NCBI RefSeq assembly: GCF_965641715.1
Contig: NZ_OZ282453.1
Reading direction: 5' to 3' (one strand)
Origin: Escherichia coli
GTDB taxonomy: Bacteria > Pseudomonadota > Gammaproteobacteria > Enterobacterales > Enterobacteriaceae
Length of the DNA: 64,000 bases
A program made the position numbers and the translations under genes. Below, piece after piece: positions 1-64,000 of this stretch. The notes below the pieces were generated by a model that ran no database searches, was not told the DNA's origin, and was given only the letters and a program-made list of their open reading frames with translations. Positions within the stretch are counted from its first letter, which is position 1. The number at the start of each line of letters is the position of its first letter.

Positions 1-1297
1 ATTGACGTTTTGACCGGATTATCCAGCACCGGCAGGCGTTCTATGGTAATGGTATAGGTCGATTCACGCGCGCCACTATTTCCGCCGCTGATGCCGACAT
101 TGCCCGTCAGAATAGGCAACATAGCAATAGCGCGTGCGGTCAGCTCACCGTTTGCCTGGCGTTGCGGCCCCCAGCCCTGGCAGATATAAGCGGGTTTTGC
201 TGTGCCAATTTCACGCGCCAGTTTGATGATACGGTCCTCCGGGATACCGGTAATTTGCGAAGCCCACTGCGGCGTTTTCGCTGTTTTATCGTCACCTTCA
301 CCAAGAATATAGGCTTTATAGTGACCATTTTTGGGGGCATCTGCGGGTAAGGTTTTTTCGTCATAGCCGACGCAGTATTTATCGAGAAAAGGTTGATCAA
401 CGAGATTTTCGTTAATCAATACCCAGGCAATACCCGCAACCAGCGCGGCATCGGTGCCCGGGCGAATAGGAAGCCATTCGTCTTCACGACCGGCAGCCGT
501 ATCGGTATATCGCGGATCGATAACAATCATTTTTGCGTTCGATTTTTCGCGCGCTTTTTCAAGAAGATAAGTGATGCCACCGCCGCTCATGCGGGTTTCT
601 GCTGGGTTGTTACCAAACATCACGACCAGCTTGCTGTTTTCAATATCCGTGGTGCTGTTGCCATCATTACTGCCGTAGGTGTAGGGCATGGCACAGGAAA
701 TTTGCGCAGTGCTGTAGGAGCCATACTGGTTGAGTGAACCGCCGTAGCAGTTCATCAGGCGTTTGACCGCCGAGGCTGATGGCGAAGAGCGGGTCATATT
801 GCCGCCAACGATCCCCGAAGAGTACTGAATATATACAGCCTCATTGCCATATTGTTCGACGGTTTTTTTCAGGCTACTGGCGATAGTATCCAGGGCTTCA
901 TCCCAGCTAATCCGTTCGAATTTGCCTTCACCGCGTTTACCCACGCGTTTCATTGGGTAATTCAAGCGATCGGGATGATTAATACGCCGGCGGATGGAGC
1001 GACCGCGCAAACAGGCGCGTACTTGATGATTGCCATACTCATCGCTGCCGGTGTTGTCAGTTTCCACCCAGGTCACTTCATTATCTTTAACATGTAGACG
1101 AAGTGCACAGCGGCTACCACAGTTGACGGAACAGGCACCCCAGACCACTTTTTCGCGGGCCTGTTGTACCGCTGCTGCTGCACTGCGCAGGGTAAACGGC
1201 AAAGAAAAACCGCCTGCAGCCAGCGCCAGAGAACCTATCGCGGTAGATTTAACGAGTGTTCTGCGGCTGATGCCCACCATTCGGTCATTTTTGGACA
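1..1297 (-). CDS. ynfE: DMSO-reductase-family molybdoenzyme catalytic subunit YnfE, N-terminal part (gene continues beyond window start)
   Basis: Reverse-complement translation from ATG at 1297 gives MSKNDRMVGISRRTLVKSTAIGSLALAAGG (twin-arginine signal) in one open frame to position 1; absent from ORF track because truncated; synteny with ynfD. Confidence 0.85.
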
Positions 1298-1496
1298 TAA
1301 CTCACTCCCTGTTCTTTATCGTTATATAAATGTTTATATATTGAATATTTAGCGCGCTAACAATAGAGGGGGTCTACCCATTTTGGGTTAAGAATTATTA
1401 ATCCACATCAATAGAAGGGTATGAGTAATATGGTGGGATTATGTTGTATGTTCAAATCGCCGGATGTGTCATATCCGGCGTTCAGTCGATAATGTG

Positions 1497-1805
1497 TTAC
1501 TGCGGTTCGGCAGGCGCGCCATCCTGGGTAGACTGCGCGGGAGCAGAGACGTTAGCGCTGGTGGTGCGGGTGTAGAGAATTTTATGCGTATCATTAGCAC
1601 AATGCCCGACGACCTGGGAATCAGGCTGATCAACCTGGTCATTGGGTACAATACTTAACGTGAAGCTGCTTTCGGGTACGCCATTATTGATAATGCGCTG
1701 TGATATATCGCTCTGTATGCGCTCACAGGATCCCGGCGCGGCGAGTACCGCGGGTGAGGCGAGGGCGAGCAGAAGCGCGGCACAGCAGGTTGAGAGTTTC
1801 ATCAT
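1497..1805 (-). CDS. ynfD: DUF1161 periplasmic protein YnfD
   Basis: ORF 1497..1844; likely start MMKLSTCCAALLLALASPAVLA (signal peptide) with AAGGAG RBS; matches remembered YnfD. Confidence 0.85.
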   Translation of the reverse strand: MMKLSTCCAALLLALASPAVLAAPGSCERIQSDISQRIINNGVPESSFTLSIVPNDQVDQPDSQVVGHCANDTHKILYTRTTSANVSAPAQSTQDGAPAEPQ

Positions 1806-1909
1806 AAGCTCCTTACGCGAAGATAACTTCTTTAAGCATAGCATTTAACGTGTAAAGTACTGTATTTGCTACTATGATTGAGAATCATCTCTACTCTCTG
1901 GTGACTGTT

Positions 1910-2620
1910 GTGAAATACAAATTACTACCATGCTTACTCGCGATATTCCTCACAGGATGTGACCGCACAGAGGTAACACTTTCATTTACCCCTGAGATGG
2001 CCAGTTTCTCTAATGAATTCGATTTTGATCCGCTGCGTGGTCCGGTAAAAGATTTCACTCAGACATTAATGGATGAGCAAGGTGAAGTGACGAAACGTGT
2101 TTCGGGGACTTTGTCGGAAGAAGGCTGTTTTGATTCACTCGAATTACTGGATCTGGAAAATAATACCGTGGTCGCTCTGGTACTGGACGCCAATTATTAT
2201 CGTGATGCCGAGACGCTGGAGAAGAGAGTACGTTTACAGGGAAAATGCCAGCTAGCAGAATTACCTTCTGCCGGGGTGAGTTGGGAAACCGATGATAATG
2301 GCTTCGTGATTAAAGCCAGCAGCAAACAAATGCAGATGGAATATCGCTATGATGATCAGGGTTATCCACTGGGTAAGACCACGAAAAGTAACGACAAAAC
2401 ATTATCTGTCAGCGCCACGCCATCAACGGACCCGATCAAAAAATTAGATTACACAGCGGTTACTTTACTGAATAATCAACGAGTTGGTAATGTAAAACAG
2501 AGCTGTGAATATGACAGTCACGCCAATCCGGTGGACTGTCAGCTGATCATTGTTGATGAAGGAGTAAAACCCGCCGTCGAACGGGTTTACACCATCAAAA
2601 ATACAATCGATTATTATTAA
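1910..2620 (+). CDS. ynfC: UPF0257 lipoprotein YnfC
   Basis: ORF 1874..2620; GTG at 1910 gives KYKLLPCLLAIFLTGC lipobox; alternative ATG at 1874. Confidence 0.85.
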   Translation: MKYKLLPCLLAIFLTGCDRTEVTLSFTPEMASFSNEFDFDPLRGPVKDFTQTLMDEQGEVTKRVSGTLSEEGCFDSLELLDLENNTVVALVLDANYYRDAETLEKRVRLQGKCQLAELPSAGVSWETDDNGFVIKASSKQMQMEYRYDDQGYPLGKTTKSNDKTLSVSATPSTDPIKKLDYTAVTLLNNQRVGNVKQSCEYDSHANPVDCQLIIVDEGVKPAVERVYTIKNTIDYY

Positions 2621-2622
2621 TG

Positions 2623-3183
2623 CTATTGTGCGGTCGGCTTCAGGAGAGTCTGACCCGGTGTTTTGTGCTCTGCCAGATACTGATGCTGGAATATACACAT
2701 GCGAATGGCATTACGATATTGACCATTAATAAAGAACTCATGCATCAATTCACCTTCAACCGTAAAGCCAAGCTTGCGGTAAATGTGAATCGCTTTTTCA
2801 TTCTCTTTATCGACGATCAGATACAGCTTATAGAGATTGAGAACGGTGAAGCCATAGTCCATTGCTAATTTGGCGGCACGGGTTGCCAGACCTTTCCCCT
2901 GATACTCCGGGGAGATAATTATCTGAAATTCTGCGCGGCGATGTACATGGTTAATTTCCACCAACTCCACCAGACCGGCTTTTTCGCCGTCACATTCCAC
3001 CACAAAGCGTCGTTCGCTCTGATCGTGAATATGCTTATCATACAGATCAGAGAGTTCAACAAAGGCTTCGTAGGGTTCCTCAAACCAGTAACGCATCACA
3101 CTGGCGTTATTGTCGAGTTGATGTACATAGCGTAAATCTTCACGCTCCAGCGGGCGTAGCTTAACACTGTGGGCGCTTGGCAT
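2623..3183 (-). CDS. speG: Spermidine N1-acetyltransferase
   Basis: 186-aa [29 protein letters not shown]..., GNAT family, matches SpeG. Confidence 0.92.
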
Positions 3184-3217
3184 AACGTGTCCTTACATTC
3201 CTTAAATCAATAACAGG

Positions 3218-3559
3218 TTAGGGGGTAATAACGCGGCCAGTTCGACGGTCCAGGCAGCGCAAAGTATTTGGCTCCCAGTAGGCATTGATGTTGGCGCTTT
3301 GCTCACATTTATCGCGGTTATCAAAAGCGGCGTCGGCTTTATCCCACTCTTTTTCAGTGCGTTTATTCACTTTCTGGCGCAGATTGCGCGTGTCATTCCA
3401 TTGCTCTTTTTCCATAGCGGCGTGCTGGCGGCTTTGTGCACTGTCGCCAGACTCAATCACCAGTTTGTTAGTTTCGGCATGAACAGTTGTGCTCAATGCC
3501 AGTGCGCAAGGCAGCAGAAAAGCGAGCAGGCCGATTCGTTTGCTGAGAGTGATTTTCAT
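3218..3559 (-). CDS. ynfB: UPF0482 secreted protein YnfB
   Basis: 113-aa ORF with signal peptide [28 protein letters not shown]; synteny. Confidence 0.85.
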
Positions 3560-3693
3560 AATTCATTCCCTGTGTGAATGATTAAAGGTGATTCTACACC
3601 ATCCACTGCGGACGCAAAACGTACCAGGAGGGTGTTTATATTGATGATATTATGTCGCCCTATAACTATACATGATGTCAATAAGTGACAAAG

Positions 3694-4020
3694 ATGATTA
3701 AAACAACGTTACTATTTTTTGCTACTGCGCTGTGTGAAATTATTGGATGCTTTCTGCCCTGGTTGTGGTTAAAACGAAACGCCAGTGTCTGGCTGTTGCT
3801 TCCGGCGGGGATTTCACTGGCGCTGTTTGTCTGGTTGTTAACGTTGCATCCTGCGGCGAGTGGGCGTGTTTACGCGGCTTATGGTGGCGTTTATGTCTGC
3901 ACGGCGTTGATGTGGCTGCGCGTTGTGGATGGCGTGAAACTGACTCTTTATGACTGGACGGGTGCGTTGATTGCGCTTTGCGGCATGTTGATCATTGTTG
4001 CGGGCTGGGGGCGCACGTAG
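3694..4020 (+). CDS. ynfA: UPF0060 small membrane protein YnfA
   Basis: ORF 3685..4020; [26 protein letters not shown]..., hydrophobic, synteny. Confidence 0.85.
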
Positions 4021-4225
4021 GAACATAAATCCATTTTATCAATAAGATACGAGGAAGTGTCAGCTGACAAAAGGTATTCTATTTCATCTTTTGTCAACCA
4101 TTCACAGTGCAAATATACGCCTTTTTTTGTGATCACTCCGGCTTTTTTCGATCTTCATGCTTGTATGGTAGTAGCTCAGTTGCGTAGATTTCATGCATCA
4201 CGACAAGCGATGCAAGGAATCGAAC

Positions 4226-5440
4226 ATGAAGATCGTAAAGGCTGAAGTTTTTGTTACCTGTCCGGGGCGTAATTTCGTCACATTAAAAATCACCACTGAG
4301 GACGGTATTACGGGCCTTGGGGATGCCACCCTCAATGGACGTGAGCTTTCCGTGGCCTCTTATTTGCAGGATCACCTTTGTCCGCAGCTTATTGGTCGCG
4401 ATGCGCACCGTATCGAAGATATCTGGCAGTTTTTCTATAAAGGTGCTTACTGGCGTCGCGGTCCGGTTACGATGTCGGCCATTTCAGCGGTTGATATGGC
4501 GCTGTGGGATATTAAAGCCAAAGCTGCCAACATGCCGCTTTACCAGTTACTCGGCGGCGCATCTCGTGAAGGGGTGATGGTTTATTGCCATACCACCGGT
4601 CACAGTATTGATGAAGCTCTGGATGATTATGCCCGTCATCAGGAGCTGGGATTCAAAGCCATCCGCGTGCAGTGCGGAATCCCTGGTATGAAAACCACCT
4701 ACGGCATGTCGAAAGGTAAAGGTCTGGCTTATGAACCCGCAACCAAAGGACAGTGGCCGGAAGAGCAGCTGTGGTCGACGGAGAAATACCTCGATTTCAT
4801 GCCGAAATTGTTTGACGCGGTACGTAACAAGTTTGGTTTTAATGAACATTTGCTGCATGACATGCACCATCGCTTAACGCCTATTGAAGCGGCGCGCTTT
4901 GGTAAAAGCATTGAAGATTATCGCATGTTCTGGATGGAAGACCCGACGCCTGCGGAAAACCAGGAATGCTTCCGTCTCATTCGCCAACATACCGTCACAC
5001 CCATCGCAGTGGGTGAAGTCTTCAACAGCATCTGGGACTGCAAACAACTGATTGAAGAGCAACTCATCGATTATATCCGCACCACGCTGACCCATGCAGG
5101 CGGAATTACCGGTATGCGCCGGATTGCCGATTTTGCTTCGCTGTATCAGGTACGTACTGGCTCACACGGTCCTTCCGATTTGTCACCAGTCTGCATGGCT
5201 GCAGCGCTGCACTTTGATCTGTGGGTCCCCAATTTCGGTGTCCAGGAATACATGGGTTATTCCGAACAAATGCTCGAAGTCTTCCCGCACAACTGGACTT
5301 TCGATAACGGCTATATGCATCCGGGAGACAAACCGGGTCTTGGTATCGAATTCGATGAAAAGCTGGCGGCGAAATATCCCTATGAACCTGCTTATCTACC
5401 AGTCGCACGTCTGGAAGATGGCACGCTGTGGAACTGGTAA
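4226..5440 (+). CDS. rspA: Starvation-sensing protein RspA (mannonate dehydratase, enolase superfamily)
   Basis: ORF 4193..5440; internal ATG 4226 gives [27 protein letters not shown]; enolase-superfamily sequence. Confidence 0.92.
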
Positions 5441-5451
5441 GGAGTAAGATA

Positions 5452-6471
5452 ATGAAAAGCATATTAATTGAAAAACCGAATCAACTGGCGATTGTCGAAC
5501 GTGAAATACCCACCCCGTCAGCGGGTGAAGTACGAGTAAAAGTGAAACTTGCCGGAATTTGTGGTTCAGATAGCCATATTTATCGTGGGCATAATCCTTT
5601 TGCGAAATATCCGCGCGTCATTGGACATGAATTCTTTGGCGTCATTGATGCGGTGGGTGAAGGTGTGGAAAGCGCCAGAGTCGGTGAACGTGTTGCTGTC
5701 GATCCGGTGGACAGCTGTGGTCATTGCTATCCGTGCTCTATAGGTAAGCCGAACGTTTGTACGACACTCGCTGTATTAGGTGTGCACGCTGACGGTGGTT
5801 TCAGTGAATATGCTGTGGTTCCGGCAAAAAATGCGTGGAAAATTCCTGAAGCAGTGGCCGATCAATATGCGGTGATGATCGAACCTTTTACCATTGCGGC
5901 TAACGTAACCGGTCATGGTCAACCGACTGAAAATGATACCGTTCTGGTTTATGGTGCCGGTCCAATCGGCCTGACGATCGTTCAGGTATTAAAAGGCGTC
6001 TATAACGTTAAAAATGTGATTGTTGCCGATCGCATTGATGAACGACTGGAAAAAGCGAAAGAGAGCGGGGCTGACTGGGTGATTAATAACAGCCAGACAC
6101 CGCTTGGCGAGATTTTCGCTGAAAAAGGCATCAAGCCGACATTAATTATTGATGCGGCTTGTCATCCTTCTATCCTGAAAGAGGCCGTAACGCTGGCTTC
6201 TCCAGCGGCACGTATTGTATTGATGGGCTTCTCCAGTGAACCTTCTGAAGTGATTCAGCAAGGAATTACCGGAAAAGAACTCTCTATTTTCTCTTCACGC
6301 TTAAATGCAAATAAATTTCCGGTCGTTATCGACTGGTTAAGTAAAGGGTTAATTAAACCAGAAAAATTAATTACCCATACGTTTGATTTCCAGCATGTTG
6401 CTGATGCCATTAGTTTATTTGAACAGGATCAAAAACATTGCTGCAAAGTCTTACTCACTTTTTCTGAATAA
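5452..6471 (+). CDS. rspB: Zinc-dependent alcohol dehydrogenase RspB
   Basis: ORF 5428..6471; ATG 5452 gives MKSILIEKPNQLAIVEREIPTPSAGEV; GICGSD / GHEF motifs of MDR family. Confidence 0.92.
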   Translation: MKSILIEKPNQLAIVEREIPTPSAGEVRVKVKLAGICGSDSHIYRGHNPFAKYPRVIGHEFFGVIDAVGEGVESARVGERVAVDPVDSCGHCYPCSIGKPNVCTTLAVLGVHADGGFSEYAVVPAKNAWKIPEAVADQYAVMIEPFTIAANVTGHGQPTENDTVLVYGAGPIGLTIVQVLKGVYNVKNVIVADRIDERLEKAKESGADWVINNSQTPLGEIFAEKGIKPTLIIDAACHPSILKEAVTLASPAARIVLMGFSSEPSEVIQQGITGKELSIFSSRLNANKFPVVIDWLSKGLIKPEKLITHTFDFQHVADAISLFEQDQKHCCKVLLTFSE

Positions 6472-6528
6472 TACCAATAACGGCGAGTAAGTAGTACGCA
6501 TCTTACCTCTTTTTTAGAGATAACCATT

Positions 6529-6657
6529 ATGACAATAGAAAAACACGAAAGAAGCACTAAGGATTTGGTGAAAGCAGCAGTATCGGGATGGCTGGGCACT
6601 GCGCTTGAATTTATGGATTTCAAGAGTCATACGTGTCAACTATTTGATAAATATTAA
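6529..6657 (+). pseudogene. ydfJ: 5' fragment of MFS transporter gene ydfJ, interrupted by prophage insertion
   Basis: MTIEKHERSTKDLVKAAVSGWLGTALEFMDF then diverges into phage DNA and stops at 6655..6657; reading frame resumes at 52207 (MDFQLYSLGAALVF...). Confidence 0.8.
6607..6621. repeat. attL core (gaatttatggatttc), direct repeat with attR
   Basis: 15-nt sequence at the ydfJ/phage junction repeated (one T fewer) at 52202..52215. Confidence 0.6.
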
Positions 6658-6658
6658 A

Positions 6659-7939
6659 TTAATTTTTCATTGCTTCGTTATGGGGCATGGTTGGGGCAAA
6701 CTCGCTTAACTGTGTATTTAACAAAGCTACCTGTGCATTATTGTTTTCAGACATCCATTTTCCGTATACCTGAAATACCATTTGCGCATCTGCATGGCCC
6801 ATCTGGTTTGCTATAAATGCCGGGTTAGCACCAGCTGTCAGCGACCAGCAGGCATAAGTATGTCTCGACTGATATGATTTTCGATGGCGGAGTCCGGCAC
6901 GTTTTATCGCTGCGTCCCACATCTGCCTTATTGAGTCAACGGTAAAATGGTCACCATAATTTTTTACTCTCGCTGACACTTCAGGTTGAAAAACAAAGGT
7001 GCATTTTTGTTTTTCTGTTCTGCCATACTCTCTCAGGTGAACATCAATGATATGCTCTTTGCTCAGTCTCGTTAATGTCATCTGACTCCGGAGAGCGTCG
7101 ATTGCTGGCTTAATAAGATGAATGACCCGATTGGTTCCCGCCTGTGTTTTTGGTACCGTGAAACGGTCTTTTGCTAAATTTCTCCTGATCATCATTGTTC
7201 CATTTTTCAGATCTATGTCCTCCCATCCAAGTGCACACAGCTCACCAGGGCGAATGCCAGTATAAACAGAAACACACCATAAATTTTTTGCTTGCTGATT
7301 TCTGCACGCATCGATAAGACGGATAAATTCCTCCCGCGAAAGAGGATCCGGAATGGTTCTTGATTCCTTTAATGGCGAGATCCCCTTAAACGGATTATCT
7401 GCCAGGTAACCGTTATCAACACCAAACTGGAACACGGCGTTAAGATTTGTCATGTAATTATTTACAGTTACAGCCGATCTCCCTGGTTGTGTAACAATAT
7501 AGTTACTTTTGGGGATCTGGTATCCAGTCAGTAGCTCTTTACGAACCTCCAGTAATTTTTCTTTATTAATCGATGAGGCAAGATTTTTTTCACCGATTAT
7601 GCTCAGGATATTTTTGATGACGGCACGGTATGTGTTGAGTGATGTTTTGGCGACTTCAGTTTCTTTCAGTGCCAGAAATTTTTCAGCCAGTTCTTTTATG
7701 GTTAAATCTTGTCGGGCCTCACCAAATTTTTCCAGATTGCGTGAGGAGGGAAACTGTTTTGCATAGTCGAAAACACCAGTTTTTATTGCGTAACAAACAG
7801 AGGCGCGTAGTTCACCTGCAACGCGCCTGTTTTTTGCTGTGTCAGGAACCCCCAGATTTTCCCTGACTCTTACGCCTTTATAAACAAACCAGATACGTAA
7901 TTTCCCTCCATGGTTTTCCACGCCTGTCGGATATTTCAT
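6659..7939 (-). CDS. int: Phage integrase (tyrosine recombinase)
   Basis: ORF 6659..7954; C-terminal RHTYACWSLTAGANPAFIANQMGHADAQMVFQVYGKWM catalytic region; start placed at second ATG (MKYPTG) which has a purine-rich RBS. Confidence 0.9.
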   Translation of the reverse strand: MKYPTGVENHGGKLRIWFVYKGVRVRENLGVPDTAKNRRVAGELRASVCYAIKTGVFDYAKQFPSSRNLEKFGEARQDLTIKELAEKFLALKETEVAKTSLNTYRAVIKNILSIIGEKNLASSINKEKLLEVRKELLTGYQIPKSNYIVTQPGRSAVTVNNYMTNLNAVFQFGVDNGYLADNPFKGISPLKESRTIPDPLSREEFIRLIDACRNQQAKNLWCVSVYTGIRPGELCALGWEDIDLKNGTMMIRRNLAKDRFTVPKTQAGTNRVIHLIKPAIDALRSQMTLTRLSKEHIIDVHLREYGRTEKQKCTFVFQPEVSARVKNYGDHFTVDSIRQMWDAAIKRAGLRHRKSYQSRHTYACWSLTAGANPAFIANQMGHADAQMVFQVYGKWMSENNNAQVALLNTQLSEFAPTMPHNEAMKN

Positions 7940-7973
7940 TTCAACTTCTCTCATTAGTTAGTGTGGCTTTTAG

Positions 7974-8225
7974 TCAAGTAAGATGACGTCTTGGTCTCGC
8001 TGATGCCTGGCGCTCAATCCAGCGATCAATTTCTTCCAGGTTGTAAAAGCATGGACTGTTATCCCATGGCATACCGTCATGAGCGACATGCTTATATTCC
8101 CTTCCTTCCATAAACGATTTTTCCCGGGCCTTTTTTAACGTACCTTTTTTTATTCCTTTCAGCGCAATTAACTGCTCTTCGGATACCCATTTGCCGGGAG
8201 AGACAATCATGATTACTTCGCTCAT
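7974..8225 (-). CDS. xis: Excisionase-like protein
   Basis: 83-aa ORF immediately upstream of int on same strand; position and size typical of lambdoid Xis. Confidence 0.65.
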   Translation of the reverse strand: MSEVIMIVSPGKWVSEEQLIALKGIKKGTLKKAREKSFMEGREYKHVAHDGMPWDNSPCFYNLEEIDRWIERQASARPRRHLT

Positions 8226-8297
8226 CGATTTCTTTATCTCTTACATCAGACGAGCGCCGGTTGCAGAATACCAGTCACAACCGGCGACAGTTGAACA

Positions 8298-10769
8298 TTA
8301 AGAATCAGCCTGACTCGGGATCAGTTTTTGCCAGATAACTGAAACGTATTTTGCCTGGTAACGGGCGTCATCAAGTGCATTATGGCGCTCACCTTCGAAT
8401 GGAATAGCCGTTCTGGCATCGAAATCTATGGCTTTCCCCAGCTCAACGATTGTGCGTACATCGCGATCGTTGTAGTAACGCCACGGGCAGGGGATCCCCT
8501 GCCGTTCGTATGAACGGCGCAAAATCGTGTTGTCGAAGTTGGCTCCATTTCCCCAAACCTGAACAAATAATTCACCGGAGTTTTCGTCGATAAATTCCCG
8601 CAATTGTAACAGTGCATCATCTAACGGGATTTCATCGGTCATAATGGCAGATTGTGCTTCGCGTGATTGCTTAAGCCACCATTTAATGGTGTCCCGATCA
8701 ATGACTCCGCCAGCAGTTTCCAGATCGATAGTCTTACTAAATTCCGGTCCTATATCTCCGGTTTGCGGATCGAAAAATATTGCACCTATTGAGATGATCG
8801 GTGCATCAGGATTTTTTCCCATGGTTTCAAGGTCGATCATTAGATGGTCACACGTCCTGCTGGTGGATGTGATTTCGTGATGACCGTTCACCTTAATTGA
8901 GTGATCTGCCGTCTCGCCAGTTTCATTATCGCTATTGTGATGCTGATTGCCGCCAGTGTTCTCCTTGTGTGGATGTTCAGCGCCTTCCATTTCCTCCGGA
9001 TCATCTTCCTGAACTTCAACCTGATACTCTTCATCGAATGTTTCTTGGTATGTTGCGTCGCCCATCACCGCGCCACAATCAGGGCAGTTGCCGCCGCCAG
9101 TCTGACCGCAGGCGGTGCAGACTTTTTCCACTTCCTGTTGCGCCACTGGTTCAGGCTGTTTCGTTTCTGGCTCGTTTTGTAACGCATTTGGGCTGTTTTG
9201 TTCCGCTTTTTGGTAGTTCCGTTCCGATTCATGCTGGTTCTGGTTCACAGAATCGCGGGTCTGGATCCCCTTAACCCATTTCGGATCATTCGGGTCACTA
9301 ATCCCTTCAACAAATTCACCATGTGATGCAGCAAGCAACTTATCGGCGTCAGGCTGGCTGATATTGGCTGCCTGCATAATTTTGTTTACTTCGTCAGCGG
9401 TAACTTTTATCGGCTCTGGTTGTTCTGAATCTTCAGCGGTATCTACATTTTGCGGTAAGCCCGTGTATGTGCCATTTTTTCGGGCAAAATATTCTTCTTT
9501 TGTGATTTCAGTGGCGCCAGCAGCCAGTGCCTTATCCAGACCAGAAAGTTTGTTTGCGCGACCGTATTTTTCTCCGTCCTTATCTGCGAAGAGGAAATAG
9601 AACGGCCCCTCACGCTCTACAGATGGTTCAGCTTCCGGCGCGGTTTCATTTTTTGGGATATCAGATACCTCAGTTTCCACTGCATCAGTTTGTGTTTCTG
9701 ATGACTGGAGAACATCAACAGTGCCCAGGTCTGTTTCTTCATTCTCAAACACGCCCTTTGTCGTCAGGTATTCGCAGATATATTTGTTCAGTGCTACGGG
9801 ATCTTTGTGAATGTCGATCGGACGCTCACGGACAAGGCCAAAAATAGTTTGGCGGTCGTAGCGAAGGGCATCAGGCTGTTTGCGCATTGATGCCGAGATA
9901 CGCTTCCAGTCTTCGCGGTCGTTGTCGATAACTTCTTTTTTTGCCCAGCGATGGATGCTGCCGTCAATGTTTCCGGCATCCACATCACCAGGCCAGAGAG
10001 CGTAGGCCAGTTCGTCATCCAGTGTTTTCCATGTCTGCTTGTATTCGCGATGAATGGCAGCAATGACCGGGCTGATTTTTCCTGTTGAATTTTCAGTGTA
10101 CTGTTGATTGGCTCTGGCGCGGGCGAGATCAACAACAGACGTGTATTTTCCGGTTTCCTTGCGTTCACCTTCGCGACGTTTTTTCCAGATGCGCATCTCT
10201 GCCTGAATTTCGGGCCATTTAGCACCAGGAATACATTTATGCTTAACCCACCCAATGGCGTGCAACTTAAGCTCCGGATACATGGCGTTAACTTCTGGCA
10301 TTTTCATCAACGCTTCAACGATATGTCCGTCGAATGTTGCCATGTCTTCCTGCAACAATTCCTGTGCGCTAATAACCATATCAACGGTGATGTTTTCACA
10401 TGTGTCGAACTTAACCATGACAGCGTTCTGTACTTCAGGGGCCAGCTTGTCAAAAGTGACGTTCATCGGATCGGATTCAGTCTCAACCGGGACAAAAGAA
10501 GCTGACTCCTCATCCCAGCGGTTTTCCTGCATATATTCAGCATCCCATGAATCGAGGGCAGGGCGGGGTATGCCAGGTTTATCCTCGCAGACAATAAATT
10601 TATAAGCGCAGTCCTGAGCAGCCGGATAATGTTCCAGGAACTGCCAGTGAAATTTTGCTCGAGCACGGCGTTCGTCGCCAGCTTCAATGGCTGTGGCTAC
10701 AGCCACAGCGCCTTCTTCCCTTGTTGCCAGTTCGTCAGGAATAGCGGCGCAAATAAAGACTTTACTCAT
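8298..10769 (-). CDS. RecE-like (exodeoxyribonuclease VIII-type) protein with C-terminal DnaQ-like DEDDh 3'-5' exonuclease domain
   Basis: 823 aa; central DKLLAASHGEFVEGISDPNDPKWVKGIQTRD resembles remembered RecE linker; C-terminus LMIDLETMG...HNALDDARYQAKY is a DEDDh exonuclease signature; acidic low-complexity region with CxxC...CxxC. Confidence 0.7.
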   Translation of the reverse strand: MSKVFICAAIPDELATREEGAVAVATAIEAGDERRARAKFHWQFLEHYPAAQDCAYKFIVCEDKPGIPRPALDSWDAEYMQENRWDEESASFVPVETESDPMNVTFDKLAPEVQNAVMVKFDTCENITVDMVISAQELLQEDMATFDGHIVEALMKMPEVNAMYPELKLHAIGWVKHKCIPGAKWPEIQAEMRIWKKRREGERKETGKYTSVVDLARARANQQYTENSTGKISPVIAAIHREYKQTWKTLDDELAYALWPGDVDAGNIDGSIHRWAKKEVIDNDREDWKRISASMRKQPDALRYDRQTIFGLVRERPIDIHKDPVALNKYICEYLTTKGVFENEETDLGTVDVLQSSETQTDAVETEVSDIPKNETAPEAEPSVEREGPFYFLFADKDGEKYGRANKLSGLDKALAAGATEITKEEYFARKNGTYTGLPQNVDTAEDSEQPEPIKVTADEVNKIMQAANISQPDADKLLAASHGEFVEGISDPNDPKWVKGIQTRDSVNQNQHESERNYQKAEQNSPNALQNEPETKQPEPVAQQEVEKVCTACGQTGGGNCPDCGAVMGDATYQETFDEEYQVEVQEDDPEEMEGAEHPHKENTGGNQHHNSDNETGETADHSIKVNGHHEITSTSRTCDHLMIDLETMGKNPDAPIISIGAIFFDPQTGDIGPEFSKTIDLETAGGVIDRDTIKWWLKQSREAQSAIMTDEIPLDDALLQLREFIDENSGELFVQVWGNGANFDNTILRRSYERQGIPCPWRYYNDRDVRTIVELGKAIDFDARTAIPFEGERHNALDDARYQAKYVSVIWQKLIPSQADS

Positions 10770-10862
10770 TTTGTTTTAACCTCATGACAGATTTAAGGAT
10801 GAACAAATCCCTGCCATTGCTGGCATATAAGAATGAAACCGGATATTTATTACGGAACTGTT

Positions 10863-11054
10863 TTAAAGACCTGCCGGGATTTCGATATTATCCTGGTGAA
10901 TAACTTTATCGACCGGGTAACAGTTACCGGGAATTTTCTGTTCGGTTGCTGCAGTCATACACTCCTGCATTGTCCTGTGAACACTGTCTGCAATATCAAC
11001 TGGCTCTCCGGAAACAAGAAAAGCTGTCAGAACAAGCGCAAATGCTGAATTCAT
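10863..11054 (-). CDS. ydfD: YdfD-like small lysis-associated protein
   Basis: MNSAFALVLTAFLVSGEPVDIADSVHRTMQECMTAATEQKIPGNCYPVDKVIHQDNIEIPAGL; matches remembered Qin YdfD; start overlaps dicB stop. Confidence 0.7.
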   Translation of the reverse strand: MNSAFALVLTAFLVSGEPVDIADSVHRTMQECMTAATEQKIPGNCYPVDKVIHQDNIEIPAGL

Positions 11055-11239
11055 TGTGTACATCCTTTTGGCATCAGACGTAAACGAGCCAGCATTGAAA
11101 CAATGCATATTTTATTTAATAGCTCCCGTTCTTGTTTTCTCTTGTTAATGGCATCTTCAGTAAATACAGGGTTACTGATAGTGACACCAATTTCAAAACA
11201 ACCTTCAGACGTATTAACGTTTGGTAATAACGTTTTCAT
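11051..11239 (-). CDS. dicB: Cell division inhibitor DicB
   Basis: 62-aa MKTLLPNVNTSEGCFEIGVTISNPVFTEDAINKRKQERELLNKICIVSMLARLRLMPKGCTQ inside ORF 11051..11344; near-identical to remembered DicB. Confidence 0.85.
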   Translation of the reverse strand: MKTLLPNVNTSEGCFEIGVTISNPVFTEDAINKRKQERELLNKICIVSMLARLRLMPKGCTQ

Positions 11240-11414
11240 TATCGCGTCCTCAACAATGAATTTTGTGATGCAGTGCCTGGTGCCTCCAGGTGACGTTAAC
11301 CAGTTAACAATTAACGCCGGATACAGAGAATCCACCCATAACACTGTTTTTGGTTTTAACTGTTCCGCGTGCGCTTAGCCGCATTCACCGCATCACAAAA
11401 TTCACTTTAAAAAC

Positions 11415-11466
11415 GGCGGCAGAGCAGTCACGGAGTAAAACTGATACCGCCAAACGTCACCAGAAA
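11415..11466 (-). ncRNA. dicF: DicF small RNA (ftsZ-targeting sRNA)
   Basis: Minus-strand sequence tttctggtgacgtttggcggtatcagttttactccgtgactgctctgccgcc matches remembered DicF; lies directly upstream of dicB in the same operon orientation. Confidence 0.75.
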
Positions 11467-11741
11467 ATTGATAACAGAGGGCGTTGCAGCGGGGTTGTCA
11501 CTTAAGCGTATGGTCAACCTGACAACTCGGTGTCCTCAACGGGGAAGGAATAACCCCGCCATACTTACCGCCGCGCCATTTCGCGGGTTGCCACAACCGG
11601 AAGCGCACGGTCGAATTAAATTTAACGACACCGTACAGTGAGACGAACTTCGCCGTGCGCTTTCGTGTTGTGTGCCTGCTTTTAACCACGTCAGGCGAGG
11701 TGGTATCCTTCTTATCCAGAATAACCAAGAAGGAAATCTAT

Positions 11742-11942
11742 ATGACTAAAGAAGAATTTGTCTCTTATATTTTTGATAAAACGGTTGAAATGTATGCCGC
11801 TACTTACGGGTCCTGTAATCCTCTGAATAAACCAGAGGGGAAAGATGATTTCGACAAAATTTACCGCTTCTTGGAGGACCGCTATATCAAAAGGTTAGAG
11901 GACGCAGGGATCAAATCCCCAGTGAAGTCACCATTGTCCTGA
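11742..11942 (+). CDS. Hypothetical small protein (66 aa)
   Basis: ATG 11742 preceded by AGAAGGA; MTKEEFVSYIFDKTVEMYAATYGSC...; convergent with dicB operon; no recognised family. Confidence 0.35.
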   Translation: MTKEEFVSYIFDKTVEMYAATYGSCNPLNKPEGKDDFDKIYRFLEDRYIKRLEDAGIKSPVKSPLS

Positions 11943-12288
11943 GAACTTGCAGGACGTCATGATCGTAACTTCCATCCAAACCGCGACGGCAAATTGCTTC
12001 TCGTATTACCGGAAGCAGTTCGCTGGAAATCTCGGTGCATATTTCACCTGATAATACGCCTGGCTCAAGTGAGAATATTGGTGAACTTACGGTCTTGGTC
12101 TCGACAGTTTCAGAGTCAGTGCCAACATTATAAAGCTCAACGAAAGCGGTCTTGATTTTCCGGGCCAGATCTTTTGCTGGCTCGCTTGCAATATCTTTCC
12201 CGATTTCTCGCAGCACAGAATGCAATGTATGAGCTGCTGTTTTCTGTACATCAGACGGTAAATCTTTAAATTCCATCGTCAGCCTCAT
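11911..12288 (-). CDS. Hypothetical protein, YdfB/YdfC-position
   Basis: 125-aa ORF in the dicA-ydfA-...-dicF-dicB operon orientation; start ATG overlaps ydfA stop. Confidence 0.5.
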   Translation of the reverse strand: MRLTMEFKDLPSDVQKTAAHTLHSVLREIGKDIASEPAKDLARKIKTAFVELYNVGTDSETVETKTVSSPIFSLEPGVLSGEICTEISSELLPVIREAICRRGLDGSYDHDVLQVLRTMVTSLGI

Positions 12289-12440
12289 CAGTCAGTGTTT
12301 CTGGCTAACCAGCAACGCGCGCCAGATTCGGTTTTAAACGTTTTGCTTTTGGTATATGTCATCGCGGTGAACGTACCGTCCTGGTTGGGGAACACGCCAC
12401 ATACCAGAGATTCGCTGTTGCCAAGATCGATAGTATCCAT
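12288..12440 (-). CDS. ydfA: YdfA-like small protein
   Basis: MDTIDLGNSESLVCGVFPNQDGTFTAMTYTKSKTFKTESGARCWLARNTD within ORF 12288..12596; resembles remembered YdfA. Confidence 0.6.
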   Translation of the reverse strand: MDTIDLGNSESLVCGVFPNQDGTFTAMTYTKSKTFKTESGARCWLARNTD

Positions 12441-12632
12441 GCTGACCTCATTTCCCCTTAACGCCGGGGTAGCGGAACTGTTTGCTGAGAACACCGTGCG
12501 GTGTCTTGATGGAAGTAATTTAGTTTTCTCATTATTTTTCGTCAAGGTTTTTTTATGAGAAAACTCAAGTATTGGCGCAAGATAAAGCCAATACATTGAA
12601 ATGTAAGGCTTTAAAATTTTGTGAAGGGATGA

Positions 12633-13040
12633 TTATTGATGCTTGTTGCGTTTGCGAGCCTCTAATAGCTCGGTGAACAGGCGATTAAAATTCTCAACGC
12701 GGGCGCGGAGTTCGCTGAGTTGTGCTTGTTGCTCTGATTTAGGAAGTGCGCGATACAAACGCAGCATCTCTAACTCATCTTCCGATAAGTCTAAGGCACT
12801 ATCGAGTGAAACAGGGGGAGCTGGTGTTTTGTCCTCGTCGCCAAACAGTATCCAGGTTGGTGAACATTGCAATACCTCGGCGAGGCGATGCAAATTTTGC
12901 CCGCGCGGGGCTGTATGGTCACTTTCCCATAATGAAATTGATGAGCCAGATACGCCAGCAGCTTTGCTTAAACCGTTTTGACTTAAGCCTACCTGCTTAC
13001 GTCTTTCTCTAATGCGTTGACCTAAAGTTTTCTCGTTCAT
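12633..13040 (-). CDS. dicA: DicA-like HTH (XRE family) repressor
   Basis: MNEKTLGQRIRERRKQVGLSQNGLSKAAGVSGSSISLWESDHTAPRGQNLHRLAEVLQCSPTWILFGDEDK...; strong resemblance to DicA. Confidence 0.85.
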   Translation of the reverse strand: MNEKTLGQRIRERRKQVGLSQNGLSKAAGVSGSSISLWESDHTAPRGQNLHRLAEVLQCSPTWILFGDEDKTPAPPVSLDSALDLSEDELEMLRLYRALPKSEQQAQLSELRARVENFNRLFTELLEARKRNKHQ

Positions 13041-13117
13041 ATTTAGATATCTTAATAACCCTTGACTTGAGATTCCTTGAGTGATTAGCATTGAGAAAAC
13101 TCAATATTGGAGGTGCG
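13041..13117. promoter_or_regulatory. Divergent promoter/operator region between dicA-like and dicC-like genes
   Basis: 77-bp intergenic region with TTGACT (13062..13067) and 16-bp palindrome attgagaaaactcaat (13090..13105) just upstream of the dicC-like RBS. Confidence 0.5.
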
Positions 13118-13345
13118 ATGTTTAAATCAGACGTAATTAATTTTTACGGTACGAAAGCCAAAGTAGCGAAAGCTGCTGGCGTTGACCCATCTGCTGTTTC
13201 TCAATGGCAAGAGCTGGTTCCTGAAGGTCGCGCGATGCGTCTACAGGAGGCATCTGGCGGCGAGCTTCTGTATGATCCCAAGGTTTATGACGAATATCGT
13301 AAGACGAAGCGGGCGGGGCGGTTGAACAATGAAAATCACTCCTGA
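13118..13345 (+). CDS. dicC: DicC/Cro-like small regulator
   Basis: MFKSDVINFYGTKAKVAKAAGVDPSAVSQWQ...LVPEGRAMRLQEASGGELLYDPKVYDEYRK; divergent from dicA; GGAGG RBS. Confidence 0.7.
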   Translation: MFKSDVINFYGTKAKVAKAAGVDPSAVSQWQELVPEGRAMRLQEASGGELLYDPKVYDEYRKTKRAGRLNNENHS

Positions 13346-13850
13346 ACAGGCTCGTGAGGCTCTGGATGCCTGGATATGTCGACCAGGAATGACACAGGAG
13401 CAGGCGACGATATTAATCACTGAAGCATTCTGGGCTTTGAAAGAGCGCCCGAACATCGATGTTCAGCGTGTCACAGATGAAGGTGGCGCGGTTGATCAGC
13501 GAGCGCTTGGCGTTAATCGAGTGAAGATATTCGAACGCTGGAAGGCTATCGACACTAGGGATAAGCGTGAAAAGTTCACGGCGCTAGTGCCTGCAATTAT
13601 GGAGGCTATCCGGATTAATGATTTCAGGTTGTATCGTGAAATTAGTGACGGAAAAAGCATCACGTACATGATCGCCGGGTTAAACAAAGAATATGGCGAT
13701 GTGGTGGAGTCCGGACTGCTTTTTGCTGATCCTGCCGTAGTGGATCGTGAAACTGACGAACTTATAGAAAAAGCAATTGCTTTCAAACTTGCGTATCGAC
13801 AGCAATACCAACAAAAAGCTGGATGGAATTATGAGCCTTCTTTTTGCTGA
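13329..13850 (+). CDS. Hypothetical early-region protein (possibly YdaT/CII-like)
   Basis: 173-aa ORF downstream of cro-like gene; family not recognised with confidence. Confidence 0.45.
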   Translation: MKITPEQAREALDAWICRPGMTQEQATILITEAFWALKERPNIDVQRVTDEGGAVDQRALGVNRVKIFERWKAIDTRDKREKFTALVPAIMEAIRINDFRLYREISDGKSITYMIAGLNKEYGDVVESGLLFADPAVVDRETDELIEKAIAFKLAYRQQYQQKAGWNYEPSFC

Positions 13851-14796
13851 ACGCCCACTGGTTATAAACACACAGCTTGCGATGAAGATTGGCTTAAATG
13901 AAGCCATTGTGTTGCAGCAGTTGCATTACTGGTTGAGAGATACCAATTCCGGCATGGAATGTGATGGTGTTCGCTGGATTTACAACACAACGGAACAATG
14001 GCTGGAACAGTTCCCATTCTGGTCAGAGTCAACGTTAAAGCGCGCGTTTGCAAGTCTGAAAACGCTGGGGCTTTTGCGTTGTGAAAAGCTCAATAAATCA
14101 AAGCGCGATATGACCAATTTCTACACGATCAACTACGGGAGCGAGCTTTTAGATGGTGGCAAATTGAGCGAATCCATCGGTTTAAAATGCGCCGCTCCAT
14201 CAGGTCAAAATGACACGATGGAAGAGGTCAAAATGAAACGCTCCATTGGTTCAAAACGACCCAATGTCATCGGGTCAAAATGGCCTGATGATCTTACAGA
14301 GAATACAACAGAGATTACTACAGAGAATAAAAACACTTTTCGTCCGGAAGCTTCGCAACCGGACCCGCAGACCGCTGAACAGGATTTTTTAACCCGGAAC
14401 CCCGACGCGGTTGTGTTTAGTGCGAAAAAACGCCAGTGGGGTAGCAGGGAGGATTTGGCGTGTGCGCAGTGGATTTGGGGGCGGATCGTGAACCTTTACG
14501 AACAGGCTGCCAGCGACGATGGAGAGATCATGCGACCAAAAGAGCCTAACTGGACAGCCTGGGCCAATGACGTGCGCACAATGCGGATGCTGGATGGCAG
14601 AAGCCACAGACAAATTTGCGAAATGTTTGGTCGGGTACAGCGAGATCAATTCTGGGTAAAAAACATCATGAGCCCGTCAAAACTCCGCGAAAAATGGGAC
14701 GAACTGGTCATCCGCCTGGGACGTTCACCTGTACAGCGTTGTATGAATCATATTTCTGAACCGGATACAGAAATTCCGCCTGGTTTCAGAGGATAA
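13831..14796 (+). CDS. Phage replication protein with DnaT-like C-terminal domain
   Basis: ORF 13777..14796; start at ATG 13831 (MSLLFAERP); C-terminus ...NHISEPDTEIPPGFRG resembles the DnaT C-terminus (...VSEPDSQIPPGFRG); gene contains iterons. Confidence 0.65.
   Translation: MSLLFAERPLVINTQLAMKIGLNEAIVLQQLHYWLRDTNSGMECDGVRWIYNTTEQWLEQFPFWSESTLKRAFASLKTLGLLRCEKLNKSKRDMTNFYTINYGSELLDGGKLSESIGLKCAAPSGQNDTMEEVKMKRSIGSKRPNVIGSKWPDDLTENTTEITTENKNTFRPEASQPDPQTAEQDFLTRNPDAVVFSAKKRQWGSREDLACAQWIWGRIVNLYEQAASDDGEIMRPKEPNWTAWANDVRTMRMLDGRSHRQICEMFGRVQRDQFWVKNIMSPSKLREKWDELVIRLGRSPVQRCMNHISEPDTEIPPGFRG
14180..14340. repeat. Putative replication origin: iterons plus AT-rich tract inside the replication gene
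   Basis: ggtcaaaatg at 14203, 14226, 14273 and degenerate copies (ggtttaaaatg 14180, ggttcaaaacg 14248) at ~22-23 bp spacing, followed by AT-rich 14285..14340. Confidence 0.55.
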
Positions 14797-14836
14797 GTTT
14801 TGATTTCAGGTCATGAGGTAATTTTAAGGGGGACTT

Positions 14837-15238
14837 GTGGCAAAAGTTTTTACACAAGAAGAGCGGGAAAAAATTAAAGGGCAGGTGGTGGAACTCGTGC
14901 GCCAGAGCGGTCGTGAGACGTTACGGCAACTGGAAGCTAAAACAGGTGCGACTAGATATCTGATGAGCGTTCTTGCCAGAGAGCTGGTAGCCAGTGGCGA
15001 TGTATACAACTCCGGCTACGGGTTATTCCCGTCTGAACAGGCGCGTAAGGACTGGCAAAACGCCCGCAAAAAACTATCGAGGGCAAAGGTGAAGAAAACA
15101 GCTGTGGTTGATCCGGACCTTATCTGGTCGTTACCTGATGGAGAAATACGTCGCTACGACAGTCGCCTAAACATAATCTGTCGCGAGTGCCGGATGAGTG
15201 AAGTTATGCAGCGCATACTGGCATTTTATCAGGGATAA
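14837..15238 (+). CDS. Hypothetical protein (133 aa), replication-module position
   Basis: ORF with no Walker motif; not a DnaC-type loader. Confidence 0.45.
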   Translation: MAKVFTQEEREKIKGQVVELVRQSGRETLRQLEAKTGATRYLMSVLARELVASGDVYNSGYGLFPSEQARKDWQNARKKLSRAKVKKTAVVDPDLIWSLPDGEIRRYDSRLNIICRECRMSEVMQRILAFYQG

Positions 15239-15614
15239 TGTTAGGTATTTTAGACGTTACTAGATTAAAAAGCATTAGTTCAGGAGTGAATTGACATTCT
15301 CATTTTTCATGGCACAGGGTAGATCTGGCGTGGTTGTCCGCTTTGTGCCAAGAGCGGACGTTGGTATGCAAGAGCCCTCCAAAAGTTGATGGTTGGTTTG
15401 CAGGGGGGCTTAAAGAAACTGCACTTATCAAGTTGAAGTTCTGTATTCAGCGAAATCGTAGCACTCTGACGATAAGTAACTCCGGTACTCCGCTCTTCGA
15501 TGAAGAACCAGAGTAATCCCCCCGAAAAACCAGCGCATCAAAATTGGATCTTCAGCGGTAGCTTATCGGCTATCGGAAGTACAGGTGTGGATTCGTGGTG
15601 AATTGCTTTGATAA

Positions 15615-15650
15615 TAAACGATTAATACGGAAAAACGTATTAATCATTTA
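15615..15650 (-). terminator. Inverted repeat / putative terminator 3' of the 449-aa gene
   Basis: taaacgattaatacg-gaaaaa-cgtattaatcattta; 15-nt arms with one mismatch, ~23 nt past the stop of the minus-strand gene. Confidence 0.4.
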
Positions 15651-15672
15651 TTAGCTTTTAGTAAACCACAAT

Positions 15673-17022
15673 TTATTCCGTTTTACATATCATAGTAGTC
15701 GATTGGAGAATATAGTTTCTGGGAATGTACTCTTCAAAGTGTTCGTCCTTTTTAAATACATGAACTACATTTGGGAATAATTGATAGTCAACAGGGTGTA
15801 TAGCGTTTGGATTATGGTACATGTACATGGCTGTACACCATGGTTCTTGATAGTTAGGGTCACTTACATCGGCTGAAAATGGATGTGGGGCTGCATCCTG
15901 ATCAGTTTTAACACCACTGACGTACACTTTGAATCCACTCGCCTCTACACCTGCAAGAATTCCCATCCGGTTAAACTTAGGTATGGTTGCTTGAGTAGTG
16001 AGTAAAACGGCAGAAACATAATTATTTTGTTCTGAGCCAAAAAAGTTCGACTTGATACTTCTATTTTCATCTGTATGTCTTTCAATAGAAATGCCTGACT
16101 CAATATCAATCCCGTACAAATAGCTATGCAAGGCTTCGCTTGAGAAGGCCATGGACATTCTTTTTGAATAATCCTGCATTGCTATGACAAATGGTTTGTT
16201 CTTTGTATGGTTGAGTTCCCAGTAATGAACTTTCTCTGGCTCAGGGCAATGCCGGACTTTTTTTAATAAACTTCTTGCAAACTTAAAAGGCATGACATTT
16301 AGAACATGTTTTCTTAATTCATCCATCTGTTCATCGTTAATGACTTTTCTTTCAAGAGGGGCTTCTGCTTCAGCAATGCTTACAGCCTCTACAGCAATTT
16401 CCACTCCAAATTTAGATAGCAGAAAATCTGGTTGATTGTATTCTCTATTCATTTCAAAGTCGAGTTCATAAAATACAGCGTTCAAATATAATTCAAATAA
16501 CCTTGAATTAAATGCATCACTTTGAAAATCCCTTATAAATATTCCATCAGGATCTTTGAACCAGTATGCAAGTTCCTCAAGAACAATATATGCAGGGAAA
16601 TGAGGAGGGTCTTCGAGGAGCATTTTTATATAAACATTCCTTTTTTTCTCTGGGACTTTACTCAAGAATAATGAAAAAGGTTTGGTTGATTCATCGCCTT
16701 GCATGAATGTACCATTTTGGTGCTGCGCCAGCATCTTTGGTATGTCATCGTTCAAATTATTAAGCAAGACATCCATTGAATCAAATGAAGCCAAGACGTT
16801 TATTGCTCTGAATTTTTTATCTAAATCCCGACCTAAGACTATTGCGTTAAAATCTTTATCAATATTGCATATGATTATTGTGGATAACAATGTTATCCCA
16901 TTCCCCTCATATTTAAACCAGCGTATCTCCTCAGAAAATGTCTTAAGGTAAGGTGAGCGACCGTAAAAATAAATATCAAATTGTTCTTTGCTGATCTCAC
17001 TGAAGTGTAATCCTGCGTTCAT
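15673..17022 (-). CDS. Orphan 449-aa protein of unknown function (candidate accessory/defence gene)
   Basis: Single long ORF on the opposite strand to flanking phage genes, AAAGGA RBS, visibly AT-rich, flanked by ~430 and ~440 bp of non-coding DNA; no Walker A, no family recognised. Confidence 0.75.
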   Translation of the reverse strand: MNAGLHFSEISKEQFDIYFYGRSPYLKTFSEEIRWFKYEGNGITLLSTIIICNIDKDFNAIVLGRDLDKKFRAINVLASFDSMDVLLNNLNDDIPKMLAQHQNGTFMQGDESTKPFSLFLSKVPEKKRNVYIKMLLEDPPHFPAYIVLEELAYWFKDPDGIFIRDFQSDAFNSRLFELYLNAVFYELDFEMNREYNQPDFLLSKFGVEIAVEAVSIAEAEAPLERKVINDEQMDELRKHVLNVMPFKFARSLLKKVRHCPEPEKVHYWELNHTKNKPFVIAMQDYSKRMSMAFSSEALHSYLYGIDIESGISIERHTDENRSIKSNFFGSEQNNYVSAVLLTTQATIPKFNRMGILAGVEASGFKVYVSGVKTDQDAAPHPFSADVSDPNYQEPWCTAMYMYHNPNAIHPVDYQLFPNVVHVFKKDEHFEEYIPRNYILQSTTMICKTE

Positions 17023-17464
17023 ACCAATTCCTTTTCAATGAATAATTGGCCTTTAGGAGTGATTCCCTTTGTCTTTAATTCAGTTCTAACTAGTTCTTTA
17101 ATCCAATAGCCTAAGCTCATCATGCAGTTGGATCATAAGACAACGCCCTATAGTGCTCGTGATACTATAGGGCATCTGACCACACTGTTAACTGGAGTAA
17201 CGACTATGGCAGGAATACAGCATAACCAAACTCACCCCAAACTTACATAGCGCTTTCTGGCCGTGAGCATAACAAGGTCCACTCCTCGCTCAAAGCGGAC
17301 TAGAAGGTTAGCTTGTGTCGGACTTTGCGTATTAAATGACTAGTGGTTGAGCCCCATTTCCACAGAAAAAATCAGAGAAACTATACCCAATAGTTGTATT
17401 GAATCACTGACGAGACAGCCTCATATTCATCAGGACTGGTGTACGTCCAATACAGGAGGTTGTG

Positions 17465-17554
17465 GTGCTGGTTCTCAAATGTGCGCTGGCTATTACGGCT
17501 GTAATGGCGATTTATTGTCTTGCTATTGTTCTTATGGATCGCCTTTCTGACTGA
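17465..17554 (+). CDS. Candidate small hydrophobic peptide (29 aa), type-I-toxin-like
   Basis: AGGAGG (17454..17459) then GTG 17465; MLVLKCALAITAVMAIYCLAIVLMDRLSD = one predicted TM helix plus charged tail. Confidence 0.3.
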   Translation: MLVLKCALAITAVMAIYCLAIVLMDRLSD

Positions 17555-17765
17555 TTTCACATTGGCGAGGTAACGGTAGTTAAGTAGAATGGCTGCGGGT
17601 GCTTGAGGCTATCTGCCTCGGGCATGAACACCAACGGCAGATAGAGAAAAGCCCCAGTTAACATTACGCGTCCTGCAAGACGCTTAACATTAATCTGAGG
17701 CCAATTTCATGCTAGACACATGTAGGTTAGCCTCTTACGTGCCGAAAGGCAAGGAGAAGCAGGCT

Positions 17766-17921
17766 ATGAAGCAGCAAAAGGCGATGTTAATCGCCCTGAT
17801 CGTCATCTGTTTAACCGTCATAGTGACGGCACTGGTAACGAGGAAAGACCTCTGCGAGGTACGAATCCGAACCGGGCAGACGGAGGTCGCTGTCTTCACA
17901 GCTTACGAACCTGAGGAGTAA
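17766..17921 (+). CDS. hokD: Hok-family type I toxin (HokD/RelF-like)
   Basis: MKQQKAMLIALIVICLTVIVTALVTRKDLCEVRIRTGQTEVAVFTAYEPEE; AAGGAG RBS; ORF track shows in-frame upstream extension from 17709 (mok-like). Confidence 0.9.
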   Translation: MKQQKAMLIALIVICLTVIVTALVTRKDLCEVRIRTGQTEVAVFTAYEPEE

Positions 17922-17990
17922 GAGACCCGGCGAGGGAGAAATCCCTCGCCACCTCTGATGTGGCAGGCATCCTCAACGCACCCGCACTTA

Positions 17991-18016
17991 ACCCGCTTCG
18001 GCGGGTTTTTGTTTTT
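17991..18016 (+). terminator. Rho-independent terminator after hokD
   Basis: acccgc-ttcg-gcgggt hairpin followed by tttttgttttt. Confidence 0.7.
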
Positions 18017-18137
18017 ATTTTCAACGCGTTTGAAGTTCTGGACGGTGCCGGAATAGAATCAAAAATACTTAAGTAGCGCGCAGGGATAAGAGGGATGGTC
18101 CCTTAAAGGGGAGAGCTAATTATCCGGAAGGATTCTG

Positions 18138-18389
18138 ATGATGAACATCGAAGAACTGCGTAAAATTTTTTGTGAAGATGGCCTCTATGCGGTGTGCGTT
18201 GAAAATGGAAATCTTGTTAGTCATTACCGCATTATGTGTTTGCGAAAGAATGGGGCTGCGTTAATTAATTTTGTGGATGGTCGAGTGACAGACGGATTTA
18301 TCTTGCGCGAAGGTGAGTTTGTCACTTCATTACAGGCACTGAAAGAGATCGGAATAAAAGCAGGCTTTTCAGCTTTTGCAGAAGAATAA
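18138..18389 (+). CDS. Hypothetical 83-aa protein (Rem-position)
   Basis: 83-aa ORF directly after hokD, same size and position as Qin rem in K-12 (identity from synteny only). Confidence 0.5.
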   Translation: MMNIEELRKIFCEDGLYAVCVENGNLVSHYRIMCLRKNGAALINFVDGRVTDGFILREGEFVTSLQALKEIGIKAGFSAFAEE

Positions 18390-18455
18390 ACTCATCTACA
18401 ATCTTGCGCGGGGCTGAACTCCCGCTGAGTAACACCGTGCCACCGGAGAAAACCG

Positions 18456-18734
18456 ATGGCACGCAACGTAAAATATTACAATTCTGATAATTCGCCCGTT
18501 CTTGCCTGCACGCACGAGCGGTATTCTCACGCATTCAAGTCTGAATGGTTCCAACACCCTCCATGCACTGAAGAGCAGGCTGAATGGATAATTCAGTGTT
18601 ACTGCAGGCGCGGATACGAGGTTAAGAAAGCCCTTAGTCTCGACTACCGTCACTGGATAATCTCAGTCAGATTGCCTTACTCCGAACGCCCACCACGTGC
18701 GTCCCGCACTTTCCAGCAACGGATCTGGAGGTAA
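18456..18734 (+). CDS. Hypothetical protein (92 aa)
   Basis: ORF with stop overlapping RBS of the DUF968 gene. Confidence 0.45.
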   Translation: MARNVKYYNSDNSPVLACTHERYSHAFKSEWFQHPPCTEEQAEWIIQCYCRRGYEVKKALSLDYRHWIISVRLPYSERPPRASRTFQQRIWR

Positions 18735-18735
18735 C

Positions 18736-28138: not shown

Positions 28139-30240
28139 TGCTGAATCAGGAAACCGCAAAGGCAGCACGAACCGATTCAGGTTATATCCTTCGCGCACCG
28201 AGACGAATGCGGGTTGCTGATGCCGTTGCTCAGTATATGCGGGTGCCTATGGGGGCAGGGAACTCAGTCCCGTGGGATCCGCTGGTGGCACCGTATGTTA
28301 TTGAGCCTATGAACTGCCTGGCCTCGCGTGAATACGACGCAGTGATATTTGTTGGCCCGGCACGAACCGGCAAGACTATCGGCCTGATTGACGGCTGGGT
28401 GATTTACAACGTGATTTGCGATCCTGCTGATATGCTGATCATTCAGATGACGGAGGAAAAAGCCCGCGAACACTCCAAAAAACGACTCGCCAGAACGTTT
28501 CGCGTCAGCCCGGAAGTGGTCAGTCGCCTGAGTCCGAACAAAAATGACAACAACGTTTATGACAGAACATTCCTTGCTGGCAACTACCTGAAAATCGGCT
28601 GGCCGTCAGTCAATATCATGTCTTCATCAGATTATAAATGCGTGGCGCTGACGGATTATGACCGTTTTCCGGAAGATATTGATGGTGAGGGGGATGCCTT
28701 CTCTCTTGCCTCAAAACGTACCACCACATTTATGTCCAGTGGTATGACGCTGGTGGAGAGTTCCCCCGGCAGGGATGTGAAGGATGTGAAATGGCGACGG
28801 ACTTCACCGCATGAGGCTCCACCAACCACGGGGATCCTGTCGCTCTATAACCGTGGCGATCGCCGTCGCTGGTACTGGCCCTGTCCACACTGTGGTGAGT
28901 ATTTTCAGCCCTGCGGCGATGTGGTTGCTGGTTTCCGTGATATTGCCGATCCTGTGCTGGCAAGTGAGGCGGCTTATATTCAGTGTCCTTGCTGTTCAGG
29001 ACGGATTTTGCCTGAACAAAAACGCGAGCTGAACGGACGTGGGGTCTGGTTACGGGATGGTGAATCCATCAATGCAGATGGCAGTCGTTATGGTGATCCC
29101 CGGCGTTCACGTATTGCGTCATTCTGGATGGAGGGTCCGGCAGCTGCTTATCAGACACTCTCGCAACTCGTTTACAAACTGCTTACTGCAGAACAGGAAT
29201 ACGAGACAACCGGAAGTGAAGAGACACTCAAGACGGTTATCAATACCGACTGGGGATTACCTTATCTTCCCCGCGCCAGCATGGAGCAACGAAAAAGTGA
29301 ATTGCTTGAGCAGCGGGCAGAGCCAGTTCCTTCCCGCAGTGTGCCGGATGGCGTTAATTTCCTTGTGGCGACAGTGGATGTGCAGGCGGGACGTCATCGC
29401 CGTTTTGTGGTTCAGGTAACGGGCTATGGCAGCCGTGGCGAACGCTGGATTATTGATCGTTACAACATCACGCAGTCATTGCGCGGTGACAGCGACGGGG
29501 AGAGCCAGCGAATTGATCCGGCCAGCTATCCGGAAGACTGGGATGTCCTGCTGACGGATGTTTTTCATAAAAGCTGGCCGCTGGCCTCCGATCCTTCTCA
29601 ACAAATGCGACTGATGGCAATGGCGGTGGACTCCGGCGGTGAAGACGGGGTCACTGATAATGCCTATAAATTCTGGCGTCGTTGCCGTCGTGATGGCCTT
29701 GGTAAACGTATTTACCTGTTTAAGGGTGACAGCATCCGGCGCGCAAAACTGATCAGCCGTACATTCCCTGATAACACCGGACGAACGGGCCGCCGGGCGC
29801 AGGCCGCAGGTGATGTGCCGCTCTGGCTTCTTCAGACGGATGCCCTGAAAGACCGGGTGAATAACGCGTTATGGCGTGACTCGCCAGGTCCCGGCTATGT
29901 GCATTTCCCTGACTGGCTGGGGAGCTGGTTTTACGACGAACTGACGTATGAAGAGCGGAGCAGTGACGGGAAATGGAGTAAGCCGGGTCGCGGTGCCAAC
30001 GAAGCTTTTGACCTGATGGTGTATGCCGAGGCTCTGGTCATTCTGCATGGATACGAAAAGATCCGCTGGCCGGATGCACCGGAGTGGGCGAGCCGGGAAA
30101 CCTGGCTGGAGTGTGTCCCGGACAGTACCGAACCGTCACCCACACCGGAACCGGTATCCACGCCTGTTAAAAAACAAAAACGGAAGAAAACAGTAACTGA
30201 CGATGTTAACCCCTGGCTGACTTCCGGAGGATGGTTATGA
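28138..30240 (+). CDS. Terminase large subunit (GpA family)
   Basis: 700 aa; Walker A-like VGPARTGKT; ATGA overlap with small subunit. Confidence 0.85.
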   Translation: MLNQETAKAARTDSGYILRAPRRMRVADAVAQYMRVPMGAGNSVPWDPLVAPYVIEPMNCLASREYDAVIFVGPARTGKTIGLIDGWVIYNVICDPADMLIIQMTEEKAREHSKKRLARTFRVSPEVVSRLSPNKNDNNVYDRTFLAGNYLKIGWPSVNIMSSSDYKCVALTDYDRFPEDIDGEGDAFSLASKRTTTFMSSGMTLVESSPGRDVKDVKWRRTSPHEAPPTTGILSLYNRGDRRRWYWPCPHCGEYFQPCGDVVAGFRDIADPVLASEAAYIQCPCCSGRILPEQKRELNGRGVWLRDGESINADGSRYGDPRRSRIASFWMEGPAAAYQTLSQLVYKLLTAEQEYETTGSEETLKTVINTDWGLPYLPRASMEQRKSELLEQRAEPVPSRSVPDGVNFLVATVDVQAGRHRRFVVQVTGYGSRGERWIIDRYNITQSLRGDSDGESQRIDPASYPEDWDVLLTDVFHKSWPLASDPSQQMRLMAMAVDSGGEDGVTDNAYKFWRRCRRDGLGKRIYLFKGDSIRRAKLISRTFPDNTGRTGRRAQAAGDVPLWLLQTDALKDRVNNALWRDSPGPGYVHFPDWLGSWFYDELTYEERSSDGKWSKPGRGANEAFDLMVYAEALVILHGYEKIRWPDAPEWASRETWLECVPDSTEPSPTPEPVSTPVKKQKRKKTVTDDVNPWLTSGGWL

Positions 30241-30449
30241 ACCAGAATGATATCGAAGCCATGATTCAGCGTTATACGGAAGCTGAAATGGCGGTGCTGG
30301 ACGGAAAATCCGTCACCTTTAATGGTCAGCAGATGACCATGGAAAACTTATCTGAGATCCGGCAGGGACGGCAGGAGTGGGAGCGCCGCCTTGCGGCTCT
30401 GATTACACGACGACGGGGGCATCCCGGGTACCGGCTGGCGAGGTTCTGA
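30237..30449 (+). CDS. Head-tail joining protein (gpW-like)
   Basis: ~70-aa ORF between terminase and portal, GGAGG RBS; lambda order. Confidence 0.6.
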   Translation: MNQNDIEAMIQRYTEAEMAVLDGKSVTFNGQQMTMENLSEIRQGRQEWERRLAALITRRRGHPGYRLARF

Positions 30450-31957
30450 TGGCAATTCTTGATGATGTGATTGGCGTTTTTTCACCAGGATGGAAAGCGG
30501 CAAGGCTGCGTTCCCGTGCGGTGATCCAGGCTTATGAGGCCGTAAAAACGACACGGACACACAAAGCCCGGCGGGAAAACCGAACTGCCGACCAGTTAAG
30601 CCAGTACGGGGCCGTGTCGTTACGTGAGCAGGCCCGTTACCTTGATAACAACCACGATCTGGTTATTGGTGTATTTGACAAGCTGGAAGAACGGGTGGTG
30701 GGGAAAAACGGGATTATTGTCGAGCCACATCCGGTATTACGCAATGGGGCCATTGCCCGTGATCTGGCAGCGGAGATACGCACCCGATGGAGTGAATGGT
30801 CTGTCAGTCCGGAAGTCACCGGGCAGTTTACCCGTCCGATGCTGGAACGTCTGATGCTGCGTACCTGGCTGCGCGATGGTGAGGTGTTTGCCCAGATGGT
30901 TTCCGGGCGCATAAACAGCCTGACGCCTTCTGCCGGTGTTCATTTCTGGCTGGAGGCGCTCGAGCCGGACTTTATTCCCATGACCAGTGATGAGAGCAAC
31001 AGGCTGAATCAGGGCGTGTTTGTTGATGACTGGGGGCGTCCCGAAAAATATCTGGTGTATAAAAGCCGTCCCGTATCCGGGCGGCAGATGGAAACCAAAG
31101 AAGTGGATGCAGAGCGAATGCTGCATCTTAAATTTGTTCGCCGTCTGCACCAGATGCGCGGGACGTCTTTGTTGTCCGGTGTGCTGATCCGCCTCAGTGC
31201 CCTGAAAGAGTATGAAGATTCTGAGCTGACTGCAGCAAGGATCGCCGCTGCTCTGGGGATGTACATCCGGAAAGGCGACGGGCAGAGCTATGAACCGGAT
31301 GGTAATGGCAGCAAGGAGAATGAACGCGAGCTTACCATTCAGCCAGGCATTATTTACGACGATCTGAAACCCGGCGAAGAAATCGGAATGGTGAAGTCGG
31401 ATCGTCCCAATCCTAACCTTGAAACTTTTCGTAATGGTCAGTTGCGTGCCGTGGCGGCGGGCAGTCGTCTGAGTTTTTCCAGTACGGCACGCAACTATAA
31501 CGGCACTTACAGCGCCCAGCGTCAGGAGCTGGTTGAATCCACTGATGGCTACCTGATCCTGCAGGACTGGTTTATTGGTGCCGTCACCCGCCCGATGTAT
31601 CGTGCCTGGCTGAAACAGGCTGTGGCATCCGGTGTTATCAGGCTACCTCGCGATCTTGACCGTTCTTCACTGTATACCGCGGTGTATTCCGGACCGGTGA
31701 TGCCGTGGATTGACCCTGTTAAGGAGGCTGAGGCCTGGAAAATTCAGATTCGTGGTGGAGCGGCGACAGAATCAGACTGGGTACGTGCAGGTGGTCGTAA
31801 TCCGGATGATGTCAAACGTCGGCGCAAGGCCGAAATTGATGAAAACCGCAAGCTGGATCTGGTATTTGATACCGATCCGGCCAGTGATAAAGGAGGCAGC
31901 AGTGCCGCAACGAAACGACAGGAGCCGCAGCACACCGACGACCAGTCCGAAGAATAA
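30449..31957 (+). CDS. Portal protein (lambda gpB family)
   Basis: ORF 30377..31957; start at ATG 30449 (MAILDDVIGVF); position and size. Confidence 0.85.
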   Translation: MAILDDVIGVFSPGWKAARLRSRAVIQAYEAVKTTRTHKARRENRTADQLSQYGAVSLREQARYLDNNHDLVIGVFDKLEERVVGKNGIIVEPHPVLRNGAIARDLAAEIRTRWSEWSVSPEVTGQFTRPMLERLMLRTWLRDGEVFAQMVSGRINSLTPSAGVHFWLEALEPDFIPMTSDESNRLNQGVFVDDWGRPEKYLVYKSRPVSGRQMETKEVDAERMLHLKFVRRLHQMRGTSLLSGVLIRLSALKEYEDSELTAARIAAALGMYIRKGDGQSYEPDGNGSKENERELTIQPGIIYDDLKPGEEIGMVKSDRPNPNLETFRNGQLRAVAAGSRLSFSSTARNYNGTYSAQRQELVESTDGYLILQDWFIGAVTRPMYRAWLKQAVASGVIRLPRDLDRSSLYTAVYSGPVMPWIDPVKEAEAWKIQIRGGAATESDWVRAGGRNPDDVKRRRKAEIDENRKLDLVFDTDPASDKGGSSAATKRQEPQHTDDQSEE

Positions 31958-31970
31958 TTCCTGGTTCAGG

Positions 31971-33929
31971 ATGCAGGCAGGTCACCAGAGTGACGCGGAT
32001 ATTTATATTTATGACGAGATTGGTTTCTGGGGTGTTACAGCGAAGCAGTTTATCAGTGATCTGAATGCACTGGGCGATATCACCCACATTAATCTCCATA
32101 TTAATTCACCGGGTGGCGATGTCTTTGAAGGCATCGCCATTTTTAATGCACTGAAAACACATGGTGCGTCCATTACCGTTTATGTCGACGGTGTGGCGGC
32201 GTCAATGGCGTCGGTCATTGCGATGGTGGGAAACCCGGTCATTATGCCGGAAAACTCCTTCATGATGATTCATAAACCATTTGGCTTTACGGGCGGTGAT
32301 GCGGAGGACATGCGCACCTATGCCGACCTGCTCGATAAAGTTGAGGCGGTTCTGTTACCCGCTTATGCACAGAAAACCGGGAAAACCACCGATGAAATTG
32401 CTGCCATGCTGGCGGATGAGACCTGGATGTCCGGTGCCGAATGTCTGGCACAGGGATTTGCTGATCAGGTGACACCAGCCGTTAAGGCAATGGCATGTAT
32501 TCAGTCAAAACGTACAGAGGAATTTAAAAAGATGCCGGAATCCATTCGAAACATGATTACTCCGCCACGCAACAGTGCTCCACGCGTACAGGATGATGAA
32601 CCTGCAGCCTCCCGGACGCCAGTGCAGGCAGCAGCACCCGTGGTGGATGAAAACAGTATCCGTGCGCAGGTACTGGCAGAGCAAAAAGCGCGTGTAAACG
32701 GTATTAATGATCTGTTTGCCATGTTTGGCGGGCGTTATCAGACGCTGCAGGCCCAGTGTCTTGCCGATCCTGAATGTTCGCTGGAGCAGGCCCGTGAAAA
32801 GCTGTTGAACGAGATGGGGCGCGAGTCCACGCCATCCAATAAAAATACCCCGGCTCATATTTATGCCGGTAACGGTAATTTTGTGGGGGACGGGATTCGC
32901 CAGGCGCTGATGGCGCGTGCCGGATTTGAAAAAACCGAACGTGATAATGTCTACAACGGGATGACCCTGCGTGAATATGCCCGTATGTCACTAACTGAAC
33001 GGGGTATTGGGGTTTCCGGTTATAACCCGATGCAGATGGTCGGTGCGGCGTTCACACACAGTACGTCTGACTTCGGTAATATTCTGCTGGATGTTGCGAA
33101 CAAAGCCATTCTGCAGGGCTGGGAAGATGCCCCTGAAACCTATGAACAGTGGACGCGGAAAGGTCAGTTGTCTGATTTTAAAATTGCCCATCGTGTGGGT
33201 ATGGGGGGCTTCAGTGCTCTACGTCAGGTGCGTGAAGGGGCGGAATATAAATACGTCACCACCGGAGATAAACAGGCCACTATTGCACTGGCGACCTATG
33301 GCGAGCTGTTCAGTATCACCCGTCAGGCCATTATCAATGATGATCTGAATATGCTGACCGATGTCCCGATGAAACTGGGCCGTGCGGCGAAATCCACTAT
33401 TGCCGATCTGGTTTATGCCATTCTGACGTCTAACCCGAAAATCTCCACAGATAATGTAAGTCTGTTCGATAAAGCGAAACATGCAAACGTACTGGAGAGC
33501 GCTGCAATGGACGTGGCATCGCTGGATAAAGCCCGCCAGTTGATGCGCGTTCAGAAAGAGGGGGAGCGTCATCTGAATATTCGTCCTGCGTTCGTACTGG
33601 TACCGACGGCGATGGAGTCTGTTGCTAACCAGGTCATTCGCTCCTCAAGTGTCAAGGGGGCTGACATTAACGCCGGTATTATTAACCCGGTGAAAGATTT
33701 TGCGACCGTTATTGCAGAGCCTCGTCTTGATGATAACAGCCAGACCACCTTCTACCTGGCTGCGTCAAAAGGCTCCGATACGATTGAAGTGGCTTATCTC
33801 AACGGTGTGGATACGCCATATATTGATCAGATGGAGGGCTTCAGTGTGGATGGCGTGACAACGAAAGTGCGTATTGACGCCGGTGTCGCGCCAGTTGATC
33901 ACCGCGGTCTGGTGAAATGTACGGCGTAA
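31971..33929 (+). CDS. Prohead protease (ClpP/S49-like) fused to major capsid protein
   Basis: N-terminal IYIYDEIGFWGVTAKQFISDL...INSPGGDVFEGIAIFNALK...VDGVAASMASVIAMVG protease core; long C-terminal capsid-like domain; 652 aa. Confidence 0.75.
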   Translation: MQAGHQSDADIYIYDEIGFWGVTAKQFISDLNALGDITHINLHINSPGGDVFEGIAIFNALKTHGASITVYVDGVAASMASVIAMVGNPVIMPENSFMMIHKPFGFTGGDAEDMRTYADLLDKVEAVLLPAYAQKTGKTTDEIAAMLADETWMSGAECLAQGFADQVTPAVKAMACIQSKRTEEFKKMPESIRNMITPPRNSAPRVQDDEPAASRTPVQAAAPVVDENSIRAQVLAEQKARVNGINDLFAMFGGRYQTLQAQCLADPECSLEQAREKLLNEMGRESTPSNKNTPAHIYAGNGNFVGDGIRQALMARAGFEKTERDNVYNGMTLREYARMSLTERGIGVSGYNPMQMVGAAFTHSTSDFGNILLDVANKAILQGWEDAPETYEQWTRKGQLSDFKIAHRVGMGGFSALRQVREGAEYKYVTTGDKQATIALATYGELFSITRQAIINDDLNMLTDVPMKLGRAAKSTIADLVYAILTSNPKISTDNVSLFDKAKHANVLESAAMDVASLDKARQLMRVQKEGERHLNIRPAFVLVPTAMESVANQVIRSSSVKGADINAGIINPVKDFATVIAEPRLDDNSQTTFYLAASKGSDTIEVAYLNGVDTPYIDQMEGFSVDGVTTKVRIDAGVAPVDHRGLVKCTA

Positions 33930-33953
33930 ACGTCGCAGACAACAACTCTGATG

Positions 33954-33972
33954 GCCCGTAAGGGCTTTTTTT
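33954..33972 (+). terminator. Rho-independent terminator after capsid gene
   Basis: gccc-gtaa-gggc hairpin followed by TTTTTTT. Confidence 0.6.
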
Positions 33973-34015
33973 GTACCTGAAATCAGCCCCTGAACGGGGC
34001 TGTGCGGAGACAGTT

Positions 34016-34339
34016 ATGGCAAAGAATTTTGTAGAAGAAGGAAAAACGGTGGCGATTGTTGCCAGTGCAGCCATCAGCAGCGGAGATCTGGTGCAGGTGG
34101 GCGATGTTTTTGCGGTGGCGCTGACCGATATTCCACAGGGTGAAACAGGCGACGGCATGACCGAAGGTGTGTTTATGCTGCCTAAGCTGAAAACGGATGA
34201 CATGAAAACGGGTAAGAAGGTTTATCTGAAGTCCGGAAAAGTTCAGCTGACTAACAGCGGCTCTGATCCGCTGGTCGGGGTTGTCTGGGCAGATGCCGGA
34301 ACCAGTGCAGAAGAAGTGCCGGTAAAACTCAATGTCTGA
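34016..34339 (+). CDS. Head decoration protein
   Basis: ORF 33971..34339, start ATG 34016 (MAKNFVEEGK...) with GGAG RBS; position after capsid gene. Confidence 0.6.
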   Translation: MAKNFVEEGKTVAIVASAAISSGDLVQVGDVFAVALTDIPQGETGDGMTEGVFMLPKLKTDDMKTGKKVYLKSGKVQLTNSGSDPLVGVVWADAGTSAEEVPVKLNV

Positions 34340-34607
34340 TCCCTTTTCCCGGCTGGCAGCGCGTATGGATGCTATCACGGTCAGAAAGATGGGAAAGACA
34401 GCCTCGATTAATGATGTCGATATGACTGTGATCCCGGGAGAAACACTGGCAGAGCTGAATGCTCTGTCCGGACCTGCGGTCTCTCTGGTGGTGTTTTCTT
34501 CGGGATACCGCCCACGGCGCGGGGATCGCGTTGTTTATGACGGACAACAATGGACGGTCACACGGCATGAACGTTTTAACGGTAAGCCAATGATCTTTAT
34601 TGAGTAA
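34332..34607 (+). CDS. Head-tail connector/adaptor protein
   Basis: 91-aa ORF in head-completion position; overlapping start/stop. Confidence 0.5.
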   Translation: MSDPFSRLAARMDAITVRKMGKTASINDVDMTVIPGETLAELNALSGPAVSLVVFSSGYRPRRGDRVVYDGQQWTVTRHERFNGKPMIFIE

Positions 34608-34618
34608 AGAGGTGTGGG

Positions 34619-35197
34619 ATGAAGGGGCTTGAGAATGCCATCCGTAATCTGAACAGCCTTGATACCCGTATGGTGCCACAGGCCAGCGCATGGGCGATAA
34701 ACCGTGTGGCACAGAAAGCGGTCTCGGTCGCCACCCGGCAGGTTGCCGGGAATACCGTTGCGGGAGATAACCAGGTGAAAGGGATCCCCCTGAAACTGGT
34801 ACGTCAGCGTGTCCGGGTGTTTAAAGCCAGTCCGTCAGGAAAAATGACGGCCAGGATCCGCGTTAACCGGGGCAATCTGCCCGCTATTAAGCTGGGGACA
34901 GCCCGGGTCAGACTGGCCCGGCGTGGTGGAAAACTGCAGTACCGTGGCAGTGTGCTGAAGGTGGGTAAATATCTTTTCCGGGATGCGTTTATTCAGCAAC
35001 TGGCGAATGGTCGCTGGCATGTGATGCGGCGTATTGATGGCAAAAATCGTTACCCCATTGATGTGGTGAAAGTCCCGCTGTCCGGACCGCTGACACAGGC
35101 ATTTGAAGATGCCCGCGACCGCATTATTGCTGCGGAAATGCCGAAACAGCTGGGGTATGCACTGAAACAACAACTGAGGTTATGGCTGACCCGATGA
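34619..35197 (+). CDS. Tail completion protein (gpZ-like)
   Basis: 192-aa ORF directly upstream of gpU homologue. Confidence 0.55.
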   Translation: MKGLENAIRNLNSLDTRMVPQASAWAINRVAQKAVSVATRQVAGNTVAGDNQVKGIPLKLVRQRVRVFKASPSGKMTARIRVNRGNLPAIKLGTARVRLARRGGKLQYRGSVLKVGKYLFRDAFIQQLANGRWHVMRRIDGKNRYPIDVVKVPLSGPLTQAFEDARDRIIAAEMPKQLGYALKQQLRLWLTR

Positions 35198-35595
35198 ACC
35201 GACATACACAAATCCGCCAGGCCGTACTGGCACGCCTTCGGGAACAGTGTGGAGACAGCGCCACGTTTTTTGACGGGCTTCCGGCATTTATTGATGCGCA
35301 GGAACTGCCTGCCGTGGCGGTGTGGCTGAGTGATGCTCAGTACACCGGAAAAATGACGGATGAAGATGACTGGCAGGCTGTTCTGCATATTGCTGTCTTC
35401 ATCCGGGCACAGGCACCGGATTCAGAGCTGGATATGTGGATGGAGAGCACCATTTTCCCGGCCCTGAATGATATACCGGCACTTTCCGGACTCATCGACA
35501 CCCTGATCCCTCTCGGTTTTAACTATCAACGTGATAATGAGATGGCCACCTGGGCGATGGCGGAAATCACGTACCAGATCACGTACACGAATTAA
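35194..35595 (+). CDS. Minor tail protein U (tail terminator)
   Basis: RHTQIRQAVLARL...ATFFDGLPAFIDAQELPAVAVWLSDAQYTGK...PDSELDMWMES...IPALSGLI resembles lambda gpU. Confidence 0.85.
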   Translation: MNRHTQIRQAVLARLREQCGDSATFFDGLPAFIDAQELPAVAVWLSDAQYTGKMTDEDDWQAVLHIAVFIRAQAPDSELDMWMESTIFPALNDIPALSGLIDTLIPLGFNYQRDNEMATWAMAEITYQITYTN

Positions 35596-35606
35596 AGGAG
35601 GTGGCA

Positions 35607-36350
35607 ATGACCACACCAAATCCACTGGCAAAAACGAAAGGTGCGGGAACGACGTTCTGGATGTACACCGGCAAGGGCGATGCGTTTGCGAACCCTTTAT
35701 CGAACACTGACTGGCTGCGTCTTGCGATGGTGAAGGATCTGCAACCTGGCGAAATGACCGCTGATGCAGAAGATGACACTTATCTCGATGATGAAGATGC
35801 AGACTGGAAAACGACAACCCAGGGGCAGAAATCCGTCGGTGATACTTCGGCGACGCTGGCCTGGCGTCCGGGTGACAGCGGGCAGAAAAAACTGGTTCAG
35901 TTGTTCGACTCCGGTGAAGTCTGCGCGTTTCGTATCAAATATCCCAACGGCACTGTTGATGTTTTCCGTGGCTGGCTGAGCTCACTGGGTAAAACCATTG
36001 CCTCAAAAGACGTGATGACCCGCACAGTGAAAATCAGCGGTGTGGGGCGTCCGTATCTGGCAGAGGAAGGCACTGAAACAGTGAGCGTTACCGGGCTGAC
36101 GGTGGCACCGGCATCTGCCAGTGTAAAAGTGGGAGCAACCACCACGCTGACCTTTACAGTAAAACCTGACGGAGCCAGTGACAAAGCGATCAGTGTGCAT
36201 TCGACAGATCCACAGACTGCCACTGTGACCCTGAACGGGCTTGTGGCCACGGTGAAAGGCGTGAAGCAGGGCAGTGTCAGCATTGTGGGCATGACTTCTG
36301 ACGGCGATTTTGTGGCAGTGGCTGCGGTGGCTGTCAGCGCCGCAGGTTAA
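35607..36350 (+). CDS. Major tail protein V with C-terminal Ig-like (Big_2) domain
   Basis: AAGGAGG RBS; lambda gpV-like N-terminus and Ig-like C-terminal extension. Confidence 0.85.
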   Translation: MTTPNPLAKTKGAGTTFWMYTGKGDAFANPLSNTDWLRLAMVKDLQPGEMTADAEDDTYLDDEDADWKTTTQGQKSVGDTSATLAWRPGDSGQKKLVQLFDSGEVCAFRIKYPNGTVDVFRGWLSSLGKTIASKDVMTRTVKISGVGRPYLAEEGTETVSVTGLTVAPASASVKVGATTTLTFTVKPDGASDKAISVHSTDPQTATVTLNGLVATVKGVKQGSVSIVGMTSDGDFVAVAAVAVSAAG

Positions 36351-36370
36351 CAGGACGATACTCATCATTT

Positions 36371-36394
36371 GCCCCGGTTATCCGGGGCTTTTTT
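36371..36394 (+). terminator. Rho-independent terminator after major tail gene
   Basis: gccccgg-ttat-ccggggc hairpin followed by TTTTTT. Confidence 0.7.
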
Positions 36395-36407
36395 GCAGGT
36401 GGAGAAC

Positions 36408-36797
36408 ATGATGTTTCTGAAACAGGGCACGTTTAATTATGAAAAGCAGTCCGTGGTGCTCAGTGAGCTGTCCGGGCTGCAGAGAATTGAATATCTGGCG
36501 TTTGTTCAGCAGCGAACGGCAAAGTTTGATGCCGAAGAGGGAGAACTGCCGGAGGCTGAACGACAGATTGCTTTTCTGCGGATGGGGATGGATATCAATG
36601 CCTGGCTGGTTTCCCGCTCACTGTGGAATGCGGAACAGTCTCAGGATGTTGAGACGCTTTGCGCATCCGTTATTACAACATGGTCGTATGATGCCCTGGG
36701 AGCGGGGGCGGAGATGGTTCTGTCGCTGAGCGGTATGGGAGTCATTGAGAATGCCGGGGATTTGGAGCATGAGGTGCTGACGCCGGAAAAGTCCTGA
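36408..36797 (+). CDS. Tail assembly chaperone G
   Basis: MMFLKQGTFNYEKQSVVLSELSGLQRIEYLAFVQ...; lambda gpG-like, start after terminator with GGAG RBS. Confidence 0.8.
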   Translation: MMFLKQGTFNYEKQSVVLSELSGLQRIEYLAFVQQRTAKFDAEEGELPEAERQIAFLRMGMDINAWLVSRSLWNAEQSQDVETLCASVITTWSYDALGAGAEMVLSLSGMGVIENAGDLEHEVLTPEKS

Positions 36798-36805
36798 CGC
36801 GGGAA

Positions 36806-37135
36806 ATGCAGTTTGTCATGCGGCTTGCCCGGGAGTTCCGGCGGGCAGACTGGCGGCGGATGCTGTCGGAAATGTCGGCCACTGAGCTTGGTGAGTGGGG
36901 CGATTATTTCCGGATGCAGAGCTTCAGTGATGTGTGGATGGATGCGCAGTTTGCCTCGCTGAAGGCATTGATCGTGAGAATGGTGTCCGGTAGCAGTGAT
37001 GCTGCGGTGGCTGATTTCAGCCTTTTACCGGAAGAGAACGGGATACCGGAGCGAACGGACGAAGAACTGATGCATCTTGGGGAAGGTATTTCCGGAGGTG
37101 TGCGTTATGGACCAGATAGCCAACCTGGTCATTGA
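36806..37135 (+). CDS. Tail assembly chaperone T-frame segment (expected G-T frameshift product)
   Basis: Frame-shifted ORF overlapping end of G; T frame open from 36773. Confidence 0.6.
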   Translation: MQFVMRLAREFRRADWRRMLSEMSATELGEWGDYFRMQSFSDVWMDAQFASLKALIVRMVSGSSDAAVADFSLLPEENGIPERTDEELMHLGEGISGGVRYGPDSQPGH

Positions 37136-40100
37136 TTTGGGGATTGATGCGGCAGAGTTTAAAAATGAAATTCCCCGTATCAAAAACCTTCTGAATGGTG
37201 CAGCCAGCGATGCAGAACGGTCTTCTGCCCGTATGCAGCGTTTTATGGAGCGTCAGACTCAGGCCGCCCGGCAGACAATGCAGGCGGCTTCTTCGGCTGC
37301 AACAGCCGCATCCGTCCATGCGCAGACGGTGGAGAAGAGCGCACAGGCTCATGAACGCATGGCCCGCGAGGTGGAGCAAACCCGCCAGCGTATGGAGGCA
37401 CTGAGCCAGAAAATGCGCGAGGAACAGGCGCAGGCCATGGCTCTGGCGGAGGCTCAGGATAAAGCGGCTGCCGCGTTTTATCGTCAGATTGACAGTGTGA
37501 AACAGGCCAGTGCGGGGCTGCAGGAATTACAGCGTATTCAGCAGCAGATCCGACAGGCCAGAAACAGTGGCGGGATTGGTCAGCAGGATTATCTGGCGCT
37601 GATTTCTGAGGTTACGGCGAAAACCCGTGTTCTTACGCAGGCTGAGGAAGAGGCTACCCGACAGAAAGTGGCGTTTATCCGTCAGCTTAAAGAGCAGGCA
37701 ACCCGCCAGAATCTTTCTTCTTCTGAGTTGCTTCGTGCTAAGGCTGCCCAGTTGGGGGTAAGCAGTGCTGCAGAAGTGTATATCCGCAAAATGGAGCAGG
37801 CAGGAAAAGCCACGCATTCGCTGGGTCTGAAAAGTGCAGCGGCCCGCCAGGAGATTGGCGTTCTGATAGGTGAACTGGCCCGCGGCAATTTAGGGGCGCT
37901 GAGGGGATCCGGGATAACGCTGGCTAACCGTGCCGGATGGATAGACACTCTGATGTCACCGAAAGGCATGATGCTTGGCGGGGTTATTGGCGGTATTGCC
38001 GCGTCCGTCTATGGTCTGGGTAAAGCCTGGTATGACGGTCAGAAGGAGGGGGAAGAATTTAACCGCCAGTTGTCGCTGACGGGGCATTATGCCGGAGTCA
38101 CTGCCGGGCAGCTGTGGACGCTCAGTCGTGCTATTTCCGGGAATGGTATCACGCAACATGCTGCAGCCGGTGCGCTGGCTCAGGTGGTGGGGAGTGGTGC
38201 ATTTCGTGGAAACGATATCGGTATGGTGGCGAGAGCTGCCGCACAGATGGAGCGATCGGTTGGCCAGTCGGTCAGCGATACCATAAATCAGTTTAAGCGG
38301 CTGAAGGATGATCCTGTAAATGCCGCGAAGGCTCTGGACAATGAGCTGCATTTTCTTACTGCCACTCAGCTTGAGCAGATACGTGTCCTTGGGGATCAGG
38401 GACGGTCCAGTGATGCTGCACGGATAGCCATGTCTGCACTGGCAGAGGAAACCGGTCGGCGTACTGCGGATATTGATAATAACCTCAATGCGCTTGGCAG
38501 TACGCTGAAGTATCTGTCTGATTTGTGGAGTCGTTTCTGGGATGCGGCCATGAATATTGGTCGTGAAGACTCGCTGGATGAACAGATTGCCGCTTTACAG
38601 GAGAAAGTGTCGCGGGCGAAAAGACTCCCCTGGACGGCATCATCTTCTCAGGTTGAATACGATCAGCAGCGTCTTAACGATCTTCAGGAGAAAAAACGCC
38701 AGAAGGATTTGCAGGATGCAAAAGAGCAGGCAGAGCGGAATTATCAGGAGCAACAGAAACGACGTAATGCTGAAAATGCTGCACTGAACCGGATGAATGA
38801 AACGGAAGCAGCACGACATCAGCGTGAAATTGCGCGTATTAATTCCATGCAGTACGCCGATCAGGCTGTCAGGGATGCAGCGATACAACGTGAAAATGAA
38901 CGTTACGAGAAAGCCCTGGCATCCGGTAAGAAAAAAACACGCGAACCCCGTAATGATGAGGCCACCCGGTTATTGCTGCAGTACAGTCAGCAACAGGCAC
39001 AGGTGGAAGGACAGATTGCTGCTGCCAGACAGTCAGCAGGCATTGCCACGGAAAGGATGACAGAAGCGCATAAACAGCTTCTGGCTCTGCAGCAGCGCAT
39101 CAGCGACCTGGACGGGAAAAAACTGACGGCAGATGAAAAGAGTGTGCTGGCCCGTAAAGATGAACTGATTCAGGCACTGACGCTGCTGGATGTAAAACAG
39201 CAGGAGCTTCAGAAACAGACGGCACTCAACGAGCTGAAGAAAAAAACAATTCAGCTGACCAGTCAACTGGCTGAAGAAGAGCGCGCTCAGCGTCAGCAAC
39301 ATGACCTGGATATCGCCACGGTGGGTATGGGTGATCAGCAGCGGCAGCGATATCAGGTACAACTGAGTCTTCGCCAGAAATACCAGCAACAGCTGGAGCA
39401 GTTGAGGCGGGATAGTGAGCAGAAAGGAACATATAACACGGATGACTACAGAAAGGCCGAGCAGGCGCTGACGGAGAGCCTGAACCGACAACTGAATGAG
39501 AATCGCCGTTACTGGCAACAGCTTGAAGTTGTGCAGGGTAACTGGAAAAACGGAGTCCTGCGTGCATTTCAGGATTTTACCGTGGATGCAGATAATACGG
39601 CAGGAACAGCAGAACAGGTGTTCTCGTCAGCCTTCAGCAACATGGGAAATGGCCTGGCAACTTTTGTCACTACCGGCAAACTCAATTTCAAATCCTTCAC
39701 CTCTTCTGTGCTGTCAGATATGGCGAAAATCCTGGCGCAGGCAACCATGATGAAATCGATAAAAGGGATTGGCAGTGTGCTGGGATTTGATCTCAGCAGC
39801 CTTTCCCTGAATGCCAATGGGGGGATTTATCAGTCTGCTGATTTGAGTCGTTACAGTGGCACGGTGGTTAACCGTCCGACGTTTTTTGCTTTTGCAAAAG
39901 GCGCGGGTGTGATGGGGGAAGCGGGACCTGAAGCCATTCTGCCACTGCGTCGTGGTGCTGACGGTAAGCTGGGGGTTGTGGCGGATATTGGTGGTTCAGG
40001 TATGGCGATGTTTGCCCCGCAGTACAACATCGAGATCAATAACGATGGCACGAACGGGCAGATAGGTCCGGCTGCCCTGAAGGTGGTTTATGACCTTGGG

Positions 40101-40172
40101 AAAAAAGCGGCAGCGGACTTTATGCAACAGCAGGCCCGTGATGGTGGTCGGTTAAGTGGAGCATATCGGTAA
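37107..40172 (+). CDS. Tail tape measure protein (gpH-like)
   Basis: ~1020 aa, coiled-coil-rich, GGAGG RBS, between G/T and M. Confidence 0.9.
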   Translation: MDQIANLVIDLGIDAAEFKNEIPRIKNLLNGAASDAERSSARMQRFMERQTQAARQTMQAASSAATAASVHAQTVEKSAQAHERMAREVEQTRQRMEALSQKMREEQAQAMALAEAQDKAAAAFYRQIDSVKQASAGLQELQRIQQQIRQARNSGGIGQQDYLALISEVTAKTRVLTQAEEEATRQKVAFIRQLKEQATRQNLSSSELLRAKAAQLGVSSAAEVYIRKMEQAGKATHSLGLKSAAARQEIGVLIGELARGNLGALRGSGITLANRAGWIDTLMSPKGMMLGGVIGGIAASVYGLGKAWYDGQKEGEEFNRQLSLTGHYAGVTAGQLWTLSRAISGNGITQHAAAGALAQVVGSGAFRGNDIGMVARAAAQMERSVGQSVSDTINQFKRLKDDPVNAAKALDNELHFLTATQLEQIRVLGDQGRSSDAARIAMSALAEETGRRTADIDNNLNALGSTLKYLSDLWSRFWDAAMNIGREDSLDEQIAALQEKVSRAKRLPWTASSSQVEYDQQRLNDLQEKKRQKDLQDAKEQAERNYQEQQKRRNAENAALNRMNETEAARHQREIARINSMQYADQAVRDAAIQRENERYEKALASGKKKTREPRNDEATRLLLQYSQQQAQVEGQIAAARQSAGIATERMTEAHKQLLALQQRISDLDGKKLTADEKSVLARKDELIQALTLLDVKQQELQKQTALNELKKKTIQLTSQLAEEERAQRQQHDLDIATVGMGDQQRQRYQVQLSLRQKYQQQLEQLRRDSEQKGTYNTDDYRKAEQALTESLNRQLNENRRYWQQLEVVQGNWKNGVLRAFQDFTVDADNTAGTAEQVFSSAFSNMGNGLATFVTTGKLNFKSFTSSVLSDMAKILAQATMMKSIKGIGSVLGFDLSSLSLNANGGIYQSADLSRYSGTVVNRPTFFAFAKGAGVMGEAGPEAILPLRRGADGKLGVVADIGGSGMAMFAPQYNIEINNDGTNGQIGPAALKVVYDLGKKAAADFMQQQARDGGRLSGAYR

Positions 40173-40501
40173 TGGAGACGTTTCACTGGAAAGTGCGCCC
40201 GGATATGAATGTGGTATCAGAGCCGAAAGTGGTGACAGTGAAGCTGGGCGATGGTTATGAACAGCGTCGTGCGGCGGGACTGAATAACCAGTTGTCGATT
40301 TACAGCGTGACGATACGTGTTCGTAAATGTGAACACCCATCTTTAAAAGCCTTTCTGGAACGGCACGGTGGCGTCCGCGCATTTCAGTGGACGCCACCTT
40401 ATGACTGGAAGCCGATCAGGGTGGTTTGTCGTAAATGGTCGGCAAGCGTGGGGGCGTTGTGGGTAACCATAACGGCAGATTTTGAACAGGTCGTGGCATA
40501 G
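40172..40501 (+). CDS. Minor tail protein M
   Basis: 109 aa, lambda gpM size/position. Confidence 0.85.
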   Translation: METFHWKVRPDMNVVSEPKVVTVKLGDGYEQRRAAGLNNQLSIYSVTIRVRKCEHPSLKAFLERHGGVRAFQWTPPYDWKPIRVVCRKWSASVGALWVTITADFEQVVA

Positions 40502-40510
40502 GAGGCTCTG

Positions 40511-41209
40511 ATGCAGGATATTCCACAGGAAACACATCATGAGACGACACGCCTCACTCAGTCAGCCCAGGTGGTGCTCTGGGAAATCGATCTGACAGAG
40601 GTCGGTGGTGAACGTTATTTTTTCTGTAATGAGCAGAACGAAAAAGGTGAGCCGGTTACCTGGCAGGGGCGGCAGTATCAGGCATACCCCATTCAGGGGA
40701 CGGGATTTGAACTGAATGGCAAGGGCAGTGCTGCCCGTCCGACACTGACGGTTTCTAACCTGCACGGCATGGTCACCGGGATGGCGGAAGATCTGCAGAG
40801 TCTGGTCGGCGGAACGGTGGTCAGGCGTAAGGTTTACGCCCGTTTTCTGGTTGCGGTGAACTTCGTCAACGGAAACAGTGACGCCGATCCGGAGCAGGAG
40901 GTGATCAGCCGCTGGCGCATCGAGCAGTGCAGCGAACTGAGCGCGGTGAGTGCCTCTTTTGTACTGTCCACGCCGACGGAAACGGACGGTGCCGTTTTTC
41001 CGGGGCGCATCATGCTGGCCAACACCTGCACCTGGACCTATCGCGGTGACGAGTGCGGTTATCACGGTCCGGCGGTCGCGGATGAATATGATCAGCCGAC
41101 GTCCGATATCACGAAGGATAAATGCAGCAAATGCCTGAGCGGCTGTAAGTTTCGCAATAATGTCGGCAACTTTGGCGGCTTCCTTTCCATTAACAAACTT
41201 TCGCAGTGA
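40511..41209 (+). CDS. Minor tail protein L
   Basis: 232 aa with C-terminal Cys cluster (CTWTYRGDECGY...CSKCLSGCKF), lambda gpL-like. Confidence 0.85.
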   Translation: MQDIPQETHHETTRLTQSAQVVLWEIDLTEVGGERYFFCNEQNEKGEPVTWQGRQYQAYPIQGTGFELNGKGSAARPTLTVSNLHGMVTGMAEDLQSLVGGTVVRRKVYARFLVAVNFVNGNSDADPEQEVISRWRIEQCSELSAVSASFVLSTPTETDGAVFPGRIMLANTCTWTYRGDECGYHGPAVADEYDQPTSDITKDKCSKCLSGCKFRNNVGNFGGFLSINKLSQ

Positions 41210-41214
41210 ATCCC

Positions 41215-41958
41215 ATGACAGAGACAGAATCAGCGATTCTGGCGCACGCCCGGCGATGTGCGCCAGCGGAGTCGTGCGGCTTCGTGGTGAGAACACCGGA
41301 GGGGGAAAGATATTTTCCCTGCGTGAATATCTCTGGTGAGCCGGAGGCGTATTTCCGGATGTCGCCGGAGGACTGGCTGAGTGCAGAAATGCAGGGAGAG
41401 ATTGTGGCGCTGGTCCACAGCCACCCCGGTGGTCTGCCCTGGCTGAGTGAGGCCGACCGGCGGCTGCAGGTGCAGAGTGATTTGCCGTGGTGGCTGGTCT
41501 GCCGGGGGGCGATTCATAAATTCCGCTGTGTGCCGCATCTCACCGGGCGGCGCTTTGAGCACGGGGTGACGGACTGTTACACGCTGTTCCGGGACGCTTA
41601 CCATCTGGCGGGAATTGAGATGCCGGATTTTCATCGCGGGGATGACTGGTGGCGTCACGGCCAGAATCTCTATCTGGATAATCTGGAGGACACAGGGCTG
41701 TATCAGGTGCCGTTGTCAGCGGCGCAGCCGGGCGATGTGCTGCTGTGCTGTTTTGGTTCATCGGTGCCGAATCATGCCGCCATTTACTGTGGCGACGGCG
41801 AGCTGCTGCACCATATTCCTGAACAACTGAGTAAACGAGAGAGGTACACCGACAAATGGCAGCGACGCACACACTCCCTCTGGCGTCACCGGGCATGGCA
41901 CGCATCTGCCTTTACGGGGATTTGCAACGATTTGGTCGCCGTATCGACCTTCGTGTGA
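41215..41958 (+). CDS. Tail assembly protein K (NlpC/P60 + MPN domains)
   Basis: MTETESAILAHARRCAPAESCGFVV...HSHP (JAMM-like) and Cys/His peptidase motif. Confidence 0.85.
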   Translation: MTETESAILAHARRCAPAESCGFVVRTPEGERYFPCVNISGEPEAYFRMSPEDWLSAEMQGEIVALVHSHPGGLPWLSEADRRLQVQSDLPWWLVCRGAIHKFRCVPHLTGRRFEHGVTDCYTLFRDAYHLAGIEMPDFHRGDDWWRHGQNLYLDNLEDTGLYQVPLSAAQPGDVLLCCFGSSVPNHAAIYCGDGELLHHIPEQLSKRERYTDKWQRRTHSLWRHRAWHASAFTGICNDLVAVSTFV

Positions 41959-42503
41959 AAACGGGGGCTGAAGCCATCCGGGCACTGGCCACACAGCTCC
42001 CGGTGTTTCGTCAGAAACTGAATGAGGGCTGGTATCAGGTGCGCATTGCCGGGCGTGATGCAGGCGAAAATGAATTATCTGCCCGTCTTAATGAGCCGCT
42101 GGCAAATGGTGCCGTGATCCACATCGTGCCGCGTCTGGCGGGAGCTAAAAGTGGCGGTGTGTTTCAGGTGGTGCTTGGGGCGGCGCTGATTGCGGTGGCA
42201 TGGTGGAACCCTGTGGGCTGGCTGGGGGCCGCGGCTGTATCGGGCATGTATGCGGCAGGGGCCAGTATGATCCTGGGCGGAGTGGCGCAGATGCTGGCAC
42301 CGAAAGCCAGGACGCCCACGGCAGCCAGTACAGATAACGGCAAACAGAACACCTATTTCTCCTCACTGGATAACATGGTTGCCCAGGGCAATGTTCTGCC
42401 TGTTCTGTACGGTGAAATGCGCGTGGGGTCACGTGTGGTTTCTCAGGAGATCAGCACGGCAGACGAAGGGGATGGTGGTCAGGTTGTGGTGATTGGTCGC
42501 TGA
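41856..42503 (+). CDS. Tail assembly protein I
   Basis: MAATHTLPLASPGMARICLYGDLQRFGRRIDLRVK... lambda gpI-like; overlaps end of K, true start may be 41895. Confidence 0.8.
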   Translation: MAATHTLPLASPGMARICLYGDLQRFGRRIDLRVKTGAEAIRALATQLPVFRQKLNEGWYQVRIAGRDAGENELSARLNEPLANGAVIHIVPRLAGAKSGGVFQVVLGAALIAVAWWNPVGWLGAAAVSGMYAAGASMILGGVAQMLAPKARTPTAASTDNGKQNTYFSSLDNMVAQGNVLPVLYGEMRVGSRVVSQEISTADEGDGGQVVVIGR

Positions 42504-42560
42504 TGCAAAATGTTTTATGTGAAACCGCCTCCGGGCGGTTTTATCGTTTATGGAGCGTGA

Positions 42561-45971
<3,411 letters not shown>

Positions 45972-45981
45972 CCCAGAACGG

Positions 45982-46005
45982 GCGTCAGAAATGACGCCTT
46001 TTTTA
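45982..46005 (+). terminator. Rho-independent terminator after J
   Basis: ggcgtca-gaaa-tgacgcc hairpin followed by TTTTTT. Confidence 0.7.
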
Positions 46006-46028
46006 TTGCAGAAAAGCGAGAGGTAATT

Positions 46029-46628
46029 ATGCGTAAACTTTATGCCGCCATTTTGTCCGCAGCCATTTGTCTGGCCGTATCCGGTGCGCCTGCATGGGCG
46101 TCTGAACATCAGTCCACGCTGAGCGCGGGGTATCTTCATGCCCGGACGAACGTTCCCGGCAGTGATGATCTGAACGGGATTAACGTGAAATACCGTTATG
46201 AGTTTACGGACACACTGGGGCTGGTGACGTCATTCAGCTATGCAGGAGACAAGAATCGCCAGCTTACCCGTTACAGCGATACCCGCTGGCATGAAGATTC
46301 CGTGCGTAACCGCTGGTTCAGCGTGATGGTGGGGCCGTCTGTGCGCGTGAATGAATGGTTCAGCGCGTATGCGATGGCGGGTATGGCTTACAGCCGTGTG
46401 TCGACTTTCTCCGGGGATTATCTCCGCGTAACTGACAACAAGGGGAAAACGCACGACGTGCTGACCGGAAGTGATGACGGTCGCCACAGCAACACGTCTC
46501 TGGCGTGGGGAGCTGGCGTGCAGTTTAACCCGACCGAATCCGTGGCCATTGATATTGCTTATGAAGGCTCCGGCAGTGGCGACTGGCGCACTGACGGTTT
46601 CATCGTGGGTGTCGGTTATAAGTTCTGA
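46029..46628 (+). CDS. lom: Outer membrane protein Lom (Ail/OmpX family)
   Basis: Signal peptide and beta-barrel pattern ending GVGYKF. Confidence 0.88.
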
Positions 46629-46686
46629 TTAGCCAGGTAACACAGTGTTATGACAGCCCGCCGGTTCAGGCGGGCTTTTTTGTGGG

Positions 46687-49608
46687 GTGAATATGGCAGT
46701 AAAGATTTCAGGTGTACTGAAAGACGGCACAGGAAAACCGGTACAGAACTGCACAATCCAGCTGAAAGCAAAACGTAACAGCACCACGGTGGTGGTGAAC
46801 ACGCTGGCCTCAGAAAATCCGGATGAAGCCGGGCGTTACAGCATGGACGTTGAGTACGGGCAGTACAGCGTTATTCTGTTGGTGGAAGGATTCCCGCCGT
46901 CACATGCCGGGACCATCACCGTGTATGAAGATTCTCAACCCGGTACGCTGAATGATTTTCTCGGTGCCATGACGGAGGATGATGCCCGTCCGGAGGCACT
47001 GCGCCGTTTTGAACAGATGGTGGAAGAGGTGGCGCGTAACGCGTCCGTGGTGGCACAGAACACGGCAGCCGCGAAGAAGTCAGCCAGTGATGCCGGCACA
47101 TCTGCCCGTGAGGCGGCAACCCATGCGACTGATGCTGCAGATTCAGCACGTGCAGCCAGCACGTCAGCCGGACAGGCCGCTTCGTCGGCTCAGTCAGCGT
47201 CTTCCAGCGCAGGAACGGCATCAACAAAGGCCACTGAAGCGGAAAAAAGTGCTGCCGCTGCAGAGTCCTCAAAAAGCGCGGCAGCTACCAGTGCCGCTGC
47301 CGCGAAAACGTCAGAAACGAATGCTGCAGCGTCACAACAATCAGCCGCCACTTCTGCATCCACCGCGACTACGAAAGCGTCAGAAGCTGCCACCTCAGCC
47401 CGGGATGCGTCGGCTTCAAAAGAGGCGGCAAAATCATCAGAAACGAACGCATCCTCGAGCGCCAGTAGTGCAGCTTCCTCGGCAACGGCGGCAGCAAATT
47501 CCGCGAAGGCGGCAAAAACGTCCGAGACGAACGCCAGGTCTTCTGAGACGGCAGCGGGACAGAGCGCCTCAGCTGCGGCAGGCTCAAAAACAGCGGCTGC
47601 GTCGTCTGCCAGTGCCGCGTCAACAAGTGCCGGGCAGGCCTCAGCCAGTGCCACCGCTGCCGGAAAATCGGCAGAAAGCGCCGCATCGTCCGCTTCAACA
47701 GCCACAACGAAGGCTGGCGAAGCCACTGAACAGGCCAGCGCAGCAGCGAGGTCTGCTTCCGCAGCGAAGACATCCGAGACGAACGCGAAAGCGTCGGAAA
47801 CCAGCGCAGAATCCTCAAAAACGGCTGCCGCATCGTCCGCCAGTTCGGCGGCGTCATCGGCATCATCTGCGTCTGCTTCAAAAGATGAGGCGAGCAGACA
47901 GGCGTCAGCAGCAAAGGGCAGCGCCACGACGGCATCCACGAAGGCGACAGAGGCAGCTGGCAGTGCGACGGCGGCAGCTCAGAGCAAAAGTACGGCGGAA
48001 TCCGCGGCAACGCGCGCCGAGACAGCGGCAAAACGGGCAGAGGATATTGCATCCGCCGTGGCGCTTGAGGATGCGAGCACGACGAAAAAGGGGATAGTAC
48101 AGCTCAGCAGTGCGACTAACAGCACTTCCGAGTCACTGGCGGCAACGCCAAAAGCCGTTAAGGCCGCGTATGAGCTGGCTAACGGGAAATACACCGCACA
48201 GGATGCAACGACAGCACAGAAAGGGATAGTTCAGCTCAGCAGCGCGACCAACAGCACATCTGAAATGCTGGCGGCAACGCCAAAGTCGGTAAAGGCAGCC
48301 TATGACCTTGCTAACGGGAAATATACTGCTCAGGACGCTACGACAGCACAAAAAGGAATTGTCCAGCTCAGTAGTGCAACCAACAGCGCATCTGAAACGC
48401 TTGCCGCGACACCGAAAGCAGTGAAAGCAGCTAATGATAATGCGAATGGTCGGGTACCTTCTGCCCGTAAGGTGAATGGTAAGGCGCTTTCAGCGGATAT
48501 AACACTGACGCCGAAAGATATTGGTACGCTTAACTCAACAACAATGTCATTCAGCGGTGGTGCTGGTTGGTTCAAATTAGCAACGGTAACCATGCCACAG
48601 GCGAGTTCTGTTGTTTCAATTACGTTGATTGGTGGCGCGGGATTTAACGTGGGGTCACCTCAACAGGCAGGTATATCTGAACTTGTTTTGCGTGCAGGTA
48701 ATGGTAATCCGAAGGGGATTACTGGTGCTTTATGGCAGCGCACATCGACAGGGTTTACAAATTTTGCCTGGGTCAATACATCTGGTGATACTTACGATAT
48801 TTACGTTGCAATCGGAAATTATGCGACTGGTGTAAATATTCAATGGGATTATACCAGTAATGCCAGCGTGACTATTCATACGTCACCAGCATATTCTGCT
48901 AATAAGCCGGAAGGGTTAACGGACGGTACAGTTTATTCACTCTATACGCCATCAGAGCAGTTTTATCCGCCTGGCGCACCAATCCCGTGGCCATCAGATA
49001 CCGTTCCGTCTGGTTATGCCCTGATGCAGGGGCAGACTTTTGACAAATCTGCTTACCCGAAACTTGCAACCGCTTATCCGTCAGGCGTGATCCCTGATAT
49101 GCGTGGCTGGACGATTAAGGGCAAACCTGCCAGTGGTCGGGCCGTATTGTCTCAGGAACAGGACGGCATTAAATCGCACACCCACAGCGCCAGCGCATCC
49201 AGTACGGATTTGGGGACGAAAACCACATCGTCGTTTGATTACGGCACTAAATCCACGAATAACACCGGGGCGCATACGCACAGTGTGAGCGGTACAGCCG
49301 CAAGTGCCGGAAACCATACTCATAGTGTCACAGGCGCATCAGCAGTCAGCCAGTGGTCACAAAATGGGTCAGTACATAAGGTAGTGTCTGCGGCCAGTGT
49401 GAATACAAGTGCTGCAGGAGCGCACACTCATAGTGTCAGCGGCACAGCTGCATCTGCAGGTGCTCACGCACATACTGTCGGTATTGGTGCTCATACGCAC
49501 TCTGTTGCGATTGGCTCACATGGACACACCATCACCGTTAACGCTGCTGGTAACGCGGAAAACACTGTCAAAAACATCGCATTTAACTACATTGTGAGGC
49601 TTGCATAA
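46687..49608 (+). CDS. stf: Side tail fibre protein (Stf) with expanded internal repeats
   Basis: [27 protein letters not shown]... lambda Stf-like N-terminus, long Ala/Ser-rich tract, three near-identical ~40-aa repeats, HTHS repeats, C-terminus [24 protein letters not shown]. Confidence 0.9.
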
Positions 49609-50183
49609 TGGCATTCAGAATGAGTGAACAACCACGGACCATAAAAATTTATAATCTGCTGGCAGGAACTAATGAATTTATTGGTGAAGGTGACGCATAT
49701 ATTCCGCCTCATACAGGTCTGCCAGCAAACAGTTCCTATATTGCACCGCCAGATATTCCGGCTGGCTTCGTGGCTGTTTTCAACAGTGATGAGGCATCGT
49801 GGCATCTCGTTGAAGATCATCGGGGTAAAACCGTCTATGACGTGGCTTCCGGCGACGCGTTATTTATTTCTGAACTTGGCCCATTACCGGAAAATATCAC
49901 CTGGTTATCCCCGGAAGGGGAGTTTCAGAAGTGGAACGGCACAGCCTGGGTGAAGGATACGGAAGCAGCAAAACTGTTCCGGATCCGGGAGGCGGAAGAA
50001 ACAAAAAACAACCTGATGCAGGTAGCCAGTGAGCATATTGCGCCGCTTCAGGATGCTGCAGATCTGGAAATTGCAACGGAGGAAGAAATCTCGTTGCTGG
50101 AAGCATGGAAAAAGTATCGGGTATTGCTGAACCGTGTTGATACGTCAACTGCACAGGATATTGAATGGCCAGCACTGCCGTAG
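49608..50183 (+). CDS. tfa: Tail fibre assembly protein (Tfa)
   Basis: 191 aa, ATGA overlap with stf; Tfa-like sequence. Confidence 0.85.
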
Positions 50184-50280
50184 GGTAAAACATATAAATT
50201 CTATAATTAGATGTATCTTTCCATTTACGGCAAGGAAGGGGGCTTGGAAGACGTAAAGCATCTCACACCGAGATTATTTT

Positions 50281-50871
50281 TTATATGTCAGGTGTCTGAA
50301 GTTTTGCTTTGGCTCTTAAAATGGTTTGCCGCGAGGTTTTGAATTCCCGGGCAATGGCACTTATACTTACACCTGACTTAATTCGTTCGAATACCACCTG
50401 TTTCTGTTCTTCATTTAACACAGGTGGTCGACCAAAACGTTTCCCTGCGCCGCGGGCTCTTACTATCCCGGAATGAGTGCGTTCAAGTAAAAGGTCTCGT
50501 TCAAATTCAGCGACTGCTGAAATTACTTGCATCATCATTTTTCCTGTTGGACTGGTCAGGTCAATGCCCCCCAATGCTAAGCAATGCACTCTGATACCTG
50601 TTTCGGTCAGTTGTTCCACTGTTTTCCTGATATCCATTGCATTACAACCAAGGCGATCCAGTTTTGTCACAATCAATTGATCACCACATTTCAGGCGAGC
50701 AAGCAACCGGTTAAAACCAGGACGCTCACTGGTTGCTGCTGAGCCGCTAATGTGTTCTTCGATTATTTGCTGAGGTTTGATTTTAAAACCTGCACTTTCG
50801 ATTTCCCGGCGTTGATTTTCGGTGGTCTGATCCAGCGTTGATATCCGACAGTAAGCAAAAATTCGAGACAT
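50281..50871 (-). CDS. pin: Serine recombinase / DNA invertase Pin
   Basis: [20 protein letters not shown]... resolvase catalytic Ser motif and C-terminal HTH; adjacent to tail fibre genes. Confidence 0.9.
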
Positions 50872-51187
50872 AGTGAGATTCTATACGAAATTGGTGTTCA
50901 TATCATAATGCATCTCAGAAAATAATTTTGATTATTTTTGTACATATTTGTATGTACACGTTCGAAAATAAACGAATGCGTATGCAACCCCGTAATTTTG
51001 GTGAGACCCAAAATCGATTTTGTGAAAAATGGCTTTAACTCGGTTTGTTTTTCGAGTTCCGGGCGGACTCAAGGAAGAAGAATAGTGTTGCGTGTTATTT
51101 TAACCAGATTTCAAGTTGTTTGGTCGTGGAAAAGTGGAGCAAAATGTTGTTAAAGTGGAAAAATGATAAAAAAGTAAGTTTATTATA

Positions 51188-51421
51188 TTACATTTTACCA
51201 TTTAAATTTTGGTTGTCTTTAAGAACTGATATCGCTGTTTGTAATAATTCTTTGTTATCCAGCCATGATTTTTTCTTTATGTTTCCTTCAATGTAATCAA
51301 GCAATGTTCTGGTATTGATAGGTCTTCCCTGTTTTGCTACTTCCACTACAGCATCCCCTAGGATAATTCTTACTTCAGGAAGCTGCGCAGGGAACCACTT
51401 TAGGGTGTCTTTTGATTTCAT
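51188..51421 (-). CDS. ydfK: YdfK/YnaE-like protein
   Basis: MKSKDTLKWFPAQLPEVRIILGDAVVEVAKQGRPINTRTLLDYIEGNIKKKSWLDNKELLQTAISVLK...; resembles remembered YdfK. Confidence 0.7.
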   Translation of the reverse strand: MKSKDTLKWFPAQLPEVRIILGDAVVEVAKQGRPINTRTLLDYIEGNIKKKSWLDNKELLQTAISVLKDNQNLNGKM

Positions 51422-52201
51422 GAAGATATTCCTTAAAATATTATTGATTTTCATTGCGATATTGTATGTCTGATTCAGGATATGTTGGCTTATACATCGG
51501 TTTTGTCTGGGTTATTGGATATGCCAATCCCTAATTTTATTAGGGCATGACTAAAAATGCTGAATATGATAAGGAGAGAAGTGATTATCAGTATGCTGTT
51601 CATATAGCCTCGAATTAGTAATGTGTTATATATGATATAGTTGACAATTTTTATCTTGGGTGTTCTTAAAGTTCGTAGATAAACATTGTCGTTTCAGGTA
51701 TACAGGAATGCTAACAGGTGGCAGCAAAAATCAGGCGGTTTATGGCGCAAGCTGAAGCGGCAACTGCAAACTATCTTATGCAGAGACTCTACACGGATTG
51801 GGTTTAAAAGTATACATAGATAACAGTTTTTATCTGAAGAAGAAAAATATCAAGGTGATATAGCCTATATGCCTTTGATGCGGAGGAATGAATGTGATGG
51901 GAGTGATGTATCTGAATAGTTGAAAAACCGCAGACACGCCTTATGCAAGAACGTGCTGCGGTTGGCTGGTAAATTTTTCGATAGTGTGAGTATTGAATGA
52001 TTTCCAGCCGTTCTTGATTTTACGCATAAATCCATGAAAAAACTACTTATCTGTTGGGGAGTTTTTTTGGGGCATATATGGGACAGAAATAGGCCCCAGA
52101 TAGACACTGAGATCGAACTTAGGATGCTTTTTAAAAAATGCAACTATCTGAAAAAACCTAGAAAACGCCAAGGAAACCACAGGATGGGAAAAAACACCTG
52201 T

Positions 52202-52215
52202 GAATTATGGATTTC
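52202..52215. repeat. attR core (gaattatggatttc)
   Basis: Direct repeat of attL core at the right phage/ydfJ junction. Confidence 0.6.
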
Positions 52216-53490
52216 CAGTTATATTCGCTCGGCGCAGCGTTAGTGTTTCATGAAATATTTTTTCCTGAATCATCAACGGCAATGGCGTTAATTCTGGCAA
52301 TGGGAACCTACGGTGCAGGTTATGTGGCGCGTATTGTCGGAGCATTTATTTTCGGCAAAATGGGCGACAGAATAGGGCGTAAAAAAGTGCTCTTTATTAC
52401 CATCACCACGATGGGGATCTGTACCACCTTAATTGGTGTGTTACCGACCTATGCACAGATTGGTGTTTTTGCACCCATCTTGCTGGTGACGCTGCGTATT
52501 ATTCAGGGGTTGGGTGCAGGTGCGGAAATTTCCGGTGCCGGTACGATGCTGGCGGAATATGCGCCAAAAGGTAAGCGCGGAATTATCTCCTCATTTGTAG
52601 CTATGGGAACTAACTGCGGAACCTTGAGCGCAACGGCAATCTGGGCCTTTATGTTCTTCATTCTCAGTAAAGAGGAACTGCTGGCGTGGGGATGGCGTAT
52701 ACCGTTCCTGGCGAGCGTTGTCGTGATGGTCTTTGCTATCTGGTTACGTATGAATCTGAAAGAAAGCCCGGTCTTTGAGAAGGTTAATGACAGCAACCAA
52801 CCGACAGCAAAACCTGCACCTGCTGGTAGCATGTTCCAGAGCAAATCCTTCTGGCTGGCAACAGGGCTGCGTTTTGGTCAGGCGGGTAACTCCGGGTTAA
52901 TTCAGACTTTCCTTGCAGGCTATTTAGTGCAGACGTTATTGTTTAACAAAGCAATTCCAACAGATGCATTGATGATTAGTTCGATTCTCGGCTTTATGAC
53001 CATTCCGTTCCTTGGTTGGTTATCCGATAAAATTGGTCGCCGGATCCCGTATATTATTATGAATACCTCCGCGATTGTGCTGGCATGGCCAATGCTTTCT
53101 ATCATCGTAGATAAAAGCTATGCCCCGAGCACCATTATGGTTGCACTGATTGTGATTCATAACTGTGCGGTGCTGGGATTATTTGCTCTGGAAAACATTA
53201 CCATGGCAGAAATGTTCGGCTGTAAAAACCGTTTTACCCGGATGGCTATTTCTAAAGAAATTGGTGGTCTTATCGCTTCCGGTTTTGGTCCTATCCTGGC
53301 GGGTATTTTCTGCACCATGACGGAATCCTGGTATCCGATCGCCATTATGATCATGGCATATTCAGTGATTGGTTTAATCTCTGCGCTGAAAATGCCAGAA
53401 GTGAAAGACCGTGATTTAAGTGCGCTGGAAGACGCTGCGGAAGATCAACCGCGTGTTGTAAGAGTTGCGCAACCTTCCAGAAGTCTGTAA
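52207..53490 (+). pseudogene. ydfJ: 3' portion of MFS transporter gene ydfJ (N-terminally truncated by prophage)
   Basis: 427-aa ORF starting at the Met of ...EFMDFQLYS...; multi-TM MFS sequence; continues the frame begun at 6529. Confidence 0.8.
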
Positions 53491-53578
53491 ATCCTCAATC
53501 CCTTCTCTTACCGGAGAGGGGATTTTTATTCATATAACAAAACATGTAGCTTGCCATATTTAAATTTAAGGAATTGTT

Positions 53579-55039
53579 ATGGGAAATAATTTGTTATCAG
53601 CAAAGGCGACACTCCCTGTTTATGATCGTAATAACCTGGCCCCAAGAATTGTTCATTTAGGCTTTGGTGCATTTCACCGTGCGCATCAGGGCGTGTATGC
53701 CGATATTCTTGCTACAGAACATTTCAGTGACTGGGGATATTATGAGGTCAACTTAATCGGCGGCGAACAGCAAATTGCCGATTTACAACAGCAAGATAAT
53801 CTTTATACCGTTGCGGAAATGTCGGCCGATGCGTGGACGGCTCGCGTCGTTGGCGTCGTTAAAAAAGCCTTGCACGTACAGATTGATGGCTTAGAAACCG
53901 TGTTGGCTGCGATGTGTGAACCGCAAATCGCGATTGTCTCTCTGACAATCACCGAAAAAGGGTATTTCCACTCTCCGGCGACCGGACAGTTAATGCTCGA
54001 TCACCCGATGGTCGTTGCCGACGTGCAAAATCCCCACCAGCCGAAAACAGCAACAGGGGTGATTGTTGAGGCGCTGGCTCGCCGTAAAGCGGCAGGACTT
54101 CCCGCATTTACCGTCATGTCATGTGACAACATGCCAGAAAACGGTCATGTTATGCGTGACGTTGTCACTTCCTACGCGCAAGTCGTTGATGTAAAACTGG
54201 CACAATGGATCGAAGATAACGTGACTTTCCCATCAACAATGGTGGACCGTATTGTGCCCGCAGTGACAGAGGATACGCTGGCGAAAATCGAACAGCTTAC
54301 CGGTGTGCGCGATCCTGCTGGCGTTGCCTGTGAACCTTTCCGCCAGTGGGTAATCGAAGATAACTTTGTTGCCGGACGTCCGGAATGGGAAAAAGCGGGA
54401 GCAGAACTGGTTAGCGATGTACTGCCTTATGAAGAGATGAAGTTGCGCATGCTCAACGGCAGTCATTCATTCCTGGCGTATCTGGGTTATCTTGCCGGAT
54501 ATCAGCACATTAATGACTGTATGGAAGATGAACATTATCGTCATGCGGCGTATGCCTTGATGTTGCAGGAACAAGCGCCGACGCTGAAAGTGCAGGGCGT
54601 TGATTTGCAAGATTACGCTAACCGATTAATTGCACGCTATAGCAACCCGGCGTTACGCCATCGAACCTGGCAGATCGCGATGGATGGCAGCCAGAAATTG
54701 CCACAGCGGATGTTGGATTCTGTTCGCTGGCATCTGGCGCATGACAGCAAGTTCGATCTGCTGGCGCTGGGCGTCGCGGGTTGGATGCGTTATGTCGGTG
54801 GTGTTGATGAACAGGGAAATCCGATAGAAATCAGTGACCCACTGTTACCTGTTATTCAGAAGGCTGTACAAAGTAGTGCCGAAGGGAAAGCGCGCGTCCA
54901 GTCATTGCTGGCGATTAAAGCAATCTTTGGTGATGATTTGCCAGACAATAGCTTGTTTACTGCAAAAGTGACGGAAGCGTACTTGTCTTTATTAGCGCAT
55001 GGCGCGAAAGCGACCGTGGCAAAATATTCCGTGAAGTAA
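53579..55039 (+). CDS. ydfI: Mannitol-dehydrogenase-family oxidoreductase YdfI
   Basis: 486 aa; [15 protein letters not shown] nucleotide-binding N-terminus; synteny. Confidence 0.88.
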
Positions 55040-55074
55040 AAAAAGCAATGCCGCCATCGGCGGCATTCACACGC

Positions 55075-55278
55075 TTAGTTCATGCCGAGACGAATCAGGT
55101 CCAGTGGTGCCAGTTTCTCTTCACAACCTTCAACAACTACGGTTTTTCCGCGGCGGATTTGCTCAGCGGTCAGACCTTCAGTATCAATCGACAGGATCTT
55201 GCCAGTGTGACCGGTGCCGCTAACCATAACACGGCTGCCAGTGGTGATTGCGTTACGGTTACGATCGTAGGTCGTCAT
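55075..55278 (-). CDS. ydfZ: Small protein YdfZ
   Basis: 67-aa [36 protein letters not shown]...; synteny. Confidence 0.8.
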
Positions 55279-55454
55279 AGGTGTTTTCTCCTTTCTGATT
55301 TACAGTCGAAGCCCACGTAACGGGCGCAATATAAATACTCCTGTCGAGTGAAATATTTTTTGTTTTTGATCAAGCTCACATCTTTTTTGATGCATGCATG
55401 AGCCATAAGGCGGGGGTAAAGACTCTCACCCCGGATGGGATGAGAGGAAATGAA

Positions 55455-56141
55455 TTACTCTTCGCTAAACCAGTCGCTGTTTTCCTGGCGGATCTGGCGC
55501 ACGGATTCGCTGATTTCCTGCAAATGTTGCGTCATTGCACGTTCTACCGCATCGCCATCACGTTTTTGCAGGGCAGAGAAAATATCAAGATGCTGGCGTA
55601 ACAGCATTTCTGGTGGAGAAACGTGGTCGAAACTCATATAGCGCACGCGATCAACGGTCGCTTTCAGGTTCTCAATGGTATCCCACGCCAGTTGACAGTC
55701 GGCAATCTGCGTCAGGAGTTGATGGAAGTTGTCATCAAGTTCAAAAAAATCATCCAGTTGCTTGCGCTCAATGGCAATGCGTTGCTGGTGAAGATTTTGT
55801 TCCAGTTGGTAGCACTGGCTTTCGGTAATCATGCTCGCCGCCCGACGCGCCACCGCGCACTCAATGGCCTGACGGATAAAACTGCCGTTGCGCACCTGGG
55901 CCATGGAAATTTTGTTGACGTAGCTGCCACGCTGCGGACGAATTTGAATCAGGCCGTTTTCCGCCAGTTTAATAAAGGCTTCACGAACCGGCTGGCGTGA
56001 CACATTGAAACGAACAGAAACTTCTTTTTCCGACAACGGTGTGCCTGGAGCAATCAGGCAATGGACAATGTCGCGACGAAGGATACGATAAATTTGCTGA
56101 TTGACAGGCTGTGTGGGATTAAGTTGCGTTTCGACGGTCAT
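55455..56141 (-). CDS. ydfH: GntR-family transcriptional regulator YdfH
   Basis: 228 aa with N-terminal winged HTH ([19 protein letters not shown]) and FCD domain. Confidence 0.88.
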
Positions 56142-56229
56142 TCGTTCTTGCTTGTGAGTGAGTTAACTGCATGAGTCTACCACTTTTTTGTGACAAGCAA
56201 TAACCCGGCAGTTACGCCGGGTATAAAAA

Positions 56230-56976
56230 TTACTGACGGTGGACATTCAGCCCGGCATAGCTTTGGGTAACCGGCATCATTTCCAGGGTATTGATATTGA
56301 CGTGAGCAGGCAGCGTTGACACCCACCAGACGGCTTCGCTGACATCTTCTGGCGTTAATGCAACGGTATTTTGATAGGTTTTTTCCGCTTTACCGTCATC
56401 GCCTTTAAAGCGGACATTGGAAAACTCGGTGCCACCCACCAGACCCGGTTCGATGTCGGTGACGCGCACCGCCGTACCATGCAGGTCCGTACGCAGATTC
56501 AGGCTAAACTGACGAACAAACGCTTTCGTCGCACCGTAAACGTTACCACCGGCATACGGCCAGCTGCCTGCCGTTGAGCCAATGTTAATAATATGACCAT
56601 GATTACGTTCAACCATACCCGGTAAGACGGCGCGCGTCATATATACCAGGCCTTTGTTGTTGGTATCAATCATCGTTTCCCAGTCTTCAATGCTGGCTTT
56701 ATGCGCAGGCTCCATGCCCAACGCCAGGCCGGCATTATTTACCAGGATATCAATATTGCTCCACTCGGCAGGGAGCGATGCCAGCATCTCTTCAATAGCG
56801 GCGCGGTTGCGAACGTCCAGTTGGGCGATGTACAGATTATCTCCCAGTTCGTCTTTTAACTCCTGCAACCGTTCCTGGCGACGGCCAGTGGCGATAACTT
56901 TATGCCCTTGTTGAATAAAACGACGAGTAATGCATTCACCAAAACCTGCCGTTGCTCCAGTTACTAAAACGATCAT
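56230..56976 (-). CDS. ydfG: NADP-dependent 3-hydroxy acid dehydrogenase YdfG (SDR family)
   Basis: MIVLVTGATAGFGECITRRF... SDR Rossmann motif; ORF 56230..56991 with internal start. Confidence 0.9.
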   Translation of the reverse strand: MIVLVTGATAGFGECITRRFIQQGHKVIATGRRQERLQELKDELGDNLYIAQLDVRNRAAIEEMLASLPAEWSNIDILVNNAGLALGMEPAHKASIEDWETMIDTNNKGLVYMTRAVLPGMVERNHGHIINIGSTAGSWPYAGGNVYGATKAFVRQFSLNLRTDLHGTAVRVTDIEPGLVGGTEFSNVRFKGDDGKAEKTYQNTVALTPEDVSEAVWWVSTLPAHVNINTLEMMPVTQSYAGLNVHRQ

Positions 56977-57112
56977 CTCACTGTTCCTCAACGCTTTTGT
57001 GTGTCAATAACATAGCACGTGATGCTTAAGAGCGGGTAATACTGGTTTGCAAGATTGCACTCCGTTATCAGTAAGCCTACGCTATGGAACACCTCGCGTT
57101 CAGGAGAAGAAA

Positions 57113-59158
57113 ATGACAACAATGAATCCTTTCCTTGTGCAAAGCACACTGCCGTATCTGGCTCCTCATTTTGATCAAATTGCCAATCATCACTATCGCC
57201 CGGCATTCGATGAGGGAATGCAGCAAAAGCGGGCAGAAATTGCTGCCATCGCGCTTAACCCGCAAACACCTGATTTCAACAATACTATTCTGGCACTGGA
57301 ACAAAGCGGAGAATTACTTACCCGCGTTACCAGCGTCTTTTTTGCGATGACTGCGGCGCATACCAATGATGAATTACAGCGTCTTGACGAGCAGTTTTCC
57401 GCTGAACTGGCGGAACTGGCTAATGATATCTATCTGAATGGTGAATTATTCGCGCGGGTAGATGCTGTCTGGCAGCGCCGTGAATCTCTTGGGCTTGATA
57501 GTGAATCCATCCGCCTGGTGGAGGTGATTCATCAACGTTTTGTCCTTGCCGGAGCCAAACTTGCACAAGCTGATAAAGCAAAATTAAAAGTACTGAATAC
57601 AGAAGCTGCGACCCTGACCAGCCAGTTTAACCAGCGGTTACTGGCAGCAAATAAATCCGGCGGTCTGGTTGTGAACGATATCGCGCAGCTGGCAGGAATG
57701 AGTGAGCAAGAGATTGCGCTGGCGGCAGAGGCGGCTCGCGAGAAAGGTCTGGATAACAAATGGCTGATTCCGCTGCTGAATACCACCCAACAACCGGCGC
57801 TTGCCGAAATGCGCGATCGTGCGACGCGTGAAAAACTGTTTATTGCGGGCTGGACGCGAGCGGAAAAAAATGATGCCAATGATACCCGCGCTATCATTCA
57901 ACGTCTGGTGGAGATCCGTGCACAACAGGCAACATTACTTGGTTTTCCTCATTATGCCGCATGGAAAATCGCCGATCAGATGGCAAAAACACCTGAAGCA
58001 GCACTTAACTTTATGCGGGAAATTGTTCCAGCGGCGCGTCAACGTGCGAGCGATGAATTAGCCTCCATACAGGCGGTTATCGATAAGCAGCAAGGCGGGT
58101 TTAGCGCGCAGCCGTGGGACTGGGCATTTTATGCCGAACAGGTACGGCGGGAGAAATTTGATCTTGATGAGGCGCAGCTCAAGCCATATTTTGAATTAAA
58201 CACGGTGTTGAATGAAGGTGTATTCTGGACCGCGAATCAGCTCTTCGGTATTAAGTTTGTCGAACGTTTTGATATTCCTGTCTACCATCCTGACGTTCGG
58301 GTGTGGGAAATTTTTGATCATAATGGCGTGGGGCTGGCGTTATTTTACGGTGATTTCTTCGCCCGTGATTCAAAAAGCGGCGGTGCATGGATGGGCAATT
58401 TTGTTGAGCAATCAACGCTTAATGAAACGCATCCGGTAATTTATAACGTCTGCAATTATCAGAAACCTGCTGCCGGTGAGCCTGCGTTGTTACTCTGGGA
58501 TGATGTCATAACCTTATTCCATGAATTTGGTCATACACTGCACGGCCTTTTTGCCCGCCAGCGTTATGCCACGCTCTCCGGTACCAACACGCCGCGTGAT
58601 TTTGTCGAATTTCCGTCGCAAATCAACGAACACTGGGCAACGCATCCGCAGGTATTCGCTCGCTACGCCCGGCATTATCAGAGCGGGGCAGCAATGCCTG
58701 ACGAACTGCAACAGAAAATGCGTAATGCCAGCCTGTTCAACAAAGGGTATGAGATGAGCGAACTGCTTAGCGCCGCACTTCTCGATATGCGCTGGCATTG
58801 CCTGGAAGAAAACGAAGCAATGCAGGATGTCGATGATTTTGAATTGCGGGCGCTGGTGGCGGAAAATATGGATCTTCCTGCTATACCGCCACGCTATCGC
58901 AGCAGTTATTTTGCCCATATTTTTGGTGGCGGATATGCCGCAGGTTATTACGCTTATCTGTGGACGCAAATGTTGGCCGATGATGGTTACCAGTGGTTTG
59001 TTGAGCAGGGCGGATTAACGCGTGAAAATGGGCTGCGTTTTCGCGAGGCGATCCTTTCCAGAGGTAACAGCGAAGATCTGGAACGCCTGTATCGACAATG
59101 GCGCGGTAAGGCTCCTCAGATTATGCCGATGCTGCAACATCGTGGCTTGAACATATAA
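57113..59158 (+). CDS. dcp: Dipeptidyl carboxypeptidase II (M3 family)
   Basis: MTTMNPFLVQSTLPYLAPHFDQI...; HEFGH zinc-binding motif. Confidence 0.92.
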   Translation: MTTMNPFLVQSTLPYLAPHFDQIANHHYRPAFDEGMQQKRAEIAAIALNPQTPDFNNTILALEQSGELLTRVTSVFFAMTAAHTNDELQRLDEQFSAELAELANDIYLNGELFARVDAVWQRRESLGLDSESIRLVEVIHQRFVLAGAKLAQADKAKLKVLNTEAATLTSQFNQRLLAANKSGGLVVNDIAQLAGMSEQEIALAAEAAREKGLDNKWLIPLLNTTQQPALAEMRDRATREKLFIAGWTRAEKNDANDTRAIIQRLVEIRAQQATLLGFPHYAAWKIADQMAKTPEAALNFMREIVPAARQRASDELASIQAVIDKQQGGFSAQPWDWAFYAEQVRREKFDLDEAQLKPYFELNTVLNEGVFWTANQLFGIKFVERFDIPVYHPDVRVWEIFDHNGVGLALFYGDFFARDSKSGGAWMGNFVEQSTLNETHPVIYNVCNYQKPAAGEPALLLWDDVITLFHEFGHTLHGLFARQRYATLSGTNTPRDFVEFPSQINEHWATHPQVFARYARHYQSGAAMPDELQQKMRNASLFNKGYEMSELLSAALLDMRWHCLEENEAMQDVDDFELRALVAENMDLPAIPPRYRSSYFAHIFGGGYAAGYYAYLWTQMLADDGYQWFVEQGGLTRENGLRFREAILSRGNSEDLERLYRQWRGKAPQIMPMLQHRGLNI

Positions 59159-59202
59159 ACACCACCAATGGCTGTCCTGGAGATATCGCCAGGCCAGCCT
59201 GG

Positions 59203-59721
59203 TTATAGCAGTAACTGCAGCAGCTGGGCGAGGGCAAATCTCACCGCTAAAGCTAATACCGTTTCGCAGTCGCCAGCAAAATGCATAACCGCAGTGTAGT
59301 TCTGGCCTTTAATATGCCACGCGAACCAGACGGTGCCCGCTGGCGTACCATCTTCACCGCCCTCCGGTCCGCCGTAGCCGGTAATGGCAATACTGACATC
59401 AGCATCTGCACGCTCTATGGCACCGGTTGCCATTTCTGCTGCCACTTTCTCACTCACCGCAGAATATCGTTCAAGAGATTGCTGGCTTACGCTGAGGATT
59501 TTCATCTTTGCCTGATCGGTGAAAGTAACAAAGCCTGCACCGTAAAATTTGGGTGTATCTTCAGCTGCACACAGGGCGCTAGCCAACTTACCGCCGGTGC
59601 ATGATTCGGCGGTAGTTAAGCGTAATTGATCCGCGATAAGTCTTTGACTCAACGCGGATGTCAGGTTTTCAATAGTGTCGGTATCTGCGAGTTGTACAAT
59701 TTTATCTTTATTAATGTTCAC
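59203..59721 (-). CDS. ydeJ: CinA-C-terminal-domain protein YdeJ
   Basis: 172-aa ORF, CinA-like sequence, synteny. Confidence 0.85.
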   Translation of the reverse strand: MNINKDKIVQLADTDTIENLTSALSQRLIADQLRLTTAESCTGGKLASALCAAEDTPKFYGAGFVTFTDQAKMKILSVSQQSLERYSAVSEKVAAEMATGAIERADADVSIAITGYGGPEGGEDGTPAGTVWFAWHIKGQNYTAVMHFAGDCETVLALAVRFALAQLLQLLL

Positions 59722-59996
59722 TGTTTTTTGTCCACGCTATTATATGTAAAGGTGATTTGCTTTTTCTGTATGCTCGTCCAATATAATAATTTTCAAACAT
59801 ATAAATACGATTATTCTGAAAATATGTTTAAGACTCTTCAATCTTCTTAACTTTAGTGAGTTAAATTCTCTGAATATTTGACAGCTAGTTGGCTGATTTT
59901 AAATGCCTTATAACAATTGGCAGTATTCTTATTTGGCAATTATAAAAATAGCAACCAGACTTAATAAGTCAAACCAAACGCAATTAAGGAGTTAGT

Positions 59997-60389
59997 ATGA
60001 AATTTCAGGCCATTGTATTAGCAAGTTTTCTTGTCATGCCTTATGCGTTGGCAGATGACCAGGGCGGTTTAAAACAGGATGCAGCGCCACCGCCGCCTCA
60101 TGCAATAGAAGATGGCTATCGCGGAACCGATGATGCAAAAAAAATGACCGTTGATTTCGCAAAAACCATGCACGATGGCGCTTCGGTTTCACTACGCGGT
60201 AATTTGATTTCTCACAAAGGAGAGGACCGTTACGTTTTTCGCGATAAGAGCGGTGAAATTAATGTTGTTATTCCTGCGGCCGTTTTTGATGGACGAGAAG
60301 TTCAGCCGGACCAGATGATCAACATTAGCGGCAGTCTGGATAAGAAAAGCGCGCCGGCCGTCGTTCGGGTCACTCATTTGCAGAAATAA
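59997..60389 (+). CDS. ydeI: OB-fold (BOF) periplasmic protein YdeI
   Basis: 130 aa with signal peptide [19 protein letters not shown]. Confidence 0.85.
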
Positions 60390-60642
60390 AAATAAATTAG
60401 CCCGATGGCCTGAACTACTGGGCCATTAGGGTTTGGGTTATGCTTTTTGTCATCCTTTTATTTACGATAATGCAGAGGTAATTTACAGAATTAAACACTT
60501 TTTTATCCGCTGATTTTGTTTTAAATCACAATGTTATCTCAGATATGACTCATAACTTCGGATTTCTATGAAAATATTGACGTAATTTTGCTTTTCTCTC
60601 GTTAGAATAGCGCGCACAAGGAACTGTGAAAAAGGAGTGGCA

Positions 60643-61533
60643 ATGATCAAGAAGACAACGGAAATTGATGCCATCTTGTTAAATCTCAATAAGGCTATCG
60701 ATGCCCACTACCAGTGGCTGGTGAGTATGTTTCACAGCGTGGTCGCGAGAGATGCCAGTAAGCCAGAAATAACGGATAACCATTCTTATGGACTGTGCCA
60801 GTTTGGTCGGTGGATTGATCATCTGGGGCCACTCGATAACGATGAATTACCTTACGTTCGGCTAATGGATTCTGCCCATCAACATATGCATAACTGTGGT
60901 CGGGAATTAATGCTGGCTATTGTTGAAAATCACTGGCAGGACGCGCATTTCGCCGCTTTTCAGGAAGGGTTACTTTCTTTTACTGCGGCATTAACCGATT
61001 ACAAAATTTATTTGCTGACAATCCGTAGCAATATGGATGTTTTGACGGGATTGCCGGGGCGTCGGGTTCTTGATGAATCCTTTGATCATCAGTTACGCAA
61101 CACTGAGCCTCTGAATCTTTATTTAATGTTGTTGGATATTGACCGATTTAAATTGGTTAATGATACCTACGGGCATTTAATCGGCGATGTAGTATTACGC
61201 ACCCTGGCAACTTACTTAGCCAGTTGGACGCGTGATTACGAAACGGTTTATCGCTACGGGGGCGAAGAATTTATCATTATTGTCAAAGCGGCTAATGATG
61301 AAGAAGCATGTCGTGCAGGTGTCAGAATTTGCCAGTTAGTCGATAACCATGCCATCACACATTCTGAAGGGCATATCAACATTACCGTGACAGCAGGTGT
61401 CAGTCGCGCATTTCCTGAAGAGCCTCTGGATGTGGTCATTGGAAGAGCAGACCGGGCAATGTATGAGGGTAAGCAAACCGGAAGAAATCGCTGCATGTTT
61501 ATTGACGAACAAAATGTGATTAACCGAGTTTAA
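60643..61533 (+). CDS. dgcZ: Zinc-regulated diguanylate cyclase DgcZ (YdeH)
   Basis: MIKKTTEIDAILLNLNKAIDAHYQWL...; GGDEF variant motif RYGGEEF. Confidence 0.92.
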   Translation: MIKKTTEIDAILLNLNKAIDAHYQWLVSMFHSVVARDASKPEITDNHSYGLCQFGRWIDHLGPLDNDELPYVRLMDSAHQHMHNCGRELMLAIVENHWQDAHFAAFQEGLLSFTAALTDYKIYLLTIRSNMDVLTGLPGRRVLDESFDHQLRNTEPLNLYLMLLDIDRFKLVNDTYGHLIGDVVLRTLATYLASWTRDYETVYRYGGEEFIIIVKAANDEEACRAGVRICQLVDNHAITHSEGHINITVTAGVSRAFPEEPLDVVIGRADRAMYEGKQTGRNRCMFIDEQNVINRV

Positions 61534-61752
61534 GCTCCGTTTAACATTCATTGAGAAAACTGATGCTACTGTGTCAACGATCCGTTATCAGTGCAGGAAA
61601 ATGCCTGTTAGCGTAAAAGCAAAACACAAATCTATCCATGCAAGCATTCACCGCCGGTTTACTGGCGGTTTTTTTTTCGCCGTCATAAAAATCAGGCCCC
61701 TTGTACACAACTGTAACAAGGGGCCGGTTAGGTGAGGGATTATCTCCGTTCA

Positions 61753-61848
61753 TTAGTCATCCCATTTGTGGCTGAAATACGCGGCCAGAAAACCAGAAAA
61801 TAAAATTATTCCCAGTACGGCCATAAAAACATTCATATTACCCAGCAT
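61753..61848 (-). CDS. mgtS: Small membrane protein MgtS (YneM), 31 aa
   Basis: Minus-strand GGAGG RBS then MLGNMNVFMAVLGIILFSGFLAAYFSHKWDD; below ORF-track size cutoff; matches remembered MgtS. Confidence 0.7.
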   Translation of the reverse strand: MLGNMNVFMAVLGIILFSGFLAAYFSHKWDD

Positions 61849-61974
61849 TATTTGCCTCCGTTTATGGTGTGGTGTGTTTCCTCGCTTACCTTAATTTTCA
61901 TCTCAATGAGAAACATATTAGCAGAGGTAACCTAAACGAAGGCTGAATTAAATTTTTATTGTGTTCGACTTAAA

Positions 61975-63162
61975 TCAACAAAGCGCGGGCTGCCTCCACG
62001 GTCTTGCACGAATCCCTTTTAACATCAGTACCCACGCAGCAATAATCACCAACGCTAAGATGATAAACAGCGAGGAAGGCGGCAGGTTGGTTAGCACTAG
62101 GCCACTCACTAATGGGTTAATTGCGGCACCAAGCCAGCCTAAAGACTGGGCGGAAAAATAGCTGGCTTTCATTCCTGGCGGCGCAATATGGTCAATCAAC
62201 ATATACTCGCCCGGCGCATAAATTATTTCACCGACAGTAAATACCGCAGCTGACATACCCCACAATAGCAGGCTGTTTCCGGAAAAAATAAAACCGACCA
62301 GACCGATGACGAAACAGAGGGTGCCTGCTGTCATCAGCGCGCGGATGTTAGCCGGGTTAAGTCGGCGGCCCACGGAATATTGCAACGTAACTACCATGGC
62401 GGCATTCACCGGAAGAACAACCGCGACCACCTTTTCGGCAAAATCACCATCAGCAATCACCATCACATATTGTGAAATGCATGAAGCAAATGCGCCACTA
62501 ACAAAAGAAGCCAGAAAGCCAGAGCAGGTAAACCACAACAGTGCCTTATCTTGTAATAAAACTTTCGGCGACCAGACACTGCCTGTTTCCGTGGCGATGA
62601 TTTTCTCGCTGCGCTTTACCCAAATTTGAATGAAAAACATGGGAAACGCAGAGCAGATAGCGGCCAGCCAAAAGGGCAGATTGATGCTCTGCATGACCAA
62701 CAGCGTGCCGAGTGGCGGGCCGACGGTCCAGCCAATATTGAGCATGGTGTAGTTGATCGAGAAGATCTTCGTTTTGCTGGTGGATGAAAGATTGTCGGCA
62801 AACCAGGCTTTCAACACTGTGGCAAAAACGGAATAGGCGCAGTTGATGAGTGCGAAAAAAAGTACCACCAGCGTGACGCTGTCCACCAGGGGAATAGCAA
62901 TAAAACCGCTGGCGAAGGCCGTAATTGCCAGTAACATATAGCGTTTCTTGTCGAACTTATCCGCCAGGATACCAAAACCGAGGCTAAAAACGACGCCAAT
63001 AGTGAGCGCAATTGTCATCGCATAACCAATGAGATCGACACTCAGGCTGTACTGACGACTTAAGTAAATGGTCATAAATGGCAGCGTAGCGCCGCGTCCG
63101 ATGGTTAATAACAACGACGAGGCAAGAAGGGCGCTGGTAGAGCGTCGTAGGGATAAGTTCAT
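61975..63162 (-). CDS. ydeE: MFS dipeptide exporter YdeE
   Basis: 395-aa multi-TM ORF; synteny. Confidence 0.88.
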   Translation of the reverse strand: MNLSLRRSTSALLASSLLLTIGRGATLPFMTIYLSRQYSLSVDLIGYAMTIALTIGVVFSLGFGILADKFDKKRYMLLAITAFASGFIAIPLVDSVTLVVLFFALINCAYSVFATVLKAWFADNLSSTSKTKIFSINYTMLNIGWTVGPPLGTLLVMQSINLPFWLAAICSAFPMFFIQIWVKRSEKIIATETGSVWSPKVLLQDKALLWFTCSGFLASFVSGAFASCISQYVMVIADGDFAEKVVAVVLPVNAAMVVTLQYSVGRRLNPANIRALMTAGTLCFVIGLVGFIFSGNSLLLWGMSAAVFTVGEIIYAPGEYMLIDHIAPPGMKASYFSAQSLGWLGAAINPLVSGLVLTNLPPSSLFIILALVIIAAWVLMLKGIRARPWRQPALC

Positions 63163-63356
63163 TTGTCTGTCCGGCAGTGCGTTTCGTTATGTTTTGTTTT
63201 AGAGATGTAAAGAAATAGCATGGCAAAAATCCGAAGTATAGCGACTTATTTGCGCATTAATGCCGTCGTAACCGGCGACTAACGAATCAACTGTTAAAGA
63301 AAAGTAAATTCAGCTAAGTTGATTGCTTACAAAAGATGAAATTCAGAGGCGGTAGA

Positions 63357-64000
63357 ATGTCGCGAAAAGATGGGGTGTTGGCGCTACTGGTAGTGGTCGT
63401 ATGGGGGCTAAATTTTGTGGTCATCAAAGTGGGGCTTCATAACATGCCACCGCTGATGCTGGCCGGTTTGCGCTTTATGCTGGTCGCTTTTCCGGCCATC
63501 TTTTTTGTCGCACGACCGAAAGTACCACTGAATTTGCTGCTGGGGTATGGATTAACCATCAGTTTTGCACAGTTTGCCTTTCTCTTCTGCGCCATTAACT
63601 TTGGTATGCCTGCTGGACTGGCTTCGCTGGTGTTACAGGCTCAGGCGTTTTTTACTATCGTGCTTGGCGCGTTTACTTTCGGTGAGCGACTGCATGGCAA
63701 ACAATTGGCGGGGATCGCCTTAGCGATTTTTGGCGTACTGGTGTTAATCGAAGATAGTCTGAACGGTCAGCATGTGGCGATGCTCGGCTTTATGTTGACC
63801 CTGGCGGCAGCATTTAGTTGGGCGTGTGGCAACATCTTCAATAAAAAGATCATGTCGCACTCAACGCGTCCGGCGGTGATGTCGCTGGTAATCTGGAGCG
63901 CATTAATCCCAATCATTCCCTTCTTTGTTGCCTCGCTGATTCTCGATGGTTCCGCAACCATGATTCACAGTCTGGTCACTATCGATATGACCACTATCTT
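63357..64000 (+). CDS. eamA: Cysteine/O-acetylserine exporter EamA (YdeD), N-terminal part (continues beyond window end)
   Basis: ATG 63357: MSRKDGVLALLVVVVWGLNFVVIKVGLHNMPPLMLAGLRF...; open to window end; not in ORF track because truncated. Confidence 0.85.
   Translation, partial: MSRKDGVLALLVVVVWGLNFVVIKVGLHNMPPLMLAGLRFMLVAFPAIFFVARPKVPLNLLLGYGLTISFAQFAFLFCAINFGMPAGLASLVLQAQAFFTIVLGAFTFGERLHGKQLAGIALAIFGVLVLIEDSLNGQHVAMLGFMLTLAAAFSWACGNIFNKKIMSHSTRPAVMSLVIWSALIPIIPFFVASLILDGSATMIHSLVTIDMTTI

Follow-up and report, generated by a model that had tools for sequence, protein, structure and literature searches.

The results indicate, with a probability of about 0.8, that the 64,000-nucleotide stretch of Escherichia coli DNA analysed here (the window) carries a single structurally complete temperate lambdoid prophage of the mEp460_ev081 (LR597641.1; hereafter ev081) species-level group, inserted by its integrase at a core sequence in ydfJ as the undecayed counterpart of K-12 Qin. 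The earlier note had read this element as complete and possibly active, and the analysis supports that reading: all 53 tabulated coding sequences are intact, and a phage about 98% identical has been isolated from plaques. From its sequence, this copy would be expected to excise and to produce infectious particles.

Boundaries and attachment sites

The prophage spans 45,594 bp (~45.6 kb; window 6607-52215) between rspB and ydfJ, and the limits given in the earlier note proved right to the base. It is bounded by a repeat with an 11-bp perfect core, TTATGGATTTC; the full repeat is 15 nt at one end and 14 nt at the other, with one indel. The host gene ydfJ, which starts at 6529, is split after codon 31, breaking at 6621 and resuming at 52216. 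The results showed that intact ydfJ in the unoccupied genome NZ_CP077479 begins at the position equivalent to 6529. At attL the 5' fragment runs into 11 phage codons, and at attR the core provides an in-frame ATG to a truncated ydfJ ORF of 427 aa (52207-53490).

We then compared the four att sites, using ev081 for attP (P-O-P') and the unoccupied O111:H2 strain 12A for attB (B-O-B'). The match was exact for 45 nt on either side, with attL as B-O-P' and attR as P-O-B'; these are the short direct repeats that had been noticed within split ydfJ. Removing the element between these repeats reconstitutes an intact host site, and the rspB-ydfJ junction made in silico matched 2010 of the 5426 complete E. 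coli genomes as one unbroken piece, at 99.4-99.5% identity. In ~62% of them the site is occupied or disrupted. The attL 15-mer has no second copy anywhere in the window. The same prophage structure was found in 98 complete genomes.

Gene content and integrity

The modules follow lambdoid order: int-xis-exo, the dicB operon, repressor/cro, O-like replication, ydfU-rusA-Q and tRNAs, then the lysis cassette, terminase, portal, protease-capsid, tail, J, lom, stf-tfa and pin (Table 1). Domain assignments reach every module, and none is missing, in agreement with the earlier claim of intact modules in canonical order. The integrase and excisionase genes are intact and lie beside the att site. The replication initiator, the Q antiterminator and a holin/endolysin/spanin cassette are all present, and the genes for terminase, portal, protease/capsid, tail tube, tape measure, tip (J) and fibre are uninterrupted, J being a full-length lambda_TipJ protein of 1135 aa. 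No separate helicase loader gene was identified, and ev081 is arranged likewise.

Table 1. Features of the prophage and its attachment sites (window coordinates)
Feature	Position	Strand	Details
ydfJ 5' fragment, 31 codons	6529-6621	+	host gene, left of prophage
attL	6607-6621		GAATTTATGGATTTC; perfect core TTATGGATTTC at 6611-6621
Tyrosine integrase, 426 aa	6659-7939	-	arm-binding and catalytic domains; 99.3% identical to ev081 Int
Excisionase (DUF1233)	7974-8225	-	100% identical to ev081
Exonuclease, 823 aa	8298-10769	-	RecE-like region and Rv2179c-like 3'-5' exonuclease domain; 88.8% identical to ev081
dicB operon, distal part	10863-11465	-	
ydfD lysis protein	10863-11054	-	dicB operon
dicB	11051-11239	-	dicB operon
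DicF sRNA	11414-11465	-	dicB operon
Small early-left ORFs	11742-12440		66-aa (+), 121-aa (-), DUF1391/YdfA-like (-)
dicBp, PL-like promoter	12517-12568	-	-35 at 12540-12545, -10 at 12517-12522
DicA-type repressor, 135 aa	12633-13040	-	HTH_3 only; 100% identical to ev081, 54% to K-12 DicA
PR-like promoter	13062-13104	+	perfect operator TTGAGAAAACTCAA at 13091-13104
Cro, DicC/P22-Cro-type, 75 aa	13118-13345	+	
YdaT/CII-like	13329-13850	+	100% identical to ev081
O-like replication initiator, 321 aa	13831-14796	+	100% identical to ev081
DUF977 Ren-like	14837-15238	+	100% identical to ev081
PD-T7-1 anti-phage defence gene, 449 aa	15673-17022	-	moron position
hok/sok-type toxin module	17597-17921	+	sok RNA family match 17597-17771; hokD 17766-17921
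rem, 83 aa	18138-18389	+	96% identical to K-12 Rem (DicA antirepressor)
nin-like region	18456-20990	+	92-aa ORF, ydfU (DUF968/HNH), rusA, Q
Q antiterminator	20169-20990	+	
Two phage tRNA genes	21134-21386	+	CAT anticodon (Met, or Ile2 per PGAP) and Arg-TCT
Late-operon moron block	21886-23358	+	
DUF3927	21886-22017	+	moron block
STnc100 sRNA family match	22083-22273	+	moron block
Two TolA-domain-III lipoproteins	22384-22812 and 22963-23358	+	moron block
Lysis cassette	23610-25165	+	P21-type holin, ydfR, lysozyme, Rz, Rz1
Rz	24668-25165	+	intact Rz1 lipoprotein embedded at 24861-25115
Accessory genes	25371-27091	+	cspI with cspA-type 5' thermoregulator, ymcF, ynfN, gnsB, 68-aa ORF
Packaging region upstream of terS, presumed cos	27400-27643	+	conserved with ev081 and mEp460; single-copy as in mEp460
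Packaging and head module	27644-34607	+	terS (DUF1441), terL (GpA ATPase and nuclease), gpW-like adaptor, lambda-type portal (502 aa), ClpP-protease/major-capsid fusion, DUF2190, head closure protein
Tail module	34619-45971	+	neck, U, V, G and T, tape measure, M, L, K, I, J
lom	46029-46628	+	
Side tail fibre stf, 971 aa	46693-49608	+	
tfa	49608-50183	+	
pinQ serine invertase	50281-50871	-	99% identical to PinQ; beside fibre genes
ydfK	51188-51421	-	
ynfT	51490-51603	-	
attR	52202-52215		GAATTATGGATTTC

We tabulated 53 coding sequences from the ev081 annotation, and each has a full-length, stop-free counterpart in the window, most at 99-100% amino acid identity. Each of the 21 genes for packaging, head and tail is one uninterrupted ORF, with 90-100% identity to its counterpart in ev081 and/or mEp460. 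Frameshifts or truncations in essential genes, which the earlier note had named as evidence against its reading, were absent on careful alignment to ev081, and that colinear alignment contained no IS or other insertion.

Several apparent defects were considered and rejected. The portal ORF is longer than that of strain FWSEC0008; the 502-aa form also occurs in ev081 and mEp460, and it is FWSEC0008 that has the shorter variant. The pseudogene flags set by PGAP in a near-identical genome (a tolA fragment, an HTH fragment and short ORFs) all fall in accessory DNA, and the ORF flagged as a "tolA fragment" encodes a full lipoprotein of 142 aa that ev081 has as well. The idea that the ev081 record begins at the cos end was also dropped: its first bases, like those of the mEp460 record, are an ATG ahead of terS (mEp460 annotation) rather than a mapped end, which leaves a conserved packaging region as the claim.

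The cargo comprises PD-T7-1, dicB/DicF, hokD/sok, lom, cold-shock genes and the two TolA-domain-III lipoproteins. The predicted defence gene matches the PD-T7-1 model (PADLOC) over its full length (E=4e-157; residues 8-447 on model positions 2-448 of 452). As in Din-family (Gin/Cin/Pin) switches, a serine invertase lies beside the fibre genes. Around stf-tfa-pin, however, we found neither Gin/Pin/Hin-type crossover sites (AAACC-NN-GGTTT core) nor convincing inverted repeats, and only one tfa; a working invertible fibre segment was rejected. Neither a literature search on TolA-like prophage proteins nor a search for phage HannyBb in a urinary coliphage paper gave anything useful.

Comparison with related phages and prophages

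Alignment to LR597641 was colinear and covered 97.7% of the prophage length at 98.2% identity. Under the ICTV rule, 95% genome similarity delimits a species, and the product of identity and aligned fraction (0.982 x 0.977 = 0.959) lies just above this threshold. The attP/integrase and the immunity region are the same as in ev081. Also common to both are gene order, the attP core and arms, Int, Xis, the replication genes, PD-T7-1, hokD, rem, Q, the TolA-like genes, the lysis cassette, the structural genes, pin and ydfK. Xis, the repressor, Cro, YdaT, the O-like initiator, RusA, lysozyme and Rz are 100% identical, and Q is 99.3% identical. The two diverge in the J C-terminus, the central Stf repeats (971 aa here, 1023 aa in ev081) and Exo (88.8%), and missense differences affect 3 Int residues, ~11% of Exo, 8% of gpG and 10% of J. 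In ev081 a 98-bp segment in front of terS is duplicated in tandem, which is the case neither in the window nor in mEp460. Plaquing of a faecal virome from an infant yielded ev081, which was classed as temperate (Mathieu et al. 2020, PMC6969025), and a later paper calls it "a functional temperate phage" with dicB, dicF, dicAC and rem. The prophage is thus of an ordinary, already described kind, since a ~98%-identical phage genome and the dicBF/Rem link are already published.

Phages mEp460 (NC_019716) and cdtI share the packaging region and the terS-to-lom module (94-100% identical at the protein level; J 90%), covering 48% of the prophage, whereas their early half is entirely different in integrase and site, S24-type repressor, replication and lysis. 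A relationship to 21-like phages, which the earlier note had proposed to examine, holds for the P21-type holin only; the structural module is mEp460/cdtI/Gifsy-2-like.

The K-12 element at NC_000913.3 1632277-1652745 is annotated as "cryptic prophage Qin" (20,469 bp), cryptic as the earlier note had stated, with an IS2 insertion and intQ and ydfE pseudogenes, and the whole-prophage alignment that the note suggested identified Qin as a decayed relative covering only 26% of the prophage. Qin uses the same integration core and has homologous junctions, both crossed by alignments at 98.6-99.1%. At 90-99% nucleotide identity it shares int (to window 7818), dicB/ydfD/DicF, ydfA, hokD, rem, ydfU, the lysis cassette, cspI-gnsB, the Stf C-terminus, tfaQ, pinQ and ydfK. 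Missing from Qin are xis, the greater part of exo, an intact set of replication genes and all of the terminase-head-tail block. IS2 interrupts its int, and it has relBE, flxA, cspB/F and nohA instead. None of the structural, replication and recombination gene loss behind Qin's cryptic state is found here, and the prophage is an intact, undecayed counterpart of Qin. Immunity and antitermination specificity probably differ between the two, because K-12 DicA and Q are only 54% and 40% identical to the prophage's proteins (DicC 70%).

EHEC PPydfJ prophages are likewise lambda-like elements in ydfJ with a short att sequence; they carry T3SS effector loci (nleC, nleG) and often occur in clusters (PMC8112680). 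An attP product was obtained from an O26:H11 ydfJ prophage (Nakamura et al. 2021, PMC8112680), indicating that excision does occur with integrases that use this site. Our prophage showed no effector genes and no secondary attB sites, the PPydfJ set being compared by description rather than by alignment.

Immunity region and induction

The prophage has a divergent repressor/cro pair with repeated operators, assigned by sequence, at the leftward and rightward promoters, and the region matches ev081 at 695 of 696 nt. Two operator-like sites (12519-12532 and 12555-12568) flank dicBp, and a window-specific SNP at 12554 abuts the second, an OL operator. A domain search of the repressor gave HTH families only, with no S24 (LexA-like) autocleavage domain. 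The rem gene is preceded by a promoter-like site of its own (18030-18059), which follows a terminator (17990-18007).

We then searched the whole prophage for LexA boxes (CTG(T/A)-N8-(T/A)CAG). The results showed four matches, and neither rem nor the early promoters had one nearby. A single match was perfect (CTGT-N8-ACAG, at 26375 upstream of gnsB); it was rejected as an SOS control site, being at chance expectation. In K-12, dicBp is tightly repressed and is not derepressed by mitomycin C. Because the repressor lacks S24, rem and the early promoters have no LexA box close by, and dicBp is mitomycin-insensitive in K-12, mitomycin C or UV may fail to induce this prophage, and an SOS-based test could give a false negative. 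K-12 Rem is an experimentally defined DicA antirepressor, and a Rem route to induction appears more likely than SOS, although this control is extrapolated, since the repressor is only 54% identical to K-12 DicA. Gifsy-type immunity (Lemire et al., as cited in PMC10448788) is alike in its short HTH-only repressor without autocleavage and its small antirepressor encoded elsewhere on the prophage; Gifsy antirepressors are LexA-controlled, whereas rem is preceded by no LexA box.

Proposed life cycle and alternative explanations

In the proposed cycle, the tyrosine integrase would insert the phage at the 11-bp core within ydfJ codons 28-31, Qin's site, and the short DicA-type HTH repressor would maintain lysogeny on TTGAGAAAACTCAA-like operators at dicBp and the rightward promoter. 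Derepression would most likely come through the small antirepressor Rem and not through RecA-stimulated self-cleavage. Rightward transcription would then yield Cro (DicC-type), CII-like YdaT and the O-like initiator, and Q antitermination would open the late operon, giving P21-type holin, lysozyme, Rz/Rz1, GpA-type terminase, lambda-type portal, the ClpP-protease/capsid fusion and a lambda-like tail with J and side fibres. Int and Xis would excise the genome at attL/attR and restore ydfJ.

Could the ORFs be intact while a copy-specific missense or regulatory change, or a host factor, blocks excision, replication or assembly? The differences from ev081 in Int, Exo, J (8-11% for the latter two and gpG) and the SNP abutting the operator would fit such a block. 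We nevertheless consider it unlikely: the essential genes are all full length, the variant alleles also occur as full-length ORFs in other genomes and phages, and the proteins listed above are 100% identical to those of a functional phage, or 99.3% in the case of Q. Most of the prophage differs from the FWSEC0008 copy at 0.2-0.8 sites per kb, against 12-16 per kb in the flanking chromosome, which points to acquisition after the host lineages split, that is, to recent mobility rather than long residence and decay. Within the prophage, the indels in that comparison are limited to a T-run between genes, at which the window agrees with ev081, and to a pair in J that compensate each other; there is no frameshift.

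A domesticated cargo platform, with lytic functions silent as in K-12 Qin, would account for the many host-interacting accessory genes, the frequent occupation of the ydfJ site and the tight, mitomycin-insensitive repression of dicBp in K-12. It is very improbable, however, as relatives such as Qin have lost a 22-kb structural block, xis and int, whereas nothing is lost here, and virions with a 98%-identical genome are in circulation. Prophage clusters at ydfJ are documented, as in O157:H7, and in the FWSEC0008 comparison two patches (27-32.5 kb and 43-45 kb) differ in history from the remainder, as a tandem pair of prophages or an assembly chimera might produce. That explanation is effectively refuted by the single integrase, the single attL/attR pair with no internal att copy, the single-phage length, the end-to-end colinearity with one phage genome and the recurrence of the structure in other genomes.

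The single complete prophage has its main value as a correct annotation, namely one complete, probably mobile phage and not a remnant of the Qin kind. The genes it carries as cargo (PD-T7-1, DicB/DicF, HokD, Lom, cold-shock paralogues and TolA-like lipoproteins) should therefore be treated as horizontally transferable. The prophage also shows the pre-decay form of K-12 Qin and carries a warning for experiments, since standard SOS induction may miss phages of this class.

A bolder and more doubtful proposal is a live, unabridged Qin-type phage whose switch is thrown by Rem on a non-SOS signal and whose TolA-domain-III lipoproteins act as periplasmic decoys. We found no literature on phage-encoded exclusion by TolA decoys. 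If the proposal is true, the two lipoproteins with the TolA domain-III fold would be decoys against TolA-dependent invaders (colicins, filamentous phages), and the long-unexplained DicA/DicB/DicF/Rem circuitry of K-12 would become testable in its native phage context.

Relation to phage ev081

We compared the prophage with 50,697 phage records. As a whole it matched a single genome, that of Escherichia phage mEp460_ev081 (ev081; LR597641.1, 45,865 bp), and the two were colinear after rotation at the packaging site. The alignment to ev081 covered 97.7% of the 45,594-bp prophage at 98.2% identity. The C-terminus of J and the central, repeat-rich part of the side tail fibre gene, two host-range determinants, were unaligned or diverged. 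Under the 95% species rule, the prophage and ev081 just qualify as the same species. The prototype mEp460 (NC_019716) had only the packaging/head/tail half in common with the prophage (48% coverage). Phage ev081 comes from an infant faecal virome, from which it was isolated by plaquing, and was classed as temperate (PMC6969025); a later J. Bacteriol. paper described it as a functional temperate phage with dicB, dicF, dicAC and rem. Metagenomic and virome sequence data from the same cohort also yielded it as a vOTU, at 99.6% identity. Phages of this kind have been described before, and the prophage is in essence a known species at a site that is also known; the remaining novelty lies in its induction signal and its TolA-like cargo.

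Chromosomal setting and attachment sites

The window aligned end to end with the chromosome of FWSEC0008, an E. coli O91:H21 strain, at 99.4% identity. The RefSeq gene order of FWSEC0008 is ynfE-ynfD-ynfC-speG-ynfB-ynfA-rspA-rspB, about 45 kb of phage genes, a 5'-truncated ydfJ and ydfI…eamA, and the interval flagged in the earlier note corresponded to the phage block of this layout. The repeat at both junctions, GAATT(T)ATGGATTTC, contained a perfect 11-bp core, TTATGGATTTC; after excision, attP would read …CACCTGTGAA-TTATGGATTTC-AAGAGTCATACG…, and attB, once restored, …GCGCTTGAAT-TTATGGATTTC-CAGTTATATTCG…. The flanks joined in silico found an uninterrupted match in 2010 of 5426 complete E. 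coli genomes (99.4-99.5% identity), and the ydfJ junction was split in about 62% of genomes in the same search. We then set four sites side by side: attL was B-O-P', attR P-O-B', ev081 P-O-P' and the unoccupied site of the O111:H2 strain 12A B-O-B', with arms identical over 45 nt on either side, which is the textbook att pattern. A search for an extra att copy within the element found none. The junction repeats, the flank join and the four-way comparison showed that the boundaries proposed in the earlier note were exact, as was the short direct repeat that it had placed within split ydfJ.

At attR, a 427-aa N-terminally truncated YdfJ ORF begins inside the site, downstream of phage DNA, because the core supplies an in-frame ATG (ATG GAT TTC, M-D-F, YdfJ residues 29-31); in K-12, the truncated form is annotated as ydfJ. 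At attL, the N-terminal fragment of ydfJ (31 codons) was joined to 11 phage codons and corresponded to K-12 ynfP.

Positions of features in the window
Feature	Position	Strand	Remark
Prophage	6607-52215
ydfJ, 5' part	6529-6621		starts directly past rspB; 31 codons
ydfJ, remainder	from 52216
att core, attL	6611-6621
att core, attR	52205-52215
att core with truncated YdfJ ORF	52205-53490	+
xis and most of exo	7818-10003		absent from Qin
Window-specific T	12554		G in ev081 and FWSEC0008
Operator-like site	12555-12568		ATGAGAAAACTCAA
Replication module	13831-15238
PD-T7-1 gene	15673-17022	-	449 aa
STnc100 match	22083-22273	+	between DUF3927 and first TolA-like gene
First TolA-like ORF	22384-22812	+
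Second TolA-like ORF	22963-23358	+
Terminase/portal patch	27001-32500
Segment duplicated in ev081	27480-27577		LR597641.1 45629-45824
J patch	43001-45000
J C-terminus	45520-45924
Fibre region	46693-50183
IS009 match	49951-50149	+	inside tfaQ
pinQ	50281-50871	-

Integrity of the prophage

From the ev081 annotation, 53 CDS (short unnamed ORFs were left out) were translated and mapped onto the window. All 53 had full-length, stop-free counterparts, most of them 99-100% identical, with Exo (88.8%), J (90%) and gpG (92%) as the exceptions. From terS to tfa, 21 of 21 genes were single ORFs with one terminal stop each and 90-100% identity to ev081 and/or mEp460; the portal was the 502-aa form, as in these two isolated phages, and the embedded Rz1 lipoprotein gene was intact. 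Relative to FWSEC0008, the only indels in the prophage were a compensated pair in J and an intergenic T-run, at which the window agreed with ev081. Upstream of terS, the sequence was conserved with ev081 and mEp460, in the single-copy arrangement of mEp460.

Domain searches assigned every expected module: arm-binding and catalytic integrase, DUF1233 excisionase, HTH repressor, P22-Cro-type Cro and CII-like YdaT; O-like initiator, RusA, Q, P21-type holin, lysozyme and Rz; DUF1441 small terminase, GpA large terminase, lambda-type portal and a ClpP-protease/capsid fusion; and full-length TipJ with a tail fibre. The earlier note had named frameshifts or truncations in essential genes as evidence against its reading; careful alignment against ev081 found none, in agreement with its view that all modules of a functional temperate phage appear intact. 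The reading of the prophage as complete and possibly active is supported as far as sequence allows.

The replication module consisted of a single 321-aa O-like initiator followed by a Ren-like DUF977 protein. The initiator showed DnaD-like and replisome-organiser similarity in PHROGs and no Pfam hit, and a P/DnaC/DnaB-type loader gene was absent from the module, as in ev081. Just upstream of terS, ev081 has a 98-bp tandem duplication found in neither the window nor mEp460; this duplication may be genuine, or it may have arisen when the ends of the phage record were assembled.

Immunity and induction

The immunity region (dicBp and its operators, the repressor, the PR operators and the start of cro) was identical to ev081 at 695 of 696 positions. 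The sole difference, a window-specific T, directly adjoins an operator-like site upstream of the dicBp -35 and lies just outside the operator core.

The 135-aa repressor (12633-13040) matched HTH families only in the domain search, and is on this basis predicted to be unable to cleave itself as lambda CI does. In K-12, Rem is the DicA antirepressor, and mitomycin C gives no derepression of dicBp (J. Bacteriol. paper). Urea or heat did induce dicBp in that strain. Since the Rem protein of the prophage was 96% identical to K-12 Rem and the repressor is of the HTH-only kind, induction would be expected to proceed via this antirepressor. The rem gene had its own promoter-like site, downstream of a terminator, and no LexA box was found near it. 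With such a repressor and such a route, the mitomycin C/UV assay suggested in the earlier note could miss a phage that is in fact viable. Excision at ydfJ has been documented for a related O26:H11 prophage (PMC8112680).

Comparison with K-12 Qin

The earlier note described the K-12 element at this site as cryptic, and the annotation agrees: the 20,469-bp element is named 'cryptic prophage Qin', contains IS2E and has pseudogenes for intQ and ydfE. Homology to Qin ran through both junctions and formed islands at int, dicB/ydfD/DicF, ydfA, part of dicC/ydfX, hokD-rem-ydfU, the lysis cassette through gnsB, and the Stf C-terminus-tfaQ-pinQ-ydfK. Only 26% of the prophage was represented in Qin. Missing from Qin are xis with the greater part of exo, the replication genes and all of the structural block at 26.7-49 kb. 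Rem, DicB, HokD, Pin and lysozyme were 96-100% identical between the two elements, whereas the low identities of DicA (54%) and Q (40%) make it likely that they are heteroimmune.

Cargo genes

Two adjacent late-operon ORFs upstream of the holin gene encoded proteins with lipoprotein signals (lipoboxes IIGC and VAGC) and C-termini resembling TolA domain III. The first showed about 65% identity with TolA-III of E. coli (PDB 1s62; E=5e-28), and the second matched TolA-III at E=5e-9. The PGAP label of the first, 'tolA pseudogene fragment', was rejected, as the ORF is complete. Among the 50,697 phage records, these ORFs occurred in ev081 only; about 357 of 5426 E. coli genomes had the whole block, and homologues of the second copy (87%) were on plasmids, including pO157. 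No literature on these TolA-like phage or prophage proteins was found. One possible role is to act in the periplasm as decoys for ligands of TolA (colicins, Ff g3p).

A 'hypothetical protein' encoded between hokD and the replication genes was a full-length match to PD-T7-1 (PADLOC E=4e-157), an E. coli anti-phage gene discovered experimentally; it had no Pfam or NCBIfam hit and is also carried by ev081. Other cargo comprised dicB/DicF/ydfD, hokD with a sok-family RNA, two tRNAs, an STnc100-family sRNA, cspI with a thermoregulatory leader, ymcF, ynfN, gnsB, lom, pinQ, ydfK and ynfT. The intact serine invertase PinQ was 99% identical to its K-12 counterpart. Gin/Pin/Hin-type crossover sites, flanking inverted repeats and an alternative fibre/tfa cassette were undetectable in the fibre region and pinQ, so pinQ appears to be an orphan invertase; its arrangement is shared by ev081 and Qin. 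IS009 and STnc100, both matched at Rfam gathering level, are sRNA families about which little is known, and they seem to move together with this phage.

Probable recent mobility and mosaicism

Compared with FWSEC0008, the flanking chromosome showed 12-16 differences per kb and most of the prophage 0.2-0.8, which suggests that the prophage is far more recent than the split between its two hosts and has undergone mosaic exchange locally. The terminase/portal and J patches differed at about 15 per kb, which indicates mosaic exchange of these segments on a recently shared backbone. The divergence pattern fits what would be expected of a recently moved phage. Near-complete copies of the left half were present in 98 complete genomes of human, pig, chicken and seawater origin.

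Follow-up and report, generated by a model that had tools for sequence, protein, structure and literature searches.

What does a temperate phage do with a protein built like RecE that ends in a different nuclease? The 64-kb stretch of E. coli DNA analysed here (the window) contains, at positions 8298-10769, an 823-aa open reading frame which the sequence-only reading had described as a RecE-like scaffold fused to a DnaQ-type 3'-5' exonuclease, with no RecT partner. The frame and all of the motifs quoted in that description are present in the translation at the places given for them, and the questions are therefore which parts of the protein are shared with RecE, whether an annealase gene accompanies it and what role the combination might serve.

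An intact allele of ydfE in a Qin-type prophage

In K-12 this gene survives as the pseudogene ydfE, of which the window has the intact allele. Residues 1-257 are identical to K-12 ydfE at 256 of 257 positions, and the K-12 copy, cut by IS2, occupies the same locus (rspB) in the Qin prophage, downstream of dicB and ydfD. Because IS2 ends the K-12 copy at residue 257, leaving neither linker nor exonuclease, K-12 offers no functional information. The same 823-aa protein is called by PGAP as WP_000048321.1 in a 99.5%-identical genome, and phrog_2082 covers it end to end. Its host element is a Qin-type prophage at rspB, with the following features:

6659..7954, minus strand: int, integrase (open reading frame list; PGAP 'site-specific integrase')
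7974..8225, minus strand: xis, excisionase (open reading frame list; PGAP 'excisionase family protein')
8298..10769, minus strand: exonuclease coding sequence, a complete ATG-started open reading frame of 823 aa plus stop
10863..11465, minus strand: early-left (dicB) operon members upstream of the exonuclease gene (PGAP annotation of the 99.5%-identical genome)
10863-11054, minus strand: ydfD (PGAP, same genome)
11051-11239, minus strand: dicB (PGAP, same genome)
11414-11465, minus strand: DicF sRNA (Rfam match, 72.5 bits)

The exonuclease gene is the final gene of the early-left (dicB) operon, ahead of xis and int, and int forms the prophage end adjoining rspB. The dicF-dicB-ydfD order is also found in K-12 Qin and in phage Tritos, and among carriers the arrangement is constant, running from kil or dicB-ydfD to the exonuclease gene, xis and int. 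The slot directly downstream, filled here by xis, is held by recT in Rac. Elsewhere, the same prophage encodes RusA, a Holliday-junction resolvase, and carries a PD-T7-1 defence gene. Scans for promoters and terminators returned fewer sites than in shuffled sequence and were not used as evidence. We found no support for a separate C-terminal product initiated at the internal start M644, for which the sole Shine-Dalgarno-like sequence (AGGA) lies 14 nt upstream and is badly spaced.

The gene is already catalogued and very common. Of 5426 complete E. coli genomes, 3536 (~65%) carry it at no less than 80% coverage, with a median of two and a maximum of ten matching places per carrier genome, which puts it among the commonest E. 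coli prophage genes; even an ordinary function would provide annotation for thousands of genomes. Intact copies, 87-99.5% identical, occur in the phage genome records HannyBb, PhiR42_1, Tritos, mEp460 and Evi, and the exonuclease gene is thus maintained in working, viable phages. A single-sequence search for related loci returned only near-identical E. coli loci.

Domain composition of the 823-aa protein

Pfam searches, alignment to RecE and inspection of the translation divide the protein into the following regions, all encoded on the minus strand:

10080..10769, minus strand: residues 1-230, N-terminal scaffold module (Pfam YdfE_N, PF27430)
9720..10079, minus strand: residues 231-350, helical core (Pfam YdfE_C, PF27432; phmmer domain map, BLASTP against RecE)
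9360..9719, minus strand: residues 351-470, acidic variable linker (21% D+E)
8880..9359, minus strand: residues 471-630, RecE-type region (DKLLAAS...KGIQTRD, zinc ribbon, acidic tail)
9075..9119, minus strand: residues 551-565, zinc ribbon CTAC-x7-CPDC (regular expression on the translation)
8331..8846, minus strand: residues 642-813, DexA-like DEDDh 3'-5' exonuclease domain (Pfam PF16473)

Resemblance to RecE had been proposed for the central region only, and it proves stronger than claimed: judged from alignments, residues 1-630 are homologous to the entire non-catalytic part of RecE, beyond the linker alone. In BLASTP with K-12 RecE, residues 262-625 pair with RecE 278-591 (E 6e-61), and BLASTP and local alignment give 68% identity between residues 474-622 and RecE 454-588, a segment that includes the central motif quoted in the earlier reading (DKLLAASHGEFVEGISDPNDPKWVKGIQTRD, residues 476-506). 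At the N-terminus, a direct Pfam search of the 823-aa protein gave no match to the RecE N-terminal family PF06630 (Exonuc_VIII). Comparison by hhalign of the YdfE_N alignment with an alignment of RecE N-termini nevertheless yielded a probability of 98.8% (E 6e-17, 225 columns), and on this profile evidence YdfE_N is a remote, divergent homologue of PF06630 that falls below the Pfam membership threshold. YdfE_N begins with an alpha/beta subdomain of ferredoxin-like form, after which comes a helical one. YdfE_C, whose RecE counterpart is ~278-345, is the part of the scaffold detected most widely across the family, with conserved alignment columns and high pLDDT at residues 245-345; both PF27430 and PF27432 are listed in precomputed Pfam results on proteins 97-100% identical over residues 1-350. 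The linker that follows has weak similarity to RecE and is found in a subset of family members. The NCBIfam RecE model NF007259 scores 279.8 bits, against an equivalog cutoff of 1269, and matches over positions 271-602 of 877 only. The acidic stretch and the CxxC...CxxC zinc ribbon, which the earlier reading had thought unusual, are not so, being inherited features of RecE, in which residues 517-531 align with the ribbon and have the same motif (CNAC...CPDC).

RecE of Rac therefore has its whole non-catalytic body in common with the window protein (N-terminal module, YdfE_C core, zinc ribbon and acidic tail), is of similar size (866 against 823 aa) and occupies the same early-left slot of a lambdoid operon, after a kil-type division inhibitor and adjoining xis and int. 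The two differ at the C-terminus, which in RecE is a PD-(D/E)xK 5'-3' nuclease (~600-866) and in the window protein a DEDDh domain, of the superfamily of 3'-5' exonucleases. The assignment of the C-terminus to DEDDh rather than to the RecE nuclease was borne out by the domain search that the sequence-only reading had proposed: PF16473 (Rv2179c-like) matches over profile positions 2-177 of 177 at E 2.1e-67 (226.7 bits, cutoff 27), and the generic RNase_T family matches weakly. The RecE nuclease family PF12684, which scores 4e-28 on K-12 RecE, has no match in the 823-aa protein at E <= 1, and phmmer with RecE 600-866 gave no match, whether in the protein or in the rest of the 64-kb window. The catalytic set is complete, with D646 and E648 (IDLET, within LMIDLETMG at residues 643-651), D756 (NFD), and H796 and D801 (HNALDDA, Hx4D, within HNALDDARY at residues 796-804), and alignments show these residues to be invariant across 12 homologues.

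Among solved structures, the best relative of this domain is T4 DexA (8KEL), found by PDB profile search at E 2.6e-17 and by single-sequence phmmer at E 2.4e-6. The next best structure in the profile search scored 0.06 and oligoribonuclease 0.8, and no Rv2179c-named chain was among the matches. All DEDDh catalytic residues are common to the two, although DexA is a free-standing protein of 227 aa with extra loops from a virulent phage, whereas the window domain stands at the end of an 823-aa scaffold protein from a temperate one. Of the two DexA residues for 5hmC recognition, W152 aligns with the Tyr of RYYNDRD (189-aa standalone relatives retain Trp) and D169 lies outside the alignable part of DexA; the tetramer residue D90 aligns with Asp or an adjacent Ala depending on register. 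The domain also matches free-standing exonucleases of 180-190 aa end to end at 58-86% identity, and a free-standing version fills the same genomic slot in Salmonella prophages, suggesting that the scaffold may be dispensable for the core function. EcD (HREX) is, like the window protein, a DexA-like DEDDh exonuclease encoded by E. coli; it is a short protein in its own right whose termini differ, whereas the window gene belongs to a repressed lytic operon. That EcD might be the C-terminal domain of the window protein was ruled out by the EcD cloning primers, which encode MIDTET... and ...TIPETYD.

Annealase genes and the three scaffold versions

We looked for an annealase gene that the earlier reading could have overlooked, and found none. 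PGAP annotation of the whole prophage lists no annealase, PHROGs scans of ten early-region open reading frames reveal none, and six-frame phmmer and hmmsearch with five RecTs, lambda Bet, Exo and Gam and a Rad52-like profile gave no RecT, Bet, Rad52-like, lambda Exo or Gam match in the 64-kb window, in HannyBb or within 8 kb of the gene in 80 IMG/VR relatives; Erf, Sak4 and Gp2.5 were covered through the PGAP and PHROGs annotations. The full annotation of phage HannyBb likewise contains no annealase of its own. A conserved partner gene that would indicate a pathway was not found. The locus in these respects departs from lambda Red and RecET ('SynExo'), in which an annealase gene adjoins the gene for a 5'-3' dsDNA exonuclease; the window gene is adjoined by xis and int, and its product's only nuclease domain is DEDDh.

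The presence of recT follows a strict rule among scaffold relatives. Those with the PD-(D/E)xK nuclease, as in Rac, have recT immediately downstream in all five cases (5/5), whereas recT accompanies none of five divergent DEDDh relatives (0/5). A third version is widespread: in 77 of 80 viral loci the YdfE scaffold is fused to a Rad52/Sak-type annealase. These fusions constitute phrog_2489, have the YdfE_N/YdfE_C scaffold and the early-left position in common with the window gene, and are labelled 'exonuclease'. The scaffold behaves as a mobile module, kept intact while its catalytic end is swapped, with the presence of recT tracking nuclease type exactly.

Annotation has not kept these versions apart. 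Proteins of the 823-aa type are labelled 'exonuclease' or 'exodeoxyribonuclease VIII' in databases, and many copies at NCBI are named '3'-5' exoribonuclease'. 'Exodeoxyribonuclease VIII' implies the wrong polarity for the DEDDh version, an error that has its counterpart in the naming of the annealase-bearing cousins as exonucleases. In the literature on Rv2179c/PF16473, ydfE, full-length RecE and Rad52-like lambdoid recombinases, we found no description of the architecture that joins a RecE scaffold to a DEDDh domain.

Possible roles of the exonuclease

The explanation we prefer, and consider probable though by no means secure, is that the product of ydfE, in which the RecE/YdfE scaffold carries a T4 DexA-like DEDDh domain in place of PD-(D/E)xK, trims 3' ends during lytic growth and takes no part in Red- or RecET-type recombination. 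Synthesis of the protein, from the early-left transcript that DicA represses, would be confined to induction or infection. The scaffold would direct the catalytic domain to whatever RecE acts on, probably the ends of linear DNA or intermediates in recombination or replication; the Rad52-type annealase borne by the same scaffold in its third subfamily suggests such a target. The DEDDh domain would then digest DNA from its 3' ends, with Mg2+ as the required cofactor. As a precedent, full-length RecE alters recombination outcome (PMC11611040). A 3'-5' exonuclease would not leave the 3' tails that Red and RecET need, and so would not make up one side of an exonuclease-annealase pair; most likely the protein trims 3' ends or removes 3' tails on phage or host DNA. 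Candidate benefits to the phage are an accessory part in host-dependent repair, or the production of ends unusable by RecBCD or by rival pathways. The earlier suggestion of a role other than Red/RecET-type recombination gains support from the predicted DEDDh C-terminus and the lack of an annealase; of the anti-defence and DNA-end processing roles put forward with it, both as inference, the comparative context appears to favour DNA-end processing. Structural relatives of the scaffold with a known function did not emerge, and its proposed part in bringing the enzyme to DNA ends is drawn solely from the domains fused to it.

Next in probability is a role as a recombination accessory, in which the enzyme trims non-homologous 3' tails to let the 3' ends serve as primers for synthesis and the annealase or recombinase is supplied in trans, by a co-resident lambdoid prophage or by host RecA/RecFOR. 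Elsewhere the scaffold is tied to recombination enzymes, a part in intron homing is ascribed to T4 DexA (PMC12153337) and RusA is encoded in the same prophage; the several matching places per carrier genome indicate that co-resident prophages are common. Against such a role, phage records that carry the gene, HannyBb among them, have no annealase of their own, and 3'-5' exonucleases tend to counteract single-strand-annealing recombination. An xonA mutation is reported to enhance RecET assembly (PMC13048471). Taken together, we regard the accessory role as unlikely, if still worth bearing in mind.

A HREX/EcD-like nuclease serving defence or exclusion, which would destroy incoming phage DNA with modified cytosine, would fit the homology of the window domain to DexA, the aromatic residue (Tyr) kept at the W152 position and the PD-T7-1 gene in the same prophage, given that the DexA homologue EcD of E. 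coli is reported to degrade 5hmC DNA and to give protection from T4 (PMC12153337). EcD is however a different, free-standing protein, W152 is not Trp here and D169 is unalignable, and the 823-aa protein has no match in the anti-phage defence library PADLOC-DB (2023). The gene moreover lies in a repressed early-left operon with the toxic dicB and dicF, which makes expression in the lysogen unlikely, and we consider this role distinctly less probable than the accessory one. The least probable of the alternatives, with a slim chance in our estimation, is an exoribonuclease like Rv2179c that acts on phage or host transcripts such as the dicF/dicB operon RNA. The best-matching Pfam family takes its name from a 3'-5' exoribonuclease, so an RNA substrate retains some probability; the NCBI product names follow suit, and processing of the same transcript yields the DicF sRNA. 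Yet among characterised relatives the DNA enzyme DexA is by far the nearest (2.6e-17 against 0.8 for oligoribonuclease), and the fusion partner is a DNA-recombination scaffold.

A broader and rather speculative reading, to which we assign a low probability, is that the ~600-aa RecE/YdfE region is a portable platform which takes any enzyme attached to it, whether a nuclease of 5'-3' or 3'-5' polarity, a Rad52-type annealase or a domain of a fourth kind, to one DNA substrate or host partner. If so, the DEDDh version would need no annealase and would stand as a complete early-left system serving its own purpose. It might produce 5'-tailed ends on which RecBCD cannot load, as a substitute for Gam in Gam-less phages, or it might destroy 3' tails required by competing recombination or defence pathways. 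Comparing the three natural versions provides a ready way to learn what the scaffold binds.

A RecE-type body joined to a DexA-like exonuclease

The window is E. coli chromosome, 99.4-99.55% identical over its full length to E. coli O91:H21 FWSEC0008, and the 823-aa ORF is carried by a lambdoid prophage adjoining rspB, where K-12 carries its Qin prophage. It is the last gene of an early-left operon headed by a DicA-type repressor; the minus-strand order is DicA-like repressor, DUF1391 gene, hypothetical gene, DicF sRNA, dicB, ydfD, the 823-aa gene, xis and int. PGAP labels an identical product "exonuclease". Residues 1-257 match the K-12 pseudogene ydfE at 256 of 257 positions, the point at which IS2 cuts ydfE, so the window gene represents the intact ydfE allele. 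Likewise, the presence of DicF and sok RNAs identifies the prophage as an intact counterpart of K-12 Qin. Relevant window features are:

8298-10769, minus strand: 823-aa ORF with ATG start (ORF list)
11414-11465, minus strand: DicF sRNA (Rfam, 72.5 bits), in the exonuclease's operon, preceding dicB and ydfD
15673-17022, minus strand: 449-aa "hypothetical" ORF matching the single-gene anti-phage defence PD-T7-1 over its full length (PADLOC PDLC04073, E = 4e-157), a prophage accessory gene, oppositely oriented, with the replication genes on one side and hok/sok on the other
17597-17771, plus strand: sok antitoxin RNA (115 bits), adjoining hokD
about 21130-21390, plus strand: tRNA-Ile and tRNA-Arg after a Q-like antiterminator (PGAP annotation of the 99.4%-identical reference prophage)

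All motifs quoted in the sequence-only reading are found in the protein at the places it gave, and its assignment of the C-terminus to a DEDDh exonuclease, not the RecE nuclease, is borne out by Pfam: residues 642-813 match PF16473 (Rv2179c-like 3'-5' exonuclease, E = 2.1e-67), with generic RNase_T weak and no other family there. The catalytic residues D646 and E648 (IDLET), D756 (NFD), H796 and D801 (HNALDDA) are invariant in two homologue alignments. Among all PDB sequences the single window protein matches only T4 DexA (E = 2.4e-6), and a 12-sequence domain profile finds DexA at E = 2.6e-17, with the next structure at 0.06; by these comparisons the domain is DexA-like. Free-standing exonucleases of 180-190 aa from Escherichia, Salmonella, Klebsiella and Citrobacter align with it end to end at 58-86% identity, and the fusion point (..DHLMIDLETMG) coincides exactly with their N-terminus (MNNLMIDLETMG). 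In Salmonella prophages (L102-L104, 6001-6570), a free-standing 189-aa DEDDh exonuclease (P0093) takes the same slot, closing the early-left genes ahead of xis and int; it is preceded by YfdP, DUF2303 and a DndB-like gene, with no recognisable annealase.

The remainder of the protein resembles RecE. K-12 RecE carries an N-terminal PF06630 and a PD-(D/E)xK nuclease, PF12684, at residues 615-850; the window protein matches neither in Pfam. RecE 278-591 nevertheless aligns with window residues 262-625 (BLASTP E = 6e-61), and RecE 454-588 is 68% identical to residues 474-622, confirming the RecE-like central region previously proposed. This stretch contains the CxxC...CxxC zinc ribbon and acidic tail, which had been thought unusual and are ordinary features of RecE. 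The NCBIfam RecE equivalog matches over model positions 271-602 only, with a score far under its cutoff. Towards the N-terminus, precomputed Pfam annotation of near-identical proteins places YdfE_N at residues 1-230 and YdfE_C at 231-350. The two N-termini are related when profiles built from 21 YdfE-type and 13 RecE-type N-terminal sequences are compared (probability 98.8%, E = 6e-17, 225 columns). RecE homology therefore spans the whole non-catalytic body and, the nuclease being different, the protein is best described as a RecE with its catalytic end exchanged. A confident AlphaFold2 model of residues 1-350 (pLDDT 87.8) divides into an alpha/beta subdomain (1-100) and two helical ones (105-205 and 245-345); a BFVD search with the scaffold returned zero matches at E <= 0.001.

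Nuclease type and the neighbouring annealase gene

Across ten scaffold-nuclease genes, the presence of recT follows the nuclease type:

PD-(D/E)xK type (K-12 RecE, P0248, P0344, P0352, P0291): recT immediately downstream in 5 of 5
DEDDh type (window gene, P0347, P0349, P0363, P0373): recT immediately downstream in 0 of 5; xis and int directly next

The exonuclease domains of the four DEDDh-type relatives are just 52-58% identical to that of the window protein. An annealase is also absent from phages Tritos and Evi, from the complete HannyBb genome and within 8 kb in 80 close IMG/VR relatives. In the window itself, where the sequence-only reading saw no annealase gene following, searching all six frames with five RecTs, with lambda Bet, Exo and Gam and with a Rad52-like profile gives zero matches, and PHROGs finds no recombinase among the early ORFs; for Erf, Sak4 and Gp2.5 the coverage comes from PGAP and PHROG-based annotations only. 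Two RecT genes following PD-(D/E)xK scaffold genes encode unusually long proteins of 360 and 403 aa, compared with 269 aa in Rac, which suggests extra domains:

L096, 7951-9033: long RecT gene
L097, 7598-8809: long RecT gene

A scaffold family with exchangeable ends

A HMMER search with residues 1-350 over 1.84 billion representative proteins recovered 169 relatives, the long ones of which were domain-mapped with phmmer and Pfam. The scaffold N-terminus exists in two divergent versions (YdfE_N or RecE-type PF06630), each found with either nuclease type; YdfE_C is seen in most mapped relatives, and the linker varies, with or without the zinc ribbon. There are at least four kinds of C-terminus: DEDDh, PD-(D/E)xK, a conserved domain of ~300 aa without a Pfam family, and a fourth domain.

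The ~300-aa domain carries an invariant KKSLTDAxKKALSxLGFxAD motif, gives sub-threshold Rad52_Rad22 matches in 9 of 18 members and was modelled at pLDDT 79, evidence that identifies it as a Rad52/Sak-type annealase. It shares one ORF with the YdfE scaffold in 77 of the 80 IMG/VR loci retrieved with it, and no RecE-type, lambda Exo-type or DEDDh nuclease, RecT or Bet lies within 7 kb in those loci. The PHROGs label "exonuclease" for these fusions is probably wrong.

The fourth class (P0246 at L010 6001-8109, P0359, P0380, P0337) shares a domain of ~180-250 aa, phrog_26058, with no Pfam match and no recT downstream. Separately, four divergent loci of the DEDDh type from other enterobacteria have a small gene of the Rrf2 family (PF02082) directly 5' of the gene for the scaffold-exonuclease, a position occupied in the window by ydfD and dicB:

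L007, 5522-5860
L093, 4521-4859
L094, 4515-4859
L095, 4533-4859

Possible role and competing explanations

The reading we rate best is that of an early-left protein of the RecE family whose nuclease has the opposite polarity and which has no partner. Its DexA-like DEDDh active site is intact, its RecE-type scaffold is complete, its gene closes the early-left operon, and there is no annealase. On this reading the protein would be produced upon induction or infection and brought by its scaffold to a target common to RecE and the Rad52-type fusions, where the DEDDh domain would remove 3' nucleotides; the most plausible targets are the ends of linear DNA or intermediates of recombination or replication. 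Such 3'-5' activity would destroy, not create, the 3' tails used in Red/RecET annealing, which would explain why no annealase is kept beside it.

A rival is that the protein trims DNA as an accessory to recombination, carried out either by host RecA or by an annealase provided in trans. An exclusion nuclease resembling EcD/HREX, the E. coli DexA homologue reported to protect against T4, is a weaker candidate, as the gene sits in a repressed operon with toxic dicB and dicF, the window protein is distinct from EcD, and PADLOC gives no match to it. An RNase is likewise disfavoured: DexA is the closest characterised relative by a large margin, and this likeness favours a DNA substrate, despite the RNase that gave the Pfam family its name.

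The protein is already catalogued (NCBI "exonuclease"; PHROGs phrog_2082; Pfam YdfE_N, YdfE_C and Rv2179c-like), and the finding, taken alone, is correct annotation; none of the papers in the literature searched describes the exchange of domains, the link between nuclease type and recT, or the fusions to an annealase. The value of the finding lies in a natural three-way comparison, offering a way to approach the long-standing question of the role of the large N-terminal region of RecE, a domain still of unknown function according to a 2023 structural review of recombineering proteins. Of 5426 complete E. coli genomes, 3536 carry the gene at >=80% coverage, often in multiple copies, and the copies in the phage genome records HannyBb, PhiR42_1, Tritos, mEp460 and Evi are 87-99.5% identical to it. 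This distribution indicates that functional phages maintain the gene and that it is no remnant in decay.

Follow-up and report, generated by a model that had tools for sequence, protein, structure and literature searches.

In the well-established lambda switch, the repressor and cro genes diverge from a tripartite OR, and duplicate sites lie at PL; the maintenance transcript is leaderless and autoregulated, and the immunity cassette is mosaic (PMC10448788). The switch described here follows the same logic, without sequence homology to lambda in its repressor or operators. The closest described systems are those of the Qin prophage of Escherichia coli K-12 and of phage P22, whose record annotates OR1-3, OL1-3, PR, PRM and the start of the PRM transcript. 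A genetic study by Yun et al. found that DicA of Qin binds the operator Oc in vivo and that single-base changes abolish this binding; DicA represses dicC and activates dicA, Cnu-H-NS acts at the dicA/dicC promoter, and the other two Qin sites, Om and Oa, showed no binding by DicA alone in the in vivo assay (PMC3441716). ChIP-seq of K-12 DicC gave peaks on both sides of dicA, the strongest at its own promoter (PMC11430063). In K-12, repression by DicA is relieved by the small protein Rem, which was identified via its similarity to GfoA/FsoA relatives (PMC10448788). Prophages of the Gifsy/Fels type likewise combine a short repressor that lacks a cleavage domain with a small antirepressor, as does the element analysed here, in which a Rem homologue is present.

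We analysed a stretch of 64,000 nucleotides of E. coli DNA (hereafter the window), in which a gap of 77 bp (13041-13117) separates the start codon of a DicA-like repressor (complement of 13038-13040) from the ATG of a Cro-like gene (13118). This gap contains the sequence ATTGAGAAAACTCAAT at 13090-13105 (+). Our results suggest that this sequence is very likely the promoter-proximal operator (OR1/Oc) of the switch of an mEp460-like lambdoid prophage, and that it is, as far as its sequence can tell, an ordinary lambdoid operator of the P22/DicA kind with a sequence specificity of its own. The first-pass annotation had described it as a 16-bp palindrome between divergent dicA-like and dicC-like genes. 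The string is present within the gap but is an imperfect, interrupted palindrome, with 6-bp arms (ATTGAG/CTCAAT) on either side of an asymmetric AAAA centre and 12 of 16 positions identical to its own reverse complement. The identity of the two genes is borne out by their similarity to K-12 DicA (57% identity over 127 aa) and DicC and by their HTH_3 and P22_Cro domains (Table 1). A search of full-text literature, covering the open literature only, gave no match to the exact operator string, and we know of no earlier account of this operator from it.

Table 1. Coordinates of the genes, candidate operators and predicted promoters of the switch
Feature	Coordinates	Strand	Remarks
DicA-like immunity repressor, 135 aa, MNEKTLGQ...	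12633..13040	-	N-terminal HTH_3; ATG 13040-13038, stop 12633
DicC/Cro-like gene, 75 aa, MFKSDVINFYG...	13118..13345	+	Pfam P22_Cro; 70% identity to K-12 DicC
Rem antirepressor homologue	18138..18386	+	tblastn 96% identity to K-12 Rem over 83 aa
Oc / OR1-equivalent operator	13090..13105	+	ATTGAG-AAAA-CTCAAT, 16/16; position as Qin Oc and P22 OR1
Om / OR2-equivalent candidate	13066..13081	+	CTTGAG-ATTC-CTTGAG, 9/16; left half perfect, right half poor
Oa / OR3-equivalent candidate	13041..13056	+	ATTTAGATATCTTAAT, ATTTAG-ATAT-CTTAAT, 12/16 on both strands
PR-like promoter of cro-like gene, predicted	13062..13091	+	TTGACT 13062-13067, 18-nt spacer, TAGCAT 13086-13091; sigma-70-like
PRM-like promoter of repressor gene, predicted	13049..13077	-	AGGAAT 13077-13072, 17-nt spacer, TAAGAT 13054-13049
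OL1-equivalent operator	12518..12533	-	AATGAGAAAACTAAAT, AATGAG-AAAA-CTAAAT, 14/16; covers leftward spacer and -10
OL2-equivalent operator	12554..12569	+	TATGAGAAAACTCAAG, TATGAG-AAAA-CTCAAG, 13/16; just upstream of leftward -35
PL / dicBp-equivalent promoter, predicted	12517..12545	-	TTGACG 12545-12540, 17-nt spacer, TAAATT 12522-12517
Possible fourth site	13022..13037	-	AACGAGAAAACTTTAG, 11/16; repressor codons 2-5; 19 bp from Oa

Copies of the operator are clustered beside the repressor gene. At three mismatches or fewer the 16-mer has four matches in the 64-kb window, against 1.02 expected, and three of these flank the repressor gene. Five distinct sites match at 12 or more of 16 positions, four of them within the 266 non-coding nucleotides on either side of this gene. 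The 13-mer TGAGAAAACTCAA occurs exactly twice in the window, at 12556 and 13092, and only three 10-mers of the window, AGTTTTCTCA among them, have three copies that lie within 700 nt without overlapping. This clustering excludes a chance origin of the sequence at 13090-13105. The proposed overlap with the promoter of the cro-like gene also holds, as the operator enters the -10 element, covering its last 2 nt together with the expected transcription start. The -10 reads TACTAT in a subtype of 92% DNA identity (see below), in which the TA..AT anchor positions are kept. A possible alternative cro -35, TTGAGT at 13076, was judged by eye and rejected, there being no acceptable -10 at 17±1 nt from it.

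The whole intergenic region can be aligned with that of P22. In the same orientation, P22 OR reads cat-AGTTAAGTCATCTTAAAT-AAAC-TTGACT-AAAGATTCCTTTAGT-AGATA-ATTTAAGTGTTCTTTAAT and the window reads cat-ATTTAGATATCTTAAT-AACCC-TTGACT-TGAGATTCCTTGAGT-GATTAGC-ATTGAGAAAACTCAAT, with 50 of 87 positions identical. Both phages have divergent repressor and cro genes, separated by 80 bp in P22 and 77 bp in the window; the switch had been called compact, but it is about as compact as that of P22. Nor does it consist of a single palindrome: the palindrome is real, but it is one member of a probably tripartite layout homologous to P22 OR. The site spacings are 25 and 23 bp in P22 and 25 (Oa to Om) and 24 bp (Om to Oc) in the window, where the centres lie at 13048.5 (Oa), 13073.5 (Om) and 13097.5 (Oc). 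The two regions share the PR -35, TTGACT, which aligns with the annotated P22 element, the PRM hexamers AGGAAT-17-TAAGAT (for P22, read from what its record annotates as the maintenance promoter of c2) and the OR2 centre, GATTCCTT in Om being identical in the alignment to the centre of P22 OR2, ACTAAAGATTCCTTTAGT. They also share a site geometry of 18 bp with a 4-bp non-contacted centre, and both Cro proteins belong to the P22_Cro family. The two weaker sites are to be read with caution as to their scores (Oc 16/16, Oa 12/16, Om 9/16), and their assignment rests on homology with P22 and on invariance. Om varies hardly at all within the operator type; it adjoins the PR -35 and shares bases with the PRM -35, and we infer that the repressor may bind there. 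Oa, the positional homologue of P22 OR3 (AGTTAAGTCATCTTAAAT), is invariant in 60 sequences; the start codon of the repressor adjoins it, and the PRM-like -10 overlaps with it. Both PRM-like hexamers are invariant as well. A generic promoter scan did not call the PRM-like promoter, as would be expected if this promoter were weak and needed an activator, which has been reported of the dicA promoter (PMC3441716). In the P22 annotation, 4 nt separate the start of the maintenance transcript from the ATG, and by homology the PRM-like transcript would be nearly leaderless.

A search for further half-sites had been proposed for 12441-12632 as well as for the intergenic gap; in addition to the two weaker sites of the gap, it yielded two strong copies at the leftward promoter. 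This predicted PL-equivalent promoter would drive the ydfA-like gene (DUF1391), DicF (11414-11465, minus strand; Rfam 72.5 bits) and the dicB-like gene, which lie in this order downstream of the repressor gene; the identity of the dicB-like gene is taken from the annotation of phage mEp460_ev081. OL1 and OL2 bracket the -35 of the promoter at a distance of 36 bp. Their P22 equivalents flank the PL -35 at 35 bp, as read from the annotated OL region, and the OL regions are homologous, P22 OL2 being GAAGAAAACTTAA where the window has TGAGAAAACTCAA. A large inverted repeat in this region (17 nt, 88% complementary) is explained by the two operator copies having opposite orientations. P22 has an OL3, whereas no convincing OL3 was found in the window: 12570-12632 contains no match of at least 11/16, and an isolated half-site, CATTGAA at 12594, was unconvincing as a candidate. 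No intrinsic terminator was found where one was sought, after the repressor gene. The stretch between OL2 and the repressor stop codon includes a segment, 12581-12615, that is invariant in both subtypes and has no operator-like site, and an imperfect inverted repeat, TATTGGC/GCCAATA at 12570-12593, that is not kept in the 92% subtype. Within the repressor gene itself, codons 2-5 contain the 9-nt operator core GAGAAAACT at 13026-13034. The surrounding site (13022-13037) may serve autoregulation as a fourth operator or may reflect the coding sequence by coincidence, its conservation being inseparable from coding constraint.

Comparison with Qin places the switch in the same module family but in a different immunity type. 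The repressors of the two are related along their entire length, DicC and Rem are conserved as given in Table 1, and the gene order is the same, with ydfA...DicF-dicB downstream of the repressor. Relative to the dicC -10, the Qin operator has the same placement, dicBp has two more copies, and the dicCp/dicBp layout agrees with the OR/OL layout seen here (PMC10448788). K-12 Oc, TTGTTAGTTATGACTAACAA (L002 2256-2275), reaches into the end of the dicC -10, just as Oc does in the window. An operator role for the palindrome is thus supported by its having the same position as a genetically validated DicA operator (PMC3441716). The operators themselves are unrelated in sequence: Qin Oc is TTGTTAGTNNNNACTAACAA (TTGTTAGT-TATG-ACTAACAA), as against ATTGAG-AAAA-CTCAAT, and the TTAG/CTAA cores are 6 bp apart in Qin but 4 bp apart in the window. 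The repressors differ by part, with 24 of 54 residues identical in the N-terminal domain and 51 of 79 in the C-terminal part. With N-terminal domains so different, the two switches are expected to be hetero-immune. Qin is a cryptic remnant; the element in the window has the full length of a prophage and is collinear with a phage that is functional.

The suggestion that the palindrome defines immunity specificity is strengthened by a wider comparison of DicA-type loci. Further immunity types were collected by tblastn against phage records; a scan of IMG/VR with a repressor alignment of five types returned, among its best 80 matches, only loci of the window's type, which were used for the footprint within the type. 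There are five operator types in total, that of the window and four others from five further DicA-type loci, and in every one a palindrome peculiar to the type is found in the same positions, once at Oc and twice at OL. The K-12 type is TTGTTAGT-N4-ACTAACAA (GTTAGT..ACTAAC); BL21 and phage BUCT708 share TGTTAGA-N4-TCTAACA and an identical helix 3; strain 1613 has CCTTAGG-N4-TCTAAGG; and phiES15 has ACTAAC-AAAA-GTTAGT. The recognition helix of the repressor varies between types along with the operator. High identity to the other types (90-99.8%) is lost inside OL1 (12511-12523) and regained just after the HTH of the cro-like gene, at about codon 32 of this gene (13211-13217). The outer half of OL1 (ATTTAG, with the -10 TAAATT) is common to all immunity types, the breakpoint falls within OL1, and only the first ~31 codons of the cro-like gene, encoding the HTH, are immunity-specific. 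These breakpoints indicate that operators, repressor and Cro HTH form one cassette of ~700 bp (about 12512-13216), which we propose, from these alignments, to be what sets immunity specificity.

Within the type, the palindrome is conserved while its flanking bases change. The 80 IMG/VR loci encode the same repressor at 96-100% identity, and 78 spanned the 800-nt region; 59 distinct sequences and the window gave an alignment of 60, composed mainly of two clades, at about 92% and about 99% DNA identity to the window. Common variants, with the minor allele in at least 10 sequences, were found in none of the 70 operator-core columns and in 30 of the 134 other cassette-specific non-coding columns (Fisher p = 9e-7), a test that amounts to roughly one comparison of two clades, with about 30 independent substitution columns. 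In the 60 sequences the 14-bp core of Oc (13091-13104) has no common variant, and its AAAA centre is conserved as strictly as the arms. Variable columns directly adjoin the cores, at 13088-89, 13105-06, 12533-37, 12554 and 12569-71; the OL1 core is invariant, and the OL2 core is kept while both its flanks vary. As a caveat, invariance extends to large parts of the adjacent non-coding DNA, 12581-12615 among them.

It might be argued that the site is mainly a target of the Cro-like (DicC-like) protein and serves the late shut-down of early transcription rather than lysogeny. The immunity-specific part of this P22_Cro member is exactly its HTH, and in K-12 the strongest DicC signal is at its own promoter, sites having been deduced to either side of dicA. 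In lambda and P22, however, Cro and repressor share operators, so that the two readings are not exclusive; the equivalent Oc of Qin is bound by DicA, with loss of binding upon single-base changes; and it is the recognition helix of the repressor that differs between types along with the operator. We regard a role mainly for the Cro-like protein as improbable, and would expect its binding beside that of the repressor, not in place of it.

Explanations that dispense with an immunity protein altogether are more improbable still. The 20-mer containing Oc folds at -4.4 kcal/mol (z = -8 versus shuffles), as would be anticipated if the 5' leader of the cro-like mRNA contained the palindrome as an RNA hairpin affecting stability or translation. 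The OL1 copy does not fold (0 kcal/mol) and the OL2 copy folds weakly (-2.4 kcal/mol, z = -1.6), yet the DNA motif is kept in both; moreover, transcription is predicted to start within the palindrome, conservation is as strict in the non-pairing AAAA centre as in the arms, and in a 40-nt context the hairpin is not the preferred fold. We rejected the hairpin on the failure of the OL copies to fold, and consider it very unlikely. Equally slight is the probability that the A/T-rich repeat arose by chance or serves a nucleoid protein of the host (H-NS/Cnu, Fis, IHF), without a role in immunity specificity. The region is A/T-rich, Cnu-H-NS acts at the corresponding promoter of Qin, and one unrelated 13/16 match occurs at 61550; against this stand the clustering of the sites, their type-specific covariation and the conservation of their cores, and a host-factor site would not be expected to change with the type of repressor.

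We therefore return to the reading of 13090-13105 as the promoter-proximal operator of the prophage switch. By analogy with the described systems, we infer binding, order of occupancy, activation and route of induction as follows. A dimer of the DicA-like repressor would place one helix-turn-helix on each TTGAG half-site and would read the AAAA centre indirectly, as a narrow-groove A-tract. Repressor bound at Oc would occlude the rightward -10 and start site, keeping the cro-like and replication genes off, while repressor bound at the two near-identical sites of the leftward promoter would keep off ydfA-dicF-dicB and the recombination genes. The weaker Om and Oa, 24-25 bp apart, would complete a P22-like tripartite OR; repressor at Oc/Om would probably activate the weak maintenance promoter of its own gene, and the Cro-like protein (or excess repressor) at Oa would probably repress it. 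As Om and Oa of Qin are not bound by DicA alone, this tripartite model of occupancy may not hold.

The means of induction is likely to differ from that of P22. The repressor has 135 aa and a DicA-type C-terminal domain, whereas P22 c2 has 216 aa and a RecA-cleavable S24 domain; a Pfam search of the 135-aa repressor matched HTH families only (HTH_3, E = 2e-15) and gave no match to Peptidase_S24. As there is no self-cleavage domain, induction would be expected to occur via the Rem antirepressor and not via RecA-mediated cleavage, and the Rem homologue, encoded ~5 kb from the operator, is by analogy with K-12 the probable inducer of the switch. Lambda CI is RecA-cleavable, and LexA controls the antirepressors of Gifsy. 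The window contains CTGT-N8-ACAG only at 1713 and 26375; neither rem nor the switch has a LexA box in its vicinity. Rem is far more similar between the window and Qin than are the two parts of the repressor, the C-terminal part being the better conserved of these, and this fits, speculatively, an action of Rem on the C-terminal domain of the repressor. It hints that Rem could cross-induce prophages of different immunity types.

The relationship to P22 c2 raises a further question, namely how the specificity of the two repressors diverged. The N-terminal domain of the window's repressor is 47% identical to P22 c2 over residues 1-72 by tblastn (PDB 1adr/2r1j, E about 1e-15), and the homology ends at residue ~72. 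As compiled from all sites, the half-site is T-A-T-T-G-A-G in the window and A-T-T-T-A-A-G in P22, the consistent difference being G for A at position 5 (TTGAG versus TTAAG). The P22 consensus ATTTAAG-N4-CTTAAAT is not matched, the strong sites of the window having G at position 5; Oa alone keeps one P22-like half (CTTAA). In the recognition helix the window has SGSSISLWES where P22 has SNVAISQWER (N32G, V33S, A34S, Q37L and R40S), changes that match the change of half-site from TTAAG to TTGAG. The P22 repressor binds an operator with an A-tract centre best, with a KD of 4.3 versus 14-58 nM (PMC4267663), and this preference may be the reason for the invariant AAAA in the three strong sites. 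It is conceivable, though we think it rather unlikely, that this repressor with its operators and P22 c2 make up a natural specificity-switch pair in which an A-tract centre is obligatory. About one contacted base per half-site would then have changed on a common scaffold and geometry, with loss of P22 Val33/Asn32/Gln37 and with Arg in place of Asn46 at the mouth of the minor groove. If so, the repressor would be a compact model of how immunity specificity evolves by coupled changes in protein and DNA. In any case, it offers a natural comparison to P22 c2 for studies of the specificity of DNA recognition.

The element that carries the switch is probably an intact mEp460-like lambdoid prophage. 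Its 1.1-kb switch region is 99.9% identical to that of the functional gut phage mEp460_ev081, and the window is collinear with this phage from ~6606 to ~50000 at about 98%, from which the intactness of the prophage is judged. The immunity type was found, at a coverage of at least 80%, in 796 of 5426 complete E. coli genomes. Our analysis defines the operator motif and cassette boundaries of a type present in about 15% of these genomes, allows superinfection immunity and heteroimmunity among DicA-type prophages to be predicted, and identifies what probably controls the toxic dicF/dicB genes in strains with this type of prophage. The practical value is modest, and no new kind of biology is involved.

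Several other features of the window were observed. The replication-initiator gene (13777-14796) contains, at 14161-14331, five direct repeats of ~23 bp (core GGTCAAAATG, 23-24 bp apart) and, after them, three 12-nt repeats, ACAGAGAATACA; this is probably a phage origin with iterons, as in the O gene of lambda. Between the replication genes and hok/sok, on the opposite strand, lies an ORF of 449 aa (15673-17022, minus strand) that has no Pfam match, is annotated as 'hypothetical' in mEp460_ev081 and matches anti-phage defence models of PADLOC, namely PD-T7-1 (E = 4e-157) and, less strongly, PD-T7-5, which gives it the look of a defence 'moron'. Besides DicF, the Rfam matches at gathering score were the sok antitoxin RNA, two tRNA genes, a cspA-type thermoregulator and IS009 (17597-17771, 21134-21383, 25371-25787 and 49951-50149, in that order, all on the plus strand), and STnc100 was found at 22083-22273. 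The 10-mer GCGGCAACGC occurs three times, at 48004, 48139 and 48271, with a spacing of ~130 bp, probably in the tail-fibre region. Outside the prophage, the 13/16 operator match mentioned above, ATTGAGAAAACTGATG (61550-61565, plus strand), falls at the 5' end of STnc560, an sRNA gene of the host (61545-61759; Rfam 277 bits). This could be a host target, but as it has only one good half-site it is probably a chance match.

What the first reader, a model, noticed from the sequence alone, without database searches (positions are those of the whole stretch)
14180..14340. Replication origin iterons embedded in a replication gene with a DnaT-like C-terminus
Several copies of GGTCAAAATG spaced ~22-23 bp apart, followed by an AT-rich tract, lie inside the 339-aa replication gene, whose C-terminus ends ...EPDTEIPPGFRG like host primosomal protein DnaT. 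No DnaC/P-type helicase loader is evident downstream. This suggests an initiator that recruits the host PriA/DnaT-type restart primosome rather than a lambda O/P system.
Basis: partly seen in the sequence, partly recalled or inferred. Interest (0 to 1): 0.4.

Follow-up and report, generated by a model that had tools for sequence, protein, structure and literature searches.

The report
Phage origin, DnaT-tailed initiator, no loader
This is a lambda-style phage replication origin sitting inside its own initiator gene, ordinary in layout, but the initiator ends in the same 13-residue tail as the host restart protein DnaT, a tail that across hundreds of phage and host loci always goes with a DnaC-type helicase loader, which hints at how both proteins recruit the host helicase.

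Summary
Five phased iterons (core GGTYAAAAYG, spacing 23/23/23/24 bp, 14174-14290) and a 70% A+T tract of three 12-bp repeats (14291-14336) lie inside an O-like initiator gene. That gene is 13831-14796, 321 aa from the ATG rather than 339 aa. Its last 13 residues, SEPDTEIPPGFRG, match the E. coli DnaT C-terminus at 11 of 13 positions. No P, DnaC or DnaB homologue is present anywhere in the window.

The resemblance to DnaT is confined to the tail. The C-domain is lambda-O type (34% identity, E 3e-28) and unrelated to the DnaT C-terminal domain (hhalign probability 0.1%).

The new result is comparative:
- 78 of 80 viral loci seeded with DnaC-like loaders have an upstream initiator ending PDxxIPxGFRG.
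- 0 of 80 loci seeded with lambda-P-like loaders do; 79 of those end in a lambda-O-type ..DWIxGV.. tail.
- 79 of 80 enterobacterial dnaC genes follow a dnaT with this tail.
- A 72%-identical relative carrying the lambda-type tail has P.
- AlphaFold2 fusion models place each tail confidently only on its cognate loader.

Best reading: the tail docks a DnaC-type loader, and this loaderless phage uses host DnaB-DnaC directly. The junction occurs in about 35% of complete E. coli genomes.

The parts
13831..14796 (+).
   Evidence: PHROG phrog_391 'replication initiation O-like', 1e-92, full length. Annotated 'Primosomal protein I' or 'replication initiation O-like protein' in phages mEp460_ev081, HannyBb and PhiR42_1. 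No Pfam or NCBIfam hit. RefSeq calls it 'hypothetical protein'.
13831..14145 (+). Coding region for the N-terminal domain (aa 1-105), the presumed iteron-binding domain
   Evidence: Strongly conserved among relatives of 68-100% identity that keep the same iterons. Matches the N-terminal parts of PHROG initiator families 6493, 428 and 11233. Initiator families with other N-domains carry different iterons. DNA binding itself is inferred.
14174..14290 (+). Iteron array: five 23-24-bp units with cores GGTTTAAAATG, GGTCAAAATG, GGTCAAAATG, GGTTCAAAACG, GGTCAAAATG, each an imperfect palindrome
   Evidence: 5 hits in 110 bp against at most 2 in 200 simulations. Conserved with 6 copies in 68-72% relatives L072 and L084.
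14291..14336 (+). A+T-rich tract (70% A+T) of three 12-bp repeats (TACAGAGAATAC-like), the presumed unwinding element
   Evidence: Copy number varies from 3 to 5 among relatives. The unwinding role is inferred by analogy with ori-lambda.
14146..14385 (+). Linker-coding part of the gene (aa 106-185) that carries the origin
   Evidence: The region tolerates in-frame indels: 290-aa variants lack exactly 31 aa, equal to four iteron periods, and repeat copy number varies. The lambda origin lies at the equivalent place in O.
14386..14730 (+). Lambda-O-type C-terminal domain (aa 186-300)
   Evidence: BLASTP against lambda O aa 135-270: 34% identity, E 3e-28. No relation to the DnaT C-terminal domain (hhalign probability 0.1%). 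No solved homologue.
14755..14793 (+). DnaT-type C-terminal tail SEPDTEIPPGFRG (motif PDxxIPxGFRG), the proposed docking motif for DnaC-type loaders
   Evidence: Coupling to DnaC-type loaders. AlphaFold2 fusion pLDDT 84. Synonymous codon variation shows selection at the protein level.
14797..14836 (+). 40-nt spacer where relatives carry a loader gene (DnaC-like, usually with DUF1627, or lambda-P-like)
   Evidence: Its 3' part weakly resembles the last codons of a P gene plus the spacer before DUF977 in L084.
14837..15238 (+). DUF977 / LygF / Ren-like gene, present after all three module types and so not a loader substitute
   Evidence: Pfam DUF977 6e-27. PHROG 142 'Ren-like exclusion protein'. 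Found after P in L084 and after DnaC-like plus DUF1627 in L030.
13329..13850 (+). cII-like / YdaT-family gene immediately upstream, overlapping the initiator start by 20 nt
   Evidence: Pfam YdaT_toxin 1.2e-5. PHROG 163 'CII-like transcriptional activator' 2.3e-40.
12633..13345 (.). Immunity region: CI-type repressor (12633-13091, minus strand) and Cro-like gene (13118-13345, plus strand), from which rightward transcription enters the origin
   Evidence: Pfam HTH_3 and P22_Cro; annotation of L001. The role of transcription at the origin is inferred from lambda.

Best explanation
The region is a lambda-type origin of replication carried inside the gene for its own initiator.

Proposed mechanism:
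1. The initiator's N-terminal domain binds the five palindromic iterons as dimers. The neighbouring A+T-rich repeats then melt. This step is inferred by analogy with ori-lambda.
2. The initiator has a lambda-O-type C-domain. It does not end in the lambda-O tail (..TDWIYGVDL), which goes with loader P. It ends instead in the tail of host DnaT (PDxxIPxGFRG).
3. That tail is a short, transferable docking motif for DnaC-type AAA+ helicase loaders.
4. Close relatives encode their own DnaC paralogue right after the initiator. This phage has none, so the iteron-bound initiator presents several DnaT-type tails that recruit the host DnaB6-DnaC6 complex directly to the melted origin, without PriA, PriB or DnaT.

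Shown here: the origin anatomy, the domain homologies, the absence of a loader, the strict tail-loader coupling, and the specificity of the AlphaFold2 models. Inferred: physical tail-DnaC binding and origin function.
For: Origin anatomy and conservation. The lambda origin sits at the same place in O.

C-domain: homologous to lambda O.

Natural swap: relative P0034/L084 has 72% identity and the same cI-cro-ydaT context. It ends DWNSADGWEDVL and is followed by Phage_lambda_P. All 80 tail-bearing relatives (L004-L083) have either a DnaC-like gene 7 nt downstream or no loader, and never P.

Reverse test: loci seeded by DnaC-like loaders have the tail upstream in 78 of 80 cases. Loci seeded by P-like loaders have it in 0 of 80, and 79 of those carry lambda-type tails. 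Fisher p = 7e-44, though the loci are not phylogenetically independent.

Modularity: the same initiator N- and C-domain families occur with both tail types, so the tail follows the loader rather than the initiator.

Host and Rac prophage: dnaT is directly followed by dnaC in 79 of 80 enterobacterial species, with the tail conserved. Rac ydaU, an unrelated DUF1376 initiator, ends VNTVSLPDSAIPPGFRG and lies 7 nt before the DnaC paralogue ydaV.

Non-redundant tally: of 234 tail-bearing genes, 162 are followed by a DnaC-type gene and none by P. The variable residue x covaries with loader subfamily.

Selection level: synonymous codon variety at I, P, G and F shows selection on the protein.

AlphaFold2 fusions:
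- DnaC-linker-lambda tail-linker-window tail gives pLDDT 84 for the last 9 residues and about 30 for the lambda tail.
- Lambda P-linker-window tail-linker-lambda tail gives 68-74 for the lambda tail and about 40-45 for the DnaT-type tail.

Viability of the loaderless module: it occurs in phage genome records HannyBb and mEp460_ev081, and the junction occurs in 1919 of 5426 complete E. coli genomes.

[quoted passage not shown] The modelled DnaT-PriA interface uses residues 84-153, leaving the tail free.
Against: - No binding experiment exists, and origin function was not tested.
- The tail is adjacent to the loader gene, so coupling could partly reflect linkage. The last two codons (mostly AGG GGG) double as the Shine-Dalgarno sequence of the downstream dnaC-like gene.
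- In both AlphaFold2 constructs the cognate tail was the C-terminal one. Position and cognate identity are therefore confounded, and no contact map was available.
- The only published role for the last 18 residues of DnaT is in trimerisation (Szymanski 2013, cited in PMC5314882).
- Keck and colleagues propose the DnaT N-terminal domain as the DnaB/DnaC recruiter.
- The tail might bind DnaB or a composite DnaB-DnaC surface rather than DnaC alone.
Confidence: 0.6

Rival explanations
1. The DnaT-like tail recruits the host PriA-PriB-DnaT restart primosome to the phage origin, and that primosome then loads DnaB through DnaC.
For: The tail is shared with a primosome protein. No phage loader is present. 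DnaT does dock on PriA in the preprimosome (PMC13377028). Other elements, such as phiX174, pBR322 and Mu, use PriA-dependent loading (established knowledge).
Against: The protein lacks the DnaT parts that contact PriA and PriB: the C-terminal domain 84-153 and the acidic linker. A PriA-binding tail would compete with DnaT. It would also not explain why the tail is present in 78/80 initiators next to DnaC-like loaders and absent in 80/80 next to P, since P-type phages meet the same host PriA. AlphaFold2 docks the tail on DnaC.
Confidence: 0.13
2. The tail has no loader-docking role. Either it is a self-association element, as reported for DnaT trimerisation, or its conservation and coupling to dnaC-like genes come from DNA-level constraints. 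Those constraints would be the ribosome-binding site and translational coupling of the downstream gene, or a recombination joint that moves the tail together with the loader as one block.
For: Removing the last 18 residues of DnaT changes trimer to dimer. The last two codons are mostly AGG GGG, forming a Shine-Dalgarno sequence 0-7 nt before the dnaC-like start. Some 358-362-aa proteins share only the last ~20 residues and the downstream DNA with the window, which indicates recombination joints inside the 3' end of the gene.
Against: I, P, G and F are invariant while using all synonymous codons. The tail persists in loaderless modules where no gene starts within 40 nt. It sits on at least three unrelated C-domains, which would each need a matching self-docking site. 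AlphaFold2 gives loader-specific confidence. The parallel lambda-type tail/P coupling fits the genetically established interaction of P with the C-terminal part of O (my knowledge of lambda genetics, not checked here).
Confidence: 0.17
3. The module is a decayed remnant. The loader gene was lost, and the origin no longer fires on its own.
For: Close relatives carry a DnaC-like or P gene at this position. The spacer may retain a trace of a P gene's 3' end. Some relatives have lost four iterons.
Against: The identical module is in the phage genome records HannyBb (sample source 'bird poop', host E. coli) and mEp460_ev081. The gene is intact and conserved. The junction is present in 35% of complete E. 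coli genomes. Other unrelated initiator families also occur tail-bearing and loaderless.
Confidence: 0.05

Closest known systems
Bacteriophage lambda ori / O-P replication module
   Same: Both have iterons with dyad symmetry at about two-helical-turn phasing, followed by an A+T-rich tract, all inside the linker-coding part of the initiator gene. The C-terminal domain is homologous (34% identity, E 3e-28). Gene order is the same: repressor, cro, cII-like, initiator, Ren-like.
   Different: There is no P gene. The N-terminal domain and iteron sequence differ (no Pfam Phage_rep_O hit). The extreme C-terminus is DnaT-type (IPPGFRG) instead of the lambda type (TDWIYGVDL), which accompanied P in 79/80 loci.
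Lambdoid 'initiator + DnaC-type loader' modules, e.g. Rac prophage YdaU-YdaV
   Same: The C-terminal tail is the same (YdaU ends VNTVSLPDSAIPPGFRG). About half of the window protein's close relatives have a YdaV-like DnaC paralogue 7 nt downstream, followed by DUF1627 and DUF977.
   Different: The window phage has lost, or never had, the DnaC-like and DUF1627 genes. YdaU has an unrelated DUF1376 N-terminal part.
E. coli DnaT (primosomal protein i) and the dnaT-dnaC operon
   Same: The last 13 residues are 11/13 identical and lie at the exact C-terminus. In both cases a tail-bearing gene sits directly upstream of a DnaC-type loader, in the host and in relatives.
   Different: There is no DnaT N-terminal domain, no acidic PriB-binding linker and no three-helix C-terminal domain. 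The window protein is a sequence-specific origin binder, not a fork-restart adaptor.
DopC/DopE (domesticated lambda O/P-like pair; Brezellec et al. 2017, PMC5509034)
   Same: It is a precedent for an O-like N-terminal domain joined to a DnaT C-terminal motif.
   Different: DopC replaces the O C-domain with a DnaT C-terminal domain, is chromosomal, has no iterons, and is paired with a P-derived partner. Here the O C-domain is kept and only the tail is DnaT-like.

Membership tests
Lambda-type origin embedded in the initiator gene | Four or more phased direct repeats with internal dyad symmetry inside the initiator ORF | tested here: met
   Five units at 23-24 bp spacing, each an imperfect palindrome. 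The clustering exceeds all 200 simulations.
Lambda-type origin embedded in the initiator gene | A+T-rich unwinding tract immediately flanking the iterons | tested here: met
   14291-14336 is 70% A+T and is made of three 12-bp repeats.
Lambda-type origin embedded in the initiator gene | Iterons conserved in relatives and co-varying with the initiator's DNA-binding domain | tested here: met
   Relatives of 68-72% identity keep the same iterons. Families with other N-domains carry other iterons, for example ATCCCCGAAAAGGGGGA x7 and TTGACCCGTCAA x5.
Lambda-type origin embedded in the initiator gene | Drives autonomous replication when supplied with the initiator | not testable with these tools
   This needs cloning of 13831-14796 and a replication assay.
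Lambda O protein family | Homologous C-terminal domain | tested here: met
   BLASTP gives 34% identity, E 3e-28, over aa 147-294 against lambda O 135-270. PHROG 391, 'O-like', matches full length.
Lambda O protein family | Phage_rep_O-type N-terminal origin-binding domain | tested here: not met
   No Pfam hit at E <= 0.01. BLASTP shows no N-terminal similarity to lambda O.
Lambda O protein family | Works with a cognate P loader encoded immediately downstream | tested here: not met
   No P homologue in the window. The protein lacks the ..DWIxGV.. tail found upstream of 79/80 P genes.
DnaT (primosomal protein i) | C-terminal tail PDxxIPxGFRG | tested here: met
   11/13 identical to E. coli DnaT. 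The motif is conserved in 79/80 enterobacterial DnaT proteins.
DnaT (primosomal protein i) | Three-helix-bundle ssDNA-binding C-terminal domain (residues 84-153) | tested here: not met
   hhalign of the O C-domain profile against a DnaT C-terminal-domain profile gives probability 0.1%. The PDB phmmer match covers only the last 21 residues. The profiles are shallow, with 6 sequences each.
DnaT (primosomal protein i) | N-terminal oligomerisation domain and acidic PriB-binding linker | tested here: not met
   tblastn and phmmer with DnaT match only residues 160-179.
Initiator + DnaC-type loader replication module (YdaU/YdaV-like) | Initiator ends in PDxxIPxGFRG | tested here: met
Initiator + DnaC-type loader replication module (YdaU/YdaV-like) | IstB/DnaC-like AAA+ gene within about 10 nt downstream | tested here: not met
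   Absent from the window. Present in about half of the close relatives.

The most novel reading that the evidence does not exclude
The PDxxIPxGFRG tail is the missing element by which DnaT, and a large class of enterobacterial phage initiators, recruit DnaC-type loaders carrying DnaB. On this reading the host dnaT-dnaC operon and phage initiator-loader cassettes share one docking code, with a parallel ..DWIxGV.. code for lambda-P loaders. This very common E. coli prophage then fires a lambda-type origin with no phage loader at all, by mimicking DnaT's tail to capture host DnaB-DnaC.
Probability: 0.45. Interest if true: 0.8.

Novelty: new variant of a known kind. Interest (0 to 1): 0.6.

Why it matters
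The layout of an origin inside the initiator gene is textbook lambda biology. The tail is what matters.

How the PriA-PriB-DnaT preprimosome hands over to DnaB-DnaC is an open question. Papers from 2024 and 2026 state that no DnaC contact with PriA, PriB or DnaT has been shown. The comparative data here point to a specific 11-13-residue motif as the DnaC-side connector, and that can be tested with a peptide and two purified proteins.

The data also suggest a simple two-letter code that predicts loader dependence of lambdoid replication modules from sequence: IPxGFRG goes with DnaC-type loaders, and DWIxGV goes with P.

They explain how a module lacking any loader can be viable. They also give a function to a gene that RefSeq labels 'hypothetical protein' in about a third of complete E. 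coli genomes.

Tried and rejected
- Pfam and NCBIfam scans of the initiator gave no hit. Only PHROGs recognised it.
- Whole-domain homology with DnaT was rejected. A profile-profile comparison of the lambda-O-type C-domain with the DnaT C-terminal domain gave probability 0.1%, and a profile search of the PDB gave nothing.
- DUF977 as a substitute loader was rejected. It follows the P-type, DnaC-type and loaderless modules alike.
- Downstream ORFs of loaderless tail-bearing initiators were checked for helicases. By sequence resemblance they look like Dam methylase, PerC-like, ParB-like or small nuclease-like genes, not helicases or loaders. These particular ORFs were read by eye, not scanned; related ORFs had Pfam hits to Dam and PerC.
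- A full-text search for 'PPGFRG' found no paper. Searches for DnaT plus phage O, YdaU/YdaV, DnaT plus C-terminal tail, and mEp460 found nothing describing the tail-loader link.
- The text and supplement of the preprimosome paper do not name interface residues. The methods show that the C-terminal domain was fitted from residues 84-153.
The accepted pattern requires D at -3 from I, so it misses the ..DYSQIPAGFRG group.
- Not done: a full-length model of the initiator, order-swapped AlphaFold2 controls, and tails of initiators paired with DnaB-type helicases (P22 gp18/gp12 class).
Full report
**What is there**

Window 13000-15300 is 100% identical to Escherichia phage mEp460_ev081 and 98% identical to phage HannyBb. 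The local gene order is:
- CI-type repressor, 12633-13091, minus strand
- Cro-like gene
- cII-like / YdaT-family gene, 13329-13850
- the gene in question, 13831-14796
- a DUF977 / Ren-like gene, 14837-15238

All annotations and homologues start at the ATG at 13831, giving 321 aa.

**The repeats**

Five same-strand cores matching GGTYAAAAYG lie at 14180, 14203, 14226, 14249 and 14273, spaced 23, 23, 23 and 24 bp. Each core sits in an imperfect 23-bp palindrome, for example CATCagGTCAaaaTGACacGATG. That is what a dimeric initiator would bind.

The motif is not enriched in the window as a whole (25 hits against 18.8 expected). Five phased hits within 110 bp, however, were never approached in 200 Markov simulations, where the maximum was 2.

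Immediately after the array, 14291-14336 is 70% A+T and consists of three 12-bp repeats. Relatives at only 68-72% protein identity keep the array with six copies. They vary the number of 12-mers from 3 to 5. Initiator families with different N-terminal domains carry quite different iterons inside their own genes.

**The protein**

PHROG 391, 'replication initiation O-like', matches full length at 1e-92. Pfam and NCBIfam find nothing. RefSeq calls the gene hypothetical.

Residues 147-294 are homologous to lambda O residues 135-270 (34% identity, E 3e-28). The N-terminal 105 residues are a different DNA-binding domain. The iterons lie in the indel-tolerant linker between the two. Some relatives lack exactly 31 aa, which equals four iteron periods.

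Similarity to DnaT is confined to the end of the protein. phmmer against the PDB aligns only residues 301-321 with the last 21 residues of DnaT. The last 13 residues are 11/13 identical to E. coli DnaT. A profile of the lambda-O-type C-domain shows no relation to a profile of the DnaT C-terminal domain (hhalign probability 0.1%).

The protein is therefore not a DnaT family member. It is an O-like initiator carrying a DnaT-type tail.

**No loader**

tblastn with E. coli DnaC and DnaB, Rac YdaV, lambda P and a second P finds no credible match in the 64 kb. DUF977 is not a substitute, because it follows every module type.

**What the tail goes with**

Close relatives differ at the tail. P0034 is 72% identical, has the same neighbours, and ends ...DWNSADGWEDVL, much like lambda O's ...TNTDWIYGVDL. 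It is followed by a Phage_lambda_P gene.

All 80 viral loci of the window's family end IPxGFRG. About half go straight to DUF977 at +41 nt, as in the window. About half have a 246-248-aa IstB/DnaC-like AAA+ gene 7 nt downstream. None has P.

In E. coli K-12, dnaT is directly followed by dnaC. The unrelated Rac initiator YdaU (DUF1376) ends VNTVSLPDSAIPPGFRG and lies 7 nt before the DnaC paralogue YdaV.

A DNA-pattern scan for D-x-x-I-P-x-G-F-R-G-stop in viral contigs returned 80 listed loci.
- In 79 the motif was at an ORF end.
- The ORFs belonged to several different initiator families.
- In at least 42 a full-length DnaC-like gene lay just downstream.
- The remainder had no phage loader or a truncated DnaC-like ORF, and none had P or a helicase.

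**The reverse test**

I seeded loci by the loader instead of the tail.
- Of 80 viral loci found with a DnaC-like profile, 78 have an upstream initiator ending in the motif.
- Of 80 found with a lambda-P profile, none does. Of these, 79 end in ..DW[IA]xG[VL].. or ..HWNSPEGWExTL. Fisher p = 7e-44, with the caveat of shared ancestry.

After stripping the tails, the same N-terminal and C-terminal domain families contain members with both tail types. The tail therefore follows the loader and not the initiator, which implies repeated swaps.

In 80 species-representative Enterobacteriaceae and Hafnia genomes, 79 have a gene ending PDxxIPxGFRG directly upstream of dnaC. Eighteen of these carry a two-residue extension.

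Among 234 non-redundant tail-bearing genes, 162 precede a DnaC-type gene and none precedes P. The variable residue x tracks loader subfamily: P in 39/40 YdaV-type pairs, and S, T, A or N in 48/57 of another subfamily.

**DNA-level confound**

Across 113 distinct DNA versions, the I, P, G and F codons use the full synonymous range, so selection acts on the protein. The last two codons are mostly AGG GGG, which forms the ribosome-binding site of the downstream dnaC-like gene. Part of the conservation of the final R-G, and part of the linkage, may therefore act at the RNA level.

**Structure prediction**

Two AlphaFold2 runs used natural initiator-loader pairs as alignment rows.
- E. coli DnaC - linker - lambda-O tail - linker - window tail. 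The last nine residues reach pLDDT 84, with residue 328 in a beta-bridge. The lambda tail and the linkers stay near 30.
- Lambda P - linker - window tail - linker - lambda-O tail. The lambda tail reaches 68-74, and the DnaT-type tail stays near 40-45.

This reciprocal pattern fits cognate docking. In both constructs, however, the cognate tail was the C-terminal one, and coordinates could not be inspected. I treat the result as supportive, not decisive.

**Literature**

[quoted passage not shown] - In the preprimosome structures the DnaT C-terminal domain docked on PriA was fitted from the 84-153 crystal structure, so the tail is not part of the modelled interface.
- The only reported role of DnaT's last 18 residues is in trimerisation.
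- Brezellec et al. noted an O-like N-terminus fused to a DnaT C-terminal motif in DopC.
- I found no paper describing the tail-loader coupling. The searchable library is limited to open-access texts.

**Interpretation**

Most likely, at about 0.6, the tail is a portable docking motif for DnaC-type loaders. This phage encodes no loader and uses it to bring host DnaB-DnaC straight to its iteron-bound initiator.

The specific PriA/restart-primosome route is less likely, at about 0.13. The protein lacks every DnaT element known to touch PriA or PriB, and PriA binding would not explain loader-type specificity.

A non-docking explanation, meaning self-association or DNA-level linkage, keeps about 0.17. 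A decayed remnant is unlikely, at about 0.05. The same module is in the phage genome records HannyBb and mEp460_ev081, and the O/DUF977 junction occurs in 1919 of 5426 complete E. coli genomes.

**Novelty**

The origin itself is of a known kind. The loaderless O-like module with a DnaT-type tail, and the tail-loader code it revealed, amount to a new variant. It gives a directly testable handle on an open question in replication restart.

Noticed in passing
window 15673-17022 (minus strand): A 449-aa gene with no Pfam hit is a PD-T7-1 anti-phage defence protein (PADLOC 4.2e-157). It sits in the variable slot between DUF977 and the hok/mokW-like gene at 17709-17921.
   Followed up: partly
window 14174-14290; proteins P0015, P0017, P0018, P0021, P0022: 290-aa variants of the initiator lack exactly 31 aa. 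That equals 93 bp, or four iteron periods (23+23+23+24), so it is an in-frame iteron-mediated deletion that leaves one iteron.
   Followed up: partly
window 14295-14332; L039, L062: The copy number of the 12-bp repeat TACAGAGAATAC in the A+T-rich tract varies from 3 to 5 among close relatives. This adds TENT-like tetrapeptides to the linker.
   Followed up: partly
window 14797-14836: The 3' part of the spacer between the initiator and DUF977 (TCATGAGGTAATTTTAAGGGGGACTTGTG) weakly resembles the last codons of a lambda-P-type gene plus the spacer before DUF977 in L084. This hints that the loaderless form arose by recombination or deletion.
   Followed up: partly
window 14788-14796 and 113 related loci: The last two tail codons are mostly AGG GGG. 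AGG is rare in E. coli (my knowledge, not checked here). The codons form the Shine-Dalgarno sequence of the dnaC-like gene that starts 0-7 nt after the stop. Host dnaT ends TTCAGAGGGTAAcgATG, where the ATG starts dnaC.
   Followed up: yes
E. coli complete genomes: The initiator-3'-end/DUF977 junction (window 14560-15060) is present as one contiguous match in 1919 of 5426 complete E. coli genomes. RefSeq annotates the initiator as 'hypothetical protein'.
   Followed up: partly
L207-L286, L087-L166, L367-L446: The variable residue x in IPxGFRG covaries with loader subfamily. It is P with YdaV-type loaders (39/40) and S, T, A or N with a second DnaC-like subfamily (48/57). Host DnaT shows P, D, R, N and others. 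Eighteen host species extend the tail by AK or VK.
   Followed up: partly
L112, L131, L144, L146, L156, L127 and others: Initiators of 345-362 aa from an unrelated family share only the last ~20 residues and the downstream spacer plus DUF977 with the window. Recombination joints therefore lie inside the 3' end of the initiator gene.
   Followed up: partly
L287-L366 (upstream of lambda-P-like genes): Initiators paired with P end in a second conserved tail class..NTDW[IA]xG[VL].. or ..HWNSPEGWExTL. In an AlphaFold2 fusion with lambda P, the lambda-O tail reaches pLDDT 68-74. This suggests the O-P contact also uses a short C-terminal motif.
   Followed up: partly
window 31435-31605: Weak tblastn similarity to lambda P (29% over 58 aa, E 0.02). 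Probably chance, and not examined further.
   Followed up: no
proteins P0002-P0004: Gene calls of 448 aa combine a YdaT-family (PF06254) part with the O-like protein. Either the cII-like and initiator ORFs are fused in some genomes, or these are gene-calling artefacts.
   Followed up: no

Follow-up and report, generated by a model that had tools for sequence, protein, structure and literature searches.

PD-T7-1 is a single-gene anti-phage system that a functional screen brought to light in Escherichia coli ECOR46 (contig QOYF01000088; Vassallo et al. 2022, PMC9519451). In that work the ORF was cloned under the native promoter, with 302 bp of upstream and 45 bp of downstream DNA; the clone cuts plaquing of T-even phages and, less strongly, of T7, and leaves adsorption unchanged. 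The HHpred result published for the protein is a match to Hjc/PD-(D/E)XK at residues 171–219; the Hjc match, at 177–219, has 80% probability and E = 0.24. PD-T7-1 was tested again in a 2025 study (PMC12409345). Our literature search found no biochemical data on the protein and no published active-site mutant.

Phage defence hotspots published in 2022 (among them hotspot 2 of Vassallo et al. 2022) hold interchangeable AT-rich defence cargo at a fixed position in the phage genome. Those of Rousset et al. lie beside cos; that work makes no mention of repeats or hairpins and leaves the exchange mechanism open. In phage P2, inverted repeats flank fun(Z) (Nilsson, Karlsson & Haggard-Ljungquist 2004, as relayed in PMC8987985).

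We analysed a stretch of E. coli DNA of 64,000 nucleotides, hereafter the window, and compared it with these systems. The explanation that we consider best (probability of about 0.8) is that the window carries the known PD-T7-1 system as lysogenic-conversion cargo of a Qin-like lambdoid prophage and that the gene encodes a predicted three-module nuclease.

Identity of the gene

The preliminary description of this DNA had noted one long ORF on the minus strand with a good ribosome-binding site, a hairpin at its 3′ end and a GC content below that of its surroundings. These observations were confirmed, and the signals around the gene are as follows.

15673..17022, minus strand: PD-T7-1 gene, 449 aa (PADLOC PDLC04073; phrog_8571)
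17029..17033, minus strand: ribosome-binding site AAGGA, 6 nt before the PD-T7-1 ATG
15612..15653, minus strand: AU-rich hairpin, probable terminator of the PD-T7-1 gene (dG –19.1 kcal/mol, z = –5.0)
17164..17191, minus strand: promoter-like site, by consensus match only (–35 TTAACA, 16-nt spacer, –10 TATAGT)

The ORF starts with ATG, is 1350 nt long and has a GC content of 0.365 (GC3 0.336) versus 0.489 for the window; the DNA beside the PD-T7-1 region has values of 0.469 (left flank) and 0.50 (right flank). The hairpin begins 20 nt past the stop codon, with 94% complementarity between its 18-nt arms, and is probably the terminator of the gene; none of 200 shuffled sequences folds equally well. 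The promoter-like site agrees with the consensus at 10 of 12 positions and falls within the 302-bp upstream segment that sufficed for defence in the Vassallo clone. Its –10 element overlaps a palindrome with 9-nt arms (CCCTATAGT-N9-ACTATAGGG, 17146–17172). The ∼440 bp of upstream DNA that had been called AT-rich do exist (17023–17464) but are only mildly so (GC 0.428), and they do not all belong to the gene: 17023–17300 lie in its unit, and the hokD/sok leader occupies the sequence from 17301 on.

The protein matches the PADLOC model of PD-T7-1 (PDLC04073) over its full length (E = 4.2e–157, 521.5 bits; residues 8–447 against profile positions 2–448 of 452). It also matches the PD-T7-5 model (PDLC04110; E = 1e–40, residues 117–427) and phrog_8571 (E = 2e–120, residues 111–449). 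Judging from the sequence, it is almost certain that this gene is PD-T7-1 and a defence gene. The full-length match bears out the earlier proposal of a prophage-borne anti-phage factor. The gene is, however, neither an orphan nor new, as had been thought: the PD-T7-1 family comprises at least 1076 clusters at 50% identity across bacterial phyla, and the system is already known, having been validated experimentally in 2022 (PMC9519451) and re-tested in 2025 (PMC12409345).

By profile and ORF length, no difference was detectable between the window gene and PD-T7-1 of ECOR46 (RCQ85672.1). Both match the profile over the full length, have 449 codons, lie in an E. coli prophage context and are single-gene systems with a promoter of their own; both also give a weak PD-(D/E)XK/Hjc signal, at the same residues. 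PD-T7-5 and phrog_8571 are homologous to the protein across the nuclease core and the C-terminal domain but are without the ∼110-aa N-terminal domain of PD-T7-1, and a shorter layout or a different extension is present in about one third of the top 150 family representatives. The PD-T7-1 gene occurs in 3.7% of complete E. coli genomes, and the E. coli copies (200 of 200) are at least 98.6% identical at the DNA level.

The gene or its family goes under the names 'hypothetical protein' in RefSeq and 'Glycosaminoglycan attachment site' in UniProt and GenBank; in both cases the correction to be made is that of an experimentally validated defence gene. The earlier statement that the protein has no recognisable motif is consistent with searches of its sequence against Pfam, NCBIfam and PDB sequences, which gave no match. 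Pfam likewise matched none of the 112 relatives used below, and a profile of these 112 sequences had no match among PDB sequences. Foldseek returned no significant match in the PDB and, in AFDB50, only family members whose labels we judged uninformative.

A repeat-bounded unit

Comparison with other phages delimits the segment in which the gene travels, with the following components.

15336..17301, no strand assigned: mobile unit, 1966 bp (same segment with the same ends in unrelated phages)
15336..15359, no strand assigned: left terminal repeat GTCCGCTTTGTGCCAAGAGCGGAC, a 24-bp near-palindrome (sequence motif, homology breakpoint)
17277..17300, no strand assigned: right terminal repeat GTCCACTCCTCGCTCAAAGCGGAC (sequence motif, homology breakpoint)
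15531..15611, plus strand: remnant of an HTH/AlpA-type regulator gene, 27 codons, C-terminus ...AYRLSEVQVWIRGELL and stop (RefSeq partial HTH/AlpA-family annotation)

The order within the unit is left repeat, HTH-gene remnant (carried inside the unit), terminator hairpin, PD-T7-1 gene, promoter region and right repeat, and its GC content is 0.38 (measured over 15370–17290). The PD-T7-1 gene opposes the phage early-right operon and has its own promoter-like site and terminator hairpin. It is the only intact ORF of the unit, which stands alone in P2-like and Morganella phages. A relBE-like toxin-antitoxin module was considered and rejected, there being no second intact ORF in the unit and no Rfam match within 15336–17300. 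The left repeat lies within a longer inverted repeat (34 nt, 82% complementary) whose other arm is 17267–17300, and the repeat motif is enriched in the window (three sites, giving six matches on both strands, versus 0.29 matches expected by chance).

The repeats coincide with breakpoints of homology. Homology to the window stops at 15359–15362 in five prophages that carry different cargo and restarts at 17274–17286 in prophages with other cargo; in many E. coli genomes the match to the window ends at 17300. The unit is present with the same ends in the P2-like Yersinia phage vB_YpM_46 (98.9% nucleotide identity) and in Morganella phage IME1369_01 (96.1%), and it was also found in IMG/VR contigs (L020–L029). 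In most contexts the left end falls at 15336–15340 and the right end at 17294–17301; the same ends recur in the lambdoid slot, in a lambdoid arrangement with cassettes in tandem, at the P2-like fun locus and in the Morganella phage. A divergent contig from metagenomic data (L028) has its right end at 17275. Acquisition of the gene separately from the backbone, suspected earlier from base composition, is supported.

The variable slot and K-12 Qin

On its right, the unit is followed by conserved prophage DNA.

17597..17921, plus strand: right flank outside the unit, hok/sok leader and hokD (conserved; Rfam)
17597–17771: hok/sok leader, sok RF01794 (Rfam)
17769–17921, plus strand: hokD

The slot between the DUF977 gene and hokD holds at least 35 different cargos among related prophages, and about half of these match known or candidate defence models. 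Of 32 cargo types that were tested in a small census, 14 lacked a strong PADLOC match. A variable cargo slot had been proposed for this locus, together with a tabulation of what other prophages carry there, and the tabulation agrees with the proposal and shows the slot to be rich in defence genes. The K-12 Qin layout given earlier, with relB-relE directly upstream of hokD, is also correct. However, the slot is not strictly the position of relBE: the repeat-bounded slot of K-12 contains ydfV'/flxA, whereas relBE is found further on, before hokD, where the window has the hok leader. Overall, the window and K-12 Qin differ over 13609–17751.

The slot resembles the published hotspots in its fixed position and in its interchangeable AT-rich defence cargo, and the alternative cargos of both include retrons, AbiH, parts of Thoeris and other systems. 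In contrast to the hotspots of Rousset et al., it belongs to a lambdoid backbone.

Architecture of the protein

The AF2 model of the protein is confident (pLDDT 94.5, pTM 0.94) and superposes on an independent AFDB model with a TM of 0.98. Conservation was assessed in an alignment of 112 diverse relatives at ∼30% identity. Three modules can be delimited.

16729..17001, minus strand: N-terminal alpha/beta domain, aa 8–98 (AF2 model; least conserved module)
16114..16512, minus strand: PD-(D/E)xK-like nuclease core, aa 171–303 (invariant R174, E177, P198-D199, E212, K255)
15676..16092, minus strand: C-terminal beta-rich domain, aa 311–449 (AF2 model, alignment)

The N-terminal domain is absent or replaced in about one third of relatives (one of them, L118, has a different N-terminus). 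It is a probable sensor or regulatory module; conservation and model point to a swappable module with sensing as its likely role. The C-terminal domain holds the most conserved positions of the protein (F328, R352, E393, W395 and H403-N404-P405).

In the core, the helix residue E177, P198-D199 at the start of beta2, and E212 in beta3 are invariant in 112 of 112 sequences. R174 and K255 are invariant among the 112 relatives as well, the latter on the helix after the E-x-K strand. Position 214, that of the canonical E-x-K lysine, is occupied by V in 59 and by T in 47 of the 112 sequences and never by K; hence the protein is at best a PD-(D/E)xK variant with a relocated lysine. K255 may be placed in the active site. 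The core fold is that of minimal PD-(D/E)xK nucleases (archaeal Hjc, XisH family 2okf, CdiA-CT 4g6v, VRR-NUC), and the order of helix glutamate, PD aspartate and beta-strand glutamate is the same as in Hjc and other such enzymes. Residues 196–239 match a PHROG family of Holliday-junction resolvases weakly, and no significant match to a curated nuclease family was obtained with Pfam, NCBIfam or the profile against PDB sequences. The segment FELYLN...QPDFLL...VEIAVEAVS, earlier singled out as a weak hint of a degenerate PD-(D/E)xK-like core, is the same stretch as the published HHpred match to Hjc (residues 171–219) and contains four invariant residues of the family; the degenerate core proposed earlier is supported.

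Together, the alignment and the predicted structure speak for an enzyme of three modules whose PD-(D/E)xK nuclease core is atypical. This combination of conservation and a confident model gives a concrete and testable picture of the enzyme that goes beyond the literature accessible to us, and it names the residues to mutate: E177, D199, E212 and K255 in the core, and R352, E393, W395 and H403/N404 in the C-terminal domain.

Proposed mode of action and alternatives

We suggest that a Qin-like lambdoid prophage integrated beside rspB carries PD-T7-1 as lysogenic-conversion cargo, and that the three modules would divide the work of defence among them. Infection would be sensed, or the enzyme kept inactive, by the variable N-terminal alpha/beta domain, and substrate binding would fall to the highly conserved C-terminal domain. 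The central nuclease would coordinate metal through its acidic side chains (E177, D199 and E212), and the invariant K255 of the following helix, not the E-x-K position, would provide the catalytic lysine. Once the cell is infected, the target of cleavage would be the nucleic acid of the phage, with or without that of the host. We incline slightly towards the view that defence works via the nuclease activity of the PD-(D/E)xK-like core.

If an infection-activated nuclease degraded the nucleic acids of host and phage alike, perhaps tRNA or other RNA, the cell would die before progeny release and PD-T7-1 would be an abortive-infection toxin. We take this to be a possibility worth keeping in mind, if clearly not the favoured one: according to Vassallo et al. 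(PMC9519451), direct immunity was the outcome for 7 of the 11 putative DNase systems that they studied, and the unit contains neither an antitoxin nor a partner gene, so that a toxin would need self-inhibition. The C-terminal domain might instead read the modified DNA of T-even phages (glucosyl-hydroxymethylcytosine) and direct the nuclease to it in the manner of type IV restriction. Such recognition would fit the stronger protection against T-even phages than against T7 (PMC9519451), the density of conserved residues in this domain and the restriction-like grouping of PD-T7-1 in one review. No recognisable modified-base reader domain fused to the nuclease was found here, and we think this mechanism unlikely.

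The conserved C-terminal domain would also be central if the core were a catalytically dead scaffold and defence came about through, e.g., the binding or sequestering of a phage factor. The canonical lysine is indeed missing, conservation is highest in the C-terminal domain, and no sequence profile recognises a nuclease family; but P198, the three acidic residues and a lysine are invariant in 112 sequences at ∼30% identity, which is the pattern that selection on an active site would produce, and we hold a dead core to be quite improbable. A role outside defence, for which the name 'glycosaminoglycan attachment site protein' carried by family members in UniProt and GenBank could be cited, would make the gene a moron of another kind. 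This label probably stems from a match to a short sequence pattern. Moreover, anti-phage activity of the family was observed in two independent studies (PMC9519451, PMC12409345) and defence systems are the neighbouring cargos of the same slot, so we give a non-defence role hardly any credence.

Terminal repeats and movement of the cassette

The exact ends of the unit match the repeats around fun(Z) of P2, and such pairs enclose many defence systems in lambdoid and other phages. In P2, the repeats are GTCCACTCTGTGCCAAAAGCGGAC at 15335–15358 and TTCCGCTTCTCGCTCAAAGGAAAC at 17432–17455 (P2 coordinates), which deviate at 3 and 5 of 24 positions from the 24-bp consensus (read inward, GTCCGCTTTGWGCSARGAGCGGAC). 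The correspondence extends to location, since the P2-like Yersinia phage has the PD-T7-1 unit exactly at the fun(Z) locus (tail-fibre gene G / sheath gene FI). The two loci differ in backbone and in content: the window unit lies in the nin-type region of a lambdoid prophage (DUF977 gene to hokD), and the cargo is fun in P2 and PD-T7-1 in the window.

Several ways of movement were considered. The idea that the repeats are the ends of a classical transposon was rejected, as no target-site duplication was found, and an invertible segment was rejected because all copies are collinear with their flanks and none is inverted. Among 42 lambdoid slots, no empty slot with a single hybrid repeat was seen. 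In one E. coli arrangement (L019-type), apparently the commonest, the unit has a 200-aa tyrosine recombinase as its direct neighbour; most other cassettes lack this enzyme. The restriction of the recombinase to this and two or three other arrangements among ∼120 repeat-containing loci weakens the idea of a dedicated cassette recombinase. Rfam has no family for the terminal repeats, and a literature search on the repeat sequence found nothing relevant.

As a tentative and rather doubtful proposal, the 24-bp inverted repeat could mark a system for the exchange of defence-gene cassettes across phage families, working by dedicated site-specific or hairpin-dependent recombination and not by homologous exchange of flanks. 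In this case the repeats may be common to lambdoid prophages, P2-like phages and at least 10 other enterobacterial phage contexts, and a search for repeat pairs would be a direct route to new defence genes. The repeats themselves were reported around fun(Z) in 2004, and it is their breadth, defence content and mechanism that could be new. Repeat-bounded cassettes are a useful side lead: the repeat pairs connect two sets of prophage 'hotspots' so far treated apart and provide a sequence handle for finding more cargo.

Identity of the gene

We found that the 449-aa protein matches the PD-T7-1 model of PADLOC, a collection of defence-system profiles, along its whole length (E = 4.2e-157; residues 8-447 align with positions 2-448 of the 452-position profile). 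Weaker matches link it to the PADLOC model of PD-T7-5, a second system of Vassallo et al. 2022 (residues 117-427, E = 1.2e-40), and to phrog_8571, a phage family of unknown function (residues 111-449). PD-T7-1 is described as one of 21 systems obtained by functional selection (Vassallo et al. 2022, PMC9519451). Its source is a single gene of E. coli ECOR46 (contig QOYF01000088, protein RCQ85672.1), cloned under its native promoter together with 302 bp of 5' and 45 bp of 3' flanking DNA. The authors label it "Nuclease" and report unaffected adsorption and stronger protection against T-even phages than against T7 (PMC9519451). In a 2025 study of strain NILS69, PD-T7-1 is reported to guard against a Teseptimavirus, with smaller T7 plaques (PMC12409345). 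The preliminary description had guessed at a prophage defence gene, and the profile match together with the validation in Vassallo et al. 2022 bears this out; we put the probability that the gene is PD-T7-1 and a defence gene at about 0.95. The same description had called the factor new, a claim that has to be dropped: the finding is already known because the gene is the published, experimentally validated PD-T7-1.

Of 5426 complete E. coli genomes, 200 carry the gene, always as a single chromosomal copy. DNA identity is at least 99% for 192 of the 200 copies, and the lowest value among the matches listed is 98.6%. The ECOR46 ORF has the same length as that of the window (1350 nt); from this and the near-clonal E. 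coli population we infer residue-level identity with RCQ85672.1. RefSeq annotates all E. coli copies among the matches listed as "hypothetical protein". In UniProt and GenBank, family members across many phyla carry the label "Glycosaminoglycan attachment site/protein" (e.g. A0A8H0NKV2, or ARM67891.1 in comparison locus L017), which presumably stems from a short sequence-pattern match and masks a validated defence gene.

Domain architecture and putative nuclease core

The protein belongs to a large family: counted as clusters at 50% identity, an exhaustive search returned 1076 relatives at E <= 1e-3, of which 193 reach E <= 1e-30. Conservation was assessed in an alignment of 112 relatives (~30% identity to the query), in which R174, E177, P198, D199, E212, K255, F328, R352, E393, W395 and N404 are invariant. 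The AlphaFold2 model built from this alignment (pLDDT 94.5, pTM 0.94) agrees with the AFDB prediction, obtained independently for the identical E. coli protein (TM 0.98). Our model consists of three modules: an N-terminal alpha/beta domain, which is small (aa 8-98), a central putative nuclease core (aa 171-303) and a C-terminal domain rich in beta structure (aa 311-449).

The motif order of the PD-(D/E)xK superfamily is kept by E177 (first helix), P198-D199 (preceding the second strand) and E212 (third strand). These residues coincide with the region of the published HHpred match of PD-T7-1 to Hjc (80% probability, residues 177-219) and with the segment where a weak hint of a degenerate PD-(D/E)xK core had been seen in the sequence. 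That hint gains from the motif order, the invariant acidic residues and the Hjc match at the same residues; the accompanying remark that no recognisable motif is present agrees with our searches of Pfam, NCBIfam and PDB sequences, which gave no match. No relative has K at position 214, the canonical lysine site, which is V or T; an invariant lysine, K255, lies on the following helix. Because of this we call the core an atypical, putative PD-(D/E)xK nuclease whose lysine has probably been relocated.

Conservation in the alignment is lowest in the N-terminal domain. PD-T7-5, phrog_8571 and about one third of the top 150 representatives lack it, and the N-terminus differs in a cassette-borne relative (L118). 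The pattern is what one would predict for a module with a sensory or regulatory role. The C-terminal domain carries the most strongly conserved positions, 16 of them at >=90%, and no informative structural neighbour was found for it; it may bind the substrate or form a second active site. For a known system, the contribution here is the specific residues and the domain model.

Gene, signals and the variable slot

Features of the locus in the window:
15336-15359, left repeat GTCCGCTTTGTGCCAAGAGCGGAC, 24-bp near-palindrome
15531-15611 (+), remnant of an AlpA/HTH-type regulator gene, 27 C-terminal codons, inside the PD-T7-1 unit
15612-15653, AU-rich hairpin, 20 nt past the PD-T7-1 stop codon, 18-nt arms, 94% complementary
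15673..17022 (-), PD-T7-1 ORF, ATG start, 449 codons
6 nt 5' of the PD-T7-1 ATG (-), AAGGA ribosome-binding site
17277-17300, right repeat GTCCACTCCTCGCTCAAAGCGGAC, 24-bp near-palindrome
17597-17921, hok/sok leader and hokD
22893-22916, third, more divergent repeat copy GTCAGCTCTGAGCCAGTGGCGGAC

The hairpin is stable (dG -19.1 kcal/mol, z = -5.0), and the ORF has a GC content of 0.365 (GC3 0.336); the window as a whole has 0.489 and the flanks have 0.47-0.50. Coordinates, folding and GC values thus confirm the ORF, ribosome-binding site, 3' hairpin and low GC content first read from the sequence. The ~440 bp of AT-rich upstream DNA fared less well: the 278 bp nearest the gene do belong with it, but the stretch has a GC content of 0.428, and from 17301 on it is the conserved hokD leader. 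A palindrome at 17146-17172 with perfect 9-nt arms (CCCTATAGT-N9-ACTATAGGG) overlaps the -10 box of a PD-T7-1 promoter-like site and could be an operator for some regulator. The AlpA/HTH remnant accompanies the PD-T7-1 unit in every context and looks like the scar of an earlier host element.

The prophage is Qin-like and integrated beside rspB, with the order int - xis - exo - ydfD - dicB ... repressor/cro - YdaT - replication gene - DUF977 - [PD-T7-1] - hokD - rem - DUF968 - rusA - Q. The proposal of a variable cargo slot is correct, since E. coli genomes from a broad sample carry many alternatives between the DUF977 gene and hokD.

Alternative cargos of the DUF977-hokD slot
RelA/SpoT protein (PADLOC PDC-S33, E=5e-119)
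DUF4209 protein (PADLOC PDC-S39, E=8e-103)
SIR2 protein
alpha/beta hydrolase
QueH and methyltransferase remnant
KilA-N and several hypothetical proteins

The difference from K-12 spans the whole of 13609-17751; homology to K-12 Qin begins only at 17752, and relBE replaces the hok leader. K-12 MG1655 Qin (L002) has a repeat pair at 7982-8005 and 8973-8996 around part of ydfV plus flxA, and flxA is therefore the cargo of the K-12 slot. The stated position of relB-relE directly upstream of hokD in K-12 Qin is right, but the equivalent repeat-bounded slot there holds ydfV'/flxA, and relBE lies outside it, between that slot and hokD. In the window, Rfam sok gives a full match at 17597-17771 (115 bits). 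RefSeq lists hokD of strain P15-385 as a pseudogene with an internal stop. Just 3' of hokD, Rfam isrK, an Hfq-binding sRNA, matches weakly at 17930-18011 (+) (25.7 bits versus a gathering score of 50, E=0.009).

Boundaries of the repeat-bounded unit

In five prophages with other cargo, homology to the window ends at 15359-15362 and restarts at 17274-17286; these breakpoints are the inner edges of the two 24-bp repeats. The repeats are inverted copies of one element, because their consensuses are 21/24 identical after reverse-complementing one; in the window they are part of a 34-nt inverted repeat (82% complementary). The window has more copies of the motif than chance predicts: 3 sites (6 matches on both strands) versus 0.29 expected matches. 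The third copy lies downstream of Q and the tRNA genes, with a tolA-fragment pseudogene on one side and the gene of a TolA C-terminal-domain protein on the other; this zone is another region of extra prophage genes.

The protein is 98-99.6% identical in the lambdoid phage mEp460_ev081, P2-like Yersinia phages and a Morganella phage. In the Yersinia and Morganella phages, DNA homology covers exactly 15336-17301, from repeat outer base to repeat outer base. In the Yersinia phage the unit is flanked by tail-fibre genes and sheath gene FI, in the Morganella phage by umuDC and a tail-fibre gene. In IMG/VR contigs its left end falls at 15336-15340 and its right end at 17294-17301 (17275 in the divergent contig L028). 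In E. coli, the apparently most frequent layout is a tandem array: repeat - 314-aa hypothetical - repeat, 18-nt spacer, repeat - PD-T7-1 - half repeat - 200-aa tyrosine recombinase - 326-aa hypothetical - repeat - hokD.

Census and exchange of cassettes

Viral contigs were scanned for the exact 15-mer TCGCTCAAAGCGGAC, which gave at least 120 loci. About 80 of those listed contain the full repeat, usually with a left-type partner 0.8-5.8 kb away. Repeats occur in loci L003-L008, L016, L017 and L019-L150, in phage P2 and in the window. All loci examined together hold at least 72 left-right pairs and at least 35 distinct cargos, mostly with a GC content of 0.32-0.47. Among the 72 pairs listed, the lambdoid DUF977-hokD slot accounts for ~40 and the P2 FI flank for 3; the remainder are spread over at least 10 further contexts. 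A strong PADLOC match was obtained for 18 of the 32 cargo types tested. Low-GC cargos without one are, given their repeat-bounded position, candidates for undescribed defence genes.

Repeat-bounded cargos
With strong PADLOC match: PD-T7-1 (two forms); ThsB; ThsA/SIR2 protein + CARF-ADA-like protein; retron RT-Toprim type I-C; retron RT type IV + 2TM protein; AbiH; Tmn; NsnA / PD-T4-2_A; Hp1 with Hp2; Aga-type restriction endonuclease domain; WYL protein; candidate families PDC-S06, PDC-S07, PDC-S33, PDC-S39, PDC-M38A
Low GC, without strong PADLOC match (locus:coordinates): L006:1150-1923; L007:935-1690; L008:870-1679; L021:5898-6842; L041:7088-9119; L043:6326-8410; L078:394-1353; L096:11280-12362; L097:8143-10182; L103:3602-6608; L119:6752-7339; L141:3030-3689

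Cassettes might be exchanged through short-homology recombination at the repeats, or a site-specific enzyme supplied in trans might exchange them. We found no target-site duplication, no empty site in 42 lambdoid slots and no inverted cassette copies. The 200-aa tyrosine recombinase of E. coli WCHEC035148 (L019:6941-7543) comprises little beyond a XerA/XerC/FimB-like catalytic domain (E=1e-14) and, in this tandem arrangement, directly adjoins the truncated right repeat of the PD-T7-1 unit. It also occurs in L020-L023, L048, L053, L060, L104 and L114. Across the loci examined it is found in few arrangements and is absent beside most other cassettes.

In phage P2 (L152), fun(Z) (15675-17261) lies between GTCCACTCTGTGCCAAAAGCGGAC (15335-15358) and TTCCGCTTCTCGCTCAAAGGAAAC (17432-17455), at 836-859 and 2933-2956 in locus coordinates, and beyond TTCCGCTTCTCGCTCAAAGGAAAC the flank is the one seen in the Yersinia phage. 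Because P2 fun(Z) is bracketed by the same repeats and has this Yersinia-like flank, the PD-T7-1 unit is, judged by sequence, a P2 fun(Z)-type cassette. Inverted repeats around fun(Z) are credited to Nilsson 2004 in a review (PMC8987985); Rousset et al. 2022 make no mention of repeats and leave open how exchange takes place. Repeat-bounded defence cassettes common to P2-like and lambdoid phages are a side lead, partly known since 2004.

Follow-up and report, generated by a model that had tools for sequence, protein, structure and literature searches.

Does the short stretch of DNA just upstream of hokD in an Escherichia coli prophage encode a second membrane-active peptide and, if it does, should that peptide be regarded as a type I toxin? 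The question is raised by a 64,000-nucleotide segment of E. coli contig NZ_OZ282453.1 (assembly GCF_965641715.1; hereafter the window), for which a preliminary description had proposed a 29-codon hydrophobic ORF with a strong ribosome-binding site as a possible toxin or small membrane protein. We consider it roughly 75% probable that this ORF is a real gene of Qin/mEp460-like Escherichia prophages, and that its product is a 29-residue microprotein, predicted to cross the inner membrane once, of the family represented by WP_000960667.1 and Escherichia_98807. The peptide is not demonstrably a type I toxin, and we found neither an associated RNA antitoxin nor a translation-blocking mRNA structure.

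The small ORF and its start codon

Re-reading of the sequence bears out the basic observation in every part: AGGAGG is present, GTG follows it after five nucleotides, and the frame runs for 29 codons.

17454..17459, plus strand: Shine-Dalgarno sequence AGGAGG, 5 nt upstream of the GTG start
17465..17554, plus strand: small ORF of 29 codons with a GTG start and a TGA stop (17552-17554), encoding MLVLKCALAITAVMAIYCLAIVLMDRLSD

A program-made list of ORFs begins the frame one codon earlier, at GTG 17462, to give 30 amino acids. Among relatives this codon reads GTG, GTC, ATC, GCC, GTT, TAT or AAC, whereas GTG 17465 is constant except in one lineage, where it is ATG. Because the earlier codon is variable and the later one nearly invariant, GTG 17462 can be ruled out as the start, and GTG 17465, which the preliminary description had also preferred, is the correct one.

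The encoded peptide has a GRAVY of 1.74, a best 19-residue Kyte-Doolittle window averaging 2.58, and a hydrophobic stretch of at least 19 residues. One transmembrane helix followed by a short charged tail is therefore predicted from its composition. An AGGAGG located 4-9 nt before an ORF of 25-60 amino acids occurs twice in the 64-kb window, and the 29-residue frame is the only hydrophobic one (GRAVY of at least 1.5) of the two. In 100 first-order Markov randomisations of the window, no hydrophobic ORF preceded by AGGAGG appeared. The combination of AGGAGG with a hydrophobic 29-residue frame thus exceeds chance expectation. The flanking DNA, which had been called AT-rich, is so only mildly, with 43% GC compared to 49% for the window as a whole.

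Selection on the reading frame

Comparison of related prophages had been proposed as a check on the ORF. Viral contigs, phages and E. coli genomes supplied 121 related loci, with 45 distinct alleles among them. The 29-codon frame is intact in 44 of these, and the remaining allele carries an in-frame deletion of 3 nt together with an ATG start, such that the frame is open in all 45 and no nonsense or frameshift change is present among them. Pooled pN/pS is 0.25 in the ORF frame, compared with 0.40-1.39 in the other five. Variable sites fall at codon positions 1, 2 and 3 in the ratio 10/6/16 (Fisher p=0.007), a count that leaves out the end of the ORF fixed by the search pattern. Divergence at synonymous sites of the ORF reaches about 14%, far above that of the adjacent hok leader, and still there are no stop codons. 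Furthermore, GGAGG (17455-17459) is 99-100% conserved across 71 unique upstream variants. Judged by these comparisons, the ORF is a genuine gene under purifying selection and not a chance frame.

Two overlapping frames were considered as sources of this conservation and rejected. A plus-strand ORF of 67 amino acids (17347-17550) has a pN/pS of 1.39, and a minus-strand ORF of 59 amino acids (17381-17560) has a pN/pS of 0.62 and is interrupted by stops in four alleles. The latter frame carries an annotation in phage HannyBb.

The region 17400-17596 is matched in 3056 of 5426 complete E. coli genomes, about 1813 of them at a coverage of at least 80%, and approximately one third of E. coli genomes carry the ORF. 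Four isolated or induced phages carry it as well. Outside E. coli, a scan with one genome per species returned E. albertii and two contigs of metagenome-assembled genomes only, and this distribution restricts the family to prophages of Escherichia. Given this restricted range, and an amino-acid divergence within the family of at most about 32%, the selection tests are of limited depth.

Translation and existing records

Ribosome profiling had also been suggested as a check, and published data bear on it. The BL21(DE3) allele, VLVLKCTLAIVAVMAIYCLVIVLMDHLSD, is an entry in Table S4 of Fesenko et al. 2024 (PMC11188072), placed on the minus strand at NC_012971.2:1591437-1591524 and assigned to the Entero67K cluster Escherichia_98807 (389 members, dN/dS 0.46). 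Retapamulin profiling gave this allele 13 reads at the start site (fraction 1), and 0.90 of the ORF is covered by 38 footprint reads (PMC11188072, Table S4). This support is thin, and the authors themselves caution that low read signals might be spurious (PMC11188072). We checked that the catalogue coordinate corresponds to the small ORF, which in BL21(DE3) lies 213 nt upstream of hokD. The 29-residue ORF is thus apparently translated.

The source of the BL21 transcript merits comment. Relative to REL606, BL21(DE3) has lost a methyltransferase fragment, QueH and the promoter region of the ORF (NC_012971.2:1591437-1591844). The deletion fuses the ORF leader to what remains of the DUF977 gene, and the annotated DUF977 coding sequence overlaps the ORF out of frame. 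Since the putative promoter of the ORF is deleted in this strain, the ribosome signal there derives from an upstream operon transcript.

The claim that standard annotation would miss the ORF holds for most RefSeq records and for all four phage records, in which the frame is left unannotated. It does not hold throughout, because entries such as WP_000960667.1 and ACT39199.1 (REL606) exist, along with ACT43394.1, APK03751.1 ('membrane protein') and others. The exact peptide of the window, which differs from the BL21 allele at five residues, is present in NCBI nr as OSK45992.1, and close variants are labelled 'hypothetical protein' or 'membrane protein'. The entries Escherichia_98807, WP_000960667.1 and ACT39199.1 represent the same gene family and contain the BL21/REL606 allele verbatim. 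These records offer no function and no analysis of context, and they do not connect the gene with hokD or with a cargo slot; a literature search found the peptide named in the running text of no paper. The family is therefore already catalogued and sporadically annotated. We see the contribution of the present analysis as establishing that the ORF is real, fixing its start at GTG 17465, and tying a catalogue entry to its genomic surroundings.

Prophage context and the neighbouring cargo

The host element is a Qin/mEp460-like lambdoid prophage with the gene order repressor, cro, ydaT, replication genes, DUF977 gene, variable cargo, small ORF, hokD, rem, ydfU, rusA and Q. Over 17380-17600 the window and phage mEp460_ev081 are 100% identical. 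The 449-residue gene to the left of the ORF (15673-17022, minus strand) had been described as an orphan. It is instead the known defence gene PD-T7-1, matched over its full length by PADLOC model PDLC04073 (E=4e-157), and it contains no Pfam domain. A promoter-like sequence, TTAACA-16-TATAGT, is present upstream of this gene on the minus strand (17191..17164).

PD-T7-1 occupies a slot of approximately 15240-17277, bounded by the DUF977 gene and the small ORF, and the contents of this slot were compared with those of related loci (L002-L005, L126 and L127). In related prophages it holds a DUF4145 gene, a DUF2326 gene, QueH, a SAM methyltransferase with a hypothetical gene, an MFS transporter with gamma-glutamylcyclotransferase, or other genes. 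The ORF marks the right edge of a hotspot for variable cargo. Replacement of cargo has destroyed the ORF repeatedly, and the ORF is therefore dispensable.

The edge of the conserved module and the signals between it and the end of hokD are as follows.

17277..17300, no strand assigned: hairpin at the left edge of the conserved module, GTCCRC...GCGGAC around TCGCTCAAA, located by conservation profile
17399..17427, plus strand: candidate sigma-70 promoter of the small ORF, TTGAAT-17-CATATT, with a predicted transcription start near 17434
17562..17590, plus strand: hokD promoter, TTGGCG-17-TAGAAT, found by promoter scan and present in 69 of 71 variants
17597..17771, plus strand: 5' leader of the hok mRNA with the sok region, a full-length match to Rfam RF01794 (115 bits, E=5e-27)
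17709..17921, plus strand: mokD frame of 70 amino acids from the ORF list, containing hokD (17766-17921)
17990-18017, plus strand: intrinsic terminator after hokD, AACCCGCTTCGGCGGGTT then TTTGTTTTTA

The conservation profile climbs at about 17277, and it is to this point that different cargo genes adjoin in related loci. In other lineages the edge is formed by a longer hairpin, TCGCTCAAA...TTTGAGCGA.

Predicted expression of the ORF and its relation to hokD

The candidate promoter of the ORF agrees with the consensus at 8 of 12 positions, which is under the cut-off of 9 of 12 used for the promoter scan. Its -10-like ATATT (17423-17427) is identical in 71 of 71 upstream variants, and the pair TTGAAK/CATATT is retained in 58 of the 71, while the spacer sequence has wholly diverged between lineages. 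An invariant -10, a retained -35 and a diverged spacer form the pattern expected of a promoter, and we infer that TTGAAT-17-CATATT drives transcription of the ORF. A minus-strand promoter-like site, GTGATT-16-TATAGT (17408..17380), lies back-to-back with this element in 55 of 71 variants; neither a product nor a matching terminator for it was identified in the lineage of the window.

There is no intrinsic terminator between the ORF and hokD. The first strong plus-strand terminator 3' of the ORF is the one that follows hokD, and the only other terminator-like site on this strand is a weak hairpin within the ORF itself (17489-17508). Without a terminator before hokD, transcripts of the ORF should read through into hokD, and this outcome is likely on the evidence of the DNA.

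The hokD locus of this prophage is complete, with promoter, leader and sok region, and the 70-residue mokD frame, and RefSeq annotates hokD in identical loci. The -35 element of the hokD promoter begins 8 nt after the stop codon of the ORF, and the promoter ends 7 nt before the hok-leader match. That leader belongs to hokD and not to the small ORF. The ORF lies outside the canonical hok mRNA.

The two genes are separable, and each is found without the other. E. coli EC14 carries the upstream region and an intact ORF (D25E), after which unrelated DNA and a TehB-like gene stand in place of hokD. Conversely, many loci, and K-12 as well, have hokD but lack the ORF. In K-12, relBE has taken the place of all sequence left of 17752, such that Qin keeps only the equivalent of 17752-18010 and hokD, now 71 nt downstream of relE, has neither its own promoter nor its leader. 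The K-12 gene is transcribed together with relBE. Loci that have lost the ORF have their breakpoints within about 17510-17535, and all of them keep what lies to the right of about 17528. The last eight or so codons of the ORF therefore coincide with the region upstream of the hokD promoter, and their invariance might partly reflect a constraint on the DNA.

Our preferred reading of the locus, a membrane microprotein gene, can be stated as a sequence of proposed steps. The ORF would be transcribed in the lysogen from its own weak sigma-70 promoter, in the manner of a moron, and the transcript would pass through the hokD promoter and end at the hokD terminator. The peptide would then enter the inner membrane by a helix of approximately residues 2-24, leaving DRLSD as a short tail. 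Its effect should be due to the peptide sequence itself, and most likely it would bind or perturb a membrane component to the benefit of the prophage. Given the position of the ORF between a hotspot for anti-phage cargo and hokD, its function could bear on prophage maintenance, superinfection exclusion or membrane toxicity.

The case for a type I toxin

The E. coli type I toxins TisB, Ibs, Ldr, ShoB, DinQ and ZorO are all shorter than 50 amino acids, form one hydrophobic helix and have strong ribosome-binding sites. The small ORF shares these characteristics, including the few terminal charges. Unlike these toxins, it has no family match, no long structured 5' UTR, no tandem copies and no identified RNA antitoxin. 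The type I toxin reading is drawn from size and hydrophobicity and from nothing else, and is unproven by this analogy, though not refuted.

Searches with two to four alleles against Pfam, NCBIfam and PHROGs gave no curated family at E<=10, including Hok/Gef, Ldr, Ibs, TisB and ShoB, and PADLOC gave no match to the small ORF at E<=0.1. No second hok-leader or sok RNA was found at E<=1 in 16500-18600, where the single RF01794 match is that of hokD, and no Rfam family other than the hokD leader matches at the ORF. A Hok relative or duplicated hok locus was rejected on the same grounds (no PF01848 at E<=10, and a lone RF01794 match that belongs to hokD).

A structured 5' UTR, another of the suggested checks, is not supported. 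The predicted mRNA (17434-17560) folds with an MFE of -31.4 kcal/mol compared to a shuffle mean of -30.1 (z=-0.36), and 17277-17560 gives z=+0.61. The possibility of a structured RNA within the conserved 17277-17460 was likewise set aside (z of +0.61 and +0.41 for the two strands, and no Rfam match). There is no direct repeat from which a divergent RNA could gain complementarity to the ORF mRNA, and a divergent small RNA of this kind was rejected on that basis. A sequence resembling an anti-Shine-Dalgarno element, AGAAGGTT at 17303-17310, was noticed by eye and discarded because it is absent from alleles L002 and L005.

The search for an antisense RNA gave a mixed result. A promoter-like site, TTAACT-18-TAAAAT, lies antisense over the 3' end of the ORF and reaches 9 of 12 consensus positions in 23 of 76 alleles; with TGAAAT at the antisense -10, the allele of the window falls below this score. 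This site and a minus-strand terminator do not consistently co-occur across lineages, and no conserved pair of promoter and terminator emerges. It is important to note that the same consensus scan misses the genuine sok promoter, and its negatives for antisense RNA are therefore weak evidence. In one lineage (L006, L029, L043 and L077) a strong minus-strand terminator is located about 150 nt upstream of the ORF start, where CCCCGCA...TGCGGGG is followed by T5-6 (dG -12 to -18 kcal/mol) between a 27-residue ORF and the 29-residue ORF. In L084, a hairpin of other sequence takes its place.

Of the two options offered in the preliminary description, the small membrane protein is accordingly well supported, because selection acts on this frame only, no allele is disrupted, the Shine-Dalgarno sequence and start codon are conserved, the hydrophobic stretch is present, and Ribo-RET reads exist in BL21. 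The toxin option fares less well, as the testable type I features were not found.

Competing explanations

We regard it as unlikely that the ORF encodes the toxin of a new type I module, in which a small RNA, either antisense or divergently transcribed, would curb translation of a peptide that depolarises the inner membrane. By analogy, the size, single helix and charged tail recall TisB, Ibs, ZorO and Hok, and the ORF adjoins a bona fide type I locus. The conserved GTGATT-16-TATAGT site, the antisense promoter-like site over the 3' end of the ORF and the upstream minus-strand terminator of one lineage are components that such a module might use, and the insensitivity of the scan to the sok promoter softens its negatives. 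Set against these points are the lack of a curated toxin family at E<=10, of a second hok-leader or sok RNA or other Rfam match, and of folding beyond that of shuffled sequences in the mRNA and on both strands of the upstream region. The antisense -10 is missing from the window's own allele, antisense site and terminator do not occur together across lineages, no direct repeat would serve a divergent RNA, and translation is detectable in growing BL21 cells. A broader formulation carries the same low probability: the peptide might be a second membrane-active effector that acts together with HokD or is co-regulated with it, and might share one read-through transcript with HokD or, in some lineages, be controlled in cis by an antisense RNA. 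In the latter form, an RNA of about 235 nt would run from TTAACT-18-TAAAAT over the ORF 3' end to the minus-strand terminator about 150 nt upstream. If true, either case would add to the type I toxins a new family restricted to prophages of Escherichia. As matters stand the toxin label has not yet been earned and describes a minority possibility.

Still less probable is the idea that the ORF serves as an upstream unit of transcription or translation that tunes hokD, by promoter occlusion or by a 5'-extended hok mRNA, with the peptide itself incidental. The 8-nt distance from the ORF stop to the hokD -35, the absence of a terminator between them, the proximity of the two genes in most loci, and the example of K-12 hokD, which without promoter or leader sits downstream of relE, would all suit this arrangement. 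However, a purely regulatory ORF has no need of the amino-acid constraint that is specific to this frame, the ORF is intact where hokD is missing, and the hokD promoter and leader are unchanged where the ORF is deleted. Least credible, in our estimation, is a non-functional chance ORF within a recently spread shoulder of homology, formed by the region upstream of the hokD promoter and used for cargo exchange. Its narrow taxonomic range and low divergence would fit, as would the conservation of the ORF 3' end as DNA even in loci without the ORF, and hydrophobic ORFs readily arise in AT-rich intergenic DNA (PMC11188072). It is contradicted by the 45 undisrupted alleles with their in-frame indel and a start switch that keeps the Shine-Dalgarno sequence, by a pN/pS that is the lowest of six frames precisely in the ORF frame, by start-site reads from ribosomes, and by synonymous divergence of about 14%, above that of the hok leader, without the appearance of stop codons.

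Relationship to known small membrane proteins

We therefore return to the membrane microprotein as the favoured description and place the peptide, which is probably translated, among the uncharacterised small membrane proteins of prophages. It resembles AcrZ, CydX, MgtS and YnfT (the last from Qin) in having one transmembrane helix and fewer than 50 residues, in its detection mainly by start-site profiling and in being often missed by annotation. It differs from this group in being prophage-borne and accessory, occurring in about one third of E. coli and being absent from K-12. Since K-12 lacks the ORF, small-protein screens performed in K-12 could not have found it. An unnamed gene for a membrane peptide is thus carried by approximately one third of sequenced E. 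coli, including the B strains REL606 and BL21.

Given its location, comparison with Hok/Gef proteins (PF01848, RF01794) is also instructive. The ORF adjoins hokD on the same strand, and the composition of its helix is similar to that of the N-terminal helix of Hok. Unlike Hok, it has no periplasmic C-terminal part of about 25 residues and no overlapping frame comparable to mok. Lambdoid morons provide another parallel, since they too are accessory, lie in the early-right/nin region beside variable cargo, have a promoter-like element and are patchily present. The ORF differs from them in having no terminator of its own before hokD.

Other small hydrophobic ORFs and RNA matches

Small membrane ORFs recur beside hokD, as far as can be judged from their predicted products. 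Directly upstream of the hokD promoter in L137, L166 and L183 there is an unrelated 27-residue hydrophobic ORF (MTWPEAFTTTGIAMAAALVVYSICSWG or MSWPEAFTTVGIALAVALVVYLICRWG) with a GGAGG Shine-Dalgarno sequence, and in L006, L077, L043 and L084 this ORF stands in tandem before the 29-residue one. For no Pfam family does it score above the curated cut-off, and its exact sequences are absent from the protein collection searched. A very hydrophobic ORF of about 59 residues, MKNALQFLFVAFWLFASCMPIIFTARYMEKVDVLILMFGHINALFLGVFMAVMCIEYWR, apparently with two helices, precedes the hokD leader pattern by about 76 nt in L136, L133 and L153. The recurrence of hydrophobic ORFs of 27, 29 and 59 residues just upstream of the hokD promoter fits the notion of a second effector.

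Structured RNAs elsewhere in the window were recorded as well. Rfam matches above the gathering score comprise DicF at 11414-11465 (minus strand), two tRNAs downstream of the Q gene (21134-21383, plus strand) and, all on the plus strand, STnc100, the cspA thermoregulator, IS009 and STnc560 at 22083-22273, 25371-25787, 49951-50149 and 61545-61759, in that order. A weak isrK-like match at the 3' end of hokD (17930-18011, plus strand; 25.7 bits compared to a gathering score of 50, E=0.006) is probably a mere similarity of terminator hairpins. True isrK and C4 antisense RNA matches are located elsewhere in the related loci L043 and L077.
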